Virus record (IMG/VR): IMGVR_UViG_3300033182_000980
Coordinates: 62,001 to 126,000 of that record
DNA length: 64,000 nt
Reading direction: 5' to 3' (one strand)
Shown here one piece after another: positions 1-64,000 of the stretch. Position numbers and translations under genes: made by a program. Below the pieces are notes generated by a model. It ran no database searches and was not told the DNA's origin. It saw nothing but the letters and a program-made list of their open reading frames with translations. Numbering within the stretch: position 1 is the stretch's first letter; every line of letters starts with the position of its first letter.

Positions 1-5
1 ATTAC

Positions 6-1145
6 TTGGCTGGTCAAAAGACGCTAAAAGATGTGAGCGATACATTCAAGAAAAACAGTATCAGATCATTCAAAGCAATAGAAATCCACAAGAGCCAAGC
101 GTCTCTTAAATCGGTGATTCCCGTAGAGCTAAGGGCGTATTTACCCGACACAATCACGATTGATGTAGATGAAGAAGGGTACATCAAGAAGATTAACGAT
201 ATGTTCGGAAACAAGACCTACACTTTATCCGAAAAGATCAAGTCGCAGAAGAAGCTCATCAAAAAGTACAACACAATCGTTAAGCAGATTAAGAAGGATC
301 TCAAATCAAGAGATGAGAAGGCTAAACTCTCTGCAATCATCACTTCAATCATCATGGAAACAGGGATAAGGCCAGGAAAGATCGGTAATGGGATTGTAGA
401 AACAGTAGATGATCAAGAGGTGGAAGTTGAAACATTCGGAGCGATCACGCTGAACCCTTCCCATGTTAACTTTGTGAGGGAGAACTTTGCCGAGCTTAGT
501 TTCAGAGGAAAGATGGGGACTGTAAACACTGCGGCTATCTCTAACTCTGCAATCGTCAAAGTGCTGAAAGATTATGTAGACAATGCTCTTGAGTCTGGAT
601 CTGATTACATCTTCATCACAAGTGAGGGTGAACAGTTCACCTATCAAGACCTTGTGAGATACTTTAGGATTAACTTTAAGGGATTTAAGATCACTGACTT
701 TAGGAAGCTAAGAGCAACCCAAGAAGTTTTTGACGGACTCCAAGAAGAAAGAGACTCAATGCTTCGGAGGATTAAAGAAGTAGCAGAGCTTGAGACAGAG
801 GAGTTGACCCAGCGTGTTGTTGAGATCGTAGCCGAAACGATCAATAAAGCACACGAGAGAGCACAAGTGGCTTTGAGCCATGACAGTGGGTCTACCACTA
901 AGAAATCATACATTAACCCAGAAGTGCTTTTAAGGTTCTTGAGTACAGCTTCTATGCAAAGCACTCTTAAAGAGAGCATTACAACAGGTAAGACAAAGCT
1001 CCACTTTGATCCAATGATGTTTGTTCGAGAGGCAACTCGGACAGCAAGTATGCTTATTTCTGCATCTGGAAGAACGCTAGAGAGTATAGATACAATCGTT
1101 GATATGTTAGAGCATATTTTTGACAATGGTATAGTAGAAGGTTGA
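6..1145 (+). CDS. Type IB DNA topoisomerase (frame open to the window edge, may be 5'-truncated)
   Basis: Poxvirus/bacterial TopIB catalytic residues in order: ETGIRPG (R), FRGK (K), TDFRKLRAT (R), LSH (H), KKSYI (Y nucleophile); FGAITL resembles vaccinia YGLTTL. Confidence 0.85.
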   Translation: MAGQKTLKDVSDTFKKNSIRSFKAIEIHKSQASLKSVIPVELRAYLPDTITIDVDEEGYIKKINDMFGNKTYTLSEKIKSQKKLIKKYNTIVKQIKKDLKSRDEKAKLSAIITSIIMETGIRPGKIGNGIVETVDDQEVEVETFGAITLNPSHVNFVRENFAELSFRGKMGTVNTAAISNSAIVKVLKDYVDNALESGSDYIFITSEGEQFTYQDLVRYFRINFKGFKITDFRKLRATQEVFDGLQEERDSMLRRIKEVAELETEELTQRVVEIVAETINKAHERAQVALSHDSGSTTKKSYINPEVLLRFLSTASMQSTLKESITTGKTKLHFDPMMFVREATRTASMLISASGRTLESIDTIVDMLEHIFDNGIVEG

Positions 1146-1167
1146 AACCCTAAAAAGAGGATGTGTT

Positions 1168-1791
1168 ATGACTAACATTAATGGCATCAAGAACGACCAT
1201 AATAAACAAAGAGGCAAGAACACCTTTGGTGGAGGGAATGAAAAATCTCTTTACATCCCAATGTCGGACATTGAGCAAGAGTTCATTGCTCGTCTTGTTG
1301 AACAGGGAGAAATCTTGGTTGAGTTTCATGGTTGGGGTACGGTTCAGCCTATCGTGACCTTTGGAGATAAGATCATCCATGCTCACATTAAAGTCTTGTT
1401 CCATAATGCACCGCCTCCTCCTGGCAAACCTGTTCCGTTCTTTGACATGGAGCTTCGGACTCAATCGGGGATCTGTCTATACAGACAAAAGATGCCGACA
1501 TCTTATGGGAACACACCAATCACCATCTCTAATGAAGTTGAGCTAGAGATGGTTTGGGATATAGCTCTCAAATATATTGATCCGAAGCTCATCAAGACGC
1601 TCATGCCACAGGTTACAGGGTTCACAACAAGACTTGAAGATCGGGATACTCACGACATCACGGTGACTGGTAATATGAAGCTCAATAAAGAGCAGATTAA
1701 GTCAGCTCATAGCCTTCATCAGAGCGAACAGAACATCAAAGTATATGATGAGAAGAAGCTCGCAGAGGCGATCAATAAAACCTCAAAGTAA
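1168..1791 (+). CDS. Hypothetical phage protein
   Basis: 207-aa ORF with GAGG RBS; no recognised motif. Confidence 0.7.
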   Translation: MTNINGIKNDHNKQRGKNTFGGGNEKSLYIPMSDIEQEFIARLVEQGEILVEFHGWGTVQPIVTFGDKIIHAHIKVLFHNAPPPPGKPVPFFDMELRTQSGICLYRQKMPTSYGNTPITISNEVELEMVWDIALKYIDPKLIKTLMPQVTGFTTRLEDRDTHDITVTGNMKLNKEQIKSAHSLHQSEQNIKVYDEKKLAEAINKTSK

Positions 1792-2130
1792 GACTCTATA
1801 GGGGTGATTATCCCAGGGCACTTCCTTAGCCCCCTTGGGTAAATCAACTCGCACCCTCTTATTGACATCTAAAAAGTAAACGACCTTCTTGCTAGGTAGC
1901 ACTTCATAATAGCATCCACTTAGCTGGTAAAGTTTCCACTTTAGATTTCTCTTGGCGAATAGAACTAAGCTACTAGGGAATAACTCTTCTAGTAGGTAGC
2001 CTTTTTCATCTTCATATTCTTTGATGTGGTTGTAGGTCTTTGATAACCCATCTCTTTCTACATAGATTGTTTCGTTCTTGTAGACTATAAAGGTATCATT
2101 CTCTGCCTTGTAGTTTAGGACTGTTTTCAT
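1783..2130 (-). CDS. Hypothetical protein
   Basis: 115-aa ORF filling the gap between + strand genes. Confidence 0.6.
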   Translation of the reverse strand: MKTVLNYKAENDTFIVYKNETIYVERDGLSKTYNHIKEYEDEKGYLLEELFPSSLVLFAKRNLKWKLYQLSGCYYEVLPSKKVVYFLDVNKRVRVDLPKGAKEVPWDNHPYRVLL

Positions 2131-2141
2131 AGGAAGCTCGC

Positions 2142-2807
2142 ATGAAAGTATTGATTATTAGCACAACCACACATAGGGATAAATCAACTAGTAAAATGGT
2201 ATTGAGCCACTTGTCCGACATACTCAATAAAGACCACGACATCGACTTCGTAGACGCAAACGACCTACATATTGTCCCCAACCTAAGCTGTTATTCTAGT
2301 GGGGGTAAAAACTGTGCAAGTAAAGACGCTGGTAAGTACAGATGTTGGGCACACAAGTTGAGCCATGAGAACCCCGATGAGTATAATGGCAAAGACGAGA
2401 TGGGAATCCTTTATGATGCCCTAAGCTGGTGCGACTTAGTAATATGGGGAACTAGCGTTCGATGGGGTAGTCATTCAGCTTTGATGCAGAAGATCATCGA
2501 GCGTATGAACACCCTAGAAAACCAGCAGACGGTTTATGGGGAGGAGAACCCTTTGAAGGGCAAAAAATGTGGTGTGGTTGTAACTGGACAACATTATAAA
2601 GCTCAACAGGTTGCTGAACACCTCATCACACAGTTCGGGTGGTTTGGGTTTAATGTAGACCCCTCTTATATGTTGACTTGGCAGAAATCACAAGACATAC
2701 ACCAAGAGCAAGAAGGTGATAACAACGATCCTCTTGAGGCATACCTCAAGTCTAAAGAGGGCAAAGTACAGGTAGAGAACTTCCTATCAAGCATGGAGAT
2801 CAAATGA
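2142..2807 (+). CDS. Flavodoxin-like NAD(P)H-dependent FMN reductase / iron-sulfur flavoprotein family
   Basis: MKVLIISTT start, Cys cluster CYSSGGKNC...C, DLVIWGTSVRWG, LKGKKCGVVVTG flavodoxin-fold pattern. Confidence 0.75.
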   Translation: MKVLIISTTTHRDKSTSKMVLSHLSDILNKDHDIDFVDANDLHIVPNLSCYSSGGKNCASKDAGKYRCWAHKLSHENPDEYNGKDEMGILYDALSWCDLVIWGTSVRWGSHSALMQKIIERMNTLENQQTVYGEENPLKGKKCGVVVTGQHYKAQQVAEHLITQFGWFGFNVDPSYMLTWQKSQDIHQEQEGDNNDPLEAYLKSKEGKVQVENFLSSMEIK

Positions 2808-3670
2808 GAATCGAAACAGACTTTAAGCTCGACTTTAAAGATGTGCTGTTTAAACCTAAAAGGTCTACCCTCACATCACGCAAAGAGGTGAATCTCACAA
2901 GGTCAATCAAGCTACCCCACAGTAAAAGGACTTGGGAAGGTGTGCCTATTGCTGCCGCTAACATGGACACTGTGGCTACCTTTGAGGCTGGTAAAGTCCT
3001 CACAAATCATCACATGATGGTATGCCTTCACAAACATTACACCGAAGAACAGTATGTGGATATATACGACTGGGTGTATTCCAATCAAGGATGTGGCTAC
3101 GCTCAATACTGGGCTTACTCTATGGGTATCTCCGATGAAGAGTTTGATCGTCTTGTGCGTATTCAAGATAAGACCAATGGGATGATCCTCACGATCTGTA
3201 TTGATGTAGCGAACGGATACACAGAGCGTTTCATTAAGTTTGTCGCTAGGGTAAGGGAAAAGTATCCACTCTCAATCATCATCGCAGGTAATGTGGTCAC
3301 GGCAGAAATCACAGAGCAGTTGATCCTTGCTGGTGCAGACATCGTAAAGTGCGGAATTGGCTCTGGGTGTTTCGTTGCTGGCACACCTATCCTCACCAAT
3401 AATGGACTCAAGCCGATTGAGGAAGTTGAGGTAGGGGATAAGGTAATGACTCACATGGGTCGTGAGCGTACTGTGACGAACACCTTTACCCATACCAATA
3501 AGAACCTACTCGTTAATGTGAATGGCATCAAAGCAACACCAAACCATGAGTTCTATGTGGTACACAAGTCAGACGCTGATAAGGTGAATGACGATAACAT
3601 CCATGAGTACGCAAAGTGGGTTCGGGCTGATGAGCTGACTAAAGAACACTTACTACTAGAGGTTCAATAG
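2804..3670 (+). CDS. guaC: GMP reductase N-terminal half fused to split-intein N part
   Basis: N-terminus MRIETDFKLDFKDVLFKPKRSTL matches E. coli-type GuaC; IDVANGY, IAGNVVT, GADIVKCGIGSG, then the intein start CFVAGT; ends at a TAG stop. Confidence 0.92.
   Translation: MRIETDFKLDFKDVLFKPKRSTLTSRKEVNLTRSIKLPHSKRTWEGVPIAAANMDTVATFEAGKVLTNHHMMVCLHKHYTEEQYVDIYDWVYSNQGCGYAQYWAYSMGISDEEFDRLVRIQDKTNGMILTICIDVANGYTERFIKFVARVREKYPLSIIIAGNVVTAEITEQLILAGADIVKCGIGSGCFVAGTPILTNNGLKPIEEVEVGDKVMTHMGRERTVTNTFTHTNKNLLVNVNGIKATPNHEFYVVHKSDADKVNDDNIHEYAKWVRADELTKEHLLLEVQ
3368..3667 (+). mobile_element. Split intein N-fragment (IntN, 100 aa), IMPDH-1-like
   Basis: Block A CFVAGTPILT, GLKPIEEVEVGDKV, block B TPNHEFYV; ends EVQ-stop. 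Confidence 0.9.
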
Positions 3671-3679
3671 TTTATTTAT
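3668..3679 (+). promoter_or_regulatory. Motif A (TAGTTTnTTTAT), putative late promoter
   Basis: TAGTTTATTTAT; its TAG is the guaC-N stop; upstream of the endonuclease. Confidence 0.55.
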
Positions 3680-3722
3680 ATCTCTGATTATGATGAAACT
3701 AGGTATCGGTAGAGGTAGTGTC

Positions 3723-4667
3723 ATGCTCATCACAATCAGAAAAAATAATATGCTTGTCAAAGGCTTCTCCAAAGAGGGGCGATGCAACTATGCAATGCTT
3801 GAGGACGGTTCTAAGATACAGTCCTCAAAGCTAGGTAGTATCTCTATTGAGTGTTCAGAGTGTTCTAAGCAAAGCCACATACAATGGAGAACTGCCCTGT
3901 TAAGTAAGCCTTACTTATGCCAATCCTGTGTTGTTTCTGGAGATCGTAATGGGTTCTTTGGTAAGACACACACAGAGGAGACTAAGAAAGCCCACTCTGA
4001 CTTTATGTGTGGGAGATACACGGGTGAGGATAATGCTTTTTATGGCAAGACTCACACTAAAGAAGCGAGGGAAAAGATACGCTCGGCACAAACATGGCAA
4101 AAAGGATCATCTAATCCGTTCTTTGGTAAGACTCATTCGCCAGATACGATTGAAAAGATCATTGAGGGGAACAAAGCCTATCGGGAGTCTCTAACGGAGG
4201 AACAAAGAGCTAAAACCTCAAAAAAGTTGAGTCGTACTCAAAAGGATTTCCAAAAGAGCAACCCAAAATACTACAGGGAAATAAAGCAAAGGGGAGCATA
4301 CGCTTCGGCTAAGTCTCACAAGAAGTACAAGATGAACAAGCTAGAAGAAAAGGTTTATCAAGTGCTTCAAGATCACTTTACAGATATGTTCAAGTACACA
4401 GTCATCTTAGGTCATTTGCAGTTTGACTTTGGGTGTAAGAGTAAGCGTATCTTGATTGAGGTTCAAGGGGATTATTGGCATGGAAACCCTGCTCTCTATG
4501 GAGAGGGTAAAAGACCCTTGAACAACATACAGATCAACAAACAAGCTAAGGATAAGGTAAAACAATCATGGTGTGAGGACCATGACTTTACCCTACTCAC
4601 ATTTTGGGAAAGCGATATAAACGCAGACCCTAACATCATCTTAAGAGGAGTTTTAGATGTTATCTAA
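3723..4667 (+). CDS. Free-standing homing endonuclease: three NUMOD3 motifs plus C-terminal Vsr/DUF559-like nuclease
   Basis: [42 protein letters not shown]; FDF...[12 protein letters not shown]...WE. Start at 3723 chosen from the GAGGT RBS (ORF open from 3690). Confidence 0.85.
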
Positions 4668-4791
4668 GTACAAGCTAGTAGAAATCAATACCCTAGAGAC
4701 TGAGCCTAACCCATCGGGTATCGCCTATGACCTTGAGGTCGAGGAGGATCACTCATATACGATTGGGGAGAATAGGACTGTAGTTCATAAC
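4657..4791 (+). mobile_element. Split intein C-fragment (IntC, 45 aa)
   Basis: Block [13 protein letters not shown] and block G VVHN followed by a +1 Ser. Confidence 0.9.
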
Positions 4792-5286
4792 TCTGCTTGT
4801 ACGACTCGTATTCAAGCAGGTGTGGGTTATCCACAGTTAAGTGCTGTGATTGAGTGTGCCGATGCCGCTCATGGCTTGGGTGGTCGCATCATGTCGGATG
4901 GAGGCTGTACCTGTCCTGGTGATGTAGCTAAGGCATTTGGAGGAGGTGCTGATTTCGTCATGCTTGGGGGTATGCTTGCAGGACATACCGAGAACCTTAG
5001 ACTGGATGACGAGGGTAACGCACTCTTCTATGGTATGTCCTCTGACACAGCGATGGAGAAGTATCATGGAGGGGTTAATGACTATCGTTCATCCGAGGGA
5101 CGAACCGTAGCCATTGAGCGTAGAGGTCCGATTAAAGATACTCTTCAAGATATACTTGGGGGTATTAGATCAACCTGTACTTATATTGGAGCGAGTGAGC
5201 TTAGAGAGCTGAGTAAATGCACGACTTTTATTCGTGTTCGTCAGCAGTATAATCCAGTGTTTGAGTCTAAGACGATTAAGAGCTAA
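4657..5286 (+). CDS. guaC: Split-intein C part fused to GMP reductase C-terminal half
   Basis: Own RBS (AGAGGAG) and ATG; after VVHN comes SACTTR...[22 protein letters not shown]...[28 protein letters not shown], the canonical GuaC sequence. Confidence 0.92.
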
Positions 5287-5290
5287 GTTA

Positions 5291-5340
5291 TAGTTTATTT
5301 ATGTATTCCTCTGTAAGAACCTTATCTTTACAGAGGAATA
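5291..5340 (+). promoter_or_regulatory. Motif A plus RBS-sequestering hairpin
   Basis: TAGTTTATTTAT 5291-5302; perfect 13-bp inverted repeat 5304-5316/5328-5340 containing the GAGGA RBS. Confidence 0.65.
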
Positions 5341-5344
5341 CATC

Positions 5345-5938
5345 ATGTATCTAAAGAGAGCATTACTTAACCTTGAGCGTAGGGTTGCTGATCTTGAAGC
5401 TGACCTTCAGCCTCAACTTGGTAAACCTGGTGGAGTCAAGCACACAACACAGCGTATTGACGAAGCCTTACCCGACGGGAGCCCGAAAGAAATCGAGCTG
5501 ATAGATACAGTCAATAAGGGTCAAGGGATCTCTAATCAAGACGCAAGGATTGTGTATCGCTTTGACGACTGTAATCCAGCTCTTGACGGAACGACTATGG
5601 TTAAGGGTTTTTGTGTCTCTTCTCATGGTCAGTTTAGAATGGACCAAAGAGGGATTACAGTTCGCAAGATCCAAGAGTTCTTCTTTAATCTGGAGAAGTA
5701 CCTAGAAAGGAATGAGACTAATCGGAGGACTTTCGACTTGCGAGACTCAATCAATAGAGGAATGGAAACCAAGTGGACAGATGAGCGTAGTAACAATCTC
5801 ACAGTAGTCTTTAGACTTGAGGGAGACAGTGCCAAGATCATCACTACTTATTACAAGAATAAGAAAGACCCGATCTTGACCGAGGAGAAAGACTACTCAC
5901 GCTTTATTCGACCTAGAGGTCGTAGACGAAGGCGTTAG
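5345..5938 (+). CDS. Putative BECR/DUF4258-like RNase-fold protein with a divergent coiled-coil leader
   Basis: N-terminal LLNLERRVADLEA resembles the leader; C-terminal SSHGQFRMDQRGIT...VVFRL...KIITTYY resembles the DUF4258 pattern. Confidence 0.45.
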   Translation: MYLKRALLNLERRVADLEADLQPQLGKPGGVKHTTQRIDEALPDGSPKEIELIDTVNKGQGISNQDARIVYRFDDCNPALDGTTMVKGFCVSSHGQFRMDQRGITVRKIQEFFFNLEKYLERNETNRRTFDLRDSINRGMETKWTDERSNNLTVVFRLEGDSAKIITTYYKNKKDPILTEEKDYSRFIRPRGRRRRR

Positions 5939-6342
5939 TAAGCACCTGCTATGTGTTCGATTTCTTCTTCGACCTTCATAGCAAGCATATACCAACGCTC
6001 TGCAAGGTCTTGGTAGTAGGGGTCTTTGCCTCTACTGAAAGAGGGCATCTTTTCAAGCTCACGCTCCATTTCTTGCATAGCCTTTAAGACTTTTTCTGCT
6101 GACCTACGAACAGGCGTAGAAGCTGTTCTCTGCTTGCTCTTGTACTCATTCGTGAGCCGATACTCTTTTACGAGAGCTTCATATTCTTTGTTCTGCGATG
6201 GGGTAAGACGATCTTGGTCTTCAAGGAGTTGAAGCTCATCTAACCTTGCTCTATCTTTTTTAGACATAGTGCGAGCTTGTCTCTCAAGGCGAGCAATACG
6301 ACCCTCAAGTTCACGAATTATTTCTGAAGCTGATCTTCTCAT
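5935..6342 (-). CDS. MRRSASE-leader protein 1 (unknown cargo)
   Basis: MRRSASEIIRELEGRIARLERQA; GGAGAA RBS. Confidence 0.85.
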   Translation of the reverse strand: MRRSASEIIRELEGRIARLERQARTMSKKDRARLDELQLLEDQDRLTPSQNKEYEALVKEYRLTNEYKSKQRTASTPVRRSAEKVLKAMQEMERELEKMPSFSRGKDPYYQDLAERWYMLAMKVEEEIEHIAGAY

Positions 6343-6386
6343 AGTTTGTTCTCCATTTGGTTAATATGACCACCAATGAAAAACCT

Positions 6387-6398
6387 ATAAAAGACCTA
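6387..6398 (-). promoter_or_regulatory. Motif A variant
   Basis: TAGGTCTTTTAT upstream of leader protein 1. Confidence 0.45.
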
Positions 6399-6401
6399 CA
6401 A

Positions 6402-6455
6402 ATAAAAAATGTCTCTTAAACACCCTCTGTGGCTTAGTGAGGGGTCTAAGAGACA
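6402..6455 (-). terminator. Intrinsic terminator downstream of the SSB-like gene
   Basis: Inverted repeat TGTCTCTTA (6410-6418)/TAAGAGACA (6447-6455) with inner CCCTC/GAGGG, followed by a T-run on the minus strand. Confidence 0.6.
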
Positions 6456-6528
6456 TAGAGCCTTTAGTTGAATCAAAGGCTATTGAGCGTATTCAACCAT
6501 GACTTAAGTCATGGGTCAAGGCTTTTTC

Positions 6529-7245
6529 TTAGAGCATACCGTCAAGGATCTCATCTGCATCAAAGCTAGAGTTGAAACCACCACCGCTGTTGCCTGTAGG
6601 CGAACCAACCGAACCACTCATCTTCTCACGAATCTGATCGAGAGTAAGGTCTTGAGCGATGTCATTTTGGATGTTTGCGTGGATAGGCTTAGCCGCTTCC
6701 ATACAAGTATTGAACATATCAGAACCCTTGTCGCTCAAGGTCTTGAACAGAGACTCTTTACAAGGAGCGAAAGTCATCTTGTGGAACTGTGGATCAGTCA
6801 CGGTGATTGAGATGTCATGCTGACTCAAAGGGAACTCGGAGTTGATAGACTCAAGCTGACGATACTTATCGAGTGAGAACACCCAAGTCTTGACCTCAAA
6901 CTCACCATTGGCGAAGCGAGCCTTATCAAGCGTACCATTAGCGTCTGTCGGCCAGAAGATGAGAGTAGTAGCGATTGAGGTCTTTGAGGGATTACCCGCG
7001 ATCTTCTGATACTCTGGACCATGATCGAGGAAGTATCCGACATCCTTGTGATAGAGGCGGCGACCACCCTTGAACGAGGGGTTGGTCGGATTACCATTTG
7101 CGTCCTCGAACTGAACAGCGTTGTCCTCAAGACCTGGAAGAGCCACGAAAGTCACACGAAACTTTCCCTTTTGTGGCTTCCAACGAACCTTACCACCTGA
7201 GAGGATTGGTGAAGTAGAACCGAGTGTGAAGTCTGAAAAACCCAT
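6529..7245 (-). CDS. Putative phage single-stranded DNA-binding protein
   Basis: Beta-rich core with aromatic residues, Gly/Ser linker and acidic C-terminal tail FDADEILDGML typical of phage SSBs. Confidence 0.5.
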   Translation of the reverse strand: MGFSDFTLGSTSPILSGGKVRWKPQKGKFRVTFVALPGLEDNAVQFEDANGNPTNPSFKGGRRLYHKDVGYFLDHGPEYQKIAGNPSKTSIATTLIFWPTDANGTLDKARFANGEFEVKTWVFSLDKYRQLESINSEFPLSQHDISITVTDPQFHKMTFAPCKESLFKTLSDKGSDMFNTCMEAAKPIHANIQNDIAQDLTLDQIREKMSGSVGSPTGNSGGGFNSSFDADEILDGML

Positions 7246-7425
7246 AGGGCATTCTCCTGTATATATTGCCTGTCGGCAGTTAAAGTTAAGAGCGTTAGCG
7301 AGTCATCCGAAGTGAGTGGCTCTGTTGCTCACATACTCTTATACGATATACACAAGATGTTGCCGAACTTTTCCCAAAAAACTTTCAGAGAAATAGTAAG
7401 TGCCCGAAAGAGTTGAAGAAAAACC

Positions 7426-9027
7426 TCACTTAATCTTTGGTCGGGTGTCGCATCTCTGCCTTAGAAGGTAAAGATTTGTCTCGTGTGTGTTCGCCATAGA
7501 CATGATAAAGTCGTCCATACCTAATGTAAGGCCACCCTGCTCTTTAAGCATATCATAAGCGTTCTTAAAGATGACCTGTAGGCCCTCTTCAATCAATAAA
7601 GCTCTGCGTATCGGGTCATTCATGCTGTGAGCTTCGGCTAGAGGTAAGAGGTGGTTAGCCATGAGCTGTGCTTGTTCAACAGCATTAACAGCCTCTACCC
7701 CATATGTGCCGACAATCTTTTCAGCCAGTGTGTCGATTTCTTCAATAAGAGATGTGTAAATCCTCTCCATCAGCTCATGATCACCGTAGAAGCTTGATCC
7801 TTTAACCTGCCAATGGCTCGTCCAGTGTGCAAAGTGAGCACCACGAAGAACAGCTAAGAGCATTTGAAGTATGGCGAGGTTATCTGTCCGATCACAGGTG
7901 CTCGCTCTTTTGTTGTATCTCATAAGTTCTTTCTTAGCGTTCATGGCTTCCCTTGCATCATAAAACACGATCATCTCCGAGTGATTACCAGCTATACGAT
8001 AGAAATCTTCTTTGCGACCAATGAGATCTCTACGAGCTTGAGCAATAGACACTACCTCAACATCTTTGAGCTTAACAGGCTTATCCCAAATGACCTCCTC
8101 AACAAAGCCCTTTTTAGGCTTGGTGCTGGTCTTGAACTTTAAAGCCACCATCTCCTTAGCTCTGCTTTTCTTACCCCCACTCATCTGAACGGAGTAGACA
8201 TCCCAACCCCACACACCAGAGATCGCATATACACCACCAGCACTAGGTGCGTCATCATCCATGATGTGATTAGGTCTAAGATAGCCGTCTGCGATGATGT
8301 CATCTACTCGGTTCGCATAGGTGTAGTGATAGAAGAAATCTTTAGAGAGGTTAATGTGGTAGTAATACTTGCTAAAAGCATTGGATCCGTACTCTTCAAG
8401 TTCTTCATCATCAAGCTCACCACCCTCGTGATAAATCAGTTTTAGATCACGCAAAGAGGCTTGTTTATCTATGTGTCTCTTAGCTGGAGCATCTCTCTCA
8501 TCTAGGGTGAACTCTCTCCAAGCATCTTGGGGGTCTTCTTCTAAGACAGCGTAAGATCCTTCAATCAGATCGAAGAACATTTCCATGTCCTCTCTATCGT
8601 ACCACTCGACCCGATCTAAGAAATCGTTGAGGTCTACTACGATAGCCGTCTCACCTTCGACATAGATGTTAATGGCATCAAACATCTCGGACAGAGACAT
8701 GAGGTAAGCTGGCTTACCCTCGTAAACGAACTCTAGCTCGAATGGGAGGGAATACCCTATAGAGCCTCGTTTGTGCTTCTTGTAGTATTTCTTACGATAG
8801 TCTTGGCGATTCTTTCTATAGTTGGGATCAGTTCTCATTTTCTTCCTATGCTTCTTTCTGTTTTTTCGTCTTTGGACTAGATTAGTATTTCTCTTGCGTA
8901 AGTTTTTTGTCCTAGTCCTCATACGCCTTCTGCGTTTGATCTTAGGATTAGTCCTACGCTTAGTGCCAGCCTGTAGCTCTTCAGCAAAGAGGTCATCTGC
9001 AAGTATTTCGGCTAAGAAATCACTCAT
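7426..9027 (-). CDS. Multidomain protein: basic N-region, ADP-ribosyltransferase-fold-like domain, Dps/ferritin-like C-terminal domain
   Basis: Start at 9027 (overlaps upstream stop). FYHYT....IIADGYLRP is ART-like; AHFAHWTSHWQVKGSSFYGDHELMERIY...EIDTLAEK matches the Dps ferroxidase motif. Confidence 0.65.
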   Translation of the reverse strand: MSDFLAEILADDLFAEELQAGTKRRTNPKIKRRRRMRTRTKNLRKRNTNLVQRRKNRKKHRKKMRTDPNYRKNRQDYRKKYYKKHKRGSIGYSLPFELEFVYEGKPAYLMSLSEMFDAINIYVEGETAIVVDLNDFLDRVEWYDREDMEMFFDLIEGSYAVLEEDPQDAWREFTLDERDAPAKRHIDKQASLRDLKLIYHEGGELDDEELEEYGSNAFSKYYYHINLSKDFFYHYTYANRVDDIIADGYLRPNHIMDDDAPSAGGVYAISGVWGWDVYSVQMSGGKKSRAKEMVALKFKTSTKPKKGFVEEVIWDKPVKLKDVEVVSIAQARRDLIGRKEDFYRIAGNHSEMIVFYDAREAMNAKKELMRYNKRASTCDRTDNLAILQMLLAVLRGAHFAHWTSHWQVKGSSFYGDHELMERIYTSLIEEIDTLAEKIVGTYGVEAVNAVEQAQLMANHLLPLAEAHSMNDPIRRALLIEEGLQVIFKNAYDMLKEQGGLTLGMDDFIMSMANTHETNLYLLRQRCDTRPKIK

Positions 9028-10276
9028 GGTCAGCCTTCTTTCTCCGTTTTTCGGCTCGTTGGTTCTTCTGTTTAATGGTAGAGACACCACCGCCTGGTCT
9101 ACGCTTGTACTTCTCAGGGTTCTTAGCATAGTTTTTCTTGTACTTCTTGTAAGTAGGGTTATGTTTCTTACGCTTGTAGAGTCTCTTCTGCTTCAGAAGA
9201 TTTCTACGATATTTAACCCGATACCTACGCTTGTACTTTTGAGACTGGCGTTTGGCTTGCCCCTTTTGTTTCCTCTGTCGCTTATTTCCTTTAGGTGGGC
9301 GATAGTTGTATCGGAACAAAGCGACTTTGATGAGGTCATCTCCGTCTATATCCCAATACTCGAAATCTTCAACAGAACCCATGACCCTACGCTTTAGGCC
9401 GGTTGAAGTGGATTGGTCTATATGAGGGTTTCCATACTGATCGCCTGGAATACCACTTGATCTCGGACGCTCATGGAGGGCTTTTCCATCGGGATGATCG
9501 TTTAATGCACTTGGGTCTTTCTTTGGACGATTCGCTCCACCTTGACCACTAGAGTCGGGAGGTGAGTTAATAACTCCTGGACCAACTCTTTGTTCGTCAC
9601 GACCTTCTGGATGTCCACTAGGTAAAGGAAGAACTCGATCTCTTTGAGGCTTACCGTCTTCATAATCTTCTCTTGATTTCTGTGGTGATGAAGTGTCGTT
9701 ATTGATTTGGTCTTGTCGGGTTTTATCGACCCATGTTTTGACACCTGCTAAGTCTTGTGCCGGTTGAGCCGCTGACTGTAGATAGCGAAGGGCTACCCTA
9801 CTAGCAGACGCTTTCTTCTTCTCTGTGATCTCTTTAGCTTCTTCACTGAAAGTCGGAGTATTAACAGGCTTCTTCCCACGATGTTTCGCTTCTTCACGCC
9901 TTTTCTTTTTGGCAAGCTCGGCTCGGTCTTCTTTAGACATTCCCCATGCCTTCTCTCGTGGCATACACTTGAGGGGTTTTTTGCCCCCACTTGTAACATC
10001 TGACCACTCTTTTTCACTAGATATGGCACATGGGCCAACAATGTCTCCTGGTTCATAGGTCTTGTCCTCTCCATCTTCTTTTTTGATCGTGTGTTTTACA
10101 GGTGTTATAGCAATCCAATCGCCCCATGTAGCACGATCATCGGGATCTCCACCACCATGTCCTGCAAACCAAGTACCTAACCCACCCTTACCAGTGTTCT
10201 TTTTTTTGGGGTCATCACGCTTTACGGACTCTAAATAGCGTTCAGCAACCTTTTCGATAAGACTTTTATTTTTCAT
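9020..10276 (-). CDS. Hypothetical basic multidomain protein with RVA-type motifs
   Basis: MKNKSLIEKVAERYLES; KGGLGTWF; SRVALRYLQSA; very K/R-rich C-terminus. Start inferred from GAGGT spacing. Confidence 0.75.
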   Translation of the reverse strand: MKNKSLIEKVAERYLESVKRDDPKKKNTGKGGLGTWFAGHGGGDPDDRATWGDWIAITPVKHTIKKEDGEDKTYEPGDIVGPCAISSEKEWSDVTSGGKKPLKCMPREKAWGMSKEDRAELAKKKRREEAKHRGKKPVNTPTFSEEAKEITEKKKASASRVALRYLQSAAQPAQDLAGVKTWVDKTRQDQINNDTSSPQKSREDYEDGKPQRDRVLPLPSGHPEGRDEQRVGPGVINSPPDSSGQGGANRPKKDPSALNDHPDGKALHERPRSSGIPGDQYGNPHIDQSTSTGLKRRVMGSVEDFEYWDIDGDDLIKVALFRYNYRPPKGNKRQRKQKGQAKRQSQKYKRRYRVKYRRNLLKQKRLYKRKKHNPTYKKYKKNYAKNPEKYKRRPGGGVSTIKQKNQRAEKRRKKADHE

Positions 10277-10287
10277 CGCCATATACC

Positions 10288-12183
10288 TCAAGGCCTACTA
10301 GAGATGAGTACACATTTACCAGAAGAGGGGTACTTACTCGTAAGCCTAACCCAAAGTTTTTTAGCAGTCGGATTGGTACTGCCGTTTGGTACGCAATAGT
10401 GGGGGGCAAAAACGAAAGGCTTTTTCAACTCATCCCAAATGTGTCGTATAAACCCTAAATAAAGATGATCTCCTAGCCTCTGACCTAAGAAATCTTCGTA
10501 TATCTCGGACTCGGACACAAAAGCCAAATAGATACTTGAGGTTGATCTGTCTCCCGCCTTTTCTTGAAGAACCCCTATGTCATAGTCACAAGGGCTGTCA
10601 AAGTTATAACTCCTACCCCACTCATACACAGCACCTTGAATACAACCTAGTTCCTCACCACCCCAACTTGTCCCATCGTCCTCCTGCATTTGAAGATTGA
10701 GGAAGAAAAGCACATCTAACCTCTCATGTCTGGTGTGATACTTTAAATCTACTTCCTCAAACTTGTGAGGTATAGAAGATAGTTTCAAGTATCTATGAGC
10801 CACCCTCTTTGCAGACTTCTCATAGCAGTTCTTATAGGGGCGACATGAAGCCTTTTCAGAGAAGCCCATGTCATCACAGCTTTTAGACTCACAATGCTCT
10901 TTATCCCACTTGCGTGGCATCTTGAACTCGGAGCTTTGTTTCTTCCACTTGCCCCCTAATCGCTTGTACTGAGCCAAAGCCCAACCGTTAGCATAAGCCG
11001 ATGGGAAGGTCTGAAACCCCTTGCCTTCATTGACAGGATTGACGGACTCTTTACCCCTAGAAACAGGTTTACTAGACTCACCTTTAGCTAGAGCTTGTAT
11101 CTCGGACCATAGCTTCTCATCGGTAGGTATGCTCTTTCCCCCTGCTTTCCTTAGAGGTGAAGAGTTATTGGCGAAGCCACTATCATAAGGGATAACCCTA
11201 GCACTACCGCTACCACTATCATGCACATAACCTCCGTCAAAGCCCTCGGCGGGTTTACGACCATAGGACTCGGAACGATCAAGATTTCTCGATTTGAGGT
11301 TAGGTGAGTCGGGGCTTGGGCGACCTATATTCCTCGCCCCATCACCATTTGGCATTTGAGAGCCTTCACCTTTGTCCTTAAGGTCTGTGCTTTTACCTGT
11401 GGGTGTTCCATTACTAAGGGTGCTTAACTCATCGGGTGGGCTAACCTGCCTAAAGAAATCGGCAACACGCATTTTTGCTGTTTCGGGAAACTCATTTTTG
11501 ATCTTCCTCACAGCTTTAATGTACTTTTTAGGTGCGTACTTCGCTAAGTCTTTAAGCCATGCCATAGGCTCTTTTAAATGCTTAGACCTGTATGAAGGAC
11601 GACTCGACTCACCTACAACATAAGAAACGATGTTTGCCACTTCATTTGGCTTTCTTCTCGATACGAAGTTGATTGCATTGATGGTGTCCTCTAAGCGAGG
11701 GTAAAACTCATTGTCATCTAAGCGATGGTGGAGTAGCTCACCTGTTTCTTGTCTATATTGTGGAGTCCTCTCCCTAAGACCAGGAAGCCCTGCTGTTGGA
11801 GAGTCCGCTCTCGGATCACCGTCTCGTGATCTGGTATAAAGGATTTGATATACATGAACCAACTCGTGTGCGACTACTCTATGAAGGGCTTCTGCTAGTT
11901 CTCTACCCTCATAGTTTTCTTCAAAGTAGAGAAGGTTCACATAAAGAACAGAGTTAGTTGGATCGTATTTAGCTTCAACTCTACTATACTTTTCGGACGC
12001 ACTAGGGGGTATGATCTCTACCCTCAAGTCTAAGTCCTCTACATGACCGCGAGTCCTCGGTGGTGGGGGTACAGTGACATTTTTACTAAGTTTGTCATAG
12101 ACACCGACTTGGCTTAATAAGTATTCTTCGACTTGTTCCACCACAGCTCTAGGTGGTCTTATTCTACTCGTTCTACTCTGCAT
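10288..12183 (-). CDS. Multidomain protein: HExxH zincin-like domain, PSAYANG/KRLGG module, Cys module, GNAT-like C-terminus
   Basis: VAHELVHVYQ; FPSAYANGWALAQYKRLGG; MPRKWDKEHC...GFSEKASCRPYKNCY; FLGQRLGDHLY...TNPTAKKLW. Preceded by a TAGTTTCTTTAT motif and GGAG RBS. Confidence 0.65.
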   Translation of the reverse strand: MQSRTSRIRPPRAVVEQVEEYLLSQVGVYDKLSKNVTVPPPPRTRGHVEDLDLRVEIIPPSASEKYSRVEAKYDPTNSVLYVNLLYFEENYEGRELAEALHRVVAHELVHVYQILYTRSRDGDPRADSPTAGLPGLRERTPQYRQETGELLHHRLDDNEFYPRLEDTINAINFVSRRKPNEVANIVSYVVGESSRPSYRSKHLKEPMAWLKDLAKYAPKKYIKAVRKIKNEFPETAKMRVADFFRQVSPPDELSTLSNGTPTGKSTDLKDKGEGSQMPNGDGARNIGRPSPDSPNLKSRNLDRSESYGRKPAEGFDGGYVHDSGSGSARVIPYDSGFANNSSPLRKAGGKSIPTDEKLWSEIQALAKGESSKPVSRGKESVNPVNEGKGFQTFPSAYANGWALAQYKRLGGKWKKQSSEFKMPRKWDKEHCESKSCDDMGFSEKASCRPYKNCYEKSAKRVAHRYLKLSSIPHKFEEVDLKYHTRHERLDVLFFLNLQMQEDDGTSWGGEELGCIQGAVYEWGRSYNFDSPCDYDIGVLQEKAGDRSTSSIYLAFVSESEIYEDFLGQRLGDHLYLGFIRHIWDELKKPFVFAPHYCVPNGSTNPTAKKLWVRLTSKYPSSGKCVLISSRP

Positions 12184-12212
12184 AATAAGCTCCTTTTCTT
12201 TATATTGGAGCG

Positions 12213-12224
12213 ATAAAGAAACTA
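12213..12224 (-). promoter_or_regulatory. Motif A
   Basis: TAGTTTCTTTAT upstream of the 12183-7426 operon. Confidence 0.6.
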
Positions 12225-12228
12225 TAAC

Positions 12229-12240
12229 TGTAACCCCTTA
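12229..12240 (+). promoter_or_regulatory. Motif B (TGTAACCCCTTA)
   Basis: Upstream of the ncRNA candidate and TATAAT. Confidence 0.5.
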
Positions 12241-12253
12241 GTTATTGTATAAT

Positions 12254-12510
12254 GTCGTTGGGGGATGCCACTAACCCGACAAAGCCTCTATGCTGTTGTA
12301 GAGGTAAACCACCCAATGAAAGGGTAGTGGTCGTTGTGAGTGATTCTGACCTCGCATCGTAGGTTCAATCTCAAAAGGGGAGTGCGAGCCACCAAGGTGA
12401 GATGTTGCGTCTTTCCTATATAAATCGGGCTTTACGCAGACTCAGATATGCTTGGCGAGGTCAGCTCACTTGCCCGACACCTCGGCTACTCTTAGGAGAG
12501 TCGGGGTGTT
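12254..12510 (+). ncRNA. Candidate structured non-coding RNA of unknown class
   Basis: TATAAT at 12248-12253; perfect 10-bp long-range helix CTGACCTCGC (12346-12355)/GCGAGGTCAG (12455-12464) extended by GTGAG/CTCAC; local hairpins; 3' terminator-like hairpin 12477-12509; no ORF. Confidence 0.55.
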
Positions 12511-12523
12511 TGTAACCCCTTAT
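12511..12523 (+). promoter_or_regulatory. Motif B (TGTAACCCCTTAT)
   Basis: Upstream of the 12566/CHC2 genes. Confidence 0.55.
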
Positions 12524-12565
12524 TTATAGAAACGAAGCCCCAATCTATCCAGAAAGGAATGAACC

Positions 12566-12799
12566 ATGACATCAGAAGGTTTTGCAGTTTTAGCGTTCAT
12601 CGCCCTATGTTTCGGGCTGATCTACATGGATCAAAATAGAGAGGTGTCCGTACACCTTTGCGAGTCCGAGGGCGTATCTACTTATGTGAGTAGGATCGCT
12701 CCCCCTCAAGAGTTGTCGTTTGGTGATTGCCATGAAGAAGTGATGGTCAATGAAAGATACTATCACTTACGACAAGTGATGAAGCGTGGGGTCAAATGA
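12566..12799 (+). CDS. Small membrane protein
   Basis: 77 aa, N-terminal hydrophobic helix, AAAGGA RBS. Confidence 0.65.
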   Translation: MTSEGFAVLAFIALCFGLIYMDQNREVSVHLCESEGVSTYVSRIAPPQELSFGDCHEEVMVNERYYHLRQVMKRGVK

Positions 12800-13308
12800 G
12801 CAAACGAGCTGAACGGATAAAAGAGAAGATCCCCATCCTCTCGGTATTAAGTGCCTATAACTATGATGTACATGGTCGGGATCATCAGCAACAGTTTAGA
12901 TGCGACCTACATGGTGATGGTTCGGATAACGCACCCTCGGCTCGTGTGTATCCAGAGACAAACACATGGTTCTGTTTCGCCTGTGGTAAAGTGCGAGACT
13001 CCATCGCTACGGTCATGGAGAAAGAGGGGTTAGACTTTGGTAAGGCTTGTACTGCCCTTGAACTCAAATATGGACTTGAGGTCTGGAAGTACGAGCCTAA
13101 GAAGGACATCTTTGAGGACACCTATGAAGACCCTACACGCAAGGAAATACTAGTGCGTAGGGTAGAGGGTCTATTAAACGAGAAAACCTCTAGGAGAGAG
13201 GATTATGAGGACACCTTACGCTATTGGGAGGTGTTCAATATGCTCTCCTCACTAGAGGACTCTAAGGTGCGTCAATGGGAGAAGCTATATAAGGCTTTAT
13301 CCTCTTAG
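12796..13308 (+). CDS. Stand-alone CHC2 zinc-finger protein (DnaG primase zinc-binding domain)
   Basis: FRCDLHGD...PSARVY...WFCFACG; ATGA overlap with the upstream gene; no TOPRIM domain. Confidence 0.85.
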   Translation: MSKRAERIKEKIPILSVLSAYNYDVHGRDHQQQFRCDLHGDGSDNAPSARVYPETNTWFCFACGKVRDSIATVMEKEGLDFGKACTALELKYGLEVWKYEPKKDIFEDTYEDPTRKEILVRRVEGLLNEKTSRREDYEDTLRYWEVFNMLSSLEDSKVRQWEKLYKALSS

Positions 13309-14981
13309 AAGCGACCACCGTCATCTTCTGGTGGGTTATACTTTAAGCCAAGATTTTTAGCGATGATCTCAATCGCTTCTGTGTTCTCGGCTAACATACG
13401 ACCTGCTTCGCCATAGACACCTCTAAGAACCTCATTAAACTGAGAGTCATTGAGCGTCCACATATCACGCTCAAGTTTAGCCTTAGTGGTCATAGGGTCT
13501 ACATTGAGGAGTTCTAAGATCACATCAATATCCAATGACCCCTTCTGATAAAGATTGAAGAGGGCATCGAATGTATCTTGGTTGTCTCTTAGCCCAAGTC
13601 GAGTGAAGCTAAGGGTAGGGTGTATTACAACCTCATCACCATCTTCATCTTCCTCAATGAAGCCCATGCGTCTACACATCGGTTTCAAGATGTTCTCCTC
13701 GACCATCTCTTGAAGAACCTCACGCATGAGCATATAGCGTGTGTTGATGACTTCTAGGTTGATCCTATCACCACTATAGCTTGACTCGCCCGAAAGCAGA
13801 GACTCGGTAACACCTAGACCAGCATACATTTGTCGGTCGGTCATGTCGTATTCACCCGATAGCTCAAGTAGACGAGAGTCTGCACCCATCTCCTCCCAAG
13901 AAACTTGGAAGTTAGCGATGATCGAGTAATCGGGGTCTTGGAGTGCAAGGTCAACTTGATCTCTTAACTCCTCAACATCAGCCGCGTCCATATCTTCTGC
14001 ATAAACGAGTCGGATAGGTGTCATGTGTCTTGAGGCGATTGAGGTTTGAGCCTGTCTTAACTTATCACGATACACCAAGATTCTGAGGCAACGCTCAAGC
14101 ATGGAGTGTCCACGAGGCTCATATTGAGATTTCTTACGAGCCATGTAGTAGACGAACGACCCTTGATCTGGATCGGTGTTGAGGTCAATGTTGCGTCCAT
14201 CTCGGATGGCTTCAACGACATCACCTGGCATTGAGTCTACTATCCTAAGAGCTGAAGGATCATTAACCGAAGCTCGTTCGACTACATCACGAGTCTTGCT
14301 GTCGGGGATGAGCTGGATGATCTTTTCGTTGGTGAAAGGAAAGCTCTCCATGTGGACTTGTTCGGGAGGGAGGATGCGAACACCAGTCCACCCTTTATAG
14401 TTCTTCTTGAGCCACTTGTAAGCTCGTTCATGGGAGTCCTCATATTCAGTCCACTCTGTGAAGGCAGACCCATCTTCTTTGAGAACATTCCGACCACTAT
14501 GAGTCACCTCTTGAGGCACATCTGGATTATTATCTTCACAGAAAACGAACACCTCACCGAGTAGGTTAAACTCATGTAGGATTTCTATAAGGCGGTGAAG
14601 TAGTCCGACACGCTTCGCCCACTTTTCACAGAACCTAAGTGCCTCATAAGCCATATCCCGATTACGAGCTTTGGGTAGACCTAATCTGATCTTAGAGAGG
14701 GGTAGCTCTGTATGTAGGTCTATCGCTTGACCTACGAAGGGGTCTGTTCGATAGAAGAACCTAAAATAGTTGCGTTGTTCGTCTTGGCTTTGGGGTAGCT
14801 CAAGGAAGTCAGTCGATAGCTCTGGTGAGTAGAAGTTCCCACCCGATCCCATCATAGAGCCACCTGTGGTCATAGCGACCTTGACTCTTGATTTCATCTC
14901 GGCAGGATTGAGCTTACGAGTGATCGCTTTTGATCGGGGTTTAATCTTCCCAACTGGTTTGGCTTCTAGTTCTTCGCTCAT
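13305..14981 (-). CDS. Phage portal protein
   Basis: 558 aa; RFFYRTDPFVGQAIDLHTELPLS, YEPRGHSMLERCLRIL and SYSG..INLEV resemble large-phage portal sequences. Confidence 0.7.
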   Translation of the reverse strand: MSEELEAKPVGKIKPRSKAITRKLNPAEMKSRVKVAMTTGGSMMGSGGNFYSPELSTDFLELPQSQDEQRNYFRFFYRTDPFVGQAIDLHTELPLSKIRLGLPKARNRDMAYEALRFCEKWAKRVGLLHRLIEILHEFNLLGEVFVFCEDNNPDVPQEVTHSGRNVLKEDGSAFTEWTEYEDSHERAYKWLKKNYKGWTGVRILPPEQVHMESFPFTNEKIIQLIPDSKTRDVVERASVNDPSALRIVDSMPGDVVEAIRDGRNIDLNTDPDQGSFVYYMARKKSQYEPRGHSMLERCLRILVYRDKLRQAQTSIASRHMTPIRLVYAEDMDAADVEELRDQVDLALQDPDYSIIANFQVSWEEMGADSRLLELSGEYDMTDRQMYAGLGVTESLLSGESSYSGDRINLEVINTRYMLMREVLQEMVEENILKPMCRRMGFIEEDEDGDEVVIHPTLSFTRLGLRDNQDTFDALFNLYQKGSLDIDVILELLNVDPMTTKAKLERDMWTLNDSQFNEVLRGVYGEAGRMLAENTEAIEIIAKNLGLKYNPPEDDGGRF

Positions 14982-15207
14982 GCTGATCCTTCTTATATTT
15001 TACGACAGCTTTTATCACTACTTTAAGTAGCTTGCTGTGTTTTGGGTGTCCTTCAAAGAATAATACCCAAGAGCCACCCTTACGAGTAAACACAATAGAA
15101 ATCTTTTCAAGCAACGAGTCTTTTGGATCTGATTGTCCATGACTCAGTTGCAAGATACGAGCGATGACTCGGTAGTCAGCTCTTTTTCGTTCTCTAGGTA
15201 ATGACAT
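14941..15207 (-). CDS. Hypothetical protein (overlaps portal start)
   Basis: 88-aa ATG ORF filling the gap; 41-nt overlap lowers confidence. Confidence 0.4.
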   Translation of the reverse strand: MSLPRERKRADYRVIARILQLSHGQSDPKDSLLEKISIVFTRKGGSWVLFFEGHPKHSKLLKVVIKAVVKYKKDQHERRTRSQTSWED

Positions 15208-15248
15208 ATTTTATACCCCCTCTGTTGTTAGGTGGGGATATAAAACAA

Positions 15249-15536
15249 CTATTGAGGTATATGATAACTATATGCTTCTGCCATTCGGATCATGCCGTCT
15301 ATGGTTGGATCATGGCTATTGGTATAAAACCTCAACCCCCCAAACTTTTCTTTGATCTGAACGACATAGAAGATGCCCGCATCTGGTGTCTGTATGAGGT
15401 GGCTCTGGATTTGATTGCATAAGGTATCGACCAATGGATACCAAGACTCGGACACTTCAAGATATGTCAGAGTCGGATCACCATATTCATCTGTGAACAA
15501 TGACTTCCACTTAGCGATCAACTCATCATGTGTCAT
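15249..15536 (-). CDS. Conserved phage hypothetical protein (QIKEKFGGLRFY family)
   Basis: GW-like SWYPLVDTL and QIKEKFGGLRFY motif common in phage proteins; ATG at 15536 overlaps the upstream stop. Confidence 0.7.
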   Translation of the reverse strand: MTHDELIAKWKSLFTDEYGDPTLTYLEVSESWYPLVDTLCNQIQSHLIQTPDAGIFYVVQIKEKFGGLRFYTNSHDPTIDGMIRMAEAYSYHIPQ

Positions 15537-16041
15537 TTTGCACCTCGTTGTACTGAACATAGAGTCCGTCTTGGTTGTATACCACATCCTCTACAAAGGG
15601 GTAAGATTTCTTTAAGTCCTCTAACTGACCTAAACGAATGTGAAACTTGTTCGGGTAGACGGGTTTGAACTTCAAGTATCCATTTTTATCTTCGACTAGC
15701 TCCCATTTCTCTCCTGTGTGAAGAGATGACTCATGTACACCTAGATTAAACTGAATATGGAGGATCAGCTTTTCTTTAGTTTGGGGTGTGGGCTTATCCA
15801 TGAACTCTTTGCGAGCCTTTTGGTATGACTTCCAATCCCATGTGGTAGGCACATCGCTGATAACCAGATTACTAAGGTGTTCGAGACAGGTAGACGAATA
15901 CTCGGCAACTTGAACTAAATCCTTATCCGACCCCTCGAATGAGTACATCTGTGTAAGCATAAGATGTTCATTAAGGATAGCTTCTAGTGCTTTGTTTAAT
16001 CGGTCTTGGTTTTCGGAGGTGATCTTTAAGATAGGGTCCAT
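15526..16041 (-). CDS. Hypothetical protein
   Basis: 171-aa ORF with AAAGG RBS. Confidence 0.65.
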   Translation of the reverse strand: MDPILKITSENQDRLNKALEAILNEHLMLTQMYSFEGSDKDLVQVAEYSSTCLEHLSNLVISDVPTTWDWKSYQKARKEFMDKPTPQTKEKLILHIQFNLGVHESSLHTGEKWELVEDKNGYLKFKPVYPNKFHIRLGQLEDLKKSYPFVEDVVYNQDGLYVQYNEVQNDT

Positions 16042-16054
16042 GCCTTTACCTTTG

Positions 16055-16066
16055 TAGTTTATTTAT
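16055..16066 (+). promoter_or_regulatory. Motif A
   Basis: TAGTTTATTTAT upstream of 16106. Confidence 0.6.
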
Positions 16067-16105
16067 ACCTACTTCTTTGCAGTAGAATAAGCCGAAGGAG
16101 AGATA

Positions 16106-17827
16106 ATGAGAGACAATCAGATATACCTCTACAATACCACAGTAGATGAAGCACTAGAGATACTTGGGATGGAATCTCGTAGAGACACAGCCCTCATTAA
16201 CCATGACGAGTTTGAAGTTAAGCTCAATAAAAAAGGCGACCATGTTATGGTGACTCTGTTAAGGGGTCTTGGCGACATGGACATTGATGACGGCATTATT
16301 CAGATCAAGATTGATTTTCCAGGTAAGTACCGAGATATGGAGAGCATTGATCGTGTACGAGCCGTTCTTGCACTTAATCCAAACAGCGATTGGTGGAAGG
16401 GCATCGTAGAGGAGCTTGAGGAGGGCTATCCTTTATCATGGAAAGTCGAAGAAATCTTGATTGAAACTGAAGAGCGTATTGAGAATCCAGATGAGGATGT
16501 ACTTGCTATGCTCGACCAAGCGATTGCAAGCAATCCTCGTTTTAGACTCCTTCAATCTTTCAAACAGCAAGTTTTATCTGGTCGTGAACTTTCAGAGCGA
16601 CAGATGGAGATCCTTGAGGAGAACTTAGGTTCAAGTGTTCCCTCAAACACCAATCAGATCGCTCGGATTAATGAAGCTCTCGCACTTGATCCTAGAAATC
16701 GTTTCGTTAGCCAGCTCAAGCAAAAAGCCGAGAATGGCATCACTTTGTCCGAGAGACAGATGAATGTGGTGGAAGAGATCATCGGAAGTCAGTCATCTCC
16801 TGCCGCTAAGATGCTCGCTGACCTTAAAGCCAATGCTTATCTTGAGCGTGAGGACTTTATGCTTATCAATAAAGGTCAGCGTAGGGGCATTGACTCACTC
16901 AATGATGAGGAGCGTAAGCGTTTGCGTCATCTCATCTACCGTAATGAGCGTAAGCTCGACAACACTTACTCCAAAGATGAAGTCAGAAGGCTTCTAAAGA
17001 AAGGAACAGCTATGCGTAGACTCGCTAGTGAAGTTATTCGTGATCTTGAGATGAGGATTGCTCGTCTTGAGGCAAACCTCAATCGTACTGCAAGCATGAC
17101 TCGTGAAGCCGCTGGAGATCCTCAGCTCGCTGGAGTTCGCTCAAGCACAGCTTACCATGAGGGTCGCTCAATGGCAGAGGCTACCTCTTGTATGCTTTAT
17201 CTCATCGGTGAGTCAGAGAATAAGAGCAAGTTCTACGAGATGGTCATCAACGGTTCTACCGTAGAAATCCTTTATGGTCGTCTCGGTTCTACCGGTCGTA
17301 GAGCAGATAAGTCATTCATGGACTCTTATGATGCACAGGCTTTCTTTGTTAAACAGCTCAAGTCTAAGCTCAAGAAAGGTTATGTCTCTGCATTCGCACA
17401 GCGTGGCGAGCATCGTAAGAGCGGTCCTCTCTATGGAACTTACCCAATCGGACTTACCTCTACTCCTGGACCTTGGCAGAACCAAGACATCGCTTATGAC
17501 CAAGCGATGATTACAGATACAGTTTCTGTTGTTCGTGCGGCGATTGCTTCATTCCAAGAGGACGGTATTGTTGATGAGCGAGCAATTGCTATGCTTATGT
17601 CTACACAGCGTTCACTCGGATTAAACAGGGATCAACTCTCACAAGAGTGTGCTAAAGAGATCGGTCTTGCTCTTGATCGTATCCAAGGTACAGGTCGTGC
17701 GGGTCGTCAGCCTGTTGAAGTTCGTACTCGTACTGCCATCAAGGGTCTACAGAAACTCATGCGTAAACTTGAGGGTGCTATGACTGGTGGTCGTAGAAGA
17801 GCTTTTTATCAAAAAAAAAATTGGTAA
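16106..17827 (+). CDS. Repeat-containing protein with internal MRRLASE leader and WGR domain
   Basis: Tandem ~50-aa repeats (NP..F..S.KQ....G..LSERQM..IEE); MRRLASEVIRDLEMRIARLE from 17012; NKSKFYEM...VEILYGRLGSTG...KLKKGY is WGR-like. Confidence 0.75.
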   Translation: MRDNQIYLYNTTVDEALEILGMESRRDTALINHDEFEVKLNKKGDHVMVTLLRGLGDMDIDDGIIQIKIDFPGKYRDMESIDRVRAVLALNPNSDWWKGIVEELEEGYPLSWKVEEILIETEERIENPDEDVLAMLDQAIASNPRFRLLQSFKQQVLSGRELSERQMEILEENLGSSVPSNTNQIARINEALALDPRNRFVSQLKQKAENGITLSERQMNVVEEIIGSQSSPAAKMLADLKANAYLEREDFMLINKGQRRGIDSLNDEERKRLRHLIYRNERKLDNTYSKDEVRRLLKKGTAMRRLASEVIRDLEMRIARLEANLNRTASMTREAAGDPQLAGVRSSTAYHEGRSMAEATSCMLYLIGESENKSKFYEMVINGSTVEILYGRLGSTGRRADKSFMDSYDAQAFFVKQLKSKLKKGYVSAFAQRGEHRKSGPLYGTYPIGLTSTPGPWQNQDIAYDQAMITDTVSVVRAAIASFQEDGIVDERAIAMLMSTQRSLGLNRDQLSQECAKEIGLALDRIQGTGRAGRQPVEVRTRTAIKGLQKLMRKLEGAMTGGRRRAFYQKKNW

Positions 17828-18105
17828 GAACAGCGGTTTCTAAGACCAAGATGTTTCACGATGTGAGAGAAAACCTAGATGACAATCTAGGCAGACTCCA
17901 CGACCTTCGAGAGAAGTTTGAAGATCACGAGTTTTTAAGTGAGAGTCGTGATCTTCAAAAAATCTTTAACGATGCCTCTGAAATGCTAGATAACCTCAAT
18001 GATGAAGATGTGCTTCGACCTTACAAAGACTTCTTAGATAGGTTTAATAAGATCGAAGCTATGCTCAATGAGGTTAGGACGAGATGTCTACATAGACAGC
18101 ATTAA
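17821..18105 (+). CDS. Helical hypothetical protein, possibly the -1 frame continuation of 16106 ORF
   Basis: TTG start directly after an A10 run and without an RBS. Confidence 0.55.
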   Translation: MVRTAVSKTKMFHDVRENLDDNLGRLHDLREKFEDHEFLSESRDLQKIFNDASEMLDNLNDEDVLRPYKDFLDRFNKIEAMLNEVRTRCLHRQH

Positions 18106-18158
18106 GTTTGTAGTCTTTAGATACACACTCTTTAGTAAATAAGCTAAGGAGGTGTATC

Positions 18159-18482
18159 GTGGATAACGACTCAATAGACCCTGTTGAAGTATTACAAGCA
18201 ATACTCAACAATATCGTAGCTCAGTCTGAATCTAAAGAAGACCTCATTAAGCTATGGTTTTATGTGGGTCGCATGATGGGGATAGATCGTATCTTCCCCG
18301 AAATGCAAGTGATGACTACGCCAGATGATAAGGGTGTAAATCAACCGATCCTTCTTGTCGGCACATTACATCCTCTTGTCATTGAGTATCTGACCGACCA
18401 AAAGATACTCACAGAGGACATCGCCCAGATCTGTTTAACAGAAATCAAGGAAATGGATGAGGAAGATGAGGTCTTCCACTAA
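18159..18482 (+). CDS. Hypothetical protein
   Basis: GTG start with AAGGAGG RBS. Confidence 0.75.
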   Translation: MDNDSIDPVEVLQAILNNIVAQSESKEDLIKLWFYVGRMMGIDRIFPEMQVMTTPDDKGVNQPILLVGTLHPLVIEYLTDQKILTEDIAQICLTEIKEMDEEDEVFH

Positions 18483-18904
18483 TGATGTATCGTAGAGATG
18501 GGTTGATCTTTATGACCCTAAATGATCCTCATTGGAATAACCCTAAGATCGCTAAGATCCTTCCTTATGAGAGTACAAATTGGGGTGCGTTCTCTGACCT
18601 AGTAGGGACACCTGTAGAGCGTTTAATCCCCGAAGTCTCGCATGATATACTCGACCAAGCAATGAGAGGGTTCACAACCCCTCTGATGAACCAAAACCTT
18701 AGAGAGCCTAGAGGCTGTCTAAAACTCCTTGATGTACCCAAAGATTGTGACGAAAAAGACCACTGTCTTTCGTATAACAAAGACCGATGTATCTTGGGGC
18801 ATCGTAAAATGCCAGAGTGCTTTTCACCACTCGCCACTCAATCTCTTAGACCTCTTGTTCTAGCTTGGCTAGAAGGATTCCACATAATCCGTGAAAGGGC
18901 ATGA
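18482..18904 (+). CDS. Hypothetical Cys-containing protein
   Basis: Translationally coupled (TAATG); C..C..C...C pattern. Confidence 0.7.
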   Translation: MMYRRDGLIFMTLNDPHWNNPKIAKILPYESTNWGAFSDLVGTPVERLIPEVSHDILDQAMRGFTTPLMNQNLREPRGCLKLLDVPKDCDEKDHCLSYNKDRCILGHRKMPECFSPLATQSLRPLVLAWLEGFHIIRERA

Positions 18905-19554
18905 TTATGAAATACTTTAACCACCCACCCACAATGCGTAGAGTTTATGATGACGAAGAAGCTCAAACTCAACATCGGAAAAACGCACAAGCCGATTTCT
19001 ATGGTGAGATTACGGTAAGCGACAACCACATCTACCTCTATCAAGGCATCTCTCCCAAGGCTGTTATGGAGATGGGCATCGCTATCAAGTCCATTGGTCA
19101 ACAGATCATCAACATGGTCACTGATCTTGGACTCTCCCAAGCACCTGCTATCCACCTTCACATTAACTCTGGTGGTGGGTGTGCCTTTAGTGGTCTTGCT
19201 GGAGCGAGCCATATCTTAGACTCGGACATCCCTGTGTTCACCTATGTAGAGGGTTCAGCGGCTTCTGCGGCCACGATCATGTCTTGTGTCGGGGCTAAAC
19301 GCTTCATCACAGAGCATAGCTTCATGCTCATTCACCAGATCAGCACTGGTGTATGGGGTACATACGAGAACCTAAACGATGAGAAAGAGTCTATGGACTC
19401 GCTCATGGAGATGTTGGAGTCAATCTACCTCAAGAACACCAAGATGAAGAAGAAGCAACTCAAAGAGCTTCTAAAGCGTGATCTCTGGATGAACCCTAAG
19501 AAGTGTCTTGAGCTTGGATTGGTAGACGAGATCATCAAGTACGAGCGTGTTTAA
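18901..19554 (+). CDS. clpP: ClpP-like serine protease
   Basis: IHLHINSGGG, EGSAASAATIM (catalytic Ser), SFMLIHQ (His), RDLWMNPKKCLELGLVDEI. Confidence 0.85.
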   Translation: MIMKYFNHPPTMRRVYDDEEAQTQHRKNAQADFYGEITVSDNHIYLYQGISPKAVMEMGIAIKSIGQQIINMVTDLGLSQAPAIHLHINSGGGCAFSGLAGASHILDSDIPVFTYVEGSAASAATIMSCVGAKRFITEHSFMLIHQISTGVWGTYENLNDEKESMDSLMEMLESIYLKNTKMKKKQLKELLKRDLWMNPKKCLELGLVDEIIKYERV

Positions 19555-19566
19555 TAGTTTCTTTAT
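19555..19566 (+). promoter_or_regulatory. Motif A
   Basis: TAGTTTCTTTAT upstream of 19606. Confidence 0.6.
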
Positions 19567-19605
19567 ATCACCCACATAATCAGACACTCTATTCACACTA
19601 GGAGA

Positions 19606-20145
19606 TTGATTATGTGGGATAATGATGACATCGTATTCGGGTCGTTTCAAAAGACCTCAAGCATGGACGCTGTTCTTGAGACTAAGATTTCTGATCTAAC
19701 AGATCGTGGTCGCAAGAACAAAGCTACAGCCGCCAACTTTGAAGATGGTATGCGTGTAGTGGCTCACACTAATAATGGTGTAGTCATTCCTGGTCAGCTC
19801 CCGACTGCTGGTACAAAGGGAACAGTCGTATCTGTTAAAACTGCAACAGGTGATGTGACCTCCCTTGATGGAGAGGTGTTTGTTCAGTTTGACGGACGCA
19901 ACAAGATTGATCGGATTCCAGCTAACTTTCTGCGTGTGGCAAGCATGAAGGTTGCGAGCATTGATGATCACTTCATCGTGCTAAGTGGACCTAATCTTTC
20001 AGCGAGCTTTATGAGCGTAGCAGGTGGTGAGTCAACCCTAGTGCATAAGGCGACCCAAGACCTTTGGAGCATGAAGGTGTCTGACGATGGGTCATATGAT
20101 GTAGAGCGTCTGTTTGACGACAATGGTGATCCACTTAAACTTTGA
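19606..20145 (+). CDS. Hypothetical, putative virion protein
   Basis: Preceded by TAGTTTCTTTAT and AGGAG; contains KTS/S and RVA/SMKVA/S linkers. Confidence 0.7.
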   Translation: MIMWDNDDIVFGSFQKTSSMDAVLETKISDLTDRGRKNKATAANFEDGMRVVAHTNNGVVIPGQLPTAGTKGTVVSVKTATGDVTSLDGEVFVQFDGRNKIDRIPANFLRVASMKVASIDDHFIVLSGPNLSASFMSVAGGESTLVHKATQDLWSMKVSDDGSYDVERLFDDNGDPLKL

Positions 20146-20200
20146 TTTTTAGTTATTAAATACCTCCTTTTTCCCAAACTGAACAGGAGGTATTTTTCAG

Positions 20201-20368
20201 ATGAGACTGACCTTTATATTATTATTGTGCTGTACTCTTTGCTGTAGTGAGGACTCGGCTAAACCTGTACGACTAGAAATCGAAGAGACAAATAAAGGTC
20301 GGAGAAAGAGGCACAAAGGGGATCTCCTTAACCTCTTGCATAGAGCCTCTTTGGTGAGGGTTGTTTAA
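20201..20368 (+). CDS. Small (55 aa) signal-peptide/lipoprotein-like protein not in the ORF track
   Basis: AGGAGG RBS; MRLTFILLLCCTLCCSEDS... hydrophobic N-terminus with Cys, basic C-terminus; TAA at 20366-20368. Confidence 0.55.
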   Translation: MRLTFILLLCCTLCCSEDSAKPVRLEIEETNKGRRKRHKGDLLNLLHRASLVRVV

Positions 20369-20508
20369 TAGTATTTTTATGGGTATCAAAGAATACCCCC
20401 CAACCCTCCGCTCAAAGGCTCTTAGTATGTCTCCCCATTCCTGTTCTAAATGTGGTGGTATCGTTCGTATTTTCTGCCCTATGCAGAAGAACTCTGCCCC
20501 TTGTGTAC

Positions 20509-21348
20509 CTACCCACCAAACTCGGCAAAAAGATCATCAAGATCAATCTCGTCAACATTTGTATCAATCTCCTCAAGAGGAGTCTTTACAAAGCCCTCAA
20601 TCTCATCCTCATTAGCCTTAGTGTTTGTGCCATTTAAGGGAGAGCTGTCTTTAGGTGCTTGAGCCAAAGCGACACTAAGCTCATCGTCCACAGAGATTGC
20701 TTCACGCTTAGGTTGTTCTGCTTCAACCTGTGTCATCTGGTCTGCTTGCTGGTCGATCTTCGCTTCGGCATTTTGACGCTGGGTCATAAACTGATCAACA
20801 AGTTTAGCTGTGTTGACTTCGGTGGAGATCACATTAGGGTCATCAAAGGTCTGTGAGGTGAAGGTCTTAGACCCCCATCGCTGACCAAGAGCGATCTGCT
20901 CTTGGCAGAGCTTGAGCTGATCTCGTAATCGACCTTGAAGGTCTTTAAGGTCTGTACGCTTCGCCTTGATAACCGTCATCAAGTCCTCAAGGTCATGTGA
21001 GGAAAGGGTGAGGTCATTGATCTTAGATTGGATATGAACGAGTCGGGTAGCGGCCAATGCTTCACGCTCTTTTTGAGATCGACCCGAACGCACATGGGGA
21101 TCATTAGCGATGAGCTGGGTTTGCTCGATGTTATATTCGGTCTGCTTGATCAACAGATCACGCTTGATCTTTTGGAGGTTGTGGCTGACTTCCATGAAGA
21201 TTTTTTCAGTTGATGAAAGATGCCCTCGAACTTCCGAGGTTTTGTAGTTTAACCGACTCGGTCCAAACTCAATGGGGTCTGCATCAAGCTCCACATCCAT
21301 CTCTGTTAAACGCTCATAAATGCGATCAATATACGCTTGTTCAATCAT
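20509..21348 (-). CDS. Coiled-coil hypothetical protein with acidic tail
   Basis: 279 aa, long heptad region, ends DLDDLFAEFGG. Confidence 0.75.
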   Translation of the reverse strand: MIEQAYIDRIYERLTEMDVELDADPIEFGPSRLNYKTSEVRGHLSSTEKIFMEVSHNLQKIKRDLLIKQTEYNIEQTQLIANDPHVRSGRSQKEREALAATRLVHIQSKINDLTLSSHDLEDLMTVIKAKRTDLKDLQGRLRDQLKLCQEQIALGQRWGSKTFTSQTFDDPNVISTEVNTAKLVDQFMTQRQNAEAKIDQQADQMTQVEAEQPKREAISVDDELSVALAQAPKDSSPLNGTNTKANEDEIEGFVKTPLEEIDTNVDEIDLDDLFAEFGG

Positions 21349-21692
21349 TATTTCTTATCTCCATCTAGGCTCATAAGGAGCTGACCAAAATTGTTCTTTG
21401 TGTGGCGAATAGCACTCTCACATTGTTGCCCCGATAAGATACCCGATGAGCGAGCCTGTTGGAAAGCCATGATGTTCGCTTCAAGCCCAAGTAAGTGGGT
21501 AGCCACTTTTGCGTCTTCGAGATTTAAGCCTCCCTCGACATCATTAGGCTCACCATAGTTTCCTGTTAAGGAAACGAAAACATCCCCACCACCACGAGGC
21601 ATCTTCACACATCTTGAAACCATGATCTGGGTGATCTTGGTGTTTTCCCTAATACGGCTGATCTGCTCTTTTAAATCTTTTACATCACTCAT
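21348..21692 (-). CDS. Hypothetical protein
   Basis: 114 aa, AAGGAG RBS, coupled to the downstream gene. Confidence 0.7.
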   Translation of the reverse strand: MSDVKDLKEQISRIRENTKITQIMVSRCVKMPRGGGDVFVSLTGNYGEPNDVEGGLNLEDAKVATHLLGLEANIMAFQQARSSGILSGQQCESAIRHTKNNFGQLLMSLDGDKK

Positions 21693-21749
21693 AGGGTGAG
21701 TCTCCTTTTAAGGTTGGTTGGTTCACCTACCTTTATATGAACTTACCCT

Positions 21750-22067
21750 TTAAACTCCTCTTAAGTTTACATGATGGGTGTCCACCTCATAAGAAATCAC
21801 TTGAACCCAGCTAAGGTTTGTCTCTGATAAGTAGGTTCTTATGATCTTCTCCACTTGATCAAGATCTTCTTCTATTAAGACCTTTATCCCATACCCCTGT
21901 TCCTCTGTTATCTCCTCATAAGATTTCTTGAACTGATAACCTTCTTCACTCCAATAACCGATAGTCCTGTAGAGAGTACAACCTGAGAACCTTTTGCTTA
22001 GAGCTTCACATAAGCTCTTTACATTCGTTTCATCTGTTCCAGATAGGTTGATCTCTATTAGCTTCAT
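21750..22067 (-). CDS. Hypothetical protein (possible ferredoxin-like fold)
   Basis: 105-aa ORF; GCTLYRTIGYW motif. Confidence 0.6.
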   Translation of the reverse strand: MKLIEINLSGTDETNVKSLCEALSKRFSGCTLYRTIGYWSEEGYQFKKSYEEITEEQGYGIKVLIEEDLDQVEKIIRTYLSETNLSWVQVISYEVDTHHVNLRGV

Positions 22068-22074
22068 TTTTCTC

Positions 22075-22480
22075 TAATCTCTCTCTTAGTATCTTAGAGA
22101 GATTATACCATATTTCCTCTATTTACCTAAGAGGAAATACTCTCTTTTGATACCTTATCCTTACCGATAAGGTATCTTCTATATACATATATCGTATAGA
22201 TGGATAATACGATATACTGGAAGATACAGTAAGATAAGATGATGTAGAAGCTGTAGGTTAAGATAGAGTAGAACATATAGTAGCTGAAGCTGAATGAGTT
22301 GAAGAACTACTAGTACCTGTAGGTGTACTATTAGTAGTAGATGTAGAACTTGAACTTGTAGAAGTTAAAGTTGTTGTAGTTGAAGATTTCTTAGTATTCT
22401 TTTTAACTCTAACGATACTTCGTATCTTACTATCTTTTAGAGTATACTCCTCTAAAAGATTATCTACTCTAAAGAGTATC
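22075..22480. repeat. Cluster of perfect inverted repeats in an AT-rich, strand-skewed intergenic region (candidate replication origin)
   Basis: Inverted repeats at 22075-84/22096-105, 22111-20/22130-39, 22149-59/22166-76, 22190-97/22207-14 and 22432-42/22450-60. Confidence 0.6.
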
Positions 22481-22827
22481 TAATGTAAGGATTACGAGGT
22501 AAGAGACTAGACTGATCTGGTTAAGGTATTCCCAGAATGAAACTTAACAAGTGTATTAAGTCAGTCCTTCTCCCTGGAGCATACCCAATCTCGGCTAAGA
22601 GGTTAGGGTACATATGGGCCACAGCGTATGAACAGTTAATTTTGTGTCGTTAGGTGCGTACTAGGAACTAGACTATCCCACCTAATGGTCGTTAACCATC
22701 TCCTGTCTTGATCTCACTTAAGAGGACTAGAGACTTCTCCCCAAAGGGAGGACACGAGAACCCTTATATGAAACTTACGAGGAGATGTAAAGGGTAAAAT
22801 CTATAAGGGTAAAAGAAAGGAGATTAT

Positions 22828-23415
22828 ATGCTGTTCATACATCATGGGTCGGGAGTGGAGAGAGCCTTAGCTGATCTCATGGAGGGTAAGACCCTCATCA
22901 AACCCCCCTATCAAGACCTAAAGACTGACGCTGTTAAAGAGCTAGTGGAGATGTACTCTCAAGTCTGGCCTCAAGATAACCCTCTCTTAGTAGCTGGTCC
23001 TCTTGATGAAGCGAATCCTCAAACGCTAGACATCTTGCTTAAGAGGATTGAAGAACCTTATCCCTCTGCCCCCGAACTGATCTTATGGGCTAGAGACTAT
23101 GGGTCTGTACCCGAAACCATTCGTTCAAGGTGTGGGGAGAGGTTTCATTATCAGCCCCAACCTCAACACCCACTTTATGAGGACGCTAAAACGCTCTCTA
23201 AGGCTCTTTTAGATGAAAACCTTGTCCTCGTATCAGATTGCCTCAAAAAGATCGAGAAGGGGCAATATAGAGCTTTTCTTGAAGCGTATGTGGATGTGTT
23301 AGTTGATGAGGGGTTAGTAGAGCGTTATGACGATGATCTGAAAGCAGTCCTTAAACGACCCCATGTACGCAAGGTGTGCGTATACGGCTATTTCTTAGGG
23401 TTAAAAAATGAGTAA
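22828..23415 (+). CDS. DNA polymerase III delta' (HolB)-like clamp-loader subunit, shortened
   Basis: ANPQTLDILLKRIEEP and VPETIRSRC match HolB ANALLKTLEEP and LPTIRSRC; no Walker A or zinc finger. Confidence 0.65.
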   Translation: MLFIHHGSGVERALADLMEGKTLIKPPYQDLKTDAVKELVEMYSQVWPQDNPLLVAGPLDEANPQTLDILLKRIEEPYPSAPELILWARDYGSVPETIRSRCGERFHYQPQPQHPLYEDAKTLSKALLDENLVLVSDCLKKIEKGQYRAFLEAYVDVLVDEGLVERYDDDLKAVLKRPHVRKVCVYGYFLGLKNE

Positions 23416-24340
23416 AGATGATAATGTGATGGTCTTGTACGGATCATCAAAACAATGGATTGAGCTAACAGCTAGAGACATAACGCTTGAGTATCGGGCT
23501 AATGGGTATGATGTTCGTGAGGTAGACGCTAAGACAGATGATCTCACGACAGCGTTTGAGTCGGGATTATTTGACACCGACCCGATCTTCGTAGTGCTGA
23601 CCAATCCGACTAAGGATAAGAAGCTCGATCAGCACCTAAAAGCGAGAGGGGCGAGTGAGGTCTTAGTCATTCACACGAATGATCGCTTACCGAAAGCTCT
23701 GCAAGGTTATCAGACACGCAAGCTAGATGAGCCTCAATATGAGGATCAGAAGAAAGAGTGGGCGAGCGACTGGTTGCATAAATATGCAGAGAAATATGCA
23801 AAGAAGATAGACCCTGTTCTGTGTCGTGCAGTTGTCAATCGTGTCGGGATTGATTTAGGTGCTTTGCGATGGGAAATGGTGAAGTATGTTCATGCTGTCG
23901 GGGAAGAAGAACAGATCACACCGAACATCGTGGTGAACTTGATTTCTGACTTAACAGAAGCGAGCTTCATTGATCTCTCCAATGCGATCATGGAGAGAAA
24001 CCACAAGGCTTTCATCAAGGTGTGTGAGAAGATTGAGCGTTCGTCTAAGACGGATCAGACGATGGCAGTCTGTAATGGGATCTTGTTGTCGAACTGCATC
24101 AATCTACTTGAGGTAGGTTTAAGGGTCGAAGCCAAGATGAACCTTGAGCAGATTGCAAGCGATCTGAGGAAAAATCCATATGCGATAAAAAACTTTATTG
24201 CACCCAAGATTTATTCCTTTGGAGGTGTCCATAACCTTCGTAGGCTACTGAATGTACTCTATGAGTGTGAGAACAATGTAGTCTCTGGTGGTCGAGATAG
24301 CTGGTTGAAGTTTAAGGTTGGTGTGCTTGGTATTTTGTAG
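23408..24340 (+). CDS. DNA polymerase III delta (HolA)-like clamp-loader subunit
   Basis: Size and pattern (LYG start, SGLF, GIDLGALRWEMVK, F.LSNAI, C-terminal collar) resemble HolA; adjacent to the HolB-like gene. Confidence 0.65.
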   Translation: MSKDDNVMVLYGSSKQWIELTARDITLEYRANGYDVREVDAKTDDLTTAFESGLFDTDPIFVVLTNPTKDKKLDQHLKARGASEVLVIHTNDRLPKALQGYQTRKLDEPQYEDQKKEWASDWLHKYAEKYAKKIDPVLCRAVVNRVGIDLGALRWEMVKYVHAVGEEEQITPNIVVNLISDLTEASFIDLSNAIMERNHKAFIKVCEKIERSSKTDQTMAVCNGILLSNCINLLEVGLRVEAKMNLEQIASDLRKNPYAIKNFIAPKIYSFGGVHNLRRLLNVLYECENNVVSGGRDSWLKFKVGVLGIL

Positions 24341-24440
24341 ATAATAAATACCACAAGCATAAGAGTCGCTTGGTTCTTCTTTGAGAGATCTCAAGTGCAA
24401 CTATGAGAAAAAACCGATTGAAAAAATGAAAGGAAAAGGC

Positions 24441-27101
24441 ATGGGATTCCCTTTTTCAGACCACGCATTGTCGCTATTGAACTCTTATTACATGAAAGAG
24501 TCGGACGGATCACCACAGGAAGCATTTAAGAGAGCCGCTTACGCATACACCCCCAATAAAGAGCTTGCAGAGAGAGTGTTAGGGTACGCAACCAAAGGAT
24601 GGTTCATGTTCAGTTCGCCCATACTCTCCAACGCTGAGAGTACAGGTATGCCGATTTCTTGCTTCCTCACTTATGTTCCCGACACAGTTGAAGGTCTGAT
24701 CGAACATACAGAGGAGCTACGCTGGATGAGCGTTATGGGAGGTGGTGTCGGTGGGCATTGGGATCATGTTCGCTCGGTCAGCAAAAAAGCACCTGGTCCA
24801 ATCCCTTTCCTCAAGACTGTTGACTCGGATATGGTCGCATATAGACAGGGGTCAACTCGCAAAGGTAGCTACGCCGCTTACCTAGACATTAGCCATCCCG
24901 ATGTTGTTGAGTTTATGAACCTACGCCTCCCGACTGGTGGAGATACTAACCGTAAGTGCTTCAACCTCAATAACGCCCTTAACCTCACAGATGACTTTAT
25001 GACTGCTGTGATGAATGGCGACACTTGGGATCTCATTGATCCAGCAGACCAAACCGTTAGAGACACCGTAGATGCTCGTGAGCTTTGGCAACGCATTCTT
25101 GAAGTACGCTTTCGTACAGGAGAGCCTTACCTCAACTTTATTGATGAGGCGAATAGAAATCTCCCTCAACCCCTTAAGGATAAGGGGCTAAAGATTCATG
25201 GCTCGAACCTCTGTGTCAGAGGAGATACACAAGTTCTCACTCGTGACGGTTATTTCCCGATCTCATCTTTGGTGGGTCAAGATGTTGAGGTGTGGAACGG
25301 AAAACATTGGTCGATGACCACCATTGTCCAAACAGGAGAAGATCAAGAGATCCTTGAGGTCATTCTTGACAATGGAACTACTCTTTACACGACACCTTAT
25401 CACAAGTTTTATGACCATAAGGGGGAGGTTGTAGAAGCTAAAGATTTAACTACCTCCACAAAGCTGTTGAAATTTGAGATGCCTGTGGTTGATGGTGAGG
25501 GTGATTGGGAGAACGCTTATTCTTGTGGCTTCTTCACAGGGGACGGAACATATAACCACCTCCATCAACCTGTATCTTATCTTTATGGTAAGAAGAAGGC
25601 ATTGCTTGACAGGGTATCTACACCTCTTTGTCGAGTTCGCACAGGTTCTAAGTCAAATCGCTTTTCAGTCCTCCATGACAAGTCTGAAATCAAGGCAAAG
25701 TACGAAGTGCCTCTTGGTATGTCCTTAAAGACTCGCTTAGATTGGCTTTCTGGACTCTTAGACGCAGATGGTTGCGTTGCTAGGAATGGGCTAAACCAAA
25801 GTTTACAGCTTGTGTCTACGAACCGAGAATTCCTTACTGATTTGAGTCTCATGTTAAACACACTTGGAGTTCAACCTAGAGTCTCTGATTTCATGCCTGA
25901 GAGAACGGTGGACTTTGGTTCAGAGAGGGGTGGCGAGTATCGTTGTAAGGAAGCATGGAGGGTCTTAATCAACTCTAATGACACACAAAAGTTACTTGGT
26001 TTGGGTTTGAATACTCATCGCCTAGTCTTAAAAGAGCATAAACCACAAAGGTCAGCCTCAAGGTTTGTTCGTGTCTTTAGTGTCTCTAAGTCACAAAATG
26101 CGGATACTTATTGCTTCAACGAACCAAAGAGACACATGGGAGTGTTTAATGGTGTTCTTACAGGCAACTGTAATGAGATCCACCTCCCAACAGGACCTAA
26201 TCGCTCGGCAGTCTGTTGCCTCTCTAGTCTCAATGTAGAGATGTTTGATGAGTGGAAAGACACCACCATCGTAGAGGACTTGATCGAGTTCCTAGATGAT
26301 GTTCTTCAGTATTTCATTGAGAACGCACCTCCTCAACTTGAGAAGGCGATCAAGAGTGCCGAAGCAGAACGCTCACTTGGTCTAGGAACAATGGGCTTCC
26401 ATGCCTACTTGCAAAAGAAGGGGCTACCCTTCGAGTCAGTCTTTGCTGTCTCGGCTAACCGAAAAATTTACTCGACCATTAAGGAGAGGGCAGTCGCTTC
26501 CTCTAAGCGTTTAGCAGAAATCAAGGGGGAGTATCTTGACGGTATTGGGTCGGGCATGAGGAACAGTCATCTTCTCGCCATCGCCCCTAATGCTAACTCG
26601 GCTATCATCCTTGATACAAGCCCAAGCATTGAACCGTGGAAGTCAAATGCTTTCACTCACAGGACACGAGCTGGTTCATTCTTGCAGTTCAACAAGTATC
26701 TTCAAGCTGTGCTTGAGAAGAAAGAGGGCATTGATCTTGATGAGGTGAAGCAGAGCATCATTCTCAATCAAGGGAGCGTACAGCACCTCGATTTCTTGAC
26801 CCAGCTTGAAAAGGACACATTCAAGACTGCATTTGAGATCGACCAGATGTGGATTGTGGAACACGCTTCCGTTCGTCAAGAGTGGGTGTGTCAAGGTCAG
26901 TCAGTCAACCTATTCTTCCCTGCTGGCTCGGATAAGAACTATGTCAACGCTGTTCACTTGAGTGCATGGAAGAAGAAGCTCAAGGGGTTGTACTACCTTC
27001 GCACCAACGCTGGTGTAGTTGCTGATAAGGTGAGTGAGAAGATTGAGCGTAAGGCATTAAAGGACTATGACCTTGATGAGTGCATGAGCTGTCAAGGTTA
27101 A
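24441..27101 (+). CDS. nrdA: Class Ia ribonucleotide reductase alpha subunit with intein
   Basis: FSSPILSN, PISCF, GGGVG, RKGSYAAYL, SNL|C...CNE, LAIAPNANS, QGQSVNLF, LKGLYY, C-terminal CMSCQG. Start 24441 by RBS (ORF open from 24381). Confidence 0.95.
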   Translation: MGFPFSDHALSLLNSYYMKESDGSPQEAFKRAAYAYTPNKELAERVLGYATKGWFMFSSPILSNAESTGMPISCFLTYVPDTVEGLIEHTEELRWMSVMGGGVGGHWDHVRSVSKKAPGPIPFLKTVDSDMVAYRQGSTRKGSYAAYLDISHPDVVEFMNLRLPTGGDTNRKCFNLNNALNLTDDFMTAVMNGDTWDLIDPADQTVRDTVDARELWQRILEVRFRTGEPYLNFIDEANRNLPQPLKDKGLKIHGSNLCVRGDTQVLTRDGYFPISSLVGQDVEVWNGKHWSMTTIVQTGEDQEILEVILDNGTTLYTTPYHKFYDHKGEVVEAKDLTTSTKLLKFEMPVVDGEGDWENAYSCGFFTGDGTYNHLHQPVSYLYGKKKALLDRVSTPLCRVRTGSKSNRFSVLHDKSEIKAKYEVPLGMSLKTRLDWLSGLLDADGCVARNGLNQSLQLVSTNREFLTDLSLMLNTLGVQPRVSDFMPERTVDFGSERGGEYRCKEAWRVLINSNDTQKLLGLGLNTHRLVLKEHKPQRSASRFVRVFSVSKSQNADTYCFNEPKRHMGVFNGVLTGNCNEIHLPTGPNRSAVCCLSSLNVEMFDEWKDTTIVEDLIEFLDDVLQYFIENAPPQLEKAIKSAEAERSLGLGTMGFHAYLQKKGLPFESVFAVSANRKIYSTIKERAVASSKRLAEIKGEYLDGIGSGMRNSHLLAIAPNANSAIILDTSPSIEPWKSNAFTHRTRAGSFLQFNKYLQAVLEKKEGIDLDEVKQSIILNQGSVQHLDFLTQLEKDTFKTAFEIDQMWIVEHASVRQEWVCQGQSVNLFFPAGSDKNYVNAVHLSAWKKKLKGLYYLRTNAGVVADKVSEKIERKALKDYDLDECMSCQG
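25212..26168 (+). mobile_element. Intein (319 aa) with LAGLIDADG homing endonuclease in NrdA
   Basis: CVRGDT start, TTPYHKF block B, GFFTGDG and GLLDADG motifs, ends GVLTGN followed by +1 Cys (the NLCxE catalytic Cys). Confidence 0.92.
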
Positions 27102-27613
27102 TAGTTTAGGCTAAGAACCACTCGGTCTAACAGACCATCGGTTGTGAGGTTATGGAGTCGGTGTCCTCCATCTGTTTTGATGAGCTTAACATCGCACCCC
27201 TCAAGTATATTGTCTCCATAGATACGAACGCTATCTGCAAAAGGTACGATGTCATCTGTGGGGTCATGTATGATGACCACTTGGTTTCCTTTGGGGAACA
27301 GGGTTGGCAGTCCATACTTAACACCAGCAGGTGCGAGTAAGATTGCCTTACCTTTATGGACACCATGTTGCATGAGAGCCATAGTGATCCCCCCTCCAAA
27401 GCTCGACCCGATGATGAGGTCTGGCTTGTGGGTTTCAACAGCTTCTTTAGCGATTTTGTAGCAGGTCTTGATGCAGTCTTTACGACTACGCATTAAAGAC
27501 TCTAAGGTAGCTGGCATCTGTGGAGCTACAGCACCATATTGAGTCTGACAGTACAGACCTTTAGTGCCATTTGCATCCCCCTCTAGTCCATGTAGGTACA
27601 TTACTTTTGTCAT
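27098..27613 (-). CDS. Alpha/beta hydrolase (YqiA-like esterase)
   Basis: YLHGLEG, GSSFGG nucleophile elbow, HDPTDDIVP, GGH; start MTKV at 27613. Confidence 0.8.
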   Translation of the reverse strand: MTKVMYLHGLEGDANGTKGLYCQTQYGAVAPQMPATLESLMRSRKDCIKTCYKIAKEAVETHKPDLIIGSSFGGGITMALMQHGVHKGKAILLAPAGVKYGLPTLFPKGNQVVIIHDPTDDIVPFADSVRIYGDNILEGCDVKLIKTDGGHRLHNLTTDGLLDRVVLSLNY

Positions 27614-27627
27614 TATGATTCTCCTTT

Positions 27628-29757
27628 TTAGAGGTAAAGACTCGGAGCAACTGACCCAACTTGACCGCTGTACTTGAGGAGCTTCGTCCAAGCGAACTTG
27701 AGTAGGTCTTGCTGATTAAGGTCATGGAGTAGACCACTTGAGTTGATGTTCTTCATTACATAGCTGTCGGGCTTGTTGAACCCTCGACCGTCCATGATGG
27801 TAGCCCCATCACAGGCATTATCTAGTGCCTCACTTGCTGTGATGATTTGAGCCTGTAGGTTAGCGTCTACCGACTGGTTGCGTAAGGTTGAGGGGATTGC
27901 CCTAGTCCACATAGGAAGTTGGCTTAGAACCTCATTACGAGCTTGATTAGCGATAGCCTGTGCAACCCTCGCATCACGCTCCTCACGAGTCTCTTGCTTG
28001 ATAGCGACCCCACCCTTAGTGGTAGCAGTTGAGGTCAACGCTCCACACTCATTCTCGATTGAAGCCTCGATAAGAGCCTTCTTCTTGTCGATGAGCTTGA
28101 GGACATGGAGATCCATTGCACAGTCCGATACGAGTCGGATGTACTGCAAGTTAGAAGCAGTCTGTCCGATACGACAGATACGATCCTCTGCTTGAAGGTT
28201 GAGGGCAGGATTCCACTCAAGATCACAGAAGATCATCTTGCTTGCTTTGGTGAGGGTGATCCCGACACCACCCGCCTTGATGGTACAGGCGATACCCTTG
28301 AGCATACCAGCTTGGAAGGCTTGTACAGCGTCCTCACGATCAGACTGATTGGTATCACCCATGATGACAGCCCAACCATCACGCTTTGCCATAGCCTCGA
28401 TAGGTGCTCGGTGAGCAGAGAACACGACCACAGGCTCGTTAGCCTCCTCAAAGCTCTCAACCATCTCCTCAAGGGCAGAGATACGAGACTCGGCAAGCTC
28501 GGCTCGGATGCGGCTAAACTCGCTAAAGTCGGGGATAGCGTTTGAGCCATTCTCCTTCATAGCCTCAAGCATCTTCTCGCTCATCTTGAGGAGTCGCTTT
28601 GAACCGACCTCGACAAGTACATCTTGGTAGGTCTTAGGTGGAAGGTTGGTCAAGACCTCTGTCTTGGTACGGCGAAGCATCACACGGCGGAGCTTCTCTG
28701 GTACACATGGGTTAGGAGTACCAAACTCCCATCCACCCCAACCGTTCTGGTAAGCGTTCATGTCTCGGATGAAACCCTTGAAGCCACCGAAGATGGTGCG
28801 ACCCATTCCGAAGGTGCTGACCACACCCCACAGATCGAACCCCTTGCTCAAGAGTGGAGTCCCTGTCATCGCCCAAGACCTCTTGCAGAGGTTAGAGAGA
28901 ACCTTAGTACGCTTGCTACGGATCGCCTTGTGGCTCTTACAGAGGTGAGCCTCATCAGCGATAAGGGTAGTCTGTGCAAGCACATCACGCCACGCTTGTG
29001 GCACATTCTCGGAGTCCTCACCCCACTTATCTGTAGGGGTAAACTCGGTTGGGAGGATGTCATAGTTGATGATGACAACCTCATTAGCTTGTGGGAGCTT
29101 GAACCCCTTGCGACCCTTACAAACCACAGGGGAGAGGTCTGAACGCCACTTGCGAACCTCGTTAGCCCAGTTGAGCTTGAGGGTAGCAGGACAGATGACG
29201 ATAGCACGACCACCCATCTCGATAGCCATGAGGCTTTGTAGGGTCTTACCAAGACCCATGTCGTCAGCTAGGAGACAGTTCTCGTGGCTAGAGAGGAACT
29301 TGACTCCATCAAGCTGATAGGTGTAAGCCCCCCCGTCTTTGGCTCGGCTGATAGCGTCTAAGACGGTGCTGTCTTGCTGAACCCCATCGAACCCGACAGG
29401 GAAGCTGAGGTTGAGTCTACGGACTCCCTCCATCACACGCTCACGATCCTTCGGAGCGAGTGAGACAGTCCAGCACTTGAGGTCGGCATTCCACCTAGCA
29501 CCTGGCATACCACGCAAGATGGGGAGTGCGTCTGCCTCATAGGGCATCTTGATCTCACCTTGTGCGTTGATCTCACGCACAGAGGGGGCTGACAGGAGAG
29601 CCTTGACTTGTGCTGGACTTGCGTCAAGGCACACAGAGGAGTTGCAGATGGTGGTGTACCCACCACCCTGTGGCTGATATGTGAAGCCTTGCCCCTCGGC
29701 TACAGGGGTCTTGCAGACATTACACTTCTTGGCAAACTTGTTTTTGAAAACACGCAT
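27628..29757 (-). CDS. SNF2-family (HARP/SMARCAL1-like) helicase
   Basis: LLADDMGLGKT, DEAH, TGTP, QAEDRICRIGQ. Confidence 0.9.
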   Translation of the reverse strand: MRVFKNKFAKKCNVCKTPVAEGQGFTYQPQGGGYTTICNSSVCLDASPAQVKALLSAPSVREINAQGEIKMPYEADALPILRGMPGARWNADLKCWTVSLAPKDRERVMEGVRRLNLSFPVGFDGVQQDSTVLDAISRAKDGGAYTYQLDGVKFLSSHENCLLADDMGLGKTLQSLMAIEMGGRAIVICPATLKLNWANEVRKWRSDLSPVVCKGRKGFKLPQANEVVIINYDILPTEFTPTDKWGEDSENVPQAWRDVLAQTTLIADEAHLCKSHKAIRSKRTKVLSNLCKRSWAMTGTPLLSKGFDLWGVVSTFGMGRTIFGGFKGFIRDMNAYQNGWGGWEFGTPNPCVPEKLRRVMLRRTKTEVLTNLPPKTYQDVLVEVGSKRLLKMSEKMLEAMKENGSNAIPDFSEFSRIRAELAESRISALEEMVESFEEANEPVVVFSAHRAPIEAMAKRDGWAVIMGDTNQSDREDAVQAFQAGMLKGIACTIKAGGVGITLTKASKMIFCDLEWNPALNLQAEDRICRIGQTASNLQYIRLVSDCAMDLHVLKLIDKKKALIEASIENECGALTSTATTKGGVAIKQETREERDARVAQAIANQARNEVLSQLPMWTRAIPSTLRNQSVDANLQAQIITASEALDNACDGATIMDGRGFNKPDSYVMKNINSSGLLHDLNQQDLLKFAWTKLLKYSGQVGSVAPSLYL

Positions 29758-29821
29758 TTGGATCTCCTTTTGGAGTGAGACTTGGGGTCGGCTTACTTAC
29801 CTCTCCCACACAAGGGCATAG

Positions 29822-29834
29822 ATAAGGGGTTACA
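29822..29834 (-). promoter_or_regulatory. Motif B (TGTAACCCCTTAT)
   Basis: Upstream of the SNF2 helicase. Confidence 0.55.
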
Positions 29835-29842
29835 GACATTTG

Positions 29843-29854
29843 TAGATTGTTTAT
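29843..29854 (+). promoter_or_regulatory. Motif A variant
   Basis: TAGATTGTTTAT upstream of the 2H gene. Confidence 0.45.
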
Positions 29855-29901
29855 ATGACTACAGTTTATATGCGTTTACCAATCTCTAAAAGGAGTTTAA
29901 C

Positions 29902-30456
29902 ATGAACTACAATCGCATGATCCGAAGAGTCGCTTCTGCACACATGAGGAAGCTCGCACAAGAGAAGCCAGCAAGCGTTATGTTCGCTGAAGCTGTTATT
30001 GATACGAGAGACTTACTCAACTGGTTTCAAGATCAATCTGGTCTTGATCCCGAAGCAATGGGTTGGAAGGTTGCCGCCCACCACATGACCATAGAATTCT
30101 TTGACAAGAAAGAAAAGAAAGCTCTTAAGAGAGAGGGTCGTGCAGAGTCTAACATCCTTGAGCCTTATGCTGATCTCATTGGTAAGTCTGTTATTCTTGA
30201 TCTAGTCGGTTATGCACATGACGATAAGGGCATGGCTGTTCTTGTTGAGCCTAAAGGTCCTCTAGCTCGCCTTGTTAAGAACGCTGATCCACATATCACC
30301 ATCGCTACTAATGGTGTCGGGGCTAAATACAGCAACGAGCTTCTTGCAAAGGGAGAAATCATTCCAGCTCGTGGTTCGATTCAAGCACGAGTCGGCTGGA
30401 AAGATGCTCGTTCGGGTCAAGATATGTACGATCTTCCTTGGGACTTTGGTCAGTAA
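29902..30456 (+). CDS. 2H phosphoesterase (tRNA-ligase CPDase-like) with RVA-type leader
   Basis: Two HxT motifs: AHHMTI and DPHITIA; N-terminal MIRRVASAHMRKLA. Confidence 0.75.
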   Translation: MNYNRMIRRVASAHMRKLAQEKPASVMFAEAVIDTRDLLNWFQDQSGLDPEAMGWKVAAHHMTIEFFDKKEKKALKREGRAESNILEPYADLIGKSVILDLVGYAHDDKGMAVLVEPKGPLARLVKNADPHITIATNGVGAKYSNELLAKGEIIPARGSIQARVGWKDARSGQDMYDLPWDFGQ

Positions 30457-30534
30457 AAAACTTTTTTCAAAGTTTGAAAAGAAAAATTGTCCGATCTGTG
30501 TTCTAGGGAGCGTTAGTAGTTTAGAGGTTGCTGA

Positions 30535-30547
30535 TGTAACCCCTTAT
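30535..30547 (+). promoter_or_regulatory. Motif B (TGTAACCCCTTAT)
   Basis: Upstream of 30576. Confidence 0.55.
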
Positions 30548-30575
30548 CTATCACCCCTTAGAACAGGAGGACAAT

Positions 30576-31166
30576 ATGCAAGATTATCAAGATGACGAGA
30601 AGTTCATCTTCGCAGACTTTCTTGAAGCTGATACAGCACTCAAAGGTGTCAGCGATACCTTTCGCACATACGGACTTATGTTTGAGTGTGCCATCGAGGA
30701 AAACGCTAGACAGAACCTCATCGAGCAACCAATGACCGAGAAGCGTAATGGTGTCCGAGGGATCTCCGATGAGATCCTTGAAAACCAAAACACCTTCTAT
30801 GCTGTCGGAGCGTTCCTCAAGGTCTTGCATGAGCTTGGCTTTAGGGTCGAGGAAACTGTCGAAGAAGAGTGCGACTTTTGTGGTGTGATGCTCTGTGATG
30901 AAGATCGTTTACAGATCGACATCGAGTTTAACTATGGTGAGGATATGATCGAGTATTCGATCAACTTTAATGATGAGCGAGAGCATACAGGACACACATC
31001 TGCCGAGGAGTTTTTAGAGGGCATCTTTAACGGTGGTTGGAACTTGCCTAAGCTCACAGGTGTACTCAACCCCTCTAGCCTCTACGATGACCTTGAGGGC
31101 TTTATGCGAACCTTTAGGAGATCATGGTCGGAGTATAAGAAGGTTCTCAAAGAGAAGGTGGGCTGA
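30576..31166 (+). CDS. Acidic hypothetical protein
   Basis: AGGAGG RBS; preceded by TGTAACCCCTTAT. Confidence 0.75.
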   Translation: MQDYQDDEKFIFADFLEADTALKGVSDTFRTYGLMFECAIEENARQNLIEQPMTEKRNGVRGISDEILENQNTFYAVGAFLKVLHELGFRVEETVEEECDFCGVMLCDEDRLQIDIEFNYGEDMIEYSINFNDEREHTGHTSAEEFLEGIFNGGWNLPKLTGVLNPSSLYDDLEGFMRTFRRSWSEYKKVLKEKVG

Positions 31167-31239
31167 TTTGTAGTTTTTATATTCTCTCATTGTAGGGTGG
31201 TATCAATAACATTCAACCCTATAACGAGAGGTTAAGAAC

Positions 31240-32214
31240 ATGGCAGGACTACTTGAGTTCAGTACAACTTATAAGCCATTTCAGTATCCTTGGGCGATGA
31301 ACATCGCTGAGGAACACGAGAAAATTCATTGGGGGACTTGGGAGGCGAAGCTACAGGAAGATGTGAATCAATGGAAGGGTGGTCAGATTTCTGACGCAGA
31401 GAAACAACACATCACTCAAATCCTACGCATCTTTACTCAATCCGATGTCGCTGTCGGTGGGAACTACTGCGACATCTTTATCAAAGAGTTCAAGAACAAC
31501 GAAATCAGAAATATGCTCTTGAGCTTCGCCAATCGAGAGGGGACACATCAGAGGTCATACGCTCTCCTTAATGACACTCTAGGACTCGATGTTAAGGAAT
31601 ACTCAGCGTTCCTTGAGTTTGATGAGATGCGTGAGAAGATCGAGTTTATGACCCAAGCTCCAGAGGGTCTAGGTCGTATCACCAACCTTGCCTTTGAGCT
31701 TGCTCGCTCTGTCTGTAATGAGGGCATGAGCCTCTTCTCTGCTTTCGTCATGCTCCTCAACTTCCAACGCTTCGGCAAGATGCGTGGTATGTGCGAAATC
31801 GTTGAATGGTCCATTAGAGATGAGACTACCCATGTAAATGGTATGACCCAGCTCTTTCACGCTTACTGTAAAGAACACCCTCGTGTTGTGACTGATAAAC
31901 TCAAGAGCTACATCTACACCAACTATGAGAAGGCTGTTGAGCTAGAGGACGCTCTCGTTGATCTCGTCTTTGATCAAGTTGAGCTTGAGGGTCTGACCTC
32001 TCAAGAGGTTAAGACCTATGTCCGATACCTCGCTGATCGTAGACTTCTACAACTCGGACTTAAACCCATCTTCGGTCAAAAGAAGAACCCTCTACTATGG
32101 CTCGATTGGGTCATTAGTGGAGACTCTTTCAAAAACTTCTTCGAGGGTGTCGTGTCCGACTACAGTAGTAATGGGCTTTCGGGCGATTGGGATTGGGATA
32201 AAATCACAGCATAA
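31240..32214 (+). CDS. nrdB: Ribonucleotide reductase beta subunit
   Basis: YKPFQYPWA, HW, FTQSD, REGTHQRSY, EGMSLFSAF, WSIRDETTH di-iron and tyrosyl radical motifs. Confidence 0.95.
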   Translation: MAGLLEFSTTYKPFQYPWAMNIAEEHEKIHWGTWEAKLQEDVNQWKGGQISDAEKQHITQILRIFTQSDVAVGGNYCDIFIKEFKNNEIRNMLLSFANREGTHQRSYALLNDTLGLDVKEYSAFLEFDEMREKIEFMTQAPEGLGRITNLAFELARSVCNEGMSLFSAFVMLLNFQRFGKMRGMCEIVEWSIRDETTHVNGMTQLFHAYCKEHPRVVTDKLKSYIYTNYEKAVELEDALVDLVFDQVELEGLTSQEVKTYVRYLADRRLLQLGLKPIFGQKKNPLLWLDWVISGDSFKNFFEGVVSDYSSNGLSGDWDWDKITA

Positions 32215-32286
32215 CAAGCATTTAGGCTTGTTTAAATCTTAGTCCTCAAGTACGCTTTTCAATAAATACTTTGAAAGGACACTTGA

Positions 32287-33375
32287 ATGGCTAAAGGCTA
32301 TTATGTTTATCGTCAGTTCAACAAGAGGACAGGCGAGTATTACATCGGCAAGGGTACTTACTCTGATCGAGATCCCGATGGGAGTAAGTACAAAGGCTCT
32401 GGTATCTTGCTCTTGCGTAAAATGAACGCTCACCCAAATGACTTTGAGAAAGAAATCTTAAAGGATTTCGAGAGCGAAGAGGACGCTTACGCTTATGAGG
32501 CAGAGCTTGTGGGTGAGAGGTATATCGGTGGTGCAGACCATGACCCACTTTGTTTGAACATGAACAGTGGAGGCATGGGTTCGTCCTCTAATGCTTTGAA
32601 GCATTATTACTCTAACCCTATCGTGAAGATGGAGATGAGTGAGAGGATGAAAACCTTATGGGAAGATGAGGATTATCGGGAGAAAGTTCTAGCTTCAAGG
32701 GAGGGTGAAGCTAGAGAGAGGTGGCACGAGTCTCATCAAAAGGCTCTTAAAGACCCAGAGGTGAGAGCGAGAATAAAGGAGGGGGCAAACAATCCTCACA
32801 AAAAGAAATCAGTGCGAGAGGCACAGATTAAAATGAAACCGATCAATGTCGAGAAAGACGGAGTGGAGATTGAGATCCCTAGAGGAGAGTTAGCCGATTA
32901 CTTTAGGTTGGGTTGGTCGCTTTGCTCTAAGGGTGTTGTGAACATTCACCATATGGACATTGGGATATATAGCTGTGGTCAGCATGATGTGGTGAAGCAT
33001 CTTGTGTTGGAGCATGGATTCAAGTTTGGAACTCACTATGACTTAGAGCGGGTTAACTATGATGTGATCTCTAAGTTAGCGGGTGTTCGGGAGGCCAAGT
33101 CTAAGGGTCAGATGGGGAATTGGTCTTTGAAGCCTGTGAAGCTGATTAACTTAGAGGGTGAGGTAGAGCTTGTGCCCCGTGATGTTTACTTGGACAAGTT
33201 AGAGGAGGGCTATACCTTTAAGAGTGCGAATGTGATAATAAGAAACCACACGCTCAAGCAGACTTGCGTCTTAGGCAAGGGTAGAGCGAGGAGGGTCTTG
33301 CTAGAAAGGGGAGGTTGGGAGCTTGGTAGCAAGCGAGGTTATGAGGCAGTGAGTACCAAGTCTCTTGATTTGTAG
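32287..33375 (+). CDS. Free-standing GIY-YIG (Seg-like) homing endonuclease
   Basis: YYVY...TGEYYIGKG, YKGSG, AYAYEAEL, CLN; located downstream of nrdB. Confidence 0.8.
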   Translation: MAKGYYVYRQFNKRTGEYYIGKGTYSDRDPDGSKYKGSGILLLRKMNAHPNDFEKEILKDFESEEDAYAYEAELVGERYIGGADHDPLCLNMNSGGMGSSSNALKHYYSNPIVKMEMSERMKTLWEDEDYREKVLASREGEARERWHESHQKALKDPEVRARIKEGANNPHKKKSVREAQIKMKPINVEKDGVEIEIPRGELADYFRLGWSLCSKGVVNIHHMDIGIYSCGQHDVVKHLVLEHGFKFGTHYDLERVNYDVISKLAGVREAKSKGQMGNWSLKPVKLINLEGEVELVPRDVYLDKLEEGYTFKSANVIIRNHTLKQTCVLGKGRARRVLLERGGWELGSKRGYEAVSTKSLDL

Positions 33376-33384
33376 TTTATTTAT
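33373..33384 (+). promoter_or_regulatory. Motif A
   Basis: TAGTTTATTTAT upstream of leader protein 2; TAG is the GIY-YIG stop. Confidence 0.65.
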
Positions 33385-33434
33385 TGACTCTCCATTGGTG
33401 ATCTTTAACCCTTAACCGACAATGGAGAACTATT

Positions 33435-33779
33435 ATGAGAAGATCAGCAAGCGAAGTCTTAAGAAACTTAGAAATGCGTATCGCAAGACTTGAGAAGCAA
33501 GCAGGATTCACTGTAGGGCAAGAAGTACCTTATACACTAAGAACCCTTAAAAAAGTGATGTCAGAGGGTTATGGATTCAAAGTGATAAGTGTAGGGGGGG
33601 GTTTGAGTGATACTCTTGAATACAGTTTAACCTCCGAGCAAGTGGCTAAGATCAGTTCTAGGGGGAAGGTTGATGTTATGCTAAAAAACATTCAACAAGA
33701 GCTAAAGTTCTCGATAGAGCCTAACCTAAAGAGGAAGGGTCGTAAAAACTTCATTGTCCTCACAGAAAACCCTGCTTAA
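33435..33779 (+). CDS. MRRSASE-leader protein 2
   Basis: MRRSASEVLRNLEMRIARLEKQA. Confidence 0.85.
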   Translation: MRRSASEVLRNLEMRIARLEKQAGFTVGQEVPYTLRTLKKVMSEGYGFKVISVGGGLSDTLEYSLTSEQVAKISSRGKVDVMLKNIQQELKFSIEPNLKRKGRKNFIVLTENPA

Positions 33780-33860
33780 TGGCGAATGGGCAGAGGCTGT
33801 GAGTACCAAGTCTCTCAAGTAAGGGCGAATGGGATTGGTCAAATATCTCGGCATGATTTG

Positions 33861-33872
33861 TAGTTTATTTAT
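33861..33872 (+). promoter_or_regulatory. Motif A
   Basis: TAGTTTATTTAT upstream of leader protein 3. Confidence 0.65.
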
Positions 33873-33922
33873 AGGTTCTCCATTGGTGATCTTTTAACCC
33901 TTTAACCTCATGGAGAAATAAA

Positions 33923-34249
33923 ATGAGAAGATCAGCATCAGAAATTATCAGAAATCTTGAGCAAAGAATTGCTCGTCTTGAAAGTGAAAATGCGAAGACC
34001 GCAGGTCTTATGACAGTCCACACCTTAGATACAAGTAGTCGTGAAATACCTTACGGCACAACTGAATCAGAAGTTATGAACACTCAAGACCTTCCAAGTT
34101 TGCTTTTAAAGTCTGAAGTGACCATTACAAGAGACGGACTACAAGCAATAGATAGAGACGGTCGAGTCCACACGATTGAAATCTCAAAAGACGAGCTTAT
34201 TAAAGCTCTACTACCTCTAGCTAGACCTACATCTGTTAAGATGAAATAA
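33923..34249 (+). CDS. MRRSASE-leader protein 3
   Basis: MRRSASEIIRNLEQRIARLESENAKTA. Confidence 0.85.
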   Translation: MRRSASEIIRNLEQRIARLESENAKTAGLMTVHTLDTSSREIPYGTTESEVMNTQDLPSLLLKSEVTITRDGLQAIDRDGRVHTIEISKDELIKALLPLARPTSVKMK

Positions 34250-34253
34250 GAAA

Positions 34254-35132
34254 TTAATTAAGTCTTTTTGTCAGTTCGAGATCAAACTTTTCGATTGCTT
34301 CTCTAAACTGATCTTCGGACATGATTTGACCTCTCGCTGAACCAGCGATTTGATCGTGACCCCCAGCCCTATCTCCCCACCACTCTTGAACAAGTCGTCT
34401 ACAAGATAGGTTAGGGATTGGGTCGGCAGTAGAAATCCTAATCTTCTTATATTTTTCATCGTAAGTGATGATCGCATTTTCTCCACGATAGAGGTGGTTG
34501 ACCTTTTCACCTCTTGTTCGTCTAACGATCAATCCACAGGGTCGCATCTCTACAAAAGATGACTCATCTAGCTTTTCTTGGAGGTAGATGTGAGCATTAC
34601 CCATCCGAGTAGCTAGATGACCGTCATTGAGCATTTCCTTTATGAAGTCGAACGCTTGGTAGCAGAAATCGGTCACATCGTTGTTTCGTTTGGGGTCTAT
34701 CTCTGGATGGTTTTCATTGATCCATGCGTTTAGTCCATTATAAAGAACCCAACAGGGGTGGTCTTGTCTTGCCTTGTGGATGCCATTGGTGTCGATATGT
34801 TCAGCATAGAACCAGAATACAGGATTATCCTCGAACTGATCTGTAGCTCTCATAAGCCCACCGAGAGTGTCGATGTCGATATGTGAGATGAGGGCTACTT
34901 CATCATCATTGAGCTTTGGTATGTTCGAGTCATTACAAGGGGCTGGTCTACCAAAGGGGGTAACATGGCGACCGACATAAGGAGAACCGAGAGGTTGGTG
35001 GTGAGCGGCGGTGTACTTTGTACCTTCAAGGACGAACCCCCCATATTCTGCTTCCACCGTGAGTGCAGGAGGATTTGATAATCTAAGAGTGTCGGAGGCT
35101 AACTGTGAGGTCGGGGAAAGTATAACTAACAT
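34254..35132 (-). CDS. DHH-like phosphoesterase-related protein
   Basis: AAHH, SHIDIDTLGG and C-terminal AGGHDQIAGS resemble DHH/DHHA1 motifs. Confidence 0.45.
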   Translation of the reverse strand: MLVILSPTSQLASDTLRLSNPPALTVEAEYGGFVLEGTKYTAAHHQPLGSPYVGRHVTPFGRPAPCNDSNIPKLNDDEVALISHIDIDTLGGLMRATDQFEDNPVFWFYAEHIDTNGIHKARQDHPCWVLYNGLNAWINENHPEIDPKRNNDVTDFCYQAFDFIKEMLNDGHLATRMGNAHIYLQEKLDESSFVEMRPCGLIVRRTRGEKVNHLYRGENAIITYDEKYKKIRISTADPIPNLSCRRLVQEWWGDRAGGHDQIAGSARGQIMSEDQFREAIEKFDLELTKRLN

Positions 35133-35136
35133 TTTG

Positions 35137-35148
35137 TAGATCCTTTAT
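35137..35148 (+). promoter_or_regulatory. Motif A variant
   Basis: TAGATCCTTTAT upstream of the HAD gene. Confidence 0.4.
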
Positions 35149-35190
35149 AATGAGCGATTACTAAACATATTACCTTTGAGGAGAATAGAC

Positions 35191-35784
35191 ATGAGAAATC
35201 TTGTTGCGAGAGTGGCGACAAAGTATATGAAAACAAGCTCGGAGAATCTTGAGCTTCATATCTTTGACTTTGATAACACATTGTTCCGTAGCCCCGAACC
35301 ACCAGAGTGGTGGTCGAATAAGAAAATGGGCTATTGGTTCAATGAGGCTATTAGTTTGAGTGAGCCTTTTATCCCTCAAAAGCCAAGTGGGGATTATTGG
35401 TATGGGAGCGTTGTCGGTGAGGCTAAACGCTCTATCTCTAACATGGACACTCTTGCGATCATGTGTACAGGTCGCCTTAATGATAACGGTGCGATGCGTT
35501 ATCGTGTTGCCGAGTTATTAAAGGGTAAAGGGTTGGACTTTGATGAGGTTCACCTAAAGCCAGGTACAGGATCGACATCTCGCTACAAGGCTAAACTGAC
35601 CTTTGATCTCCTCAAGAAGTACCCAAACATTCAGAGCGTGTCTGTTTGGGAAGATACTCAGAAGAACCTCGATGCCATTGAGACAGTGTGTGATCACTTT
35701 GGCGTTGAGTTCAACGCTCACCTCATTAAACCTAACCCATACCCTGTCTCTATCACCAAAGAGCAGTATGACCTGCTAAAGTAA
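35191..35784 (+). CDS. HAD-superfamily phosphatase (Swiss-army-knife RNA-repair-like HAD) with RVA-type leader
   Basis: HIFDFDNTLFRSP (DxD), CTGR, LKP, VWED; N-terminal LVARVATKYMKTS. Confidence 0.75.
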   Translation: MRNLVARVATKYMKTSSENLELHIFDFDNTLFRSPEPPEWWSNKKMGYWFNEAISLSEPFIPQKPSGDYWYGSVVGEAKRSISNMDTLAIMCTGRLNDNGAMRYRVAELLKGKGLDFDEVHLKPGTGSTSRYKAKLTFDLLKKYPNIQSVSVWEDTQKNLDAIETVCDHFGVEFNAHLIKPNPYPVSITKEQYDLLK

Positions 35785-35791
35785 GGAGTCC

Positions 35792-38700
35792 ATGATGGCA
35801 ACGCCAGATACACGAATTTTCGCTGACTTGATGAAGTTAAGTCTAGCTATGAGAGCCTATGAAGAGCTTGGGGGAGATCCCAAAGGCTTAAAGAAAGCTG
35901 AGACTATTCTTAGACGCTACAAGGGCGAGTTTGACGCTATGGTTGACACCATGATCGAATCTCTTCTTGAAGAAGGTCTACCAGGTCTTCCAGCAGGTCC
36001 TATTATGACCAAGCTCACCCAAGCTCGTAAAGGGACTTTGGATGCTGACGAAGCGATTGGTGTCGCATCAGCGATCCAAGAGGTTATGGGCTGGTTTAAC
36101 TCTCGACTTGTACAGCTAAAAGAGAGATATCCAGACAAGAGAACTAAAGAGGCATTATGTGCGATTTCTAGTGCTTGCCACGAGGACTTCATTGACCTCA
36201 ATGCTCTCCTTCAAGCACCTAGAGCGAGCCGTGCGACTACAATCGGTAAATGGATCGCTATGGCTTGTGAAGAGCTTAATCAAGCGAATGAGGTAGAGCT
36301 TGGTATTGCCGACCTCCAAGAGTCAAATCTTCTTGCAGAAGAAATCAAGAGCATTGATGCTCGTATTCGTGCTGGTAGTCTTTCCGAGGATGAGCGTATT
36401 CATCTTCTTCAAGAGCGTGAGACTAAGTTTGATCTTCTTTTGGACATGAGCCGAAACACATCGAACCGACAAGCTGTTCTTAGTGAGGCGAGTCGTATTA
36501 TCAATACCAACACAACTTTCCAAACTCGCACAGGTGAGAAGCAAGGTCTTACACCAGAGCAAGAAGAAGCGATGATGGTGAGTGGTAAGTCAATCATCGC
36601 CGCAGGTGCTGGTTCGGGTAAGACTCGTGTTCTTGCATCCAAGATTGCATATACAATCCAAGAGCTTGGGGTCAATCCTTCACAGGTGATTGCTACTACT
36701 TTTAGTAAAGAAGCCGCTGGTGAGTTGAAAAAGAGGGCATTAAAGTATTCTGACGGTGCGGCGAGAGGTCGTTATATCGGTTCTACAACCCACTCCATCT
36801 CTTACAACATTTGTAATAAAGCAAATGTATTTAAAGAGATGGAACTGATGAATGATTCTCAAGTAGTCTCTTTTGTCCAAGCGGCGATTGCACAGGTTTC
36901 TTTACTGCCAACTACTCGTATTGGTGAGGTAGAACCAAAACCTTTAATTGATACGAGTAAAGCCAGCTCCGAGACTCAACTCATTCAAGATCAGGTGGTC
37001 GAGGAAGACGACTTTCAGATCGAGTTAAAAAAGCTCTTGATTCGTACCACTCAAGCGATTGCAGATAAAGCACTTTGGGGTCAGAGTAAAGGGTATGACT
37101 GGGCTACGAGAGATCTTACTGACTTGGATAACATTGTTCAGAGCTATAGAGGGAACAAAGCCACTTTAGTACCAGAAGATCATCCAGCTTGGGACGACCC
37201 GAACTTTAGAGCCATGATTAACTACAAGATCGAATATGGTCGTGGCAAAAAGTCATTAGAGAAGGCTGGTCCGATGCCTGGATTTAATCGTTTTGCATCA
37301 CAGTATGCGACCAAAGAGGATAAGGAAGTTCCTTTGAACCAATGGTTTAATCTTGGTGTAGATCAATATGATTTGATGATGGATCGAGACGAAAAAGATT
37401 ATATGAAGTATATCGGTATCGCTAAGGCGAAGCTACAGTCTCCGACAGAGCTTTGGTTTGAAGTTAGTGAGTCTGATAAGAGCTTTGTAGCTGTTTATGC
37501 GGCGTATGAATACCTCAAGTCAAAGAAGAAGATGTATGACTTTGATGATATGCTACTTAACGCTAATAAGGTACTTGTAGAGAACCCACAAGTTTTGAGG
37601 AGGCTTCAAAGCACCTATAAGTATATCTTTGTTGATGAAGCACAAGACTTGAATCAGAGTCAGCATATCTTGTTCGGCTTAATCGCTGGACACATCAACC
37701 CTGTGACTTTAGAGGCTTATGGTGATGGTCGAATGACAGCAGACACTTATTGTTTCATTGGAGACGATAAGCAAGCTATCTATGAGTTCAGAGGAGCAGA
37801 GCCAGAAGAGTTTATTGGTATTTCAGACCAAGAGGGTGGTGAGTTTAAGACCTCTATCTTGCGTACCAACTTTAGGTCTGGTCGAAACATCGTTCGTGCG
37901 GCAAACAGTCTCATCGAGAAGAACACTAAGCAGATTAAGATGACTTGTAATCCGAACGCTTCAAAAGAAGAAGGGAGGATTTCAAGTGAGGGTTATTTGA
38001 GTACAGAAACACCTCTTTCTCCTGGTGCTGTTGAAGTTGCACAAGAAATCCGACAGCTCATTGAACTTGAGGGTTGGGATCACGAGGACGGAGAACAGCA
38101 TAAGTTCGGTATCGGTTGTCGTACCAATAAAGAGCTTTCTGGATATGCTTTTGAGCTGTTGGTTCATGGACTTCCTTATTACTCTAAGAGGGATCTGCTT
38201 GATACTGTAACAATGCTTGCTCCAGTGGAGCTGATGTCAGTTAGATCTTCTGATCCTAAGTTGAGAGCTAAGGCTTTTTACAATGCCCACAAACATCTTC
38301 TTTTCTACATTGATCGTACTTTTAATGAGGTCGTGGAAAGAAAGTCAGCATCCGCCGAGATGAACCCACTTGATTGGTACTTGACTGGAGGCTATCGTCA
38401 AATTTACACAGCAACATCACGCAAGAAGAATCAGAACGCAAAGGCTTATGCTGATATGCTCCAGTCTATCATTGACTTTAATGGTACAAATGAAGAGCTT
38501 ATCGAATTTGTAAGCTACACTGTTCGTGGTGTTGATGGTAAAAACCTCATGGAGCGTCTAGGTCGAAATCTTTCAAGGGCAGAGCTGGAAGACTTAGCGA
38601 ATGAGACTACTGGAGAGGTTAGTCAAGAAGACCTTGAGGCATATGCCGAATCTGGTAGCTCTGTTATTCATAGGGTTATGCGAGATCGTACTCTTGAGGA

Positions 38701-39100
38701 GGGTCTTGAATTCTTTATGGGTCTTAAAGAGCAATCAAAGGAAATGATGAAGAATGAAGGCAAGAAGAACTGCGTGTTCTTGGGTACGATGCACTCTTGG
38801 AAGGGATTAGAGTGTCGTGATATGTATTTGCCTATGACTAAGGGAGAGTTCCCCGATGACCGATCACCTATTGATTCGGAGCGTAGGCTTGCTTATGTTG
38901 CGATTACTCGTGGTCAAGATCGAGTGAAGGTTCTTTTCGGTCCTGGTCGAAATGAACACACAGGTGGACCATCTCAGTTTATTTCCGAGGCTTGTATTCC
39001 ATCAGAGGATTTCTTGCAGACTCGAAATGCGAGCTTCAAGGGTGCGAGCATGGAGGACTTAGACTTCATGTACGCTATGGAGCAGTATCTCGATAGCTAA
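35792..39100 (+). CDS. UvrD/Rep/PcrA superfamily 1 helicase with long N-terminal extension
   Basis: AGAGSGKT, DEAQD, GDDKQAIYEFRGA, NFRS, ERRLAYVAITR. Confidence 0.92.
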   Translation: MMATPDTRIFADLMKLSLAMRAYEELGGDPKGLKKAETILRRYKGEFDAMVDTMIESLLEEGLPGLPAGPIMTKLTQARKGTLDADEAIGVASAIQEVMGWFNSRLVQLKERYPDKRTKEALCAISSACHEDFIDLNALLQAPRASRATTIGKWIAMACEELNQANEVELGIADLQESNLLAEEIKSIDARIRAGSLSEDERIHLLQERETKFDLLLDMSRNTSNRQAVLSEASRIINTNTTFQTRTGEKQGLTPEQEEAMMVSGKSIIAAGAGSGKTRVLASKIAYTIQELGVNPSQVIATTFSKEAAGELKKRALKYSDGAARGRYIGSTTHSISYNICNKANVFKEMELMNDSQVVSFVQAAIAQVSLLPTTRIGEVEPKPLIDTSKASSETQLIQDQVVEEDDFQIELKKLLIRTTQAIADKALWGQSKGYDWATRDLTDLDNIVQSYRGNKATLVPEDHPAWDDPNFRAMINYKIEYGRGKKSLEKAGPMPGFNRFASQYATKEDKEVPLNQWFNLGVDQYDLMMDRDEKDYMKYIGIAKAKLQSPTELWFEVSESDKSFVAVYAAYEYLKSKKKMYDFDDMLLNANKVLVENPQVLRRLQSTYKYIFVDEAQDLNQSQHILFGLIAGHINPVTLEAYGDGRMTADTYCFIGDDKQAIYEFRGAEPEEFIGISDQEGGEFKTSILRTNFRSGRNIVRAANSLIEKNTKQIKMTCNPNASKEEGRISSEGYLSTETPLSPGAVEVAQEIRQLIELEGWDHEDGEQHKFGIGCRTNKELSGYAFELLVHGLPYYSKRDLLDTVTMLAPVELMSVRSSDPKLRAKAFYNAHKHLLFYIDRTFNEVVERKSASAEMNPLDWYLTGGYRQIYTATSRKKNQNAKAYADMLQSIIDFNGTNEELIEFVSYTVRGVDGKNLMERLGRNLSRAELEDLANETTGEVSQEDLEAYAESGSSVIHRVMRDRTLEEGLEFFMGLKEQSKEMMKNEGKKNCVFLGTMHSWKGLECRDMYLPMTKGEFPDDRSPIDSERRLAYVAITRGQDRVKVLFGPGRNEHTGGPSQFISEACIPSEDFLQTRNASFKGASMEDLDFMYAMEQYLDS

Positions 39101-39107
39101 GAAATCT

Positions 39108-39155
39108 TAGTCGAGTGAGGGTTAAGCGAGACTTTCCCTCACTCGGCTAGTTTCT
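39108..39155 (+). terminator. Hairpin between UvrD and RecD2 genes, probable terminator
   Basis: TAGTCGAGTGAGGG (39108-39121)/CCCTCACTCGGCTA (39136-39149). Confidence 0.55.
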
Positions 39156-39197
39156 CATAAGAGTTAAATCATATAACATGAGGAAAATGATCTCTAG

Positions 39198-41294
39198 TTG
39201 AGAAAGGTTTTCCTCGTGTTTTATGTTGCAAAAGTGTTGGGGCAGATTTTTGCTAATCCCCCTTATTATATTTTAAGATGTATCGTAGCTTCGGAGGCAG
39301 ATACAAAACCTATTGTGGTTAAAGGGAAGATCGCCGGTCCTGTCTCAAGAGGTCAAGTGTTCACCTTTCAAGGTAAAGAAACGCTCGATAAGCGTAATGG
39401 AAAAAAGAACCTAGACATCGTTCGCAATCCGATTAACCCTAAGTATTTAAAAGGTTCTGCTCTTTATAGCTGGTCGGATTGGTCAGACCCTCTCATGCAA
39501 GAGTCTATTGAGGTGATCTCAAGCCTCTCCGAAGCTGGTGTGCCTTTGAATGTCATCAACTCCATTTGGAATGATGTTCAAATGTCTCCCGACTCTATCG
39601 CCTCGAACCCTTGGTCTTTGGTCTACAAAGGTGTCTCGTTTCAAGGTGCAGATGAGATCGCTAAGACGCTACTGAAAAAAGACTTTGACCCCGAAAATGA
39701 AGGTCGGGTCGAAGCGTCTATCTTTTGGTCTATGCTTCAAGGTGTGTATCAAGGTCATTGCCACCTAGACACTAATACCGTGTTCAAAGATACTGCTGTC
39801 CTTACAGGCTTGACGAACCCGAAAGAAATCGGTCAAGTCATCAAGTCGATGAAAGAAGCAAAGCCTCCTCGCATCGTGGTCGATAAGATCCAACAAGACC
39901 CCTCTATTGGACTCTATTTGCCCTCTTATTACAAAATGGAGGTAGAGGTTGCCGAAGAAATAAAGTCGCCTCTAAGGGTCAATCCCATGCTTGAAACAAT
40001 GAGTATTGATGACATTAAGTCATACTCACGATACCCATTGACCAATACACAGCTCAAGGCTATCCAGCAAGGTCTTACAGAGCCATTCTCAATCGTGACA
40101 GGATTACCAGGAACAGGTAAGACAACTATCCTCAATACACTGTGTAAAATCCTACTTGATCGTAAAGAGAGTATCTTGCTCATTGCCCCGACAGGTATCG
40201 CCGCAAAACGAGCAAGTGCCTTAACCAATATGGATGCTTTTACAGTCCATAGAGCGTTCGGTGCTGGTCAACCTATGGACGATAAGACAGACAAGTCCGA
40301 CTATGAAGGTGTGAAGAAAGACGAAGAAAGTGGAGTTAAGGGCATTGGGAACAGCAATGACCCAAGCCGAGAGATTTGGAGGCATAACCCTCAAAACCCT
40401 CGCCCCGAATCTGTAGTCATTATAGATGAGTCCTCTATGATTGATCTTCACCTCATGTGGCGAGTGATGAAAGGTATATCGCCTAAGTGCCGAGTCATCA
40501 TGGTAGGGGATATAGCACAGCTACCCCCTGTCGGTGCTGGCTTTGTGTTGTCCGAGCTTATTGAGTCAAATGCAGTACCGAGAGAACACCTTACCGAAAT
40601 CTTTAGGCAAGGCGAGGGGAGTGGTGTTACGATTGCCGCTCACAAGATCCATGCTGGTGAAGTACCTCAACACAACAAGGATTATCAGTTTATTGATCGC
40701 TATACATCACAAGACATTCTTGACGAGATTGTGAACCGATGTAAAGAGCTTCACATGGACCAAGTAGATTTCCATGTAGTCAGCCCCACGCATCATGGCA
40801 AGGTCGGAGTCACGAACCTTAACCGAGAGCTAAGGTCGGCTTTGAACCCCGATATAGGTGGTGCTTTCATCCGAGTAGGCAACGACTCTATCCGAGTAGG
40901 TGATCGTGTGATGATTACCAAGAATGAGTATGATCTTAATGTCTATAATGGAGATATAGGTCGTATTAGGTCGATTGATAAAACAAGCGTGAGCGTACTT
41001 ATAAAGGGTGTAAAGGATCAGATCGTAGACATCCCATCTGACCAAGTAGGGAAGCTCTTGAGGCTCGCTTATGCGACAACTGTCCATAAGAGCCAAGGTC
41101 TTGAATATGACACCATCTTAATGCCTATGACCACAGATCATAGCTCAAACCTATTACAACGCTCTTTACTCTATACAGCAGTCACGAGAGCGAAAGATAA
41201 GGCTGTCTTGGTAGGGGATAAAGACGCTGTGGCTATTTGCGTTGGTAATGCGTCTAGTGGGCTTAGATACTCTAGGTTGAGGTATCGCTTTTAG
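39198..41294 (+). CDS. recD2: RecD2-like superfamily 1 helicase
   Basis: TGLPGTGKT, IIDESSM, VGDIAQLPPVG, YATTVHKSQG, LLYTAVTRAK; true start may be GTG at 39216. Confidence 0.9.
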   Translation: MRKVFLVFYVAKVLGQIFANPPYYILRCIVASEADTKPIVVKGKIAGPVSRGQVFTFQGKETLDKRNGKKNLDIVRNPINPKYLKGSALYSWSDWSDPLMQESIEVISSLSEAGVPLNVINSIWNDVQMSPDSIASNPWSLVYKGVSFQGADEIAKTLLKKDFDPENEGRVEASIFWSMLQGVYQGHCHLDTNTVFKDTAVLTGLTNPKEIGQVIKSMKEAKPPRIVVDKIQQDPSIGLYLPSYYKMEVEVAEEIKSPLRVNPMLETMSIDDIKSYSRYPLTNTQLKAIQQGLTEPFSIVTGLPGTGKTTILNTLCKILLDRKESILLIAPTGIAAKRASALTNMDAFTVHRAFGAGQPMDDKTDKSDYEGVKKDEESGVKGIGNSNDPSREIWRHNPQNPRPESVVIIDESSMIDLHLMWRVMKGISPKCRVIMVGDIAQLPPVGAGFVLSELIESNAVPREHLTEIFRQGEGSGVTIAAHKIHAGEVPQHNKDYQFIDRYTSQDILDEIVNRCKELHMDQVDFHVVSPTHHGKVGVTNLNRELRSALNPDIGGAFIRVGNDSIRVGDRVMITKNEYDLNVYNGDIGRIRSIDKTSVSVLIKGVKDQIVDIPSDQVGKLLRLAYATTVHKSQGLEYDTILMPMTTDHSSNLLQRSLLYTAVTRAKDKAVLVGDKDAVAICVGNASSGLRYSRLRYRF

Positions 41295-42484
41295 ACGAAG
41301 ATAGTATCTTCTCTATCTGCACCCGTTGAAATGATCGACACTGGACAAACCTTCTCGCTTATATAACCAACATAAGCCTTTAGGTTCGCATGGAGGAATG
41401 AGTAGTCTTGAACACCCGCTGTATTATCCCAGCCGTCAAAGACTTCCATGCCCCCCTTCAATCCAATCTTTACCTCGCTAAACCCATCGAGGACATCAAC
41501 CTTGGTGAGAGCGAGTGAGGTAAAGCCATTTAGGATTTGAGCTTCCCGAAGCATTGGTAGCGAGTTCCAACCACAGCGTCTAGCCCGACCTGTGACTACT
41601 CCAAACTCACCCCCTTGAGTCCTTAGACGCTCACCAAGTTCACCTGTGTCCTCTAACCCAAATGGTCCAGCACCAACTCGTGTGCAATAGGCTTTCACTA
41701 CCCCAATGATTTCTGCATCACGAGGTAAGGCACAGCCAATACCTGCACTAATGCCTCCTGCAATCGTAGTAGAACTTGTTACGAATGGGTATGTGCCATG
41801 TGAGATGTCGAGGAATGTACCTTGAGCACCCTCAATGATGATCTTATTTGCTCCACCATTCATGGCTTCATGGAGCTTCACAGACAGGTTGTCATAGATG
41901 AATGGTATCCAGTTATTTCTCCACTTGTTCAACTTGGACATGATTTGCTCCTGTACAAGAGGAGCTGATAAACCGCCATGAGCCATAGCGATGAGCTTGG
42001 TTTTCTCTGCCCATGTCTTTGGGTCGAGTAGATCACCGACTCTTAAACCAATGCGTCTGGCTTTATCTTCATAGCAGACACCGATACCGTTGCGAGTTGT
42101 TCCGATACGATTGTCAGATTTCTCTTCACGAGCTGTATCTACCTCAATGTGGATAGGGAGGATGAGATGAGCACGATGGTCGATGAGAACCCTCTTACTT
42201 GCTTCCTCATAACCAACCATTTTACAGAGCATATCGAACTCACCTTGGAGAACATCAAGGTTGATCGCCATACCAGCTCCGAGTACACCCTTTGCTCCTC
42301 TTAGGACACCAGAGGGGAGGAGTCGGAGCTTGTATGTCTCCCCACCAAAGATGATGGTATGCCCAGCGTTGCTTCCCCCTTGAAAACGGATGCAGTAGTC
42401 AGCGTTGCCCGACAAGAAATCAACGATCTTGCCTTTACCCTCATCACCCCATTGAGCACCGATTACAGCTATGACTTGAGTCAT
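41291..42484 (-). CDS. purA: Adenylosuccinate synthetase
   Basis: QWGDEGKGK, RFQGGSNAGHT, EGAQG, GTYPFVTSS, GEFGVVTGRARRCGW, LTKVDVLDG. Confidence 0.95.
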   Translation of the reverse strand: MTQVIAVIGAQWGDEGKGKIVDFLSGNADYCIRFQGGSNAGHTIIFGGETYKLRLLPSGVLRGAKGVLGAGMAINLDVLQGEFDMLCKMVGYEEASKRVLIDHRAHLILPIHIEVDTAREEKSDNRIGTTRNGIGVCYEDKARRIGLRVGDLLDPKTWAEKTKLIAMAHGGLSAPLVQEQIMSKLNKWRNNWIPFIYDNLSVKLHEAMNGGANKIIIEGAQGTFLDISHGTYPFVTSSTTIAGGISAGIGCALPRDAEIIGVVKAYCTRVGAGPFGLEDTGELGERLRTQGGEFGVVTGRARRCGWNSLPMLREAQILNGFTSLALTKVDVLDGFSEVKIGLKGGMEVFDGWDNTAGVQDYSFLHANLKAYVGYISEKVCPVSIISTGADREDTIFV

Positions 42485-42503
42485 TTGTATCTCCATTAGT
42501 TAA

Positions 42504-42515
42504 TAGTTTGTTTAT
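42504..42515 (+). promoter_or_regulatory. Motif A
   Basis: TAGTTTGTTTAT upstream of 42558. Confidence 0.6.
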
Positions 42516-42557
42516 TGATACCAAGCTATAAACAAGAACCTTGAAAGGAAATGCTTT

Positions 42558-43772
42558 ATGGCCTATCACTTTGATCCCGAAAGTCTCTCACGAGCGATTA
42601 TAAACGAAGCCGAGCAAACAAAAGCACTCAAGTTAAGTCGTTTATCCCATGAAGATATGGTGGGTCTACTCTTACTCACGCTTGCATATAACGAAAAATT
42701 TCACAAGCAGGTTAGAAGGCTGGAAGACTTACTTGATGCCGATGTTCTATTCTTTACATCTAACCGAAAACTTCAGAAGATGGCTCTAACCCTTTGCTAT
42801 GAACTAGAGGCGGATGGTGCGGCTATAGCTCGTGTGATCGTTAATGCTTCTAAAGATAAAAGCATTGAGGGTGCACTTAAAAGAGTTGGGCTTTATGGGG
42901 GGAGAATCCGTGAAGGATCTCATCTTGGAAGAAAAGCGTCTGCTAGACAACACCATGAAGAGATGATGGCTAAGTTTCGTATGCCTCGCCTTGATCGTGA
43001 TCGCTACACCCCATTAAAAGGAATGGAAGGCCCATTTCAGTTTAAGGGTGGAGAGATCCTTTATTATGATCCTCGTGAGGGCAAGTATTATGACCGAGAT
43101 GCTGATATGTATCTTTCAGATCGGGATGCTGACAGGATCACATCACGCACAGCCTACAAACTTGCTGGTAGTGGTTTGAAATCAGTCCAAACATTGCTTC
43201 CTGGCACAACAGACCGAGAAGCCAATCAGTTCCTCCACGCTCTATCTGCTTTGGTCGTAGACGGTGATGTCTTAGATTCACGCATACAGAAGATCAAAGG
43301 GGAGCTGGAGGTTGAGACACCCTCGCATGGTATTCACCCTAGCTCTCCTAGTTATCCAGAGAATGACTTTGTAAATGGCACAACAGGGGCTAAAGTGCAG
43401 TTAGAAATCGAGGTCGAAATGGACGACCTCGAAAGACTCGCCAAGATCAATGTGAGTGATCTATATCTGGATAATGCTAGAGCAGTCCATGCTTTGTGTG
43501 ATGCAATCACCAAGAACATCAATGGCAACATTCTTAGGAATATGGATGATGAGGAGCTTGATCTCGCTTTCGGTGAGGTACAGCATGAGGTCGAGTACGA
43601 TATACCAGAGTATCACAACCTCACTCACATTGAGATTGTTGAGCATGACTATAAGGTAATAGGCTTAGACCTTAAAGGTGATAGAGCAATCGTTGCAACT
43701 GTATTGGTTCGGGTGGAGTATGGCATCTTTGTTGAGTTCGATAAAGATGCTTGGGAAGCCGACAAATACTAA
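42558..43772 (+). CDS. Modular hypothetical protein, putative virion protein
   Basis: Preceded by TAGTTTGTTTAT; internal module MEGPF...ILYYDPREGKYYD...DMYL bounded by RKA/S and RTA/YKLA/G. Confidence 0.75.
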   Translation: MAYHFDPESLSRAIINEAEQTKALKLSRLSHEDMVGLLLLTLAYNEKFHKQVRRLEDLLDADVLFFTSNRKLQKMALTLCYELEADGAAIARVIVNASKDKSIEGALKRVGLYGGRIREGSHLGRKASARQHHEEMMAKFRMPRLDRDRYTPLKGMEGPFQFKGGEILYYDPREGKYYDRDADMYLSDRDADRITSRTAYKLAGSGLKSVQTLLPGTTDREANQFLHALSALVVDGDVLDSRIQKIKGELEVETPSHGIHPSSPSYPENDFVNGTTGAKVQLEIEVEMDDLERLAKINVSDLYLDNARAVHALCDAITKNINGNILRNMDDEELDLAFGEVQHEVEYDIPEYHNLTHIEIVEHDYKVIGLDLKGDRAIVATVLVRVEYGIFVEFDKDAWEADKY

Positions 43773-43784
43773 TAGTTTGTTTAT
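43773..43784 (+). promoter_or_regulatory. Motif A
   Basis: TAGTTTGTTTAT upstream of leader protein 4. Confidence 0.65.
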
Positions 43785-43835
43785 ACCTACCAATAAGTGA
43801 TCATTAAACCCTTAACCTTGAATGGAGAACCGATT

Positions 43836-44306
43836 ATGAGAAGATCAGCTTCAGAAATCATCAGTGACCTTGAAAATCGTATTGCACGACTTGAAGGTAA
43901 GACAGCCAACCACAATGCGAACATTAAGATCTCAACTTCCTGGTATACAGGCAGTCCAAGAGATGATGTGAGAATGATGACCTTGACTGATATAGTTGAT
44001 GAAGCTCAATCTGATTTTGAGTCTCAACAAAATCAACTTAAGGAAGATATTGAGCTAGGAGACGCTGAACGAGGTACTAACTTTAATGTCTACATTGACA
44101 TTGGATATGGTCAACTTCGCATTAACTCTGGTGCTGATGATGGAACTACTAACTATCAAGCTGGATGTGTTTGTTGTCTTTGGTCTGCTTTTGTAGCGGC
44201 AGGTCTTGCCGAGATGTCCTATCCTAATGCTTCAAAAAAACTAGCTTCCATGCTAAAAACTCGGTTAAGAGGTTTCTCGGTATCTGTGAATATAGAGAAG
44301 GCTTAA
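43836..44306 (+). CDS. MRRSASE-leader protein 4
   Basis: MRRSASEIISDLENRIARLEGKTA; GGAGAA RBS places the start at 43836. Confidence 0.85.
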   Translation: MRRSASEIISDLENRIARLEGKTANHNANIKISTSWYTGSPRDDVRMMTLTDIVDEAQSDFESQQNQLKEDIELGDAERGTNFNVYIDIGYGQLRINSGADDGTTNYQAGCVCCLWSAFVAAGLAEMSYPNASKKLASMLKTRLRGFSVSVNIEKA

Positions 44307-45277
44307 TCTTCGACTCGTTCAAGATAAGAGATAGCCATTTCCTTAGCTCCATTCGACCCCATAGTCTGCATGACTCGCTCTTTGAGCGTAAGCTCTGACC
44401 AACCCGATGTGGCTACAGCTTTCATCTTGTCCACTATGTCCTCCATGCGTTGCTTATCTTCCTTCTCACGCACCGTTTCCTCAATCTTGAATACCTCATT
44501 GGCATCTCGTACAGGAACATCGTGTCGGACGAAGTTAAGCGAATCTTTGGTGGCTTGAACCTCGATCACACAAGGTCTACGGTCTAAGTCATCAAGGTGT
44601 AAAGAGCCTCTAGTTAATGACCCGACATTAACTACCCTCGCTCCATTTAAGAGTGTGGAGATCCCTTGGTCTTTATGCCAATGACCAAAGAACCAACCGT
44701 CAACCTCTGTGTTGTCGTTGAGGAAGTCATATCCGATTATATCCTCGTTCTCGAACATAGAGCCAGTCTTACCTTGCCGAGCCAACAGGTGGCAAGCGAC
44801 TAACAGATAATCCTCGTCTTTCTTCTTTATGCTCTTGAGCCGATCAAAGTCATAGATGACCCCATGATAAGGCACACCCACCACCCGAACCTTGACTCCA
44901 TCTTTCTCAAGGTTGATTTCTACATCATCGCCAAACTGCTTGAACACCCCCGATGAGAATAGGACACCTAGAGGTTGTTCGGGTAAGTAGTCTATATTGC
45001 CATATTTCACATCGTGGTTGCCGACTAGACCATAAGTGGGGCAAGGGTAATGCTCATGTGCTTCACACGCTCTACGGACTAAACTATGGCTGTTCTTGGT
45101 GGGTGATTTAACATCAAAGAAGTCTCCCCCATCAAGCACAGCGTCAATCCCTTTATCTTTGGCGAGATCACCAATCCACTTGAGCTTATTGACCACATCG
45201 TCAGTCCAGTTTCCTGTGCGTCTGCGAGGCGTTTTATCACCCATGTGGACATCGGTTCTCCATAGTAGCTTTATCAT
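44303..45277 (-). CDS. SbcD/Mre11-like metallophosphoesterase (DNA repair exonuclease)
   Basis: TDVHMG, GGDFFD, GNHD, GHWH, NVGSLTR. Confidence 0.8.
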   Translation of the reverse strand: MIKLLWRTDVHMGDKTPRRRTGNWTDDVVNKLKWIGDLAKDKGIDAVLDGGDFFDVKSPTKNSHSLVRRACEAHEHYPCPTYGLVGNHDVKYGNIDYLPEQPLGVLFSSGVFKQFGDDVEINLEKDGVKVRVVGVPYHGVIYDFDRLKSIKKKDEDYLLVACHLLARQGKTGSMFENEDIIGYDFLNDNTEVDGWFFGHWHKDQGISTLLNGARVVNVGSLTRGSLHLDDLDRRPCVIEVQATKDSLNFVRHDVPVRDANEVFKIEETVREKEDKQRMEDIVDKMKAVATSGWSELTLKERVMQTMGSNGAKEMAISYLERVED

Positions 45278-45293
45278 AGGTTCAACCTCTCAA

Positions 45294-45305
45294 TAGTTTA
45301 TTTAT
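45294..45305 (+). promoter_or_regulatory. Motif A
   Basis: TAGTTTATTTAT upstream of leader protein 5. Confidence 0.65.
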
Positions 45306-45341
45306 CACTATACTTATATGATCAAACTAAGGAGAACTAAC

Positions 45342-46220
45342 ATGAGAAGATCAGCTAGTGAGATGATTAGAGATCTTGAGCGTAGGGTCGCTCGTCTCGA
45401 AAGACAGGCTAAAAAAGAACCACAGTGGATTACTTGGGCTTTAGAGGTTTTGGTGGAGAGTCGTGAAACTCAAGCCAAAAGCAGAGATGATCTTGAAGAG
45501 AGAAGAAACGGTCAAGTATGGGAATACTATCAAGGTCGTGATGATGTGATCTTGGTTTCTTCTGATGCAGATCGGAGTGATTACATCATTTACGAGAGTG
45601 ATGACGCTAAGATCGCTTTGAACAACGAGATCATGGAGGACATTCTTGAAAATAAGCCTTTAGAACAAATCATTCGGCATATGCCCTGGACAAAAGACAT
45701 TCTTTTAAGCACACTCAGTTTGCGTTATGGAGATCTTCAGATGTGGGCTTCCGAATGGGCAGAGGCTACTGTTGAAGGTTTAGATGATGACGAGCTTATT
45801 GAGAGGGCTGGTATGGAAGATGAGAAAGCAGAGTATGAAGAAGAAAGGGATTACTACGAGAAAAGAATGGATCCAGAAGTAGACGGTAAAATTAATCCTC
45901 TTTATTCGGACAACGCAGAAGTTATGGTCTTTGACTATAATAATATGCTTAACGACCTACCCGAAAATGCCAGAACTAAGTTGGTGGCAGAAGCAGAAGA
46001 AGAGATTAGTACGGCTCTTAAACAGTACCCTTATGAGTATCTTACAGAAGAAATGGGTTGGAGTGAGGGTCAAGTTATTCAAGCATTTGGTTCTCCCGAC
46101 AAAGACGAAATCGAAAGCATCATTGATCAGTTAGGTGCTTCCGAGAGAGAGTTTCAGTATCTCGCACCTAGTGGGAAAAGGCTTAGGACTAAACTCAACT
46201 ATGTGATTGAAGAGATCTAA
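45342..46220 (+). CDS. MRRSASE-leader protein 5 (highly acidic cargo)
   Basis: MRRSASEMIRDLERRVARLERQA; start 45342 by RBS. Confidence 0.85.
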   Translation: MRRSASEMIRDLERRVARLERQAKKEPQWITWALEVLVESRETQAKSRDDLEERRNGQVWEYYQGRDDVILVSSDADRSDYIIYESDDAKIALNNEIMEDILENKPLEQIIRHMPWTKDILLSTLSLRYGDLQMWASEWAEATVEGLDDDELIERAGMEDEKAEYEEERDYYEKRMDPEVDGKINPLYSDNAEVMVFDYNNMLNDLPENARTKLVAEAEEEISTALKQYPYEYLTEEMGWSEGQVIQAFGSPDKDEIESIIDQLGASEREFQYLAPSGKRLRTKLNYVIEEI

Positions 46221-46242
46221 GATTTCATAGAAGGACAGCAAG

Positions 46243-46842
46243 GTGATTAAGCTACAACCACTACCATACGATTATGACGCTCTTGAGCCGACCATATCTG
46301 AAAAGGCTATGAGGCTACACCACTTGTCTCATCAGCAGGGATATGTAGACAAGCTCAATAAGACGCTAGATATGTATCCAGAGATGCTTAGTCGAGTGGG
46401 CAGTTTGTATCAGCTCATCTCTAACCCAAAGTGGATACCACAAGAAATCAAGCAAGCTGTGATTGACTTTGGAGGGGGCGTTTGGAATCATGCGTTCTAT
46501 TGGAACTGTCTTTCACCTAATCCTGTTCGGTACGAGGACACCTCAAGAGCTTTTCAAGATAAGGTGAATAGAACCTTTGGAAGCTATGAGGACTTACGAG
46601 ATGACCTTATCCTTGAGGGCACTACTCACTTTGGGTCTGGTTGGGTTTGGTTGGCCGAGACTAAGACAGGTGATCTTAGGGTTTATTCGACACTCAACCA
46701 AAACACACCAATGATGAGAGGTCATCGACCTATCTTGACGATTGATCTTTGGGAACACGCTTACTATCCCGACTATGAGAACGGGCGTAAGGAGTTCTTA
46801 GAGCAAGTGATCGACAACTTATTAAGTTGGGGCTACGCTTAA
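46243..46842 (+). CDS. sod: Fe/Mn superoxide dismutase (Mn-type signature)
   Basis: LPYDYDALEP, LHHLSH, GGGVWNH, FGSGWVWL, NQNTP, DLWEHAYY. Confidence 0.93.
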   Translation: MIKLQPLPYDYDALEPTISEKAMRLHHLSHQQGYVDKLNKTLDMYPEMLSRVGSLYQLISNPKWIPQEIKQAVIDFGGGVWNHAFYWNCLSPNPVRYEDTSRAFQDKVNRTFGSYEDLRDDLILEGTTHFGSGWVWLAETKTGDLRVYSTLNQNTPMMRGHRPILTIDLWEHAYYPDYENGRKEFLEQVIDNLLSWGYA

Positions 46843-46846
46843 GACT

Positions 46847-48820
46847 CTACTTACCGATCTTTCCTAGAGTGGTTGTGATCCTATCCCAAAGCTCATATGC
46901 TCCAATAACTCGACTGTGTAGTGCAACTTTGCTGTAATATGACTTCATGTCTTGGATCTTGATGTTGTTAAGGTGTCGAAGATAAGCACCGAAAAATGCT
47001 TCATGTTGTGCTTTACATACTTCTTCAACCACATCAAGAGTCAAAGTTCGTTTCTTATCCATGAAGAAGCTACATAGTTCAGTGAAATAAGGGTGGTTTT
47101 TCATAAGATACAGTTGCCACTTATTGTTTCTGATCTCTACATAAGCTGGGTAGACATAACCACTTTCCTCAAAAGAGTCTGTAATGTTGTTCTCCGAACC
47201 TTTGACATAAGGAATCCAATAGCTCTCGATCTCCATCTCTTGCTTTGATTTCCTCAACTTGCCTTTTAACTTCCCATCTAGATCTTCGTGGCCCGTTTTT
47301 GATCGGGTTTCGTCAGACCCTACTTTTGGGTTTGTTCCTTTTTCTTTAGGGTTGGCACGAGGGGAGGGGTTAAACATAAGCTCACCTTTATCATCAGCAA
47401 CCACTGACCGAAGATGCGACTTTTTAGGTTTAAACAGGTCTTTCCATCGGTCTACCACTTTATCCAAATCTACACTTTTAGCTTTGTATCCCTTATAAGC
47501 CTCTTCAATCAGATCGGTAAGGGATTGGGGGTGGTTGTTCACAAAGAAATCTTGCACCTCAACGAGATCAATCTCGTTGTTGTCTCTATTAGAGTTATAT
47601 TCTCTCCATTGTAAACGATAGCGACCCTCATTTGGGTAGACCCCATCTGTCTTTTTCTTATCGTCAGCAAGGGGCGGTCGCACAATGATTTTTACTCTAG
47701 GTGCGACTTGATTTGCACTGATCCCCCAAGAGCTAAGTGCTCTGATACCTTTTTCAATGTTGTAAAGCTCACGAGTGTGTTCAGTCTGATACTCAAGAGC
47801 CACGAACCCTTTTTTAAAGTCTTCTTTTCTAAAGTGAGACTTTGAAAAGGACTCTCCAGAGGTAAGGCTATGGTTGTTTTTGACTTTATAGTCTTTTCTC
47901 CATTGCGTGTGGTCTTTTGTGATAATCACTTCGACCTCAAATCCATTAGGACAGGCTACTATTTCTCTTGCCTGTACATAATCTTCCATTTCTTCTAATG
48001 CGTCATAGAAGCCAAAGACTTTACTCAATCTCCATGAGTCATCTTGTGTGTAGACAGAGACTTTTAGGTTTTCGGGTAGCTCGGAGTACCTAGTATTTAG
48101 GTAAAACTTTAAGTCCCGATCAGAGAGTGAATTTCGGTTTGAATCAGTCCAAGTGAATGTAGAAGGTTCATCACCAAGAAGGATCACAACAGTACCATGA
48201 CCACTTGCTGGTCTTAGGTTGTTCCATGAGTTTGGATCGCTCCCCACCATATTGCCTAAAGGGTACGGATCTCCTTCCTCGTCAAGCAGAGGGATTATAT
48301 TTTCATAACTTCCGTTAATGAGGGTGTGAATCGGTTCTTCGACCTCATAACCATCTTCATCTACAACTCTGTGACTGAATGACTTTAAGCAAACTTGTCC
48401 GTAGTCCTCATTATAACGAAGCCAAACCATGTGCCCTTTATCTGGATTATCCTTATGCCATGATAAGAACACGACACCATGAGGATTCCACATAGTAGTC
48501 GTGATCTTTGCACCGATACCAAAGTTTTCATGGAAGTCCGAGTTTGAGGCTTTTGATGAAGAGTTCAGCTTGGCTAAGTGGTTATACATAGCTTGAGGTG
48601 TCATCCCTACCCCATTATCCTCAATCATCATTTTGTGAGTGTAGTTTACTTCTCCGTCTTTTTTGTAGATCCATTGACGAGGCTTCAACTTGATTTCGGT
48701 GGCCTCTGCTTCAATGCCATTCTGAATCAGCTCCCGAATGAACTGTAAAGGGGGGGTGTCTCGATCAATACGCTTGAGATAGTGAGTGGGGTTTGCGTCA
48801 ATTAATGGTGTGTCTGCCAT
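46847..48820 (-). CDS. GHKL (Hsp90/MORC-like) ATPase-domain protein
   Basis: FIRELIQNGIEA, IEDNGVGM, NFGIGAK, HGTVV. Confidence 0.8.
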   Translation of the reverse strand: MADTPLIDANPTHYLKRIDRDTPPLQFIRELIQNGIEAEATEIKLKPRQWIYKKDGEVNYTHKMMIEDNGVGMTPQAMYNHLAKLNSSSKASNSDFHENFGIGAKITTTMWNPHGVVFLSWHKDNPDKGHMVWLRYNEDYGQVCLKSFSHRVVDEDGYEVEEPIHTLINGSYENIIPLLDEEGDPYPLGNMVGSDPNSWNNLRPASGHGTVVILLGDEPSTFTWTDSNRNSLSDRDLKFYLNTRYSELPENLKVSVYTQDDSWRLSKVFGFYDALEEMEDYVQAREIVACPNGFEVEVIITKDHTQWRKDYKVKNNHSLTSGESFSKSHFRKEDFKKGFVALEYQTEHTRELYNIEKGIRALSSWGISANQVAPRVKIIVRPPLADDKKKTDGVYPNEGRYRLQWREYNSNRDNNEIDLVEVQDFFVNNHPQSLTDLIEEAYKGYKAKSVDLDKVVDRWKDLFKPKKSHLRSVVADDKGELMFNPSPRANPKEKGTNPKVGSDETRSKTGHEDLDGKLKGKLRKSKQEMEIESYWIPYVKGSENNITDSFEESGYVYPAYVEIRNNKWQLYLMKNHPYFTELCSFFMDKKRTLTLDVVEEVCKAQHEAFFGAYLRHLNNIKIQDMKSYYSKVALHSRVIGAYELWDRITTTLGKIGK

Positions 48821-48857
48821 CTGTGATCTCCTTGTAAGGTTGTTAGAGGTACATACC

Positions 48858-49850
48858 TTATAGGATTTGTAGTTTCTTTATATTCCTCCCCCCTTTAAAG
48901 CCTTTGGTGTTAGAAGCTATCTTGGCAATCAAATCGAGATCATAGCACCTAATCGCTTCCATCATTAGACGGCATTCAAACCACATATCCCCATCAACAA
49001 GGGGCATGAACAGGTCATGGATGTTGTCAACACCTAACATGACATCGACTCCTCCCTCTATGAGTTCCATAACAGGGGCGATAGAGTTATGGATTGGTGC
49101 GTAGTATTCTGACTGTTGCTTCATACTCAAAGCCGCACTAGGACAGACCACTACCCCGATCCCTACTTCTTGTAGTTTAGAAATCACACGCTTACGATCT
49201 TCTTTTTGCTGACACGCAAGAGAGATCGCATGGACGAGTCTAACTTGACCCTCAAGGCCATGTTCAAAGGTCTTATCAGCGACCATCTCAGACTCACGCT
49301 CTGAAGGGATGTTGTTTTGCCCTACATGAACATCAACAGGCTTGTTCATGTCTTTGGCTAGGTTAAAGATAAAGTCCATGTGTGCGAGAGGATCTTCATC
49401 TCTGTCGGGGAGTCCACCGATCACATCTGCCATCTCACAGGCTTGTACGAACATTTTTTGAGCTTCGGGTTCAAGAACACCCTCAAGAGGTTGTACCGCA
49501 AGTTGGAGGTCAAACCCTTTCTTTGCGTATTCTCTTTTAAGGTTGACAGCGACTTGCATAGGTAGAAGCCCAACGATTTGATCTGCATCAATAAATGTAC
49601 GACACTTAGATACACCTTGATAGATCATGTGTTCAATGCACCGAGCCATTCGAGAGTGGAGTGTGTACTCGGTGTATTCTTCTTTGAGCTTTCGATAAAG
49701 TTTCCACTTTTCTTGTAGGCTCGACTGAGAGAGTTTTAGACCTTCTTCGCTGATTAAATATGCTTTGTCAAAGTGTGCGTGGTGGCAAGCAAACCCACCT
49801 AGAGCATCTACTTTGTCCAAAAAAAAACTCTCTATGTGCCAATAGTTCAT
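48858..49850 (-). CDS. Amidohydrolase, cytosine-deaminase (CodA)-like
   Basis: HxH motif (CHHAHFDKA), VDVHVG, LVHAISL, LGVDN. Confidence 0.75.
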   Translation of the reverse strand: MNYWHIESFFLDKVDALGGFACHHAHFDKAYLISEEGLKLSQSSLQEKWKLYRKLKEEYTEYTLHSRMARCIEHMIYQGVSKCRTFIDADQIVGLLPMQVAVNLKREYAKKGFDLQLAVQPLEGVLEPEAQKMFVQACEMADVIGGLPDRDEDPLAHMDFIFNLAKDMNKPVDVHVGQNNIPSERESEMVADKTFEHGLEGQVRLVHAISLACQQKEDRKRVISKLQEVGIGVVVCPSAALSMKQQSEYYAPIHNSIAPVMELIEGGVDVMLGVDNIHDLFMPLVDGDMWFECRLMMEAIRCYDLDLIAKIASNTKGFKGGRNIKKLQIL

Positions 49851-49918
49851 GTGCAGACTCCTTTTGTTTTCTTTTTATACCCCGACATTTAATAGATATA
49901 AAAACAAAGGAGTTTACC

Positions 49919-52900
49919 ATGAGTACATTCGGCACAGGATCTACCACCACAGCGGGTGCGTCTATTACACTTAGAAACTTTACAGGGACGGATGGAAATC
50001 AAGCAGGTACTGATGGTCTGGTACCTGGACCAGCTCTTGCTCAAGAGGGTTATGTTCTTGGTGCTGGAGGTGATTGGACACTTGAAATAAAAGCAGTTGC
50101 TGATCCCAATGACGCTACGGAAAGGATTGCGACTACACGATTCGTTGCAAACTATGTGGCAAACGCACAGCTTGGGGGTAACGCTTTACTCTCAGCTTTA
50201 GGTGATGTGGGTATTGCTAATATAGCAGACGATCAATTCTTACAATACAATGTAGGAAATGCTCGTTGGGAAAACGCTACCCTCACCATTGGTGCAATCT
50301 CTGATGTAAATCTAGCAGGGCTTCAAGCTGGAAATACAATCGTATGGGACGCTGTGAACTCCGAGTGGATTCCAGGTCAAGGTGGTGGTGGTGGAGCGGC
50401 CACCCTTGATGAATTGGGTGATGTGACGATAGCTGGTGTCGCTAACAAGCATTTCCTTGTTCATAATGGAGCTGGTCAGTTTGTAAACAGACTTATCACC
50501 ACAACAGACCTTGATGACGGAACTAACATCGCTCTACTTGATGCGGCAAATGACTTTACGAATACCTTAACCGTCACAAATAGCGACATCATTCTTAGCA
50601 CTCCAGGTGCAGATAAAGAAATCATCATCTCGGATGGAGTTCAAGACCTTGTAGCGATTGGGAATGACGGTCCATACATTAGGTTAAGGACAGGTGATCC
50701 ACAAAAAGCTCAATATGGCGACCAAGCGTTTACTCTTGATGTTTGGGACTTCACCAATAATCTCAGAATGTGGGACGCTAACGGACAAGTCTCTTTTAGT
50801 TTCTCTCGTGGTACAGGTGATCTTAGTCTAAGTGGTGATCTCACAGCCGTAGACGCTTCTCTTGCAGGCATTGAAGCTACCTCATTGACCTCAACAGCTA
50901 ACTCTTTCCCAATCACCTTTGCTGACGCTCAAGCCTCTGCTCTTGTTCTTAAAGACGCTAACGCCAATGAGTACATGGTCTTTGACACTGATAACGATCA
51001 GATCATCAATAAGGTTGAAGCCGAGTTTGGTGTCGCTCCAGCCGCTGTCGTTCGTGTCGGGGGAGGCTATGTTAGGTTCTCTGGAGGTGGTGGAGAAATC
51101 GCTTTCCCCGACCTTGATCCCGTAGCTCTTACTCTTAAAGACTCGGCTAACAATAACATTATCACGATTGATACTGCTCAAAACCAAGTCAATCACCATG
51201 TAAAGTCTGTCTTTACTAATGGTGCAGGGAACACCCTCACAGTTCAACATAACGCCCTTACCTTTGGTGGTGGTGACGGTGAGATTTCTGCAAGCAGTAA
51301 GCTCAATGTTGTTATTAAGGATAATGAGCTTGTCGCTGATGGTGCCGCTTTCTCTATTGCTGATGATGGAGCTACCGAGTATCTGAAGATCTTTACGGAT
51401 AACGCTGACCAGAAGATTGTACTTGGTGCTGATTTACACACAACAAATCTCTTGGCAAACTCTCTTGAGTCATCAGCTAACTCTTTCTTGTTCAAGCTCA
51501 CAGGTGGACAAGCTACCTCTCTAAGATTTACAGACCTTGCTGGAAATACCGACTACCTCTCGATTGATACGGACAACGACCTCATTGAGAACCATGTCCA
51601 GGCTAAGTTCTTGGCTTCACCAATCATCTCTAACAGCTCTCTCTTGTTCAGAGATGGGGATAGTGATCTTTCAGCGACCACACACAAGCTCTCTATCACT
51701 CTTAAAGATAACGAGCTTGTTGCCGATGGTGCGGCGTTTACGATTAAAGACGGAGGGGCAACCGAATACCTTACGATCTTCACAGACAATGGGGATCAAA
51801 AGGTAGTTGCGAATGTTGATCTATATGAGGGAGCAAATAGAGTTCTTAATGTTTCTAACTCGATTGACGCTCTGAGTGATGTAGACACAACCACCAATGC
51901 TCCAGTGCCTGGTCAAGCTCTCGTTTGGGACGGTGCGAACTTTGTTCCAGGTACTGGAGGCAAGACCCAAGAAGAAATCGAGGACATCGTTGGGGGCATG
52001 GTCGCAGGTAATACCGAGACAGGTATTGCAGTCACCTATGTAGACAATGGTGCATTGGCTGGTAAACTCGACTTCGTGGTCGATGATGGTGTTGTAGGTT
52101 TCCTTGCAGGTGCTCAAAACTTTGGTGGTGATAAAACCTTTAGTGGTGCTTTGACTGCTACAGGGGATACCGATCTTACAGGTGCAAACTTTGTTCGTGT
52201 TCCAGCTCCTGTCGGGGCAACTGATGCCACGACTAAGGGGTATGTTGATACAGCGATTGCAGGTAGACAACCTCTTGAAGCCACCCTCACAGGTCTAGCC
52301 ACTATTGCACCTGTAGTTAATGACATTATTATAGCTACAGGTAATGATACCTTTGATGTGATTAACACCACAGCAGGTATGCAAACATTCTTGGGTACAA
52401 ACCTTACAATCCAAGCTGGTGCTGTTGGTGATGTTTTACGAGTAACCGCTGTGGACGGTCAAAATATCCCTACAGCGTTTGAGAACACTAAGCTCGCTTC
52501 GACTGACCTTTCCGACACTGCTGATCTCATTCTTAGAGATGGATCGGTAGCGTTTACAGGTGCTGTTGATTTGGGTGCTCAAAACATCACGAATGTTGCC
52601 GACATCGCTCTTGATACGATTTCTGCTGACAATAATACAATCACGATCAACCTTACAGACAATCAAGCATCTGCACTTAACATCACAGAGGCAGGGAACT
52701 CTTATCTTAACTTTGTGACCACAGATGCTGGAGAGAAGGTCGTATTTGGGAAGCTCTTTGAAGCACCTACTCTTTCTAAGATTGGCGACATTGAGATTTC
52801 TAACGGTCAGATCCAAACGACTAATGTAAATAACAACCTGTCCTTCAACGATAACAACCTTCTCACCACAGGTACTTTAGGTGCTGGAGCTACCACAGTA

Positions 52901-55900
52901 ACCTCGTTAAGTGTTTCAGAAGGCAATATCACCAATGTGTCCGACATTGCTCTCGACACCATTTCGGCAGACGGGGACACCATTGTAGTCTCAATGACCG
53001 ATAACCGAGTAGGTGCGTTTGAGATTAAAGAGGGCAATACTTCTTACCTTAATGTGATTACTACTAATGGTGGTGAAAAGATTGAAGTAGGACAAGCTAA
53101 CGCAGGCATTGCTCTTGATCTAACCAATGCCTCTGTCACAGCGACTACTCAGCCAAATAACCTAGTAGAAGGTAATTCGACACTTGTCGCTACCACAGAG
53201 TTTGTTAGAACAGTAGTTCAAGCTGTGGGGAATATCTCTGATCTTGATGACCTTGCTGATGTCAATCTTGGTGTTAAAAACGCTGGTCAACAGGATGAAG
53301 ATGGTGTTGCTCTCGCTAACGCTCAAATCCTTGTTTATGACGATGACGCTGGAGTTAATGACAACTCTTGGAAAAATGTATCTCTAAGTGGAGACATCGA
53401 GATCACCAACGCAGGTGTCGCTACCATAGCTGACAATGCGATTACCACAGTTAAGATCAATGATGGAGAAGTCACCAACGCCAAGCTCGAAAACAGCTAT
53501 GTGGCAATCACAGATGGGGCAAACACCGACAATCTACCTCTTGGCCAGACACTCACCTTTAACGCTGTGGCGAATGAGACAACCGTTGTTGTTTCAGCGG
53601 ATCAAGGAGCAGGTGCAGACGGTGTTGAGATCACCATTGGGCTTCCCGATGATGTGACGATTGCTCAAGACCTTACAGTAACAAGAAATCTTATCGTTAA
53701 TGGTACGACTACCACAATCGACACGACTAACCTCGACATTGAGGACGCTGTAATCCGCCTTAATAGAAGAGCAGATGGAAATATTGATGGAGCTAATGGA
53801 CATGACATTGGTATCTTCATGGAGAGAGGTACTAATGACCATGCTATCTTCTACTTCGATGAGGGCGAGGACATCTTTAAGCTAGGTACGACTACCTCTG
53901 CTCACACAGCTACCGATTTTGACGCTACTACTACCTTTGGCACACTCAAGCTCGCTACCCTCACAGCTACAAGCAACTCAACCATTGGGGGTACGCTTGG
54001 CATTACAGGTGATGTCAGCGTAAATGCTGGTCAAGCGACCATTACAGCTCAAACGGGCAACATCACCACTAAGGGTGATTTCGTTGTCCTTAATCCAGCA
54101 AATGGTAATGCTTCGATCACGATCTCTGCCGACAATGATGATGTGCTTATCACCTCGTTTGGTGGAGACATCTACTTTGACAATGAGAACCTATGGACAA
54201 CAGGTTCATTGAGTGCAGGTTCTACCTCCCTCACTAGCCTTGTTGTGAATGACGCAGGTGCGGCTGTAGACTTTAGAGTTGAGGGTGATAATCAAACACA
54301 TCTTCTCTACACAGATGGCACGAGGGATCGAGTAGGTATCAACACCAATGCACCAGATACGCAGTTCCATGTTGTGGGTGCTACGAAGCTCGTAGGTGCA
54401 TTGACCCATACAACAGGTGCTGTATTCTTCAATAGTGGTCAAGAGGACTTTGACTTCCGAGTGGACGGTGATAACCAAGCCAACCTCTTATTTGTAGATG
54501 CCTCTGCTGACTCAATCGGTATTGGGAAGAACAACCCATCTAAGACTCTTGATATTACAGGAACTGTTGCTATTTCTAGCACCCTTGATGTGTCGGGTAA
54601 GACCACACTTGCTGGTTCACTTGATCTCACCACAGGTTCAGCAACAGGTATCACCTTTAGGTCCGAGATTGGCAATAATGGAGCAGACGCAGACCAAATC
54701 TTATTGAGGGTCAATCAAGGGGGTGCTGGGCCTGTTTACAAGAGCATCAAGTGGGTAGCCGCTGATGATCGTTTCTCTATTGAGAGTTCACTCAAATCAG
54801 AGGGCAACTTTACTGTCGGGGCAGATCAGTTTACTGTTGACGCTTCAAATGGGAATACAAGCGTTGTAGGAACACTTGGGGTAGGTGGTGCAACCACGAT
54901 CAATAATGCTGGTGGTACAGCAGACCTTCTCGTTCAGAACAATGGTGCTGATGTCCTCAATGTAGATGTTAGTGCAGGTACAACCACAGTCACAGGTCAG
55001 CTCAAGACTGATGATCTTAGGGCTAAGACAGCAGACGGTGGTGGTAATGACTTCAAGATTCGCATTGAAGATAATGTGGCGAACGCTCTTGAGATTTCTG
55101 ATGCGACTAATGGTTTGTCTTTCATGGTGTTCGACACCAGAGACAATGCAGAGCTTATTAACTTCAACCAAGACATTGTGGTTAAGGGCGAGGTCAACAT
55201 TGAGCAAGCAAACGCTAATGGTATTTTCTTCAACTCTGATCTTGGAGCTAACCCCTCAATAGATGCCACTCTTATTACGATTGACGGAGGCAATACCAAG
55301 GGTGATGTGGTTCTAGGTTGGGACACATCCGACAATGCGATCAACCTCAATGCGAACGCACAGGTTCACTTACAGGGTCTTGCTGGATCAAATGCTCTAA
55401 CAATCGGTGGGGCATTGGTTGCTAATGCTACTATCGTGATGACCACAGCAGGTGCAATCACTCTTGATGGTACACTCGACTCCCCAACGATCAATACCGA
55501 TAAGATCACGGATAGAACAGCAGACGGTCTTGTTATTGAACTTGCTGATGCTCTAAATGGCAGTGCTCTTTTAGTAAAAGATGCAGGTGGGGCTAACTAT
55601 CTCACTATCAACACCGATGCACAGACCCTTACATTTAATGAGGATGTAAACTTTGATGCTTCGGCTACCTTTGACACCACAGTTGAGGTGACAGGTATCA
55701 CAACCCTTAATGACTCGCTCAAGGTCAACAAGGCTGGTTCTGATACAGGCATTATCTTTAATGCTGATCGTGGAGCAGGGGAGAACATCAACGCTCAAGA
55801 CTTTGACGCACTTCTTCTCCATGTTGAGAATGGTGGTTCTAATGCTACTGACGCTTACATCAAATGGGATGACTCTGAAAGTTCGTTCAAGATTGAGGGT

Positions 55901-57025
55901 GGTAAGTTATTCTCGGCTACCGAGATTTCTGTTGGTACAGAGGCGGCTAATGTCCTCACCAAGAACCTCACCATTGGAACTGACGGTTCAGTAGAGACAT
56001 CAGGTGAGATTACAACTAGCTCGGTAGTCAACTTCACCACAGCTTCTCAAGGTGCGATTGTCTTTAACTCTGACCTTGGTAATGTAGCACCAAATGTGGA
56101 CGATGACTTTGGTCTTACAGTTAATCGTGGCAATACCACAGACGCTAAACTTTATTGGGATGAGGGTGATGACGCTTGGAAGATCGAGACAGGTAATGTT
56201 CAAGTACAGAACACCCTTGTTGTTGACTCTGACGCGGCGAATAAAGTTGAGATTGCGGCAGGTTCTATCACGACTGCAAACGATAGTGGTATCAGCTTTG
56301 GAGCGGATAGCCTAACCACAACAGGTTCAATCACATCTGCAACACCAGCGTTAAACACCAACAGTACAATAGTGGCTACTACAGCTTTCGTTAAGGGTCA
56401 AAAGCTAGGTGACTTTGACCAAGTGAACACAGCAGGGTTCAACGCTAACGATCAAATCCTTGTGTGGGATCAAGACAATAGTGAGTTTAAGGCTGGTGCC
56501 TCTGTTTACGCCAAAGAGAATGCTATTGATGATGTTGCTGAAGCACTTATTAATGGTAGTTTAATCAAAGATGGTGATGATGGTGGTAATACAGGTGCAG
56601 ACACCATTCAGTTTACGCTTGATGACCAGAACGACATTATCAACCTCGCTCTTGGAATCTCATCTGGAAACCTAACAGATGTCTCCACAGATGCTCCAGC
56701 TAATCTCCAAGTTTTGAGGTACACGACTGAACAAGGTGCGAATCAGAACAAGTATGTACCTACAACACTTGGAACAGCGGCTGATGTTGACACAGGGCTT
56801 GATAATGGAGAAATCCCAACCCTCACAACTCACTATCTCGCAAATCAAAGCGAGACAGCAGACCTTATCCTCACAGGTAGGGTCATTGAGACTATTGACT
56901 ATGGTTCTGTTACCGAAGCGTTTGACGGTGCTACCGACTATGCCTTCGACATGAATGGTGGTGTTGAAGATTTCTCGGACACCGTTATTTATGGTTCGGA
57001 GGATTATGGGATGCTTGTAGTTTAA
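49919..57025 (+). CDS. Giant tail fibre / adhesin-like virion protein (~2368 aa)
   Basis: Start MSTFGTG at 49919 after AAAGGAG; L.DV repeats, DATTKGYVD, VATTEFV, IADNAITTVKI, DFRVEGDNQ motifs; G/A/T/D/N-rich. Confidence 0.75.
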   Translation: MSTFGTGSTTTAGASITLRNFTGTDGNQAGTDGLVPGPALAQEGYVLGAGGDWTLEIKAVADPNDATERIATTRFVANYVANAQLGGNALLSALGDVGIANIADDQFLQYNVGNARWENATLTIGAISDVNLAGLQAGNTIVWDAVNSEWIPGQGGGGGAATLDELGDVTIAGVANKHFLVHNGAGQFVNRLITTTDLDDGTNIALLDAANDFTNTLTVTNSDIILSTPGADKEIIISDGVQDLVAIGNDGPYIRLRTGDPQKAQYGDQAFTLDVWDFTNNLRMWDANGQVSFSFSRGTGDLSLSGDLTAVDASLAGIEATSLTSTANSFPITFADAQASALVLKDANANEYMVFDTDNDQIINKVEAEFGVAPAAVVRVGGGYVRFSGGGGEIAFPDLDPVALTLKDSANNNIITIDTAQNQVNHHVKSVFTNGAGNTLTVQHNALTFGGGDGEISASSKLNVVIKDNELVADGAAFSIADDGATEYLKIFTDNADQKIVLGADLHTTNLLANSLESSANSFLFKLTGGQATSLRFTDLAGNTDYLSIDTDNDLIENHVQAKFLASPIISNSSLLFRDGDSDLSATTHKLSITLKDNELVADGAAFTIKDGGATEYLTIFTDNGDQKVVANVDLYEGANRVLNVSNSIDALSDVDTTTNAPVPGQALVWDGANFVPGTGGKTQEEIEDIVGGMVAGNTETGIAVTYVDNGALAGKLDFVVDDGVVGFLAGAQNFGGDKTFSGALTATGDTDLTGANFVRVPAPVGATDATTKGYVDTAIAGRQPLEATLTGLATIAPVVNDIIIATGNDTFDVINTTAGMQTFLGTNLTIQAGAVGDVLRVTAVDGQNIPTAFENTKLASTDLSDTADLILRDGSVAFTGAVDLGAQNITNVADIALDTISADNNTITINLTDNQASALNITEAGNSYLNFVTTDAGEKVVFGKLFEAPTLSKIGDIEISNGQIQTTNVNNNLSFNDNNLLTTGTLGAGATTVTSLSVSEGNITNVSDIALDTISADGDTIVVSMTDNRVGAFEIKEGNTSYLNVITTNGGEKIEVGQANAGIALDLTNASVTATTQPNNLVEGNSTLVATTEFVRTVVQAVGNISDLDDLADVNLGVKNAGQQDEDGVALANAQILVYDDDAGVNDNSWKNVSLSGDIEITNAGVATIADNAITTVKINDGEVTNAKLENSYVAITDGANTDNLPLGQTLTFNAVANETTVVVSADQGAGADGVEITIGLPDDVTIAQDLTVTRNLIVNGTTTTIDTTNLDIEDAVIRLNRRADGNIDGANGHDIGIFMERGTNDHAIFYFDEGEDIFKLGTTTSAHTATDFDATTTFGTLKLATLTATSNSTIGGTLGITGDVSVNAGQATITAQTGNITTKGDFVVLNPANGNASITISADNDDVLITSFGGDIYFDNENLWTTGSLSAGSTSLTSLVVNDAGAAVDFRVEGDNQTHLLYTDGTRDRVGINTNAPDTQFHVVGATKLVGALTHTTGAVFFNSGQEDFDFRVDGDNQANLLFVDASADSIGIGKNNPSKTLDITGTVAISSTLDVSGKTTLAGSLDLTTGSATGITFRSEIGNNGADADQILLRVNQGGAGPVYKSIKWVAADDRFSIESSLKSEGNFTVGADQFTVDASNGNTSVVGTLGVGGATTINNAGGTADLLVQNNGADVLNVDVSAGTTTVTGQLKTDDLRAKTADGGGNDFKIRIEDNVANALEISDATNGLSFMVFDTRDNAELINFNQDIVVKGEVNIEQANANGIFFNSDLGANPSIDATLITIDGGNTKGDVVLGWDTSDNAINLNANAQVHLQGLAGSNALTIGGALVANATIVMTTAGAITLDGTLDSPTINTDKITDRTADGLVIELADALNGSALLVKDAGGANYLTINTDAQTLTFNEDVNFDASATFDTTVEVTGITTLNDSLKVNKAGSDTGIIFNADRGAGENINAQDFDALLLHVENGGSNATDAYIKWDDSESSFKIEGGKLFSATEISVGTEAANVLTKNLTIGTDGSVETSGEITTSSVVNFTTASQGAIVFNSDLGNVAPNVDDDFGLTVNRGNTTDAKLYWDEGDDAWKIETGNVQVQNTLVVDSDAANKVEIAAGSITTANDSGISFGADSLTTTGSITSATPALNTNSTIVATTAFVKGQKLGDFDQVNTAGFNANDQILVWDQDNSEFKAGASVYAKENAIDDVAEALINGSLIKDGDDGGNTGADTIQFTLDDQNDIINLALGISSGNLTDVSTDAPANLQVLRYTTEQGANQNKYVPTTLGTAADVDTGLDNGEIPTLTTHYLANQSETADLILTGRVIETIDYGSVTEAFDGATDYAFDMNGGVEDFSDTVIYGSEDYGMLVV

Positions 57026-57037
57026 TAGTCTATTTAT
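57026..57037 (+). promoter_or_regulatory. Motif A
   Basis: TAGTCTATTTAT upstream of tail fibre 2. Confidence 0.6.
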
Positions 57038-57083
57038 ACCCAACCAATATAGAAACAGATAGTCCAATTTAAGGAGTCCAATC

Positions 57084-60000
57084 ATGGCTGTAAGAAGAGT
57101 CCAACTAAGAAGAGGCACAACGGCAGACCACACAAATGGTGATGGTTTTACAGGTGCTGTCGGTGAGATCACCGTAGATACAACCACTAAGTCCATTCGT
57201 GTTCACGATGGTGATCAAGCTGGTGGTTTTGATCTCATGCGAGCCGATATGTCGAACAACCTCGCTGTTGTAGGCAATATCAACTTCACCGATGATGCCC
57301 ATGTGATTGGTGGAGACATCAACACAAATGGTCAAGGTGGAGATCCGACACACATTCTCGATCTTGGTTCTGCTGATACCACTGTTCGTGTTCGAGGTAC
57401 ACTTAATGTAGCTACTCAAACAACACAAAACGACCTCCTTATCCAAGACAAAGTTATCGTCATTGCAGATGGCACAGAAGGTCTAGCGAACAGCACAGAC
57501 TCAATCGGTATTCTTTTCACAAGAACCACAGACGGTCCAGGACCAGGGGCGGCTCAAGACCCTGCGTTGTTCTATTGGGATGAGTCCACTGATCGGTTTA
57601 GAGTTGAAACCAACAATGTTACCGAAGCCAATGATGACTGGACAGGTGGAACAGGTGCTGACTTAACACTTAAAACCCTATATGCTCAGACTTCGGTTGA
57701 TGTTAATAACGGAGACATCACTAATGTTGGTGAGATTCAGTTGGACTCGATCATTTATAATGATGATCTGAATACAATCACGATTAAGGCAAAAGACAAT
57801 CAAGCTAGTGCATTTGTCGTTAAAGCTGATGCAGGTGATTCTGAAGAATATATCTCGATTAACGCTACTAACGCTACCGAGTCTTTAACACTAGGTGTGC
57901 CTTCAAAAGAAGTTATCATTCGTGGTAATCTCACCACTCTAGGAACGAACGCAGATCCAGGTGTCAGCCACAAAATCCAAGTAGAGACTACTACTGCTGT
58001 TGCAGGTCAAGACCTCACCATTGAAGCAGGTACAACTAGTCTTGCTGGTAATACTTCGGGTGGTGATCTCATCTTGTCAACAGGTGGTGGTACAGGTGCT
58101 GGTACTGCTTCAATGCAGTTCAAGACCCTAGTCGCTAATGGTCTTACTCCAGCCGAGCGTATGCGTATTCACACCGATGGTAATGTCGGTATCGGTGATA
58201 GTGCTCCAGGTACATTGCTTCAACTATCAGGTACAGATGCTTATCTTACCCTTAAAAACACCACAGTAGAACACACAGATGGTGGAGCAGAGACTAAGAT
58301 CATCTTTGAAGATCATGGTAATAACGCTCTAGGTCAGATTGAAGTTAGTCATCAAGGTATTTTAGATGACGAGTTTGGTCAAATGATCTTCTCGACCAAT
58401 AATGACGCAGGACTTCAGACAGCTCTTACGATTGATAAAGATCAAAAGGCAACCTTTGCTGGTGTTGTTTCTGTAGCTACATCACTTGATATGACCGATG
58501 GTGCTATCGACAATGTAACTACTATTGACCTTGATAAGATCACAGACCGAGCGAATGATGGGATTATCATTGAGATCCATGATGGGCAAGCCACAGGTCT
58601 TGTTATTGAGGACACGAATGGTCTTGATTTCATCACTTGTAATGCTGCCGCAGATACAATCACACTCCATCAAGCTACCACACTTTCTTCAACACTTTCT
58701 GTAAATGGTGGTTCGGCTACTGTTCAAGCCGCTACTGGAGCAGATGCTAATCTTTACTTAGTTGCGGATAACAGTGAAGATGGTGGTGATGTTTGGAGAG
58801 TTCAAGCACCAGACGCTTCAAGAACTCTTACCTTTGCAGGTGAGAATGACGCTAGTAATGGTTATGTAGATGTTCTTACCCTCACAGGTGCAAATGCAGG
58901 GGCAGACACTTCTGCTACTGTTAAGGGAACACTGATTGTAGAGGGAGAAATCCATTCTAACACGGATCTTGTCTTCAGGGTAGATGCCGATCAAGGTGCT
59001 GTTGCTGGAGACCACTCTTTCTCTTTCAAGAATGGAGACGACTCGGAGGTTGCGTCACTCACAGAGGCGGGTGTTCTTACAGTCACAGGTGTAGCCAACC
59101 TTAATGGTGGTATCGCTGTTGACACTGACAACTTCACTGTTGATGGGGCGACAGGTGCGATTGATACTAAGAGTACCCTACAAGTAGATGGTAATGTACG
59201 AATTGGTGAAAATGGTCTTGCTGGTTCTCCTACTTTCACCATTGTAGAGCATACAGGTGGTGTGACTAAGTTCCAAGTAGCTGGTGCGACAGGTGATACG
59301 ACTATTGGGGGTACTTCGGAAACCACAGGGATTGCAACCTTTAAGGATTCCCTCGCTATTCAGAGTCAGCCGGTGAATGACTTAGGTATTCGGTTTAACT
59401 CTGATCGTGGTGCTAATAACATCAATGGTGCAGATTATGATGTTAAGGTCATTGATGTCTTTAAGGGAACTGGAAATGCGACTCAAGGTACAATCCTTTG
59501 GGACGATGACCAGTCTTCATTCTCAATCACGAGTGGTAAACTTAACTCGGAGACACAGTTCTCTGTAGGACCAATTGCGACTCCTAACTTTACAGTAGCA
59601 CCGACAACAGGTGCTGTAGCTATGGTTGGTACAGACGCTTATCTTACACTCAAGAACAATGTGGATGAGTTTAATGACGGTGGTGCCGAGACACAGATTC
59701 AATTCCAAGACCATGCAGGTCTAAACTTATCTACTATTCAAGCGTCCCATGAGGGTGCTTTAGATGACGCTAAGGGTCAACTCCTTTTCTACACTAACAC
59801 AGGAGCAGAGAATGATGAAGGTACTCTCGCACTTACTATTAGTAGTGCTCAATTAGCAACCTTTGAAGGTAATGTGACTGTAAGTGGAAATACAATCACT
59901 TTTGGCAACTCGGCTACGATTGTTAATGGTGCGGCCGATACCCTTACAATCACAGAGGATAACATCAAGTTTGCTGGTATCACCCATATCACTGCCGCAA

Positions 60001-63000
60001 CTGGTGCAAACGCTATCCTTTATATGTCAGCAGACGCAAGTGAGGATAATGCTGATGATTGGAGACTTCAGGCAACTGACGGAAACCTCTTCTCAGTTGC
60101 TTCCTACATCAGTGGTGCATATCAAGATTTCTTCTCGATTGCAGGTGATGTCAACACCTTACTCTCAACCACAACAGTAGAAGGTAAACTTGTAGTTAAG
60201 GGTGCAAGCATCTCTGGTATCACCGATGGTGATCTCGCAATCGCATCTGACGGCAACTTAACCTTCCACATTGATGCCGATAATGATGAAGCTAGTATCT
60301 TCTCATTCGTACATGGTGCAGGTGCTGGTACAGAGGTGGCTCAGATTGATGAGTCAGGTAATCTTCAAATTGATGGTGATCTCACACTCGGTGGGAACAC
60401 CATCAACAGTGGGGACGGCACTGGAACGATCACTCTTGCAAATGATGGTTCTGATGCGAAAATTGAAAGCCAACTCACAGTCATCGGTGATGGTGCTGGT
60501 ACTTCATCAATCGTTCTAGGTCAGAATGACGGTAATAACTCGGTGATCACCACCGCGGTTCGTAGTGGTGGAGATAACCTCGCAGGTAATGATCTCACAA
60601 TCATTGGTGGTGCTTCAACAGGTACTGGTGCAGGTGGTTCTATCATTTTCAAGACTGTACCAGCAGGTGTAGATGGTGGTGTCACAAATGGGTCTGTTAA
60701 TACTCTTACACTTGACTCAACAAAGCAAGCTACCTTTGAGGGCAATGTTGTAATCAAGGGTAATCTTGACATTCAACAAACAGGCACAAACACAATCATC
60801 GACTCTACAAGCCTTGTAGTAGCCGACCCAGTGATTGAGCTTGCTCGTAATGCAGATGCGGCCGCAAACGCTTCAACAGATGTTGGTTTTGTCTTTACTC
60901 GTGGTTCTGCTGAAAATCCAGCAGTCATCTATTGGGATGAGGGGGAAGATAAGTTTGTTTTTGCTACCAAGCAAGGTGCTGTTGCAGGCACTACAGACTT
61001 TAGTGTAGGCAACGCTCCTGTTGAGGCTCGTCTTGATGTTGGAACGCTCAACGCAGACATTATTACTCTTGATGACAATGACGCTACATCACTTGTCATT
61101 AAAGAGGCTGGAAACTCTTATCTTACCTTTAACACCCTTAATGCGGATCCAGGTGATGGGTCAGGATTTGAGCAAGTAGAGTTTAATAAAGTCTTTAAAG
61201 CCATTTCAGGTTCAAAGATTGGTAATCTTACTCTCGCTGATGGTTCAATTACCTCTAGTGGTGGAGCTATCGACTTTGATAATGAAAATCTTTCAACCAC
61301 AGGTACTCTCGGAGCTGGTACGACCACAGTCACTTCTCTTGATGTGACTGCTGGTGGGATTACACGAGCGGGTGCTATCAGTGGAGCGACCACTCTTGCT
61401 ACGATTAATCAGATCACTTTAGACACAACAGCCGACATCTTGTTGGCTGATAATCAAGCTACCTCTTTAGATATTCGTGAGACTAATCTTGGTTCATACC
61501 TCATGTTTGACACCCAAGATGGTCAAGCACAGGTTGTCGTTAATGAGGGTGGTGCTGACATTGACTTTAGGGTTGAGGGTGATGGCAATGCTAACTTGAT
61601 CTTTGCTCGTGCTAGTGATGATAGAGTTGGTATCAAGACAGCCAATCCTCTGTTTGATCTTGACATCACAGGTACTCTTGGAGTCAGTAGTCTTGCCGAC
61701 CTTAATGGTGGTATTGATGTTAATGGTTCTAACTTTACTGTAGATTCAGCCGGTGCTGTTAAAGCTGTAGGGACTCTAAGTCTCACAGACGCATCAGGTG
61801 GTATTCTCTTCAACTCGGACCTCACGGCAGAAAACGCACAGGGTGATGCTCCAATGCTCACAGTTGAGCGTGGTATCCTCACCAACGCAATCATTGCTTG
61901 GGATGAGACTCGTGATGAGTTTAACATCAACTCGGTATCTGGTGTTCACCTTGTAGGTAAGAACGCTTCTAACGCACTTACAGTTGGTGGAGCGAATAGT
62001 GCGGCAGGTGGTGTGACCTTTAGTGTGACCACAGCAGGTGCTGTCACCTCAATTGGAGGTATTACTGATACCACCGTTGCTTCATCTTTCGCATCGGGAA
62101 CTACCCTTGGTAATGTGACTTACAGCAATAATGAGATTGCTGGGGCAGACAATCAAGACTTGACGATTAAATCCGAGCAAGACTTAATCTTCCAAGTAGA
62201 CTCCGATCAAGTGGGCGATGTTGCTGGTAATAACTCATTCTTCTTTAAGAATGGTGGTGCTGGTACGATTCTTACTCTTGCAGAGTCGGGTGATCTCACC
62301 ACAACAGGTAATCTTACTGTTGCGACCGCTAAGAGCATTACGCTTAATAGTGGTGCGGCAGGTGCAGATGCTGACATCATTGTAGATCGTACAGATGGAA
62401 ATAATGCTATCTTACGATGGGTTGAAGCCAATGACCGATTTGAGGTGGATAACGCTACGGGTGCTTTCTACAAGCTCTTAACCGAGAACGATACGCTCTT
62501 TAACATTGATGTAGACGGTGATAATAACACCCTTGCAATATCGCAAGACCCCACACACACAATCCTCTTCAAAGGTTCTAATGTTGCGGACAATCAAGGT
62601 CTTATCTTTACACTCGATGGGGATACGATTGAGCTTGGTTTTGAAGCTACTGTAAAGATGCCTGGTGCTTTGACACTTGGTGCAGGTGATGTGACTGCTG
62701 TCAATGTGGTTGCAACCACTCAATTCTACGGACCAGAAGCGGTATTGACAAATGATCTTCAGATTAGATCGTCTGCTGATAATAGCTCTGCTAAGACTGC
62801 AATCCTTCTCAATAGCAATCAAGCAGGCAACCCTGCCGCTACCGAGGATGTTTCGATTGAGGTGGAGCGTGGTGATGACCCTAATGCCAAGTTTACTTGG
62901 GATGAGGGTGATTTGCGTTGGACTTTGACTCAAGGTCCAGATGCTTCTCAATATACGAAGGCGATTGTCACAACACAGCGTTCAGAGGGTGCTAGACCAG

Positions 63001-63338
63001 AGACTGTTGGCACTTCTAACAATGGAGGTGGTGGTGATCTTGAGTTCGGTACAGCGGTAGCGAATCGTCTTGACCTTACTGCTCAACAGCCTACTGCTAA
63101 TGAGAACGAGCATATCTACTTCCTAGATAACAATGGCACAAGTGGTACTGTTGATCTCTTTACTCTCGCAGGTACAACCTACAATGGCTACAAGATCAAC
63201 TTTGTGAACATTGATACAGTTGATATGGTCATTGACGCTAATGCGGCTCAAACCATTAATGGTCAGCTCACTCAAACCATTCCAGCAGGTGGAAATCTCA
63301 CCATCGTTGCCTTTGGTACTTCTTGGTATATCCTTTAA
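57084..63338 (+). CDS. Giant tail fibre with Mtd_N/hyaluronidase-like N-terminus (2084 aa)
   Basis: VQLRRGTTADH...FTGAVGEITVDTTTKSIRVHDG...GGF N-terminal domain; ERMRIHTDGNVGIG; modules shared with the preceding fibre. Confidence 0.8.
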   Translation: MAVRRVQLRRGTTADHTNGDGFTGAVGEITVDTTTKSIRVHDGDQAGGFDLMRADMSNNLAVVGNINFTDDAHVIGGDINTNGQGGDPTHILDLGSADTTVRVRGTLNVATQTTQNDLLIQDKVIVIADGTEGLANSTDSIGILFTRTTDGPGPGAAQDPALFYWDESTDRFRVETNNVTEANDDWTGGTGADLTLKTLYAQTSVDVNNGDITNVGEIQLDSIIYNDDLNTITIKAKDNQASAFVVKADAGDSEEYISINATNATESLTLGVPSKEVIIRGNLTTLGTNADPGVSHKIQVETTTAVAGQDLTIEAGTTSLAGNTSGGDLILSTGGGTGAGTASMQFKTLVANGLTPAERMRIHTDGNVGIGDSAPGTLLQLSGTDAYLTLKNTTVEHTDGGAETKIIFEDHGNNALGQIEVSHQGILDDEFGQMIFSTNNDAGLQTALTIDKDQKATFAGVVSVATSLDMTDGAIDNVTTIDLDKITDRANDGIIIEIHDGQATGLVIEDTNGLDFITCNAAADTITLHQATTLSSTLSVNGGSATVQAATGADANLYLVADNSEDGGDVWRVQAPDASRTLTFAGENDASNGYVDVLTLTGANAGADTSATVKGTLIVEGEIHSNTDLVFRVDADQGAVAGDHSFSFKNGDDSEVASLTEAGVLTVTGVANLNGGIAVDTDNFTVDGATGAIDTKSTLQVDGNVRIGENGLAGSPTFTIVEHTGGVTKFQVAGATGDTTIGGTSETTGIATFKDSLAIQSQPVNDLGIRFNSDRGANNINGADYDVKVIDVFKGTGNATQGTILWDDDQSSFSITSGKLNSETQFSVGPIATPNFTVAPTTGAVAMVGTDAYLTLKNNVDEFNDGGAETQIQFQDHAGLNLSTIQASHEGALDDAKGQLLFYTNTGAENDEGTLALTISSAQLATFEGNVTVSGNTITFGNSATIVNGAADTLTITEDNIKFAGITHITAATGANAILYMSADASEDNADDWRLQATDGNLFSVASYISGAYQDFFSIAGDVNTLLSTTTVEGKLVVKGASISGITDGDLAIASDGNLTFHIDADNDEASIFSFVHGAGAGTEVAQIDESGNLQIDGDLTLGGNTINSGDGTGTITLANDGSDAKIESQLTVIGDGAGTSSIVLGQNDGNNSVITTAVRSGGDNLAGNDLTIIGGASTGTGAGGSIIFKTVPAGVDGGVTNGSVNTLTLDSTKQATFEGNVVIKGNLDIQQTGTNTIIDSTSLVVADPVIELARNADAAANASTDVGFVFTRGSAENPAVIYWDEGEDKFVFATKQGAVAGTTDFSVGNAPVEARLDVGTLNADIITLDDNDATSLVIKEAGNSYLTFNTLNADPGDGSGFEQVEFNKVFKAISGSKIGNLTLADGSITSSGGAIDFDNENLSTTGTLGAGTTTVTSLDVTAGGITRAGAISGATTLATINQITLDTTADILLADNQATSLDIRETNLGSYLMFDTQDGQAQVVVNEGGADIDFRVEGDGNANLIFARASDDRVGIKTANPLFDLDITGTLGVSSLADLNGGIDVNGSNFTVDSAGAVKAVGTLSLTDASGGILFNSDLTAENAQGDAPMLTVERGILTNAIIAWDETRDEFNINSVSGVHLVGKNASNALTVGGANSAAGGVTFSVTTAGAVTSIGGITDTTVASSFASGTTLGNVTYSNNEIAGADNQDLTIKSEQDLIFQVDSDQVGDVAGNNSFFFKNGGAGTILTLAESGDLTTTGNLTVATAKSITLNSGAAGADADIIVDRTDGNNAILRWVEANDRFEVDNATGAFYKLLTENDTLFNIDVDGDNNTLAISQDPTHTILFKGSNVADNQGLIFTLDGDTIELGFEATVKMPGALTLGAGDVTAVNVVATTQFYGPEAVLTNDLQIRSSADNSSAKTAILLNSNQAGNPAATEDVSIEVERGDDPNAKFTWDEGDLRWTLTQGPDASQYTKAIVTTQRSEGARPETVGTSNNGGGGDLEFGTAVANRLDLTAQQPTANENEHIYFLDNNGTSGTVDLFTLAGTTYNGYKINFVNIDTVDMVIDANAAQTINGQLTQTIPAGGNLTIVAFGTSWYIL

Positions 63339-63366
63339 GCAACGATTTAGAATAGGAGGTTGAGAC

Positions 63367-63702
63367 ATGACTTTTTTAATAGATAACAGTCGCATTTCAG
63401 TATCAGAAGTGACCGATGACTATACTTTAGCATTGGGCGATGAGGGTAGTTTGATTCAGATCAACGCAGGTGTCGCTAAGACGATCACTATCCCTCTGAA
63501 CGCTAATGTGGCTTTCCCTATCGGCACTCAGATTAGGTTCTCACGAAAAGGTGCTGGGCAACCGATTATTTCGGGGGGTGGTGTTGTCACCGTAAACTCT
63601 GACGGAAGTCAAAATCAGATTTCTCCACAACACGCAGTAGCGACAATCGTAAAGGTCGATACTGATGAGTGGATCTTGTTTGGCTCTCTAACAGGAGCGT
63701 GA
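63367..63702 (+). CDS. Small tail-fibre-associated beta protein
   Basis: YTLALGDEG...TITIP...AFPIGTQI...GAG...ATIVKVDTDEW. Confidence 0.7.
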   Translation: MTFLIDNSRISVSEVTDDYTLALGDEGSLIQINAGVAKTITIPLNANVAFPIGTQIRFSRKGAGQPIISGGGVVTVNSDGSQNQISPQHAVATIVKVDTDEWILFGSLTGA

Positions 63703-63705
63703 TAG

Positions 63706-64000
63706 ATGACTTACTTAGTTGAAAAAGAGCGAGTCTCTACCAATACCCAGACTGAAAACTATACCCTTGCCCTCTCTGATGGTGGGGGTTTGGTTGATAT
63801 GAACAATGGTGCGGCTCGGACGATTACTGTTCCTGCTAATGGTACTGTTGCGTTCCCTCTCGGCACTCAGATTATTCTTGTGCGTAAGGGTGATGGTACA
63901 CTTCAAGTGGTGGCGGCAGGTGGAGTGACCATTAACTCTGTAAGTAATAATACTTATATATCTACTCGATATGGAGCGGCAACGCTTGTAAAGATTGCAA
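63706..64000 (+). CDS. Paralogue of the preceding gene, 3'-truncated by the window edge
   Basis: Manual translation MTYLVEKERVSTNTQTENYTLALSDGGG...TITVP...AFPLGTQI...ATLVKIA; AGGAG RBS. Confidence 0.75.
   Translation, partial: MTYLVEKERVSTNTQTENYTLALSDGGGLVDMNNGAARTITVPANGTVAFPLGTQIILVRKGDGTLQVVAAGGVTINSVSNNTYISTRYGAATLVKIA

Follow-up and report, generated by a model that had tools for sequence, protein, structure and literature searches.

A fractured GMP reductase gene with a split intein and an endonuclease gene in a marine jumbo phage, and its empty and unbroken alleles in close relatives

Introduction

How does a gene come to be broken into two halves, each fused to one part of an intein and separated from the other by an endonuclease gene, and is such a gene still functional? 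The question is raised by guaC in the window, the whole stretch of 64,000 nucleotides analysed here, which belongs to the complete 375.7-kb genome of a marine jumbo phage. This fractured-gene arrangement, including an endonuclease gene whose 3' end overlaps the downstream half, was defined by Dassa et al. 2009 (PMC2677866), who had no example of the 'before' state when they put forward their gene-breaking model. Our analysis does not alter this category, and the arrangement has been on record from 2009 onwards. What is new here is the comparative result, namely that close relatives keep the gene with an unbroken intein and also with no intein at all.

Results and Discussion

Organization of the fractured guaC locus

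An initial annotation of the window had described a GuaC extein split at GIGSG/SACTT two residues before the catalytic Cys, an N-half closed by a 100-aa IntN and a stop codon, a C-half with its own ribosome binding site (RBS) and a 45-aa IntC ending in HN-Ser, and a NUMOD3/Vsr-like endonuclease gene between the halves. Profile matches bore out this anatomy in all its parts across three ORFs on the plus strand (Table 1), and the arrangement agrees with the definition of a fractured gene in PMC2677866. The start codon of the N-half overlaps the stop of an upstream FMN-reductase gene (ATGA, 2804-2807), while the stop of the endonuclease gene (4665-4667) lies inside the C-half ORF, giving an overlap of 11 nt (4657-4667) that resembles the overlaps of 6-69 bp described for 15 loci (PMC2677866). 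The locus is real and is most likely a functional fractured GMP reductase gene. We consider it very probable that the whole is best explained by separately made halves that are joined through trans-splicing, with a mobile EDxHD endonuclease cassette sitting within a mini-intein.

Table 1. Features of the fractured guaC locus, in window coordinates.
Feature	Position	Strand	Description
N-half ORF	2804-3670	+	288 aa: 188-aa GuaC N-extein and 100-aa IntN, then TAG
GuaC N-extein	2804-3367	+	188 codons; NF003470 positions 1-188, 229.9 bits; Pfam IMPDH
Whole insertion element (intein and endonuclease gene)	3368-4791	+	1424 bp
IntN	3368-3670	+	100 codons (residues 189-288 of the N-half); Cys1, block-B TPNH, TAG at 3668-3670; Hint_2 and Hom_end_hint matches
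Mosaic block common to the split alleles of both lineages	3579-4704 (about)	+	IntN tail (~30 codons), endonuclease cassette and first ~16 IntC codons
Promoter-like recurrent intergenic motif TAGTTTATTTAT, one copy	3668-3679	+	Overlaps the IntN stop, just 5' of the endonuclease gene
Predicted homing endonuclease gene, free-standing (maximal ORF)	3690-4667	+	325 aa; N-terminal Cys4 zinc ribbon, three NUMOD3, EDxHD/Vsr-like nuclease domain
Shine-Dalgarno of the C-half, AAGAGGAG	4643-4650	+	6 nt before ATG 4657, within the 3' end of the endonuclease gene
C-half ORF	4657-5286	+	209 aa: 45-aa IntC, then Ser+1 and GuaC C-extein
IntC	4657-4791	+	45 codons, C-terminal VVHN; TIGR01443 intein_Cterm 22.3 bits (cut-off 15.6)
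GuaC C-extein	4792-5286	+	164 codons and stop; NF003470 positions 183-346, 272.7 bits
Second motif copy (5291-5302), then strong hairpin (5301-5343)	5291-5343	+	Context, outside the element

The exteins and the intein halves

The GMP-reductase equivalog model NF003470 (cut-off 397 bits) scored 520.3 bits for the intein-less relative P0067 and 493.8 bits for the contiguous mini-intein allele P0008, and the scores of the two window halves, taken as a rough sum only, also exceed the cut-off. At the upstream edge of the intein, Cys1 (TGT, 3368-3370) directly follows GIGSG, the Pfam Hint_2 match begins at residue 189 and the block B motif TPNH occupies IntN residues 57-60. At the downstream edge, the terminal HN of IntC precedes the +1 Ser, as class 1 inteins require, and the C-extein opens with Ser+1-Ala-Cys; Ser46 of the C-half is the first residue to match NF003470, and Cys48 falls at profile position 186, two residues past the splice site. 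The predicted spliced junction is the one present in natural intein-less alleles (P0067 and P0074 read GIGSGS(A/V)CTTR), and the C-extein is 96% identical to that of P0067.

The TAG that closes IntN, together with the separate RBS and ATG of IntC, indicates that the guaC halves would be translated separately. IntN and IntC would then assemble into a HINT fold and splice in trans, with Cys1 attacking the upstream peptide bond, Ser+1 carrying out the trans-esterification and Asn45 cyclising. Ligation would give a GuaC of 352 aa (about 38 kDa), in which the native junction GIGSG-SACTTR lies two residues ahead of the catalytic Cys. Splicing in trans by class 1 chemistry is suggested by the residues present, by structure prediction and by analogy to characterised relatives. 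The predicted IntN-IntC complex reached an ipSAE of 0.79 in comparison to 0.00 for the best of three controls, with contact agreement of at least 91% between runs and a partner pLDDT of at least 79. Of 78 solved complexes, 51 attain the mark used for such predictions, as do 2 of 108 mismatched pairs, and the pass observed here may partly come from the predictor's memory of solved inteins. The two fragments are predicted on this basis to associate into one HINT domain. A modelled contiguous relative likewise adopted the HINT fold, its top 36 PDB matches all being inteins, BIL or hedgehog domains, and a sequence search of the PDB with IntN returned a BIL domain (E 3e-6) and, weakly, gp41-1 and PI-SceI. 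We know of no IMPDH-1 structure that could be used for comparison.

The insertion of an endonuclease gene could alternatively have killed guaC, leaving halves that no longer splice, and phage auxiliary metabolic genes can indeed be dispensable. Such decay is nevertheless very unlikely, as both halves are intact across the full profile, every splicing residue is present and the IntN-IntC complex prediction is positive. Purifying selection was evident for the exteins and intein parts (pN/pS 0.04-0.19), with values of 0.0-0.13 for the intein parts by themselves and 0.04-0.13 for IntN, and the split layout is kept among relatives whose IntN identity ranges from 44% to 97%.

The endonuclease gene and its expression signals

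The true start of the endonuclease is probably ATG 3723 (Met12), giving a protein of 314 aa, because full-length homologues align from this residue. Pfam matches comprised three NUMOD3 (E 9e-16) and a DUF559/Vsr-like domain (E 4e-7), the C-terminal nuclease domain lying at about 4386-4664. Homologues were found in 4741 representative sequences, 103 of them with E≤1e-30. Among 40 homologues, and numbering from Met12, residues C44, D235, W252, H253, D277 and K280 are invariant, while conservation is at least 90% for C47, C66, C69, E246 and D250. The closest PDB folds to the AF2 model (pLDDT 93.8) were 3r3p, the catalytic domain of I-Bth0305I (TMt 0.73-0.75), followed by Vsr 1cw0; this kinship is visible by fold only, a phmmer search of the PDB with the endonuclease sequence having given no meaningful match. 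Conserved residues and modelled fold place the protein more precisely than its first description, as an EDxHD-family enzyme of the I-Bth0305I type with predicted catalytic activity, and it is likewise under purifying selection (pN/pS 0.26). Like I-Bth0305I (PMC3239194, 3R3P), it combines a C-terminal Vsr-like fold and E/D/H/D residues with N-terminal DNA-binding modules, but these consist of three NUMOD3 and a Cys4 zinc ribbon in the window enzyme and of two NUMOD2/HTH repeats in I-Bth0305I, and the catalytic domains share about 20% identity. I-Bth0305I is also intron-encoded, whereas the window enzyme is free-standing inside a split intein.

The motif TAGTTTATTTAT was matched 13 times in the 64-kb window against 0.36 expected, most copies preceding an RBS and ATG by 30-50 nt, and the copy preceding the endonuclease gene is also kept in the split allele of L013. 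This distribution suggests that it acts as a promoter-like signal. The endonuclease gene would accordingly be expressed from a promoter-like motif and an RBS of its own, and the C-half would take its RBS and start codon from the 3' end of that gene. A search of 2000-6000 for sigma-70 promoters and intrinsic terminators gave numbers at or below chance, with nothing at the element. A hairpin was present in the endonuclease 5' UTR at 15 of the 16 loci of Dassa et al. (PMC2677866); the corresponding hairpin here (3683-3740), which encloses the RBS and ATG 3723, is not significant and is no better than shuffles (z -0.93). Downstream of the C-half, the hairpin at 5301-5343 buries the RBS of the next gene (-25.1 kcal/mol, z -5.2).

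The initial annotation had recognised that removal of the intervening region at the RNA level would overturn a split intein. The 1-kb insert would in that case be a group I or group II intron carrying an endonuclease ORF, and its excision would restore a contiguous intein; group I introns are known to carry EDxHD endonucleases, as does the one in recA of phage 0305phi8-36 (PMC3239194). This scenario found no support in an Rfam scan of 2500-5600, in which introns were not matched at E≤1. Family-wide, moreover, the stop of IntN is conserved together with the RBS and ATG of IntC, the insert is flanked by sequence that departs from the contiguous allele in a manner unlike a clean insertion, and the 5' region is without significant structure, so that removal as an intron is extremely improbable. 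The lone Rfam hit was a chance miRNA-like match on the terminator-like hairpin 5291-5361 and was set aside.

Allele states and the mosaic block

Three allele states were found in each of two related phage lineages: intein-less (L015/P0067 and P0074), contiguous mini-intein (L010/P0008 and L012/P0010) and split with an endonuclease gene (the window and L013/P0004). The syntenic intein-less contig L015 lacks exactly the element 3368-4791: it aligns with window positions 1126-3368 and 4792-5279, and the two blocks abut at L015 position 4565. The window IntN is 82-87% identical to its contiguous counterparts, and intein residues 1-70 are identical to those of P0008. Marine and estuary studies contain the locus. 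In four metagenome runs with the split form, contigs bridged both boundaries and endonuclease-skipping joints were not seen, giving no sign of different states occurring together in a sample.

Comparison of these alleles revealed a mosaic block that takes in the endonuclease gene and is common to the split alleles of both lineages. Inside the block, 28 informative sites track the presence or absence of the endonuclease in comparison to three with the lineage pattern, whereas outside it about 190 sites follow lineage and 10 track the endonuclease. Sliding identity and per-segment pS agree with this division. Between the window and L013, pS is 0.62-0.74 in the exteins, near synonymous saturation, but no more than 0.22-0.39 over the stretch running from IntN across the endonuclease gene as far as codon 16 of IntC; the IntN tail of the window differs from that of L010 with pS up to 0.94. 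These patch-segment values are noisy because the segments are short (16-30 codons). The breakpoints lie inside the intein, at 3507-3579 on the left and 4688-4710 on the right. Since the block is common to lineages with near-saturated exteins, it bears the marks of a homing or gene-conversion footprint.

The endonuclease cassette would on this evidence be a mobile unit, lodged where endonucleases usually insert into mini-inteins and most likely spreading by cutting endonuclease-free alleles. The favoured target would be the contiguous mini-intein allele near the cassette position, with recombinational repair copying in the cassette together with short co-conversion tracts. Such invasion would leave tracts of varying extent around the cassette, and P0009 and P0011 give a hint of this. 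A search for a pseudopalindromic target at the insertion point in contiguous alleles gave nothing clear or convincing. I-Bth0305I for its part cuts only the uninterrupted allele, next to its own insertion site (PMC3239194). A wider reading, in which the EDxHD cassette moves between lineages by targeting the mini-intein within a reversible and ongoing cis/trans cycle whose states are all extant, is plausible but tentative, and we stop short of calling it probable. If it is true, a cis-splicing intein comes to splice in trans with each invasion and is now and then fused again when the endonuclease is lost.

Alternatively, the target may be the intein-less site GIGSG/SACTT, so that the 1.4-kb intein and endonuclease move as a whole and mini-inteins are by-products. 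The precise absence of the element from L015 fits this view, as does the finding that IntN codons 1-70 have pS of only 0.12-0.32 across lineages, far below the exteins, as would follow from movement of the intein itself; I-Bth0305I also cleaves an uninterrupted host gene (PMC3239194). Movement of the whole unit is nonetheless rather unlikely given breakpoints that fall inside the intein, the last 29 IntC codons, which track lineage (pS 0.91 across lineages, window versus L013, and 0.16-0.26 within), and the intein-adjacent extein sites 3358, 4794 and 4796, which track lineage too.

Direction of change and the metagenomic family

The insertion follows GIGxG in all 57 sampled IntN-bearing proteins of the family, and 52 of the 57 are split. 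Contiguous and split forms interleave in the IntN tree (70 columns, with the direction of change unrooted), with contiguous forms placed inside groups of split ones at least twice. In at least one contiguous allele, P0038/L014, 848 bp of the split relative L020 are replaced with 34 bp, and the linker has kept the Met of IntC along with short stretches matching the 5' UTR and 3' end of the endonuclease gene, so that P0038 looks like a re-fusion after endonuclease loss. Because of this re-fusion and the predominance of split forms, the contiguous alleles near the window could be derived. The split form would then be ancestral, P0008-P0011 having arisen by endonuclease loss and in-frame re-fusion, and the window would represent the old state with no recent invasion; its IntN tail is also nearer the family consensus than the contiguous tail is.

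This reversed direction appears doubtful, as the contiguous linkers APSFD and APGFG are without a Met or an endonuclease remnant, and independent deletions would not yield the same alternative tail in both lineages. Furthermore, contiguous tails have a pS of 0.77 across lineages in comparison to 0.22-0.34 for the split tails and endonuclease, which makes the cassette the part that was shared more recently. The empty, mini-intein and fractured alleles in two lineages, with breakpoints mapped within tens of bases, form an allele series that gives observational support to step II of the 2009 gene-breaking model.

Comparison with known split inteins and free-standing endonucleases

IMPDH-1 has been shown experimentally to splice in trans (PMC11168065; PMC7090010). 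The window intein interrupts the IMPDH/GMPR fold where IMPDH-1 does, directly between GIGxG and S-x-C-T-T, and also shares with it an IntN of about 100 aa and an IntC of 40-45 aa, Cys1, the terminal HN and Ser+1, as well as a Vsr-like endonuclease gene that lies between the halves and overlaps the downstream one. The initial annotation had gone further and proposed a close likeness to IMPDH-1. Site and family held, whereas closeness did not, identity being only about 50% for IntN and about 47% for IntC as counted by eye against the OCR'd sequence (PMC7090010, Suppl. file 1); this level therefore speaks for family membership and not for close resemblance. The two also differ in IntC length (45 aa here, 40 in IMPDH-1), in the native junction (GSG/SAC here, GGG/SIC in IMPDH-1; PMC7090010) and in the extein, which here passes the GMP-reductase (GuaC type 1) model. 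IMPDH-1 is moreover known from read assemblies of the GOS metagenome, in comparison to a complete phage genome here. By sequence comparison, the window intein is placed as a new member of a large metagenomic family at the IMPDH-1 site and not as a near copy. Its rarity had been overstated, as public metagenomes already hold at least 52 split-form clusters at 90% identity.

With gp41-1, NrdJ-1 and Npu DnaE the window intein has in common the canonical split point, the HINT fold and predicted class 1 chemistry, but exteins and sequences are unrelated, and the Npu DnaE halves are unlinked in the genome and have no endonuclease between them. Free-standing phage endonucleases take part in collaborative or intronless homing, as with F-CphI and the psbA intron, Seg and Mob of T4, and mobE, which splits nrdA in Aeh1. 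The window cassette resembles these in being a free-standing gene beside or inside a self-splicing element or gene, in having its own expression signals and in a putative spread by double-strand-break repair with co-conversion of flanks. Its landing pad, unlike theirs, would be a mini-intein, and the damage would therefore be repaired at the protein level, by trans-splicing. Collaborative and intronless homing by free-standing endonucleases is mentioned in passages of PMC2677866 and PMC6083498.

For intein engineering, the locus offers another natural member of the fast IMPDH-1 family, and one that is possibly orthogonal to IMPDH-1 because it is about 50% diverged. Its natural contiguous counterparts make a matched comparison of cis- and trans-splicing possible, and the contiguous/split pairing could also show which tail residues suit a mini-intein to two-fragment life. 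The defined natural substrates likewise make the endonuclease target directly testable.

A search among GenBank phages found no near-identical DNA. Protein matches in phages Xoo-sp13, RAS14, XacN1 and Cr30 proved to be ordinary intein-less GMP reductases, their apparent extension into the intein being alignment spill-over. Conserved guaC genes from other organisms account for the high metagenome depth at 4740-4993.

Architecture of the fractured guaC locus

Three ORFs on one strand fill positions 2804-5286 of the window and divide guaC into two halves. The N-half matches the GMP reductase equivalog profile NF003470 before Hint-domain models take over, and the C-half begins with an IntC of 45 residues, ending VVHN, to which an intein C-terminal model matched above its cut-off. 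From Ser46 the C-half covers NF003470 positions 183-346; alignment of Cys48 with profile position 186 places the splice site two residues ahead of the catalytic Cys. The endonuclease stop and the C-half ORF overlap by 11 nt. The initial annotation had described guaC as split at this point, with a 100-aa IntN and stop codon on the N-half, a C-half carrying its own ribosome binding site (RBS) and a 45-aa IntC ending HN-Ser, and a NUMOD3/Vsr-like endonuclease between them, and each of these elements was recovered. Its assignment to the fractured-gene architecture likewise holds, as the locus shows every sequence-level hallmark of a fractured gene, a class 1 split intein, the IMPDH-1 allelic family, the EDxHD endonucleases and GuaC.

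Features of the fractured guaC locus and related loci (window coordinates unless a contig is named)
Feature	Position	Strand	Description
Topoisomerase IB-like ORF, 379 aa	6-1145	+	Pfam Topoisom_I, E 9e-13; eukaryotic/poxvirus-type catalytic core
FMN-reductase/flavodoxin-like gene	2142-2807	+	ATGA overlap with guaC N-half
guaC N-half ORF, 288 aa	2804-3670	+	NF003470 positions 1-188; Hint-domain models from residue 189
IntN, exactly 100 residues	Cys 3368-3370; TAG 3668-3670	+	Cys directly after GIGSG; TPNH = intein residues 57-60
Endonuclease ORF	3690-4667	+	three NUMOD3 motifs; DUF559/Vsr-like C-terminal domain
guaC C-half ORF, 209 aa	4657-5286	+	start 6 nt 3' of AAGAGGAG
purA	about 41300-42469	-	same phage as fractured guaC
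Copies of TAGTTTATTTAT	2179, 3668, 5291, 12213, 16055, 19555, 33373, 33861, 42504, 43773, 45294, 48870, 57026		13 copies, one mismatch allowed
Second fractured gene	G000:C1 about 135,660-137,910 = L019 1663-3906	-	outside the window
N-half of second fractured gene, 166 aa			ends in very short IntN, ~33 aa (CLAGEELV...)
TnsA-like (PD-ExK) nuclease ORF, 291 aa			between the halves of second fractured gene
C-half of second fractured gene, 294 aa			IntC of ~130 aa first, ending VVHN|C
425-aa ORF	L019 212-1489	-	adjoins second fractured gene
Two intein C-terminal motifs	G000:C1 about 4,600-5,810	-	in one 1362-aa open frame, outside the window
Ribosomal protein S21 homologue (PF01165)	L020 2127-2366

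The extein, called GMP reductase from the outset, gave half scores of 229.9 and 272.7 bits against NF003470, a rough sum above the 397-bit cut-off. This identity is settled by natural uninterrupted relatives that pass the profile: P0067, an uninterrupted protein of 352 aa that is 96% identical to the window C-extein, scored 520 bits, and P0008, with a contiguous intein, scored 494 bits. Uninterrupted alleles read GIGSGS(A/V)CTTR, the exact product expected from precise excision and ligation of the window halves. Exteins of the distant intein-family members P0012 and P0045 scored best as CBS-less IMP-dehydrogenase-like proteins, which explains the historical IMPDH name. The window N-extein reads VKCGIGSG, with an extra Cys (3350-3352) six residues before the splice site, in place of VKVGIGxG in the related proteins P0002-P0011; Val is also found in most other family members.

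Intein family and predicted assembly

A family search using IntN residues only, with proteins clustered at 90%, identified 57 proteins with an IntN of this kind at the same site (97% down to 46% identity to the window), a count that leaves out P0058 (53%) and P0059 (44%), which lack the GIGxG-Cys junction required by the script. In comparison to the published IMPDH-1 sequence, with native junction GGG/SIC (PMC7090010, Suppl. file 1), approximately 50 of 100 IntN and 21 of 45 IntC residues counted by eye were identical. Judged by these identities the two inteins form one allelic family and are not close copies, so that the resemblance to IMPDH-1 initially proposed stands but its closeness does not.

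Complex prediction of IntN (+5 extein residues) with IntC (+7) gave an ipSAE of 0.79 in three runs (best of 3 controls, 0.00), with contact agreement of at least 91% and partner pLDDT of at least 79; 51 of 78 solved complexes and 2 of 108 mismatched pairs attained the mark used. Because the solved structures include many inteins, the prediction indicates resemblance to a functioning split intein, short of proof of binding. The modelled intein of a contiguous relative (pLDDT 76) had only HINT-fold proteins as top PDB matches, including gp41-1, NrdJ-1 and Npu DnaE. Published work describes IMPDH-1 as fast and orthogonal in trans-splicing (PMC11168065), and the value of the window intein is as a relative, roughly 50% diverged, with natural cis-splicing counterparts.

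The intervening endonuclease

An exhaustive HMMER search returned 4741 representative relatives of the endonuclease, 103 of them at E<=1e-30. Its start is likely ATG 3723, preceded by GAGG, because full-length relatives align from query Met12. Across 40 homologues C44, D235, W252, H253, D277 and K280 were invariant and C47, C66, C69, E246 and D250 were at least 90% conserved; C47, C66 and C69 complete a four-Cys zinc-ribbon pattern, and the conserved residues include the E/D/H/D residues of EDxHD enzymes, a family described for I-Bth0305I (PMC3239194). The AF2 model (pLDDT 93.8) best matched the I-Bth0305I catalytic domain (3r3p, TMt 0.73–0.75), followed by Vsr (1cw0). Unlike I-Bth0305I, the window endonuclease has a zinc ribbon, carries NUMOD3 repeats instead of NUMOD2 and is free-standing inside an intein. 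A pN/pS of 0.26 between the copies of the window and contig L013 indicated purifying selection.

Allele series and mosaic structure

The fractured-gene architecture has been known for 17 years and public metagenomes contain many members of the intein family; what goes beyond the initial annotation is chiefly a natural allele series. An incomplete literature search found no account of phage inteins in GMP reductase other than the 2009 IMPDH loci, or of empty, mini-intein and fractured allele triplets at such loci. Two lineages were distinguished by exteins and synteny. Lineage A comprises the split allele of the window, contiguous alleles on L010 and L011 (P0008, a 494-aa GuaC with mini-intein, flanked by the same 219-aa and 197-aa genes) and intein-less alleles on L015 and L016 (P0067), syntenic with window 1126 to 10000. 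Lineage B, with purB-purA-guaC synteny, comprises split L013 (P0004; 325-aa endonuclease ORF), contiguous L012 (P0010; a 211-kb contig) and intein-less P0074 (contigs up to 312 kb). Alignment of the window to L015 ends at 3368 and restarts at 4792, both blocks joining at L015 position 4565, so a 1424-bp element is precisely absent from L015. In L010, 36 bp stand in place of window 3641-4674 (1034 bp).

In a four-way alignment, informative sites grouped either by lineage (window with L010, L013 with L012) or by endonuclease presence (window with L013, L010 with L012). Sites with the lineage pattern occupied both exteins, roughly the initial 140 nt of IntN and the part of IntC beginning at 4698, while 3579-4704 held 28 sites with the endonuclease pattern versus 3 with the lineage pattern. 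Between the window and L013, pS was 0.74 for the N-extein, 0.62 for the C-extein and 0.91 for the last 29 codons of IntC; it was 0.23 for IntN 1-70, 0.34 for IntN 71-100, 0.22 for the endonuclease gene and 0.39 for IntC 1-16. Within lineages the IntN tail was the most divergent segment (pS 0.94, window vs L010; 0.73, L013 vs L012), and pS between the contiguous L010 and L012 tails was extein-like (0.77). The pS values and site patterns together indicate that the cassette (endonuclease gene with short intein flanks) was exchanged between lineages much later than the exteins diverged, with breakpoints that, on these patterns, lie inside the intein. Intermediate tails in P0009 and P0011 are expected if co-conversion tract length varies. 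Such a mosaic would be the footprint of a free-standing endonuclease homing into an endonuclease-free mini-intein allele.

Direction of change and endonuclease target

In the clade of the window, the favoured direction is that an endonuclease cassette invaded a contiguous mini-intein, given that the cassette was shared more recently than the rest and that contiguous linkers hold no remnant of it. The reverse, with the split state older and the contiguous state derived, appears rather unlikely for this clade. Across the family the split state was found in 52 of 57 members, and a 70-column tree, itself poorly resolved, puts contiguous forms at two or more distinct positions. At one of them, contig L014 (protein P0038), 34 bp replace 848 bp of the split neighbour L020 (L014 4001-5515 vs L020 3001-5361). 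Since the P0038 linker retains the IntC start Met, together with short stretches that match the 5'UTR and the 3' end of the endonuclease gene, this contiguous GuaC intein looks like the result of endonuclease loss followed by natural re-fusion of a split intein. Both directions evidently occur. The internal breakpoints favour the mini-intein allele over the empty allele as the candidate endonuclease target. Low IntN 1-70 divergence across the four alleles suggests an earlier movement of the whole intein as well. With the allele series, both the gene-breaking model and the target of the endonuclease can be put to a direct test.

Expression signals

The 13 window copies of the 12-mer TAGTTTATTTAT (0.36 expected; 11 on the + strand) are mostly intergenic, 30–50 nt upstream of a same-strand RBS and ATG, and it is probably the promoter consensus of this phage. 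The copy at 3668-3679 overlaps the IntN stop codon immediately 5' of the endonuclease gene, is kept in the second split allele (L013) and is missing from the contiguous allele; it may be a promoter-like element riding on the cassette that could also drive the C-half. A hairpin able to bury the endonuclease RBS was no better than shuffled sequence (z -0.93). Splicing of the intervening region as an intron, the scenario named at the outset as contrary to a split intein, was searched for with intron models, none of which matched the locus. A strong hairpin at 5301-5343 (-25.1 kcal/mol, z -5.2) follows a TAGTTTATTTAT copy and holds the RBS of the next gene in its 3' arm, and similar hairpins were seen by eye after the copies at 33373, 33861 and 43773; these look like translational control by RBS sequestration.

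Genomic setting and further inteins

The source virus record is a single sequence of 375,691 bp, estimated complete, of which the window is bases 62001-126000. The locus was present in metagenome runs of marine, estuary, seawater and aquatic origin, and a DNA-level search against GenBank phages returned none close. The ATGA overlap couples translation of the FMN-reductase/flavodoxin-like gene with that of the guaC N-half. The presence of purA in the same phage, together with purB, purA and guaC clusters in relatives, suggests a putative phage-encoded route from GMP through IMP to AMP.

The phage is rich in inteins. Two intein C-terminal motifs in one 1362-aa frame indicate a large protein with two contiguous inteins. 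The split point of the second fractured gene is atypical, like that of the exceptional terminase locus of Dassa et al. The adjoining 425-aa ORF, in which NP(F/A)-type repeats are numerous and the C-terminus carries an E..G..WH motif, looks like another free-standing Vsr/EDxHD-like endonuclease, and was not picked up by the DUF559 scan. A ribosomal protein S21 homologue is encoded on L020, a phage-like contig with another fractured guaC.

What the first reader, a model, noticed from the sequence alone, without database searches (positions are those of the whole stretch)
3668..57037. Conserved 12-bp motif TAGTTTnTTTAT marks a putative late regulon
Seen: about a dozen exact or near-exact copies plus variants (3668, 5291, 12224-, 16055, 19555, 20369, 33373, 33861, 42504, 43773, 45294, 48870, 57026; variants 6398-, 29843, 35137). 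All but 48870 lie at or just past an upstream stop and are oriented with the next gene; they precede leader genes, polyproteins and a tail fibre. None precedes holA/holB, nrdA, recD2, SNF2 or purA. The motif is not sigma70-like and differs from the T4 late TATAAATA. Inference: promoter for a phage-encoded sigma factor or RNA polymerase. It can be used to predict virion proteins among hypotheticals.
Basis: partly seen in the sequence, partly recalled or inferred. Interest (0 to 1): 0.65.

Follow-up and report, generated by a model that had tools for sequence, protein, structure and literature searches.

The report
Late-gene promoter motif of a huge phage
A 16-base sequence (TTWR-TAGTTTNTTTAT-R) recurs about 80 times in this uncultured 376-kb phage, almost always 27-63 bases in front of a gene, and is most likely the promoter of its virion and lysis genes. 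This is an ordinary kind of phage signal, but no matching polymerase or sigma factor could be found.

Summary
The window holds 11 exact copies of TAGTTTNTTTAT (0.06 expected) and 19 sites by a weight matrix. The whole 375,691-bp phage genome holds 41 exact copies and about 80 matrix sites (1-2 expected).

Sites are strand-matched to the next gene and lie 27-63 nt before its ATG. None lies in the 14 convergent gaps. Twenty-seven head a run of genes after a strand switch, where a promoter must exist and nothing else is conserved.

All nine recognisable structural or lysis genes sit in motif-headed units, against 3 of 19 replication or nucleotide genes. The "late promoter" reading is therefore supported, but only by inference: no transcript data could be obtained.

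- The motif is 16-17 nt long.
- About a third of sites follow a divergent gene start, not a stop.
- Variants also head nrdB and a helicase/RecD-like unit.
- The motif is one of three classes. The other two are GTAACCCCTTATCTATA before small genes and TCATATAA before replication genes.

Leaders often form a stem anchored at the motif's TAT that pairs with the ribosome-binding site. No phage RNA polymerase, sigma region 2 or T4 gp55 homologue was detected. The only candidate factor is a conserved tandem sigma-region-4-like protein.

The parts
2179..2190 (-). P1 variant TAGTTGATTTAT (1 mismatch, 15.3 bits), 48 nt before the ATG of a 115-aa ORF (1783-2130, -)
3668..3679 (+). P1 exact, overlapping the stop of the N-terminal GMP-reductase half. 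It heads the HNH homing endonuclease (3723-4667) and the C-terminal GMP-reductase half (4657-5286)
5291..5302 (+). P1 exact, 42 nt before a 197-aa ORF (5345-5938). The leader forms a -23 kcal/mol stem that pairs with the ribosome-binding site
6387..6398 (-). P1 variant TAGGTCTTTTAT (2 mismatches, 13.4 bits) before an MRRSASE-leader family gene (5935-6342, -)
12213..12224 (-). P1 exact, heading the unit 10288-12183 (631 aa) and downstream minus-strand genes. It sits back to back with a class-2 motif at 12231 (+)
15240..15251 (-). P1 variant TAGTTGTTTTAT before an 88-aa ORF (14941-15207) and the portal gene (13305-14981). The leader stem is anchored at TAT and kept by compensatory changes in 7 lineages
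16055..16066 (+). P1 exact, in the 64-bp divergent gap (16042-16105), before a 573-aa WGR-domain protein (16106-17827). It is perfectly conserved in relatives while the flanks diverge
19555..19566 (+). P1 exact, before a 177-aa ORF (19612-20145)
20369..20380 (+). P1 variant TAGTATTTTTAT in a convergent gap, with no convincing downstream ORF. It is an orphan and would read antisense into 20509-21348 (-)
29843..29854 (+). P1 variant TAGATTGTTTAT before a 184-aa ORF (29902-30456). It is adjacent to the class-2 motif at 29832 (-) that heads the SNF2 helicase
31171..31182 (+). P1 variant TAGTTTTTATAT before nrdB (31240-32214), with a strong leader stem (z = -4.4)
33373..33384 (+). P1 exact before an MRRSASE-leader gene (33435-33779)
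33861..33872 (+). P1 exact before an MRRSASE-leader gene (33923-34249)
35137..35148 (+). P1 variant TAGATCCTTTAT (17.5 bits) heading 35191-35784, the 1102-aa helicase (35792-39100) and the RecD-like helicase (39198-41294)
42504..42515 (+). P1 exact in the divergent gap next to purA (41291-42484, -), before a 404-aa ORF (42558-43772)
43773..43784 (+). P1 exact before an MRRSASE-leader gene (43836-44306)
45294..45305 (+). P1 exact in a divergent gap before an MRRSASE-leader gene (45342-46220)
48870..48881 (+). P1 exact (25.4 bits) lying antisense inside the last codons of the amidohydrolase gene (48858-49850, -), 1037 nt before the 2368-aa gene. It is an orphan or antisense site
57026..57037 (+). 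P1 variant TAGTCTATTTAT before the 2084-aa protein with an Mtd_N tail-fibre N-terminus (57084-63338)

Best explanation
TTWR-TAGTTTNTTTAT-R ('P1') is the core promoter of one of three transcription classes of an uncultured 376-kb tailed phage: the class that carries head, tail, packaging, lysis and presumed internal-virion genes, so most probably the late class. It is a single-block promoter with no -35 partner. Transcription probably starts inside or just after the terminal TTTAT (motif positions 9-12). The 25-55-nt leader often folds so that its very 5' end (TAT plus a pyrimidine-rich stretch) pairs with the ribosome-binding site. The sequence facts are shown: location, orientation, spacing, conservation, gene content and leader helices. 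The rest is inferred: that it is a promoter, that it is late, where the start site lies, and what reads it. The only candidate seen is g51, a conserved 188-aa tandem sigma-region-4-like protein. An unrecognised phage polymerase is the alternative.
For: Statistics: 41 exact copies against 0.3 expected, and 78-88 matrix sites against 1-2.3 expected. Geometry: 38 of 41 exact and 22 of 35 one-mismatch copies lie 27-63 nt upstream of a same-strand ATG. By gap type there are 21 divergent, 38 tandem and 0 of 14 convergent. P1 is the only recognisable signal at 27 of 114 directon-first genes, in gaps as short as 64 bp. The shortest motif-to-ATG distance (27 nt) leaves no room for a separate -10 element and start site downstream, so the motif must itself be the proximal promoter element. 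There is no information upstream of position -4. Sigma70-like sites are depleted (18 against 30.7) and terminator-like sites are at chance, with none at P1 sites. Footprinting: the motif is unchanged while the flanks diverge in relatives L002, L005 and L031. Exact copies stay above control in relatives down to about 80% portal identity: 23, 12, 5, 4, 4 and 4 copies, with controls 0-1. Gene content: the terminase unit, prohead protease, portal unit (variant), tail sheath, baseplate wedge and hub, tail lysozyme, amidase and Mtd_N fibre all lie in P1 units. DNA polymerase, DnaB, clamp loader, SbcC, methyltransferases, nrdA, holA/holB, SNF2 and purA do not (Fisher p = 3e-5). Two other motif classes cover the other genes. 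Leaders: 39 of 53 have the ribosome-binding site paired and 40% have z < -1.5. Helix starts peak at motif position 9. The portal-unit leader helix is kept by compensatory changes in 7 lineages.
Against: No RNA polymerase, sigma region 2 or gp55 homologue was found. g51 lacks a sigma-2 domain, its recognition helices are invariant across relatives whose motifs differ, and its structural matches are weak (E 0.1-1). Leader helices that include TAT imply the RNA contains part of the motif. That fits a start inside the motif but also fits cleavage of a longer RNA. The class is not purely structural: it includes nrdB, a helicase unit, a homing endonuclease and a GMP-reductase half. Two high-scoring sites (20369, 48870) have no gene to serve. 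A relative with 87% portal identity (G004) uses the full motif only about 7 times and otherwise keeps only TTTATR.
Confidence: 0.68

Rival explanations
1. RNA processing and stabilising site. Long polycistronic RNAs are cut by host RNase E or a phage endoribonuclease within the single-stranded UAGUUUNUUUAU. This would leave a downstream mRNA whose 5' end is sealed in the stem with the ribosome-binding region.
For: The motif is A/U-rich. By my recollection of the published RNase E preference (R-N, cut, W-U-U), which I did not check here, AG/UUU within the motif would fit it. The motif is followed by a stem whose 5' arm starts at TAT of the motif in many sites and in 7 orthologous lineages, so the RNA contains part of the motif. 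In 26 of 47 tandem sites it sits exactly at the upstream stop, as an intercistronic signal would.
Against: Twenty-seven sites lie after a divergent gene start, in gaps as short as 64 bp with only 14 nt upstream of the motif and no other conserved element, so an upstream promoter would have to lie inside the opposing gene each time. About 24 bits of information is far more than known RNase E sites carry. There are no sites in convergent gaps or at ends of units. The other two classes share the 3' core TATA and behave the same way.
Confidence: 0.15
2. Operator for a phage activator or repressor (for example g51), placed next to weak, degenerate core promoters, rather than the core promoter itself.
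For: g51 has two sigma-4/HTH-like domains, which are a DNA-binding fold. Relatives keep only TTTATR plus variable upstream bases. In G000 about 24 further genes carry TTTATR alone at 30-60 nt, against 5 for the reversed control. This suggests that a minimal core plus an add-on element is possible.
Against: The element is asymmetric, single-copy and contiguous with the TTTAT core, at a fixed distance from the ATG. There is no room for a separate -10/-35 pair in the shortest leaders. This reading overlaps with the best explanation, since an upstream half read by a factor is still part of the promoter.
Confidence: 0.1
3. Transcription terminator or translational stop signal (tandem stops TRA-TAG plus a T-run).
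For: TAA or TGA followed by TAG gives in-frame double stops at many tandem sites, and the motif is T-rich.
Against: No hairpin precedes the T-run. The terminator scan found none at the sites. There are 27 divergent sites without an upstream stop and none in convergent gaps, where terminators are expected.
Confidence: 0.03

Closest known systems
T4 late promoters (TATAAATA, read by host RNA polymerase with gp55, gp33 and the gp45 clamp)
   Same: Both are single A/T-rich blocks with no -35 element, placed directly before structural and lysis genes and also before a homing-endonuclease gene. The phage encodes clamp-loader subunits. The candidate factor g51 lies two genes downstream of a clamp-loader gene on the same strand.
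   Different: The sequence is different and twice as long (16-17 nt against 8). No gp55-family match was found (phrog_234 and phrog_12791 both negative). gp33 was not searched.
Single-subunit (T7/T3/SP6-type) phage RNA polymerase promoters
   Same: Both are contiguous, high-information blocks of about 17 nt ending in TATA/TAT followed by a purine. Several classes share the 3' half and differ in the 5' half. The class-2 motif ends in CTATAG, as the T7 and SP6 promoters do (from memory, not tested here).
   Different: There is no T7-type polymerase match in six frames (PF00940; the control genomes cannot validate this search). No A/B/C motif pattern occurs in any protein of 500 aa or more.
phiKZ/AR9 jumbo-phage promoters read by virion and non-virion multisubunit polymerases
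   Same: Both are jumbo phages with phage-specific conserved motifs per temporal class. The phiKZ late element T-3 A T G+1 overlaps the start site (PMC7598289), and P1 ends in TAT followed by a purine.
   Different: No beta or beta' homologue was found (PF00623 and PF00562 negative at E <= 1), and there is no DFDGD-type motif in a plausible protein. In phiKZ the late motif is only 4 nt.
Bacterial sigma70-family -10 element (TAnnnT), alone or extended
   Same: TAGTTT fits TAnnnT. A 6-nt discriminator (NTTTAT) and then a purine would give canonical geometry.
   Different: The discriminator is invariant, which is not usual. Leader helices suggest that the RNA already contains TAT. There is no -35 element and no TGn at the usual place. 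Sigma70-type matches are depleted in the region.

Membership tests
Promoter (generic: site of transcription initiation) | Oriented with the downstream gene, at a constrained short distance from it | tested here: met
   60 of 76 exact or one-mismatch copies lie 27-63 nt upstream of a same-strand ATG
Promoter (generic: site of transcription initiation) | Present where a promoter is obligatory (after strand switches) and absent where it is not (convergent gaps) | tested here: met
   27 of 114 directon-first genes carry it, and 0 of 14 convergent gaps do. Orphan exceptions are 20369 and 48870
Promoter (generic: site of transcription initiation) | Primary transcript 5' ends at a fixed offset | not testable with these tools
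Late temporal class | Heads virion, packaging and lysis genes rather than replication genes | tested here: met
   9 of 9 structural or lysis genes against 3 of 19 replication or nucleotide genes, Fisher p = 3e-5
Late temporal class | Transcripts accumulate late in infection | not testable with these tools
   The phage is uncultured and no RNA data were available
T4-type late promoter system | gp55-family sigma encoded by the phage | tested here: not met
   phrog_234 and phrog_12791 gave no match at E <= 10 in six frames
T4-type late promoter system | TATAAATA-like 8-nt element at -10 | tested here: not met
   The consensus is TTWRTAGTTTNTTTATR
T7-type single-subunit polymerase promoter | Cognate single-subunit RNA polymerase gene | tested here: inconclusive
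   PF00940 gave no candidate, but the search has no positive control among the control genomes. Regex for motifs A and C was negative. Many giant proteins have no detectable homologue
phiKZ-type multisubunit polymerase promoter | Phage beta/beta'-like genes | tested here: not met
   PF00623 and PF00562 gave nothing at E <= 1
Sigma70-type promoter | -35 and -10 hexamers with a 16-18 nt spacer | tested here: not met
   There is no information upstream of -4, and none of 18 consensus matches coincides with a site
Intrinsic terminator | GC-rich hairpin followed by a T-run | tested here: not met
   The hairpin follows the T-rich block rather than preceding it, and no terminator-like hit lies at a site

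The most novel reading that the evidence does not exclude
This lineage of huge phages runs a three-class transcription programme. The three single-block promoters share the core T-Y-T-ATA and differ in their 5' halves. The programme would be read by machinery with no recognisable homologue. That machinery could be host polymerase retargeted by an unconventional factor such as the tandem sigma-4 protein g51, which has no sigma-2 domain. It could instead be an undetected polymerase among the many giant orphan proteins. In this reading late mRNAs start inside the promoter, so that their first bases seal the ribosome-binding site in a 5'-terminal stem, coupling mRNA stability to translational control.
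Probability: 0.2. Interest if true: 0.7.

Novelty: new member of a known kind. Interest (0 to 1): 0.42.

Why it matters
If the motif is the late promoter, it gives a simple, testable handle on gene expression in a clade of uncultured 270-620-kb phages in which most genes have no known function. In this genome about 170 genes (53% of the predicted protein residues) fall in P1-headed units. They include about 22 proteins sharing the N-terminal leader MRRSASEIIRNLE.RIARLE and most of the giant orphan proteins, which become candidate virion components. The lack of any recognisable polymerase or sigma factor for three very specific promoter classes points to a transcription factor or enzyme still to be identified. 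As a finding in itself (a phage-specific promoter consensus) it is of a familiar kind.

Tried and rejected
- **Near-identical DNA:** megablast against the phage collection found nothing.
- **Polymerase and sigma searches in the own genome, all negative:** PF00623, PF00562, PF04542, PF00940, phrog_234 and phrog_12791. Regex for T7 motifs A and C and for DxDGD-type motifs gave nothing plausible.
- **Giant proteins:** PHROGs gave no family for 13 of the 20 proteins of 615-3049 aa scanned, nor for the 2368-aa window protein. phmmer against PDB sequences found nothing for the 2176-, 3049- and 2368-aa proteins. The language-model look-alike search suggested that the 2176-aa protein g49 is helicase-like (score 0.90, a weak lead), not a polymerase.
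- **g51 as a canonical sigma:** rejected. Only region-4-like HTH domains are present, there is no region 2, and Foldseek E-values are 0.1-1.
- **Terminator reading:** rejected.
- **Literature:** no paper in the library prints either motif in a phage context. The papers on phage G and on the 'moraphages' give no comparable promoter.
- **Rfam:** no family in the window.
- **Relative G004:** its very frequent word TTGGATAA (252 copies) lies mostly inside genes and is not a promoter equivalent.
Full report
**What the sequence is.** The window is bases 62,001-126,000 of a single 375,691-bp virus record (IMG/VR; CheckV completeness 100%; 44.9% G+C). No near-identical phage is in the GenBank phage collection.

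The portal protein (window 13305-14981, minus strand) places the phage among uncultured huge phages:
- 72% identity to LR745208.1, a 485-kb metagenomic phage.
- 37% to Tunturiibacter phage Tunturi_5.
- 27% to Bacillus phage G.
- Fifty-one related IMG/VR loci, from contigs of up to 619 kb.

My own gene calls give 431 genes with frequent strand switches.

**Check of the observation.**
- TAGTTTNTTTAT occurs 11 times exactly in the window, against 0.06 expected.
- With one mismatch it occurs 17 times, against 1.3 expected.
- In the whole genome there are 41 exact and 35 one-mismatch copies, against 0.3 and 9.4 expected.
- Aligning the 41 exact copies shows conserved flanks. T is at -4 and -3, A or T at -2, and A or G at -1.
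- The base after the motif is a purine in 30 of 41 copies, and the N is T only once.
- There is no information further upstream. A pyrimidine-rich, G-poor stretch follows at +14 to +20.
- A weight matrix built from these sites finds 78-88 sites genome-wide at thresholds where a Markov null gives 1-2.3.
- Nineteen of those sites are in the window.

**Where the sites lie.**
- Thirty-eight of 41 exact copies and 22 of 35 one-mismatch copies lie 27-63 nt (median about 43) upstream of a same-strand start codon with a Shine-Dalgarno sequence.
- By type of intergenic gap, sites fall in 21 divergent and 38 tandem gaps, and in none of 14 convergent gaps.
- Of 81 matrix sites, 47 have a co-oriented upstream gene. 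In 26 of these the upstream stop codon is part of the motif: TAA or TGA at -3 to -1, or the TAG itself.
- There are 114 genes that open a run after a strand switch, where a promoter must exist.
- Among those 114, 27 have P1, 21 have a second motif, 25 a third, 10 only TTTATR, and 31 nothing recognisable.
- In the window, the 64-bp gap between 16041 and 16106 contains nothing conserved but the motif.
- A consensus scan of 29.5-49.4 kb shows sigma70-type matches depleted (18 against 30.7) and terminator-like hairpins at chance (17 against 14.9). None of either coincides with a P1 site.

**Two further motif classes.** Word enrichment in the gaps that lack P1 revealed GTAACCCCTTATCTATA(g), with the variant GTAACCCCTTAATCATATAAC.
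- There are about 65 copies, 38-82 nt before mostly small genes.
- They are densest at 334-362 kb of the genome.
- In the window they lie at 12231(+), 12513(+), 29832(-) before the SNF2 helicase, and 30537(+).

A third, shorter motif, (A/T)A-TCATATAA, precedes 43 genes. These include the DNA polymerase, a helicase, an SbcC-like nuclease and the RecD-like helicase.

By my own comparison the three classes share their 3' part (TT-N-T-Y-T-ATA) and differ in the 5' part.

Simple unit assignment puts 171 genes in P1-headed units (median 215 aa; 53% of the predicted protein residues) and 121 in class-2 units (median 132 aa). The remaining 139 genes fall in neither.

**Gene content.** Family scans place these genes in P1 units:
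- the terminase large subunit
- a prohead protease
- the portal unit (through the variant at 15251)
- the tail sheath
- a baseplate wedge protein and a baseplate hub
- a tail lysozyme
- an amidase
- the 2084-aa protein with an Mtd_N tail-fibre N-terminus

These genes lie outside P1 units:
- DNA polymerase and a DnaB-like helicase
- another helicase
- a clamp loader and an SbcC-like protein
- four methyltransferase-like proteins
- PhoH and a GroEL-like protein
- nrdA, holA/holB and purA
- the SNF2 helicase, which is class 2

The split is 9 of 9 against 3 of 19 (Fisher p = 3e-5).

The three exceptions are nrdB (one-mismatch site at 31171) and the two helicases behind the two-mismatch site at 35137. 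The site at 3668 heads an HNH homing endonuclease together with the C-terminal half of a split GMP reductase.

About 22 P1-headed genes encode otherwise unrelated proteins that share the N-terminal leader MRRSASEIIRNLE.RIARLERQA. By analogy with capsid-targeting or protease-cleaved propeptides of T4 and phiKZ (my knowledge, not tested), these may be packaged proteins.

**Leaders.** The sequence between the motif and the ATG is more structured than shuffles in about 40% of sites (z < -1.5). In 39 of 53 leaders at least three of four Shine-Dalgarno bases are paired.

When the motif is included in the fold, the leftmost base of the helix that reaches the Shine-Dalgarno region peaks sharply at motif position 9, the T of the final TAT. 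This holds for 8 of 41 strong leaders, and 23 of 41 start between positions 8 and 16.

For the small gene ahead of the portal, seven diverged lineages keep a helix that starts at TAT, through compensatory changes: TATATCCCC/GGGGGTATA, TATACTCTC/GGGAGTATA, TTTATACTCCC/GGGAGTATAAA, TATCATC..CTCC/GGAG..ATGATA and ATCTCCTC/GAGGAGAT.

This argues that the RNA contains at least the last bases of the motif. The start site, or a cleavage site, would then lie at about positions 8-10 rather than 6-8 nt downstream. By contrast, reading TAGTTT as a TAnnnT -10 element with a 6-nt discriminator predicts a start at the purine at position 12. The sequence alone cannot decide between these.

**Conservation.** At orthologous positions in close relatives the motif is intact while the flanks diverge (upstream of the genes at 16106, 12183 and 19612). 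Exact copies per record fall with distance:

| Record | Portal identity | Exact copies |
|---|---|---|
| G005 (227 kb) | 99% | 23 |
| G008 | about 88% | 12 |
| G006 | about 88% | 5 |
| G007 | about 88% | 4 |
| G004 | 87% | 4 |
| G003 | 80% | 4 |
| G001, G002, LR745208.1 | 67-72% | 0 |

Reversed-pattern controls gave 0-1.

In the 290-kb relative G004 only about 7 sites resemble the full motif. There, TTTAT(A/G) preceded by TAA or TAG 3-5 nt upstream sits 22-70 nt before 66 genes. Its small-gene motif is also different: TTATCCCAAG, about 14 nt, then TTATTAG. So TTTATR is the family-wide core and TAGTTT is a lineage-specific extension.

**What reads it.** Six-frame searches of the genome found none of the following:
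- multisubunit polymerase domains (PF00623, PF00562)
- a T7-type polymerase (PF00940; this search has no positive control)
- sigma region 2 (PF04542)
- a T4 gp55-family member (phrog_234, phrog_12791)

The only transcription-like protein is g51 (genome 42275-42841, minus strand; 188 aa):
- Sigma70_r4 scores 26 bits against a cut-off of 24.1, and TIGR02937 scores 32.9 bits.
- The model has pLDDT 83 and shows two helix-turn-helix units. Foldseek's best local matches are ECF sigma region 4, with TM up to 0.79 over about 60 residues but E of only 0.1-1.
- It is conserved at 48-95% identity in relatives, with both recognition helices invariant. That does not fit a factor tracking the variable 5' half of the motif.
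- It lies two genes downstream of a clamp-loader gene on the same strand, and an exact P1 copy lies inside it, upstream of a 2176-aa helicase-like protein.

Many giant proteins have no detectable relatives, so an unrecognised polymerase cannot be excluded.

**Verdict.** The promoter reading is the best explanation (about 0.68). It rests on position, orientation, obligatory-promoter sites, footprinting and class structure. 'Late' is a reasonable inference from gene content, but the class also includes some nucleotide-metabolism and helicase genes.

The main rival is an RNA cleavage and stabilisation site. The leader helices keep it alive, but the 27 divergent sites weaken it.

No literature match to the motif was found. 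Published jumbo-phage promoters (phiKZ, AR9; PMC7598289) differ in sequence and depend on polymerases that this phage does not detectably encode.

Noticed in passing
window 12231(+), 12513(+), 29832(-), 30537(+); genome-wide about 65 copies, densest at G000 334-362 kb: A second, very conserved upstream motif, GTAACCCCTTATCTATA(g), with the variant GTAACCCCTTAATCATATAAC. It lies 38-82 nt before mostly small ORFs and before the SNF2 helicase. It is probably the early promoter class, and it ends in CTATAG as T7 and SP6 promoters do.
   Followed up: partly
e.g. window about 39170 (before the RecD-like helicase); G000 upstream of the DNA polymerase (265288), a helicase and an SbcC-like gene: A third motif, (A/T)A-TCATATAA, lies 18-69 nt before 43 genes, many of them replication genes (94 copies against 33 for the reversed word). 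It is a candidate middle class. All three classes share a T-Y-T-ATA core.
   Followed up: partly
window 5935-6342(-), 33435-33779, 33923-34249, 43836-44306, 45342-46220; about 22 genes genome-wide: A family of otherwise unrelated proteins sharing the N-terminal 24-aa leader MRRSASEIIRNLE.RIARLERQA, nearly all behind the P1 motif and often with a conserved 5' UTR (..GGTGATCTTTAACCCTTAACC..ATGGAGAA). It may be a capsid-targeting or protease-cleaved propeptide.
   Followed up: partly
window 2804-5286: The GMP reductase gene is split. The N-terminal half plus a Hint fragment lies at 2804-3670, a free-standing HNH homing endonuclease at 3723-4667, and the C-terminal half (PDB GMP reductase residues about 201-363, E 1e-69) at 4657-5286. 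This is a 'fractured gene' or split-intein-like arrangement, with a P1 site at the junction.
   Followed up: partly
window 22068-22827: A 760-bp gap without a called gene lies ahead of holB/holA/nrdA. It is A/T- and purine-patterned, with short tandem repeats (periods 15 and 16) and inverted repeats. It could be an origin or regulatory region, or an unrecognised gene.
   Followed up: partly
window 20369-20380(+) and 48870-48881(+): Two high-scoring P1 sites have no downstream gene. Each points into the 3' end of a convergent gene (20509-21348 and the amidohydrolase 48858-49850). They may be antisense promoters or relics.
   Followed up: partly
G000 42275-42841(-) (locus L053:1195-1761): g51 is a conserved 188-aa protein made of two sigma-region-4-like helix-turn-helix units with no region 2. 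It lies two genes downstream of a clamp-loader gene on the same strand. An exact P1 copy lies inside its coding sequence, upstream of an 83-aa ORF and a 2176-aa helicase-like protein.
   Followed up: yes
G000 about 184-197 kb: A cluster of tRNA-like sequences sits in long gaps between small ORFs. It was seen in the upstream-sequence listing and not scanned with ARAGORN.
   Followed up: no
relative G004 (loci L074-L088): The word TTGGATAA occurs 252 times in 290 kb, mostly inside genes on both strands, which is far above expectation. It is unexplained. A modification, restriction-avoidance or recombination signal are possibilities.
   Followed up: no
G000 3255-7340(-): The terminase large-subunit gene is 1361 aa and carries endonuclease-like insert matches (phrog_4645, phrog_9666). 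It is probably intein- or endonuclease-invaded.
   Followed up: no

What the first reader, a model, noticed from the sequence alone, without database searches (positions are those of the whole stretch)
5291..5938. RBS-locking hairpin directly after a late motif guards a putative RNase-fold gene
Seen: perfect 13-bp inverted repeat TATTCCTCTGTAA (5304-5316)/TTACAGAGGAATA (5328-5340) whose 3' arm is the RBS of the 5345 gene; its 5' arm starts 2 nt after motif A. Established: T4 e, soc and I-TevI are silenced on read-through transcripts by such hairpins and released when late transcription starts inside the 5' arm. Inference: the gene product (DUF4258/BECR-like, with a divergent leader) is toxic and is made only late, possibly packaged to attack RNA in the next host.
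Basis: partly seen in the sequence, partly recalled or inferred. Interest (0 to 1): 0.6.

Follow-up and report, generated by a model that had tools for sequence, protein, structure and literature searches.

The report
Ribosome-site hairpin lock after a phage promoter motif
A perfect 16-bp RNA hairpin hides the ribosome-binding site of a small RNase-fold gene in an uncultured 376-kb phage, and it is one of at least 18 such locks that this phage places after a promoter motif wherever an upstream gene could read through.

Summary
The repeat is longer than reported: 16 bp, 5301-5316 / 5328-5343. It is the best inverted repeat in the window and buries the Shine-Dalgarno GAGG of gene 5345-5938 (dG -22.7 kcal/mol, z -8.1).

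Motif A (TTwATAGTTTnTTTAT) is a real promoter-like element. The 375,691-bp phage genome has about 80 copies, including ones before baseplate and tail genes.

The lock is not specific to this gene. 18 of 72 motif-A genes have one. Locks are concentrated where a co-oriented upstream ORF ends at the motif (15/39 against 3/33, p=0.006).

Orthologues behave the same way. Five that follow a co-oriented gene keep the lock, with compensatory changes. Five with a divergent upstream neighbour lack it.

This favours a T4 e/soc/I-TevI-type silencing of read-through transcripts. The decisive step is unshown: motif-A transcripts would have to start at or after about 5310, and no RNA data could be found.

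The protein is a solo DUF4258/BECR-like module. The same module heads polyvalent, probably virion-delivered, proteins of other phages. Its "divergent leader" is a variant of an N-terminal helix shared by about 30 proteins of this phage.

Toxicity and packaging remain inferences. Verdict: a new member of a known kind, of moderate interest.

The parts
4657..5286 (+). C-terminal piece of the fractured GMP reductase/IMPDH-family gene (guaC). It is the co-oriented upstream gene whose transcripts can read into the hairpin. Its stop codon TAA is at 5284-5286.
   Evidence: Pfam IMPDH, 3e-33. No terminator-like site lies between it and 5345.
5287..5302 (+). Motif A, a promoter-like element with consensus TTwATAGTTTnTTTAT. 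The invariant final T is at 5302.
   Evidence: 82 PWM sites genome-wide against 5.4 expected. They lie 27-63 nt upstream of start codons, in the sense orientation.
5301..5316 (+). 5' arm of the hairpin. The anti-Shine-Dalgarno CCTC is at 5308-5311.
5317..5327 (+). Loop of 11 nt. A G5317-U5327 pair and two inner pairs are possible.
5328..5343 (+). 3' arm of the hairpin. It contains the Shine-Dalgarno GAGGA at 5333-5337.
5345..5938 (+). Gene for a 197-aa protein (stop codon 5936-5938).
   Evidence: ORF. 18 full-length homologues at 56-98% identity, all with the same start.
5345..5404 (+). Residues 1-20: an N-terminal helix that is a divergent copy of the leader shared by about 30 proteins of this genome.
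   Evidence: The leader HMM gives E=0.02 at residues 9-18, the best hit outside the family. Orthologue P0015 gives E=9e-7 at the same place. The model shows a helix at residues 2-18.
5396..5599 (+). Residues 18-85: the ADLxPxLGxPGG linker and a small helical subdomain. This part is conserved together with the BECR core, also in polyvalent proteins.
   Evidence: Invariant L25, G26, G30 and Y71 in 70 sequences. Module boundaries in L004-L017.
5600..5872 (+). Residues 86-176: DUF4258/BECR-like core with strand-helix-helix-three-strand topology. Candidate catalytic residues are H94 (5624-5626) and T167 (5843-5845).
   Evidence: Pfam PF14076 at residues 92-169; 53 of 70 relatives also match. AF2 pLDDT 89-96 over this part. 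The structural neighbours are RelE/ParE/HigB/BrnT/CdiA-CT/colicin D, all at Z 4.4 or less.
5912..5935 (+). Residues 190-197: a basic tail (Arg run).
   Evidence: Conserved in most homologues.
5935..6342 (-). Convergent neighbour gene (135 aa), a canonical member of the leader family.
   Evidence: Leader HMM E=3.7e-14. No Pfam or PHROG match.

Best explanation
The hairpin at 5301-5343 is an RNA-level lock on the translation start of gene 5345-5938. On transcripts that enter from the co-oriented upstream guaC operon, the CU-rich tract right after motif A pairs with the Shine-Dalgarno sequence, so ribosomes cannot load. The gene is translated only from transcripts that begin at its own motif-A promoter, provided these start inside or beyond the 5' arm (predicted at window 5310 or later). 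This is the logic known from T4 genes e, soc, 49 and I-TevI. This uncultured 376-kb phage applies it to a whole promoter class rather than to this one gene.

The product is a solo DUF4258/Ntox49-type BECR-fold protein, a probable metal-independent RNase. It has His94 in the first core helix and Thr167 in the last strand. It carries an N-terminal helix shared with about 30 other motif-A-driven proteins and a C-terminal arginine tail. It is most likely made with the late or virion gene set, and possibly loaded into the particle for delivery to the next host.

Shown here: the hairpin, the motif class, the dependence on upstream context, the compensatory conservation, and the family and fold assignment. 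Inferred: the transcription start, the timing, the RNase activity, the toxicity and the packaging.
For: - Hairpin: 16 bp and perfect, dG -22.7, z -8.1.
- Motif A: 82 sites against 5.4 expected, oriented and spaced like a promoter. It precedes a baseplate gene (phrog_975/43) and a 2084-aa tail protein (phrog_9648).
- Context in this genome: 18 of 72 motif-A genes have the Shine-Dalgarno paired with the tract 0 to +15 nt after the motif. These are 15/39 sites where a co-oriented ORF of 80 aa or more ends at the motif, against 3/33 elsewhere (Fisher p=0.0057). Strong locks are 10/39 against 1/33 (p=0.0088). Median dG is -10.1 against -5.2 (p=0.00085).
- Context in orthologues: with a co-oriented upstream gene the lock is kept although the arms differ in sequence. 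Values are window -22.7, L084 -14.9, L090 -20.0, L093 -18.2 and L021 -14.5 kcal/mol. With a divergent upstream gene there is no lock between motif and ATG (L086, L091, L092, L094, L088: -0.3 to -6.3, z above -1.4).
- Compensatory change: between the window and L084 (96% protein identity) there are two double changes, U-A to C-G and C-G to U-A.
- No terminator: there is no T-run after the stem and no terminator-like hit.
- T4 precedent: PMC3014915.
- Protein: Pfam DUF4258. The literature places DUF4258 in the BECR fold (PMC11980606; bioRxiv 10.64898/2026.08.28.747851). AF2 mean pLDDT is 84.5. The neighbour lists are dominated by RelE/ParE-type toxins.
- Module context: the same module sits in 640-1366-aa proteins with ART-PolyVal, SWIM and HExxH motifs. 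Iyer et al. predict this class to be packaged and injected (PMC5512222).
- Leader.
Against: - The transcription start is unknown. Motif A ends at 5302, before the arm rather than inside it as in T4.
- With a start 6-7 nt after the motif, the usual distance for a -10-like element, the window's Shine-Dalgarno would stay paired. Its unpaired probability is 0.00 at +6, 0.20 at +8 and 0.52 at +10.
- Purines are preferred directly after the motif (A in 22/43 sites at +1). The motif's ending TTTATAG resembles the end of motif B and of T7-type promoters, where transcription starts at once. That would put the whole arm into the transcript.
- No RNA run was listed, and no RNA polymerase or sigma gene was recognised.
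- 'Late' rests on two structural genes. Motif A also precedes a topoisomerase-like gene and a homing endonuclease.
- The structural Z-scores are low (4.4 or less).
- Sense and antisense folding energies do not differ significantly (p=0.15), so RNA-level selection is not proven by strand asymmetry.
- The lock thresholds were chosen after looking at the data.
Confidence: 0.5

Rival explanations
1. The whole hairpin is part of the motif-A transcript, with the start 1-3 nt after the motif. It acts as a 5'-terminal stem-loop that stabilises the mRNA and throttles translation. The result would be a low, constant yield, or dependence on a phage-made activator, helicase or cleavage (as with Mu Com and mom).
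For: In at least 8 sites the stems begin exactly at the last AT of the motif. Purines are preferred at +1/+2 after the motif, and the motif's end resembles the end of motif B and of T7-type promoters. A start at +6/+7 would not open the window's lock. A low yield would suit a toxic or low-copy cargo protein.
Against: Orthologues with a divergent upstream neighbour do without any such stem. Genome-wide, the locks depend on an abutting co-oriented ORF (p=0.006), which a purely intrinsic mRNA feature would not. A baseplate gene, needed in quantity, carries one of the strongest locks (-24.9). The apparent exact start of the stems at the motif may only reflect that the arm cannot extend into constrained sequence.
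Confidence: 0.25
2. The hairpin serves the upstream gene. It would be a terminator, a 3'-end protecting stem or an RNase processing site for guaC-operon transcripts, and its overlap with the ribosome site would be a by-product of the short spacer.
For: The association with co-oriented upstream ORFs is equally predicted by this view. A 12-16-bp stem in a 40-nt spacer must overlap the Shine-Dalgarno region.
Against: No T-run follows the stem, and there is no terminator-like hit. The stem lies downstream of the next gene's promoter motif, so as a terminator it would also stop that promoter's own transcripts. The 5' partner is always the CU-rich anti-Shine-Dalgarno tract, and in some sites the AUG is the paired element instead. 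The lock is kept in L093 and L021, where the upstream gene is not guaC.
Confidence: 0.12
3. The inverted repeat works as DNA: an operator for a dimeric regulator, or a cruciform or hairpin promoter element of the N4 type.
For: It is a perfect palindrome next to a promoter motif. Sense and antisense folding energies are similar.
Against: Arm sequences differ completely between sites and between orthologues while pairing is kept. Loops are 9-22 nt. Several stems contain G-U pairs that exist only in the sense RNA, such as the sites at genome positions 261282, 250502 and 189960. Only about a quarter of motif-A sites have a stem.
Confidence: 0.03

Closest known systems
T4 read-through translational locks of genes e (lysozyme), soc, 49 and I-TevI; also Aeh1 mobE (review PMC3014915)
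   Same: A hairpin pairs the Shine-Dalgarno sequence or AUG with an upstream segment. The gene lies directly downstream of a co-oriented, differently timed transcription unit. A phage-specific promoter lies at the hairpin. The structure is kept by compensatory change in relatives.
   Different: In T4 the late promoter (TATAAATA) is encoded within the 5' strand of the structure and the mapped starts lack that strand. Here the motif (TTwATAGTTTnTTTAT) ends just before the arm and the start site is unmapped. Here the device covers at least 18 genes (about 25% of the promoter class), in a phage lineage with no cultured relative.
DUF4258 (PF14076) / Ntox49 toxins of the BECR (RelE/ParE, colicin-like) fold
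   Same: The HMM match is at the gathering threshold. The predicted topology is strand-helix-helix-three strands. The H(G/A)QxRMxxRGI helix motif is present, with His in the first helix and Thr in the last strand.
   Different: There is no conserved adjacent antitoxin or immunity gene. The core is preceded by a conserved 65-residue helical subdomain and an N-terminal leader, and followed by an arginine tail. It is encoded by a lytic-type jumbo phage. No member of DUF4258 has been characterised experimentally (PMC11980606).
PBECR domains of phage polyvalent proteins (Iyer et al. 2017, PMC5512222)
   Same: It is a phage BECR module that occurs both solo and fused in very large multi-domain proteins carrying ART-PolyVal, zincin-like HExxH and SWIM elements. 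The active-site configuration is His/Thr. The predicted role is an effector delivered with the DNA.
   Different: Neither the window protein nor any of the 70 aligned relatives produced a Pfam match other than DUF4258 (plus two stray single hits), so no PBECR family was hit. In the fused relatives the module is N-terminal and sometimes duplicated.
T4 capsid-targeting sequence of internal proteins (IPI-III, Alt); from my own knowledge
   Same: A short N-terminal sequence is shared by many otherwise unrelated, co-regulated proteins of one phage.
   Different: The leader here is a 25-residue amphipathic helix with no sequence similarity to the T4 one. No cleavage site, protease dependence or capsid location has been shown.

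Membership tests
T4-type read-through translational lock | A stable hairpin that pairs the Shine-Dalgarno sequence or AUG with an upstream segment | tested here: met
   16 bp, dG -22.7, z -8.1. GAGG at 5333-5336 pairs with 5308-5311.
T4-type read-through translational lock | A co-oriented upstream transcription unit with no terminator before the gene | tested here: met
   guaC-C ends at 5286, 1 nt before the motif. No terminator-like site was found. Actual read-through RNA was not observed.
T4-type read-through translational lock | The gene's own promoter gives transcripts that lack the 5' arm | not testable with these tools
   The motif ends at 5302. Release needs a 5' end at about 5310 or later. 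No RNA run was listed. The polymerase is unidentified.
T4-type read-through translational lock | The promoter belongs to a later temporal class than the upstream unit | tested here: inconclusive
   Motif A precedes baseplate and tail genes. It also precedes topoisomerase-like and homing-endonuclease genes. A second class, motif B, clusters at the genome ends. There are no expression data.
T4-type read-through translational lock | The structure is kept in relatives by compensatory change and is tied to the read-through context | tested here: met
   5 of 5 co-oriented orthologues are locked and 5 of 5 divergent ones are not. Genome-wide p=0.006. Two double changes separate the window from L084.
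DUF4258 (PF14076) / BECR fold | Profile match at or above the curated threshold | tested here: met
   25.1 bits against a cut-off of 25, at residues 92-169. 53 of 70 relatives match at E of 0.01 or less; best 1.4e-6.
DUF4258 (PF14076) / BECR fold | RelE/ParE-like core topology | tested here: met
   AF2 elements are E88-91, H93-102, H106-122, H127-137, E142-146, E152-159 and E162-170, with pLDDT 89-96. Most of the 42 neighbours with Z of 2 or more are BECR toxins, but the best Z is only 4.4. The atlas search returns DUF4258 and ParE clusters.
DUF4258 (PF14076) / BECR fold | His in the first core helix and Ser/Thr in a late strand (PMC5512222) | tested here: met
   H94 is invariant in 70 sequences. 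T167 is invariant in the close set and lies in strand 162-170.
DUF4258 (PF14076) / BECR fold | Ribonuclease activity or toxicity | not testable with these tools
The family itself is uncharacterised.
Type II toxin-antitoxin module | A conserved adjacent antitoxin or immunity gene | tested here: not met
   The neighbours differ between L084, L086, L088, L090, L092, L093 and L094.
PBECR of polyvalent proteins | The module occurs fused in polyvalent proteins | tested here: met
   L004-L017 encode 424-1366-aa proteins with ART-PolyVal, SWIM and HExxH elements. The module is duplicated in L007 and L009.
PBECR of polyvalent proteins | Match to a Pfam PBECR profile | tested here: not met
   Only DUF4258 is hit, apart from two stray single-member matches.
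Intrinsic (rho-independent) terminator | A GC-rich stem followed by a T-run | tested here: not met
   The stem is followed by CATGTATC and is not in the terminator scan.
Capsid-targeting leader (T4 CTS-like) | A short N-terminal sequence shared by many unrelated proteins of one phage | tested here: met
   30 proteins match at E of 2e-6 or less. This protein scores E=0.02 and its orthologue P0015 scores 9e-7, both at the same position.
Capsid-targeting leader (T4 CTS-like) | Directs the cargo into the prohead and is cleaved by the prohead protease | not testable with these tools
   There is no virion proteome. The leader-bearing proteins have no Pfam match.

The most novel reading that the evidence does not exclude
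A clade of uncultured aquatic jumbo phages (this 376-kb genome, the 312-kb G001 and several metagenome contigs) may run a genome-wide 'insulated late cassette' system with three linked features. First, a 16-nt promoter whose 5' half doubles as the stop codon of the upstream gene. Second, a built-in anti-Shine-Dalgarno tract placed exactly between the promoter and the start site, so that every read-through copy is untranslatable. Third, a common 25-residue N-terminal leader that sends about 30 otherwise unrelated small proteins, a solo BECR RNase among them, to one destination, most plausibly the capsid, as an injected effector arsenal. That would be a cargo-loading system analogous to the T4 capsid-targeting sequence but far larger. 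It would be the unfused counterpart of polyvalent proteins.
Probability: 0.2. Interest if true: 0.75.

Novelty: new member of a known kind. Interest (0 to 1): 0.42.

Why it matters
If the start-site prediction holds, the T4 trick of silencing read-through copies of a gene is a general design rule that was reinvented with a different promoter in a deep-branching group of huge phages. It would apply to a quarter of one promoter class, not to a few T-even genes. That gives a sequence-only way to read promoter timing and transcript boundaries in uncultured phage genomes. The protein side links an uncharacterised toxin family (DUF4258/Ntox49) to phage-delivered effectors. It also exposes a shared leader that could mark the packaged proteome of phages nobody can grow.

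Tried and rejected
- DNA and protein searches of the region against 50,697 deposited phages: no match. The nearest record by DNA polymerase is an unannotated 485-kb uncultured phage at 45% identity, so no mapped promoters could be borrowed.
- RNA evidence: no RNA run was listed for window 1500-7400.
- Search of the genome for T7-type RNA polymerase, the beta subunit and sigma-70 region 2: none found, and the PF00940 control rang nowhere, so that blank is weak. The four largest proteins (1902-3049 aa) have no PHROG match. A motif-B regex hit in a 910-aa protein is a family-A DNA polymerase.
- First crude test of lock enrichment (strict motif, 60-nt folds, crude gene calls): not significant (p=0.076). 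It was replaced by the PWM and upstream-context analysis.
- Sense versus antisense folding energy as a test of RNA-level selection: not significant (p=0.15).
- MAFFT alignment of five orthologous leaders did not put the arms in register beyond the window/L084 pair. No formal covariation count was made.
- PDB sequence search with the family profile: nothing meaningful. Foldseek against the PDB: no hit at E of 0.001 or less.
- Rfam and tRNA scans of the window: empty.
- Replication of the context rule in the related 312-kb genome G001: only 12 exact motif copies, too few for statistics, although one shows a lock and one a leader-like start.
- Pfam scan of ten leader-family proteins: no domains above their curated cut-offs.
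- Not attempted: the search of protein representatives, complex prediction and a second structure prediction, because no claim here rests on them.

Full report
**Source of the window.** The window is bases 62,001-126,000 of a 375,691-bp IMG/VR virus record judged complete. The record has 44-45% G+C. It has no DNA or protein match for this region among 50,697 deposited phages. By DNA polymerase, its nearest record is an unannotated 485-kb uncultured phage at 45% identity. It is therefore an uncultured jumbo phage. Contigs with near-identical genes come from lake, estuary and ocean metagenomes.

**The observation.**
- Complementarity continues beyond the reported 13 nt to 16 perfect pairs, 5301-5316 with 5328-5343, around an 11-nt loop.
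- It is the best inverted repeat in the 64-kb window.
- From the motif end to the ATG the RNA folds at -22.7 kcal/mol, against -5.3 +/- 2.1 for shuffles (z -8.1).
- GAGG at 5333-5336, 8 nt before the ATG at 5345, pairs with CCTC at 5308-5311.
- The stem is followed by CATGTATC, not a T-run. The terminator scan does not report it.

**Motif A.** K-mer enrichment upstream of ORFs shows two strong motif classes.
- Motif A has the 16-nt consensus TTwATAGTTTnTTTAT. Eleven of its positions are conserved in at least 41 of 43 sites, six of them invariant.
- A weight matrix finds 82 sites at 12 bits or more, against 5.4 in shuffled sequence. Of these, 72 have an ORF with a Shine-Dalgarno sequence starting 22-114 nt downstream on the same strand, mostly 27-63 nt.
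- It precedes a baseplate-wedge-like gene and a 2084-aa tail protein. It also precedes a topoisomerase-IB-like gene and the homing endonuclease inside guaC.
- Motif B (GTAACCCCTTATCTATA, 59 copies) clusters near the genome ends in front of small genes.
- Calling motif A 'late' is therefore reasonable but unproven.
- The motif often contains the stop codon (TAA or TAG) of the upstream gene.

**The lock is a class feature.** In 18 of the 72 motif-A genes, the Shine-Dalgarno region pairs with the G-poor, CU-rich tract that lies 0 to +15 nt after the motif's last T.
- Other sites bury the AUG instead, for example window 19571-19618. A further lock with a degenerate motif is at 20158-20195.
- The locks are strongly tied to context. 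They occur at 15 of 39 sites where a co-oriented ORF of 80 aa or more ends at the motif, against 3 of 33 other sites (Fisher p=0.0057).
- Strong locks number 10 of 39 against 1 of 33 (p=0.0088). Median folding energy is -10.1 against -5.2 kcal/mol (p=0.00085).
- An earlier, cruder test was not significant. The thresholds were set after inspecting the data, so these p-values are indicative only.

**Orthologues.** Eighteen full-length homologues (56-98% identity) exist in metagenomes, and I recovered DNA for ten loci.
- Where the upstream gene is co-oriented, motif A is followed at once by a hairpin that sequesters the Shine-Dalgarno sequence, and the arms differ in sequence between loci. The upstream gene is guaC in L084 and L090, and another gene in L093 and L021.
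- The folding energies there are -14.9, -20.0, -18.2 and -14.5 kcal/mol, with z from -2.1 to -6.1.
- Between the window and L084 (96% protein identity), two pairs changed on both sides (U-A to C-G, and C-G to U-A), tracking a change of the Shine-Dalgarno from GAGGAA to AAGGAG.
- Where the upstream neighbour is divergent (L086, L091, L092, L094, L088), the segment from motif to ATG is unstructured (-0.3 to -6.3 kcal/mol, z above -1.4).
- In four of those loci (L086, L091, L092, L094), two motif-A copies face each other in an 18-22-bp palindrome that includes both ribosome sites. The anti-Shine-Dalgarno tract then lies upstream of the promoter.

**Mechanism.** The context dependence points to a role on transcripts that arrive from upstream. 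This is the T4 e/soc/49/I-TevI logic (PMC3014915).
- A terminator or 3'-end role for guaC is less likely. The stem has no T-run, it lies downstream of the next promoter, it always involves the ribosome site, and it persists behind other upstream genes.
- The unresolved point is the start site. In T4 the late promoter lies within the 5' strand of the structure. Here it ends 0-6 nt before the arm.
- Partition-function folds with progressively shorter 5' ends show that the locks open only when the RNA begins 8-12 nt or more after the motif. For the window, the unpaired probability of the Shine-Dalgarno is 0.00 at +6, 0.20 at +8 and 0.52 at +10, which puts the required start at about 5310-5312 or later.
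- The purine preference directly after the motif, and the resemblance of TTTATAG to the end of motif B, argue for an earlier start. That would put the whole hairpin into the mRNA, which is rival 1.
- No RNA run was listed and no polymerase or sigma gene was recognised.
- I give the read-through lock 0.5, the 5'-terminal structure 0.25, an upstream-gene role 0.12 and a DNA-level role 0.03.

**The protein.** Pfam DUF4258 matches at the threshold (25.1 against 25 bits, residues 92-169). It also matches 53 of 70 relatives.
- The literature places DUF4258 in the BECR (RelE/ParE or colicin-like) fold, notes its overlap with Ntox49, and says no member has been characterised.
- An AlphaFold model built on a 70-sequence alignment has mean pLDDT 84.5, and 89-96 from residue 31 to 170.
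- Foldseek and VIA-align give only weak scores (E of 0.1 or more; Z of 4.4 or less). Yet the lists consist almost wholly of ParE, RelE, HigB, YoeB, BrnT, MqsR, YafQ, CdiA-CT and colicin D, aligned to residues 84-175. The ESM atlas returns DUF4258 and ParE clusters.
- H94, Q96, R98, M99, D100 and R102 are invariant across 70 sequences. T167 lies in the last strand. This fits the His/Thr configuration described for phage BECR domains (PMC5512222).
- No conserved neighbouring gene could serve as an antitoxin.

**Wider family and the 'leader'.** tblastn-based locus searches found the same roughly 160-residue module in proteins of 424-1366 aa.
- The module starts at an ADLxPPLGxPGG motif. It sits at the N-terminus of most of these proteins, is internal in a few, and is present twice in L007 and L009.
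- These proteins carry ART-PolyVal, SWIM-finger and HExxH elements. They are polyvalent proteins, a class predicted to be packaged and injected.
- Residues 18-85 are thus part of the conserved module, not a divergent leader.
- Residues 1-20 resemble an N-terminal helix (consensus MRRSASE-[VI]-I-x-x-LE-x-R-[IV]-ARLE-[KR]-QA). In 27 proteins it lies within the first 40 residues, and in three more it is internal (30 proteins at E of 2e-6 or less). At least 18 of them sit under a strict motif A.
- The window protein is the best hit outside that family (E=0.02, residues 9-18). All its orthologues hit at the same position, and P0015 scores E=9e-7.
- The convergent neighbour 5935-6342 is a canonical member. 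The leader proteins have no Pfam domains.
- A shared leader, a shared promoter, an arginine tail and the polyvalent-protein kinship make virion loading plausible. I put it at about 0.4. Nothing here shows it.

**Verdict.** The fold assignment holds at modest strength. It is a new member of a known kind of translational control, in a lineage with no cultured relative, with a possibly more interesting leader-family story attached.

Noticed in passing
window 2804-5286: guaC (GMP reductase/IMPDH family) is fractured into three reading frames. 2804-3670 holds the N-half plus a Hint N-part. 3690-4667 is a free-standing NUMOD3 + DUF559 (Vsr-like) homing endonuclease with its own motif A at 3664-3679. 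4657-5286 holds the C-half. Relatives show the other states: an intact 352-aa gene (L084, L090) and a 494-aa gene with a contiguous mini-intein (L086). This matches the IMPDH-type 'fractured genes' of Dassa et al. 2009 (PMC2677866).
   Followed up: partly
genome-wide; in the window e.g. 5935-6342(-), 33435-33779, 33923-34249, 43836-44306, 45318-46220: About 30 proteins share a 25-residue N-terminal helix (MRRSASE..LE.R.ARLE.QA) and have unrelated, unannotated C-termini. In three proteins the motif is internal. Most are driven by motif A. The related 312-kb phage G001 has a leader-like start too (L128).
   Followed up: partly
genome 19-31 kb, 58 kb, 171-176 kb, 213-216 kb, 330-362 kb; window 12512, 29833(-), 30536: A second promoter-like class, motif B (GTAACCCCTTATCTATA, 59 copies), has a T7-like look. 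It clusters near the genome ends before small genes. It is often followed by a stem-loop that does not involve the ribosome site.
   Followed up: partly
window 33385-33430, 33873-33918, 43785-43830 and paralogous leaders elsewhere: The 5' leaders of leader-family genes share a conserved loop element (GGTGATCT...TTAACCCTTAACC) between the anti-Shine-Dalgarno and Shine-Dalgarno arms. It may be a regulator binding site or a start region.
   Followed up: no
L086 4930-4995, L091 20-75, L092 1435-1495, L094 1440-1495: In relatives, two motif-A copies face each other and form 18-22-bp palindromes that include the ribosome sites of both divergent genes.
   Followed up: partly
window 19571-19618 and 20158-20195: Two further locks lie in the window. 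One buries the AUG of the gene at 19612, after the motif A at 19551. The other buries the Shine-Dalgarno of a gene starting at 20202, after a degenerate motif.
   Followed up: partly
whole genome (G000): No T7-type polymerase, beta subunit or sigma-70 region 2 was detected. The four largest proteins (3049, 2421, 2176 and 1902 aa) match no PHROG. The transcription machinery behind two sharply defined promoter classes is unknown.
   Followed up: partly
L005, L007, L009, L010, L013 (polyvalent proteins): A short motif (R-V/L-A-A/x-R-Y/F-L) recurs just before the ADLxPPLG start of the module, at other domain junctions and at C-termini. It may mark processing or docking sites.
   Followed up: no
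window 6-1145 (5'-open); L084 801-2225: A topoisomerase-IB-like gene (PF01028 in the L084 orthologue) sits under a motif-A promoter, which is unusual company for baseplate and tail genes.
   Followed up: no
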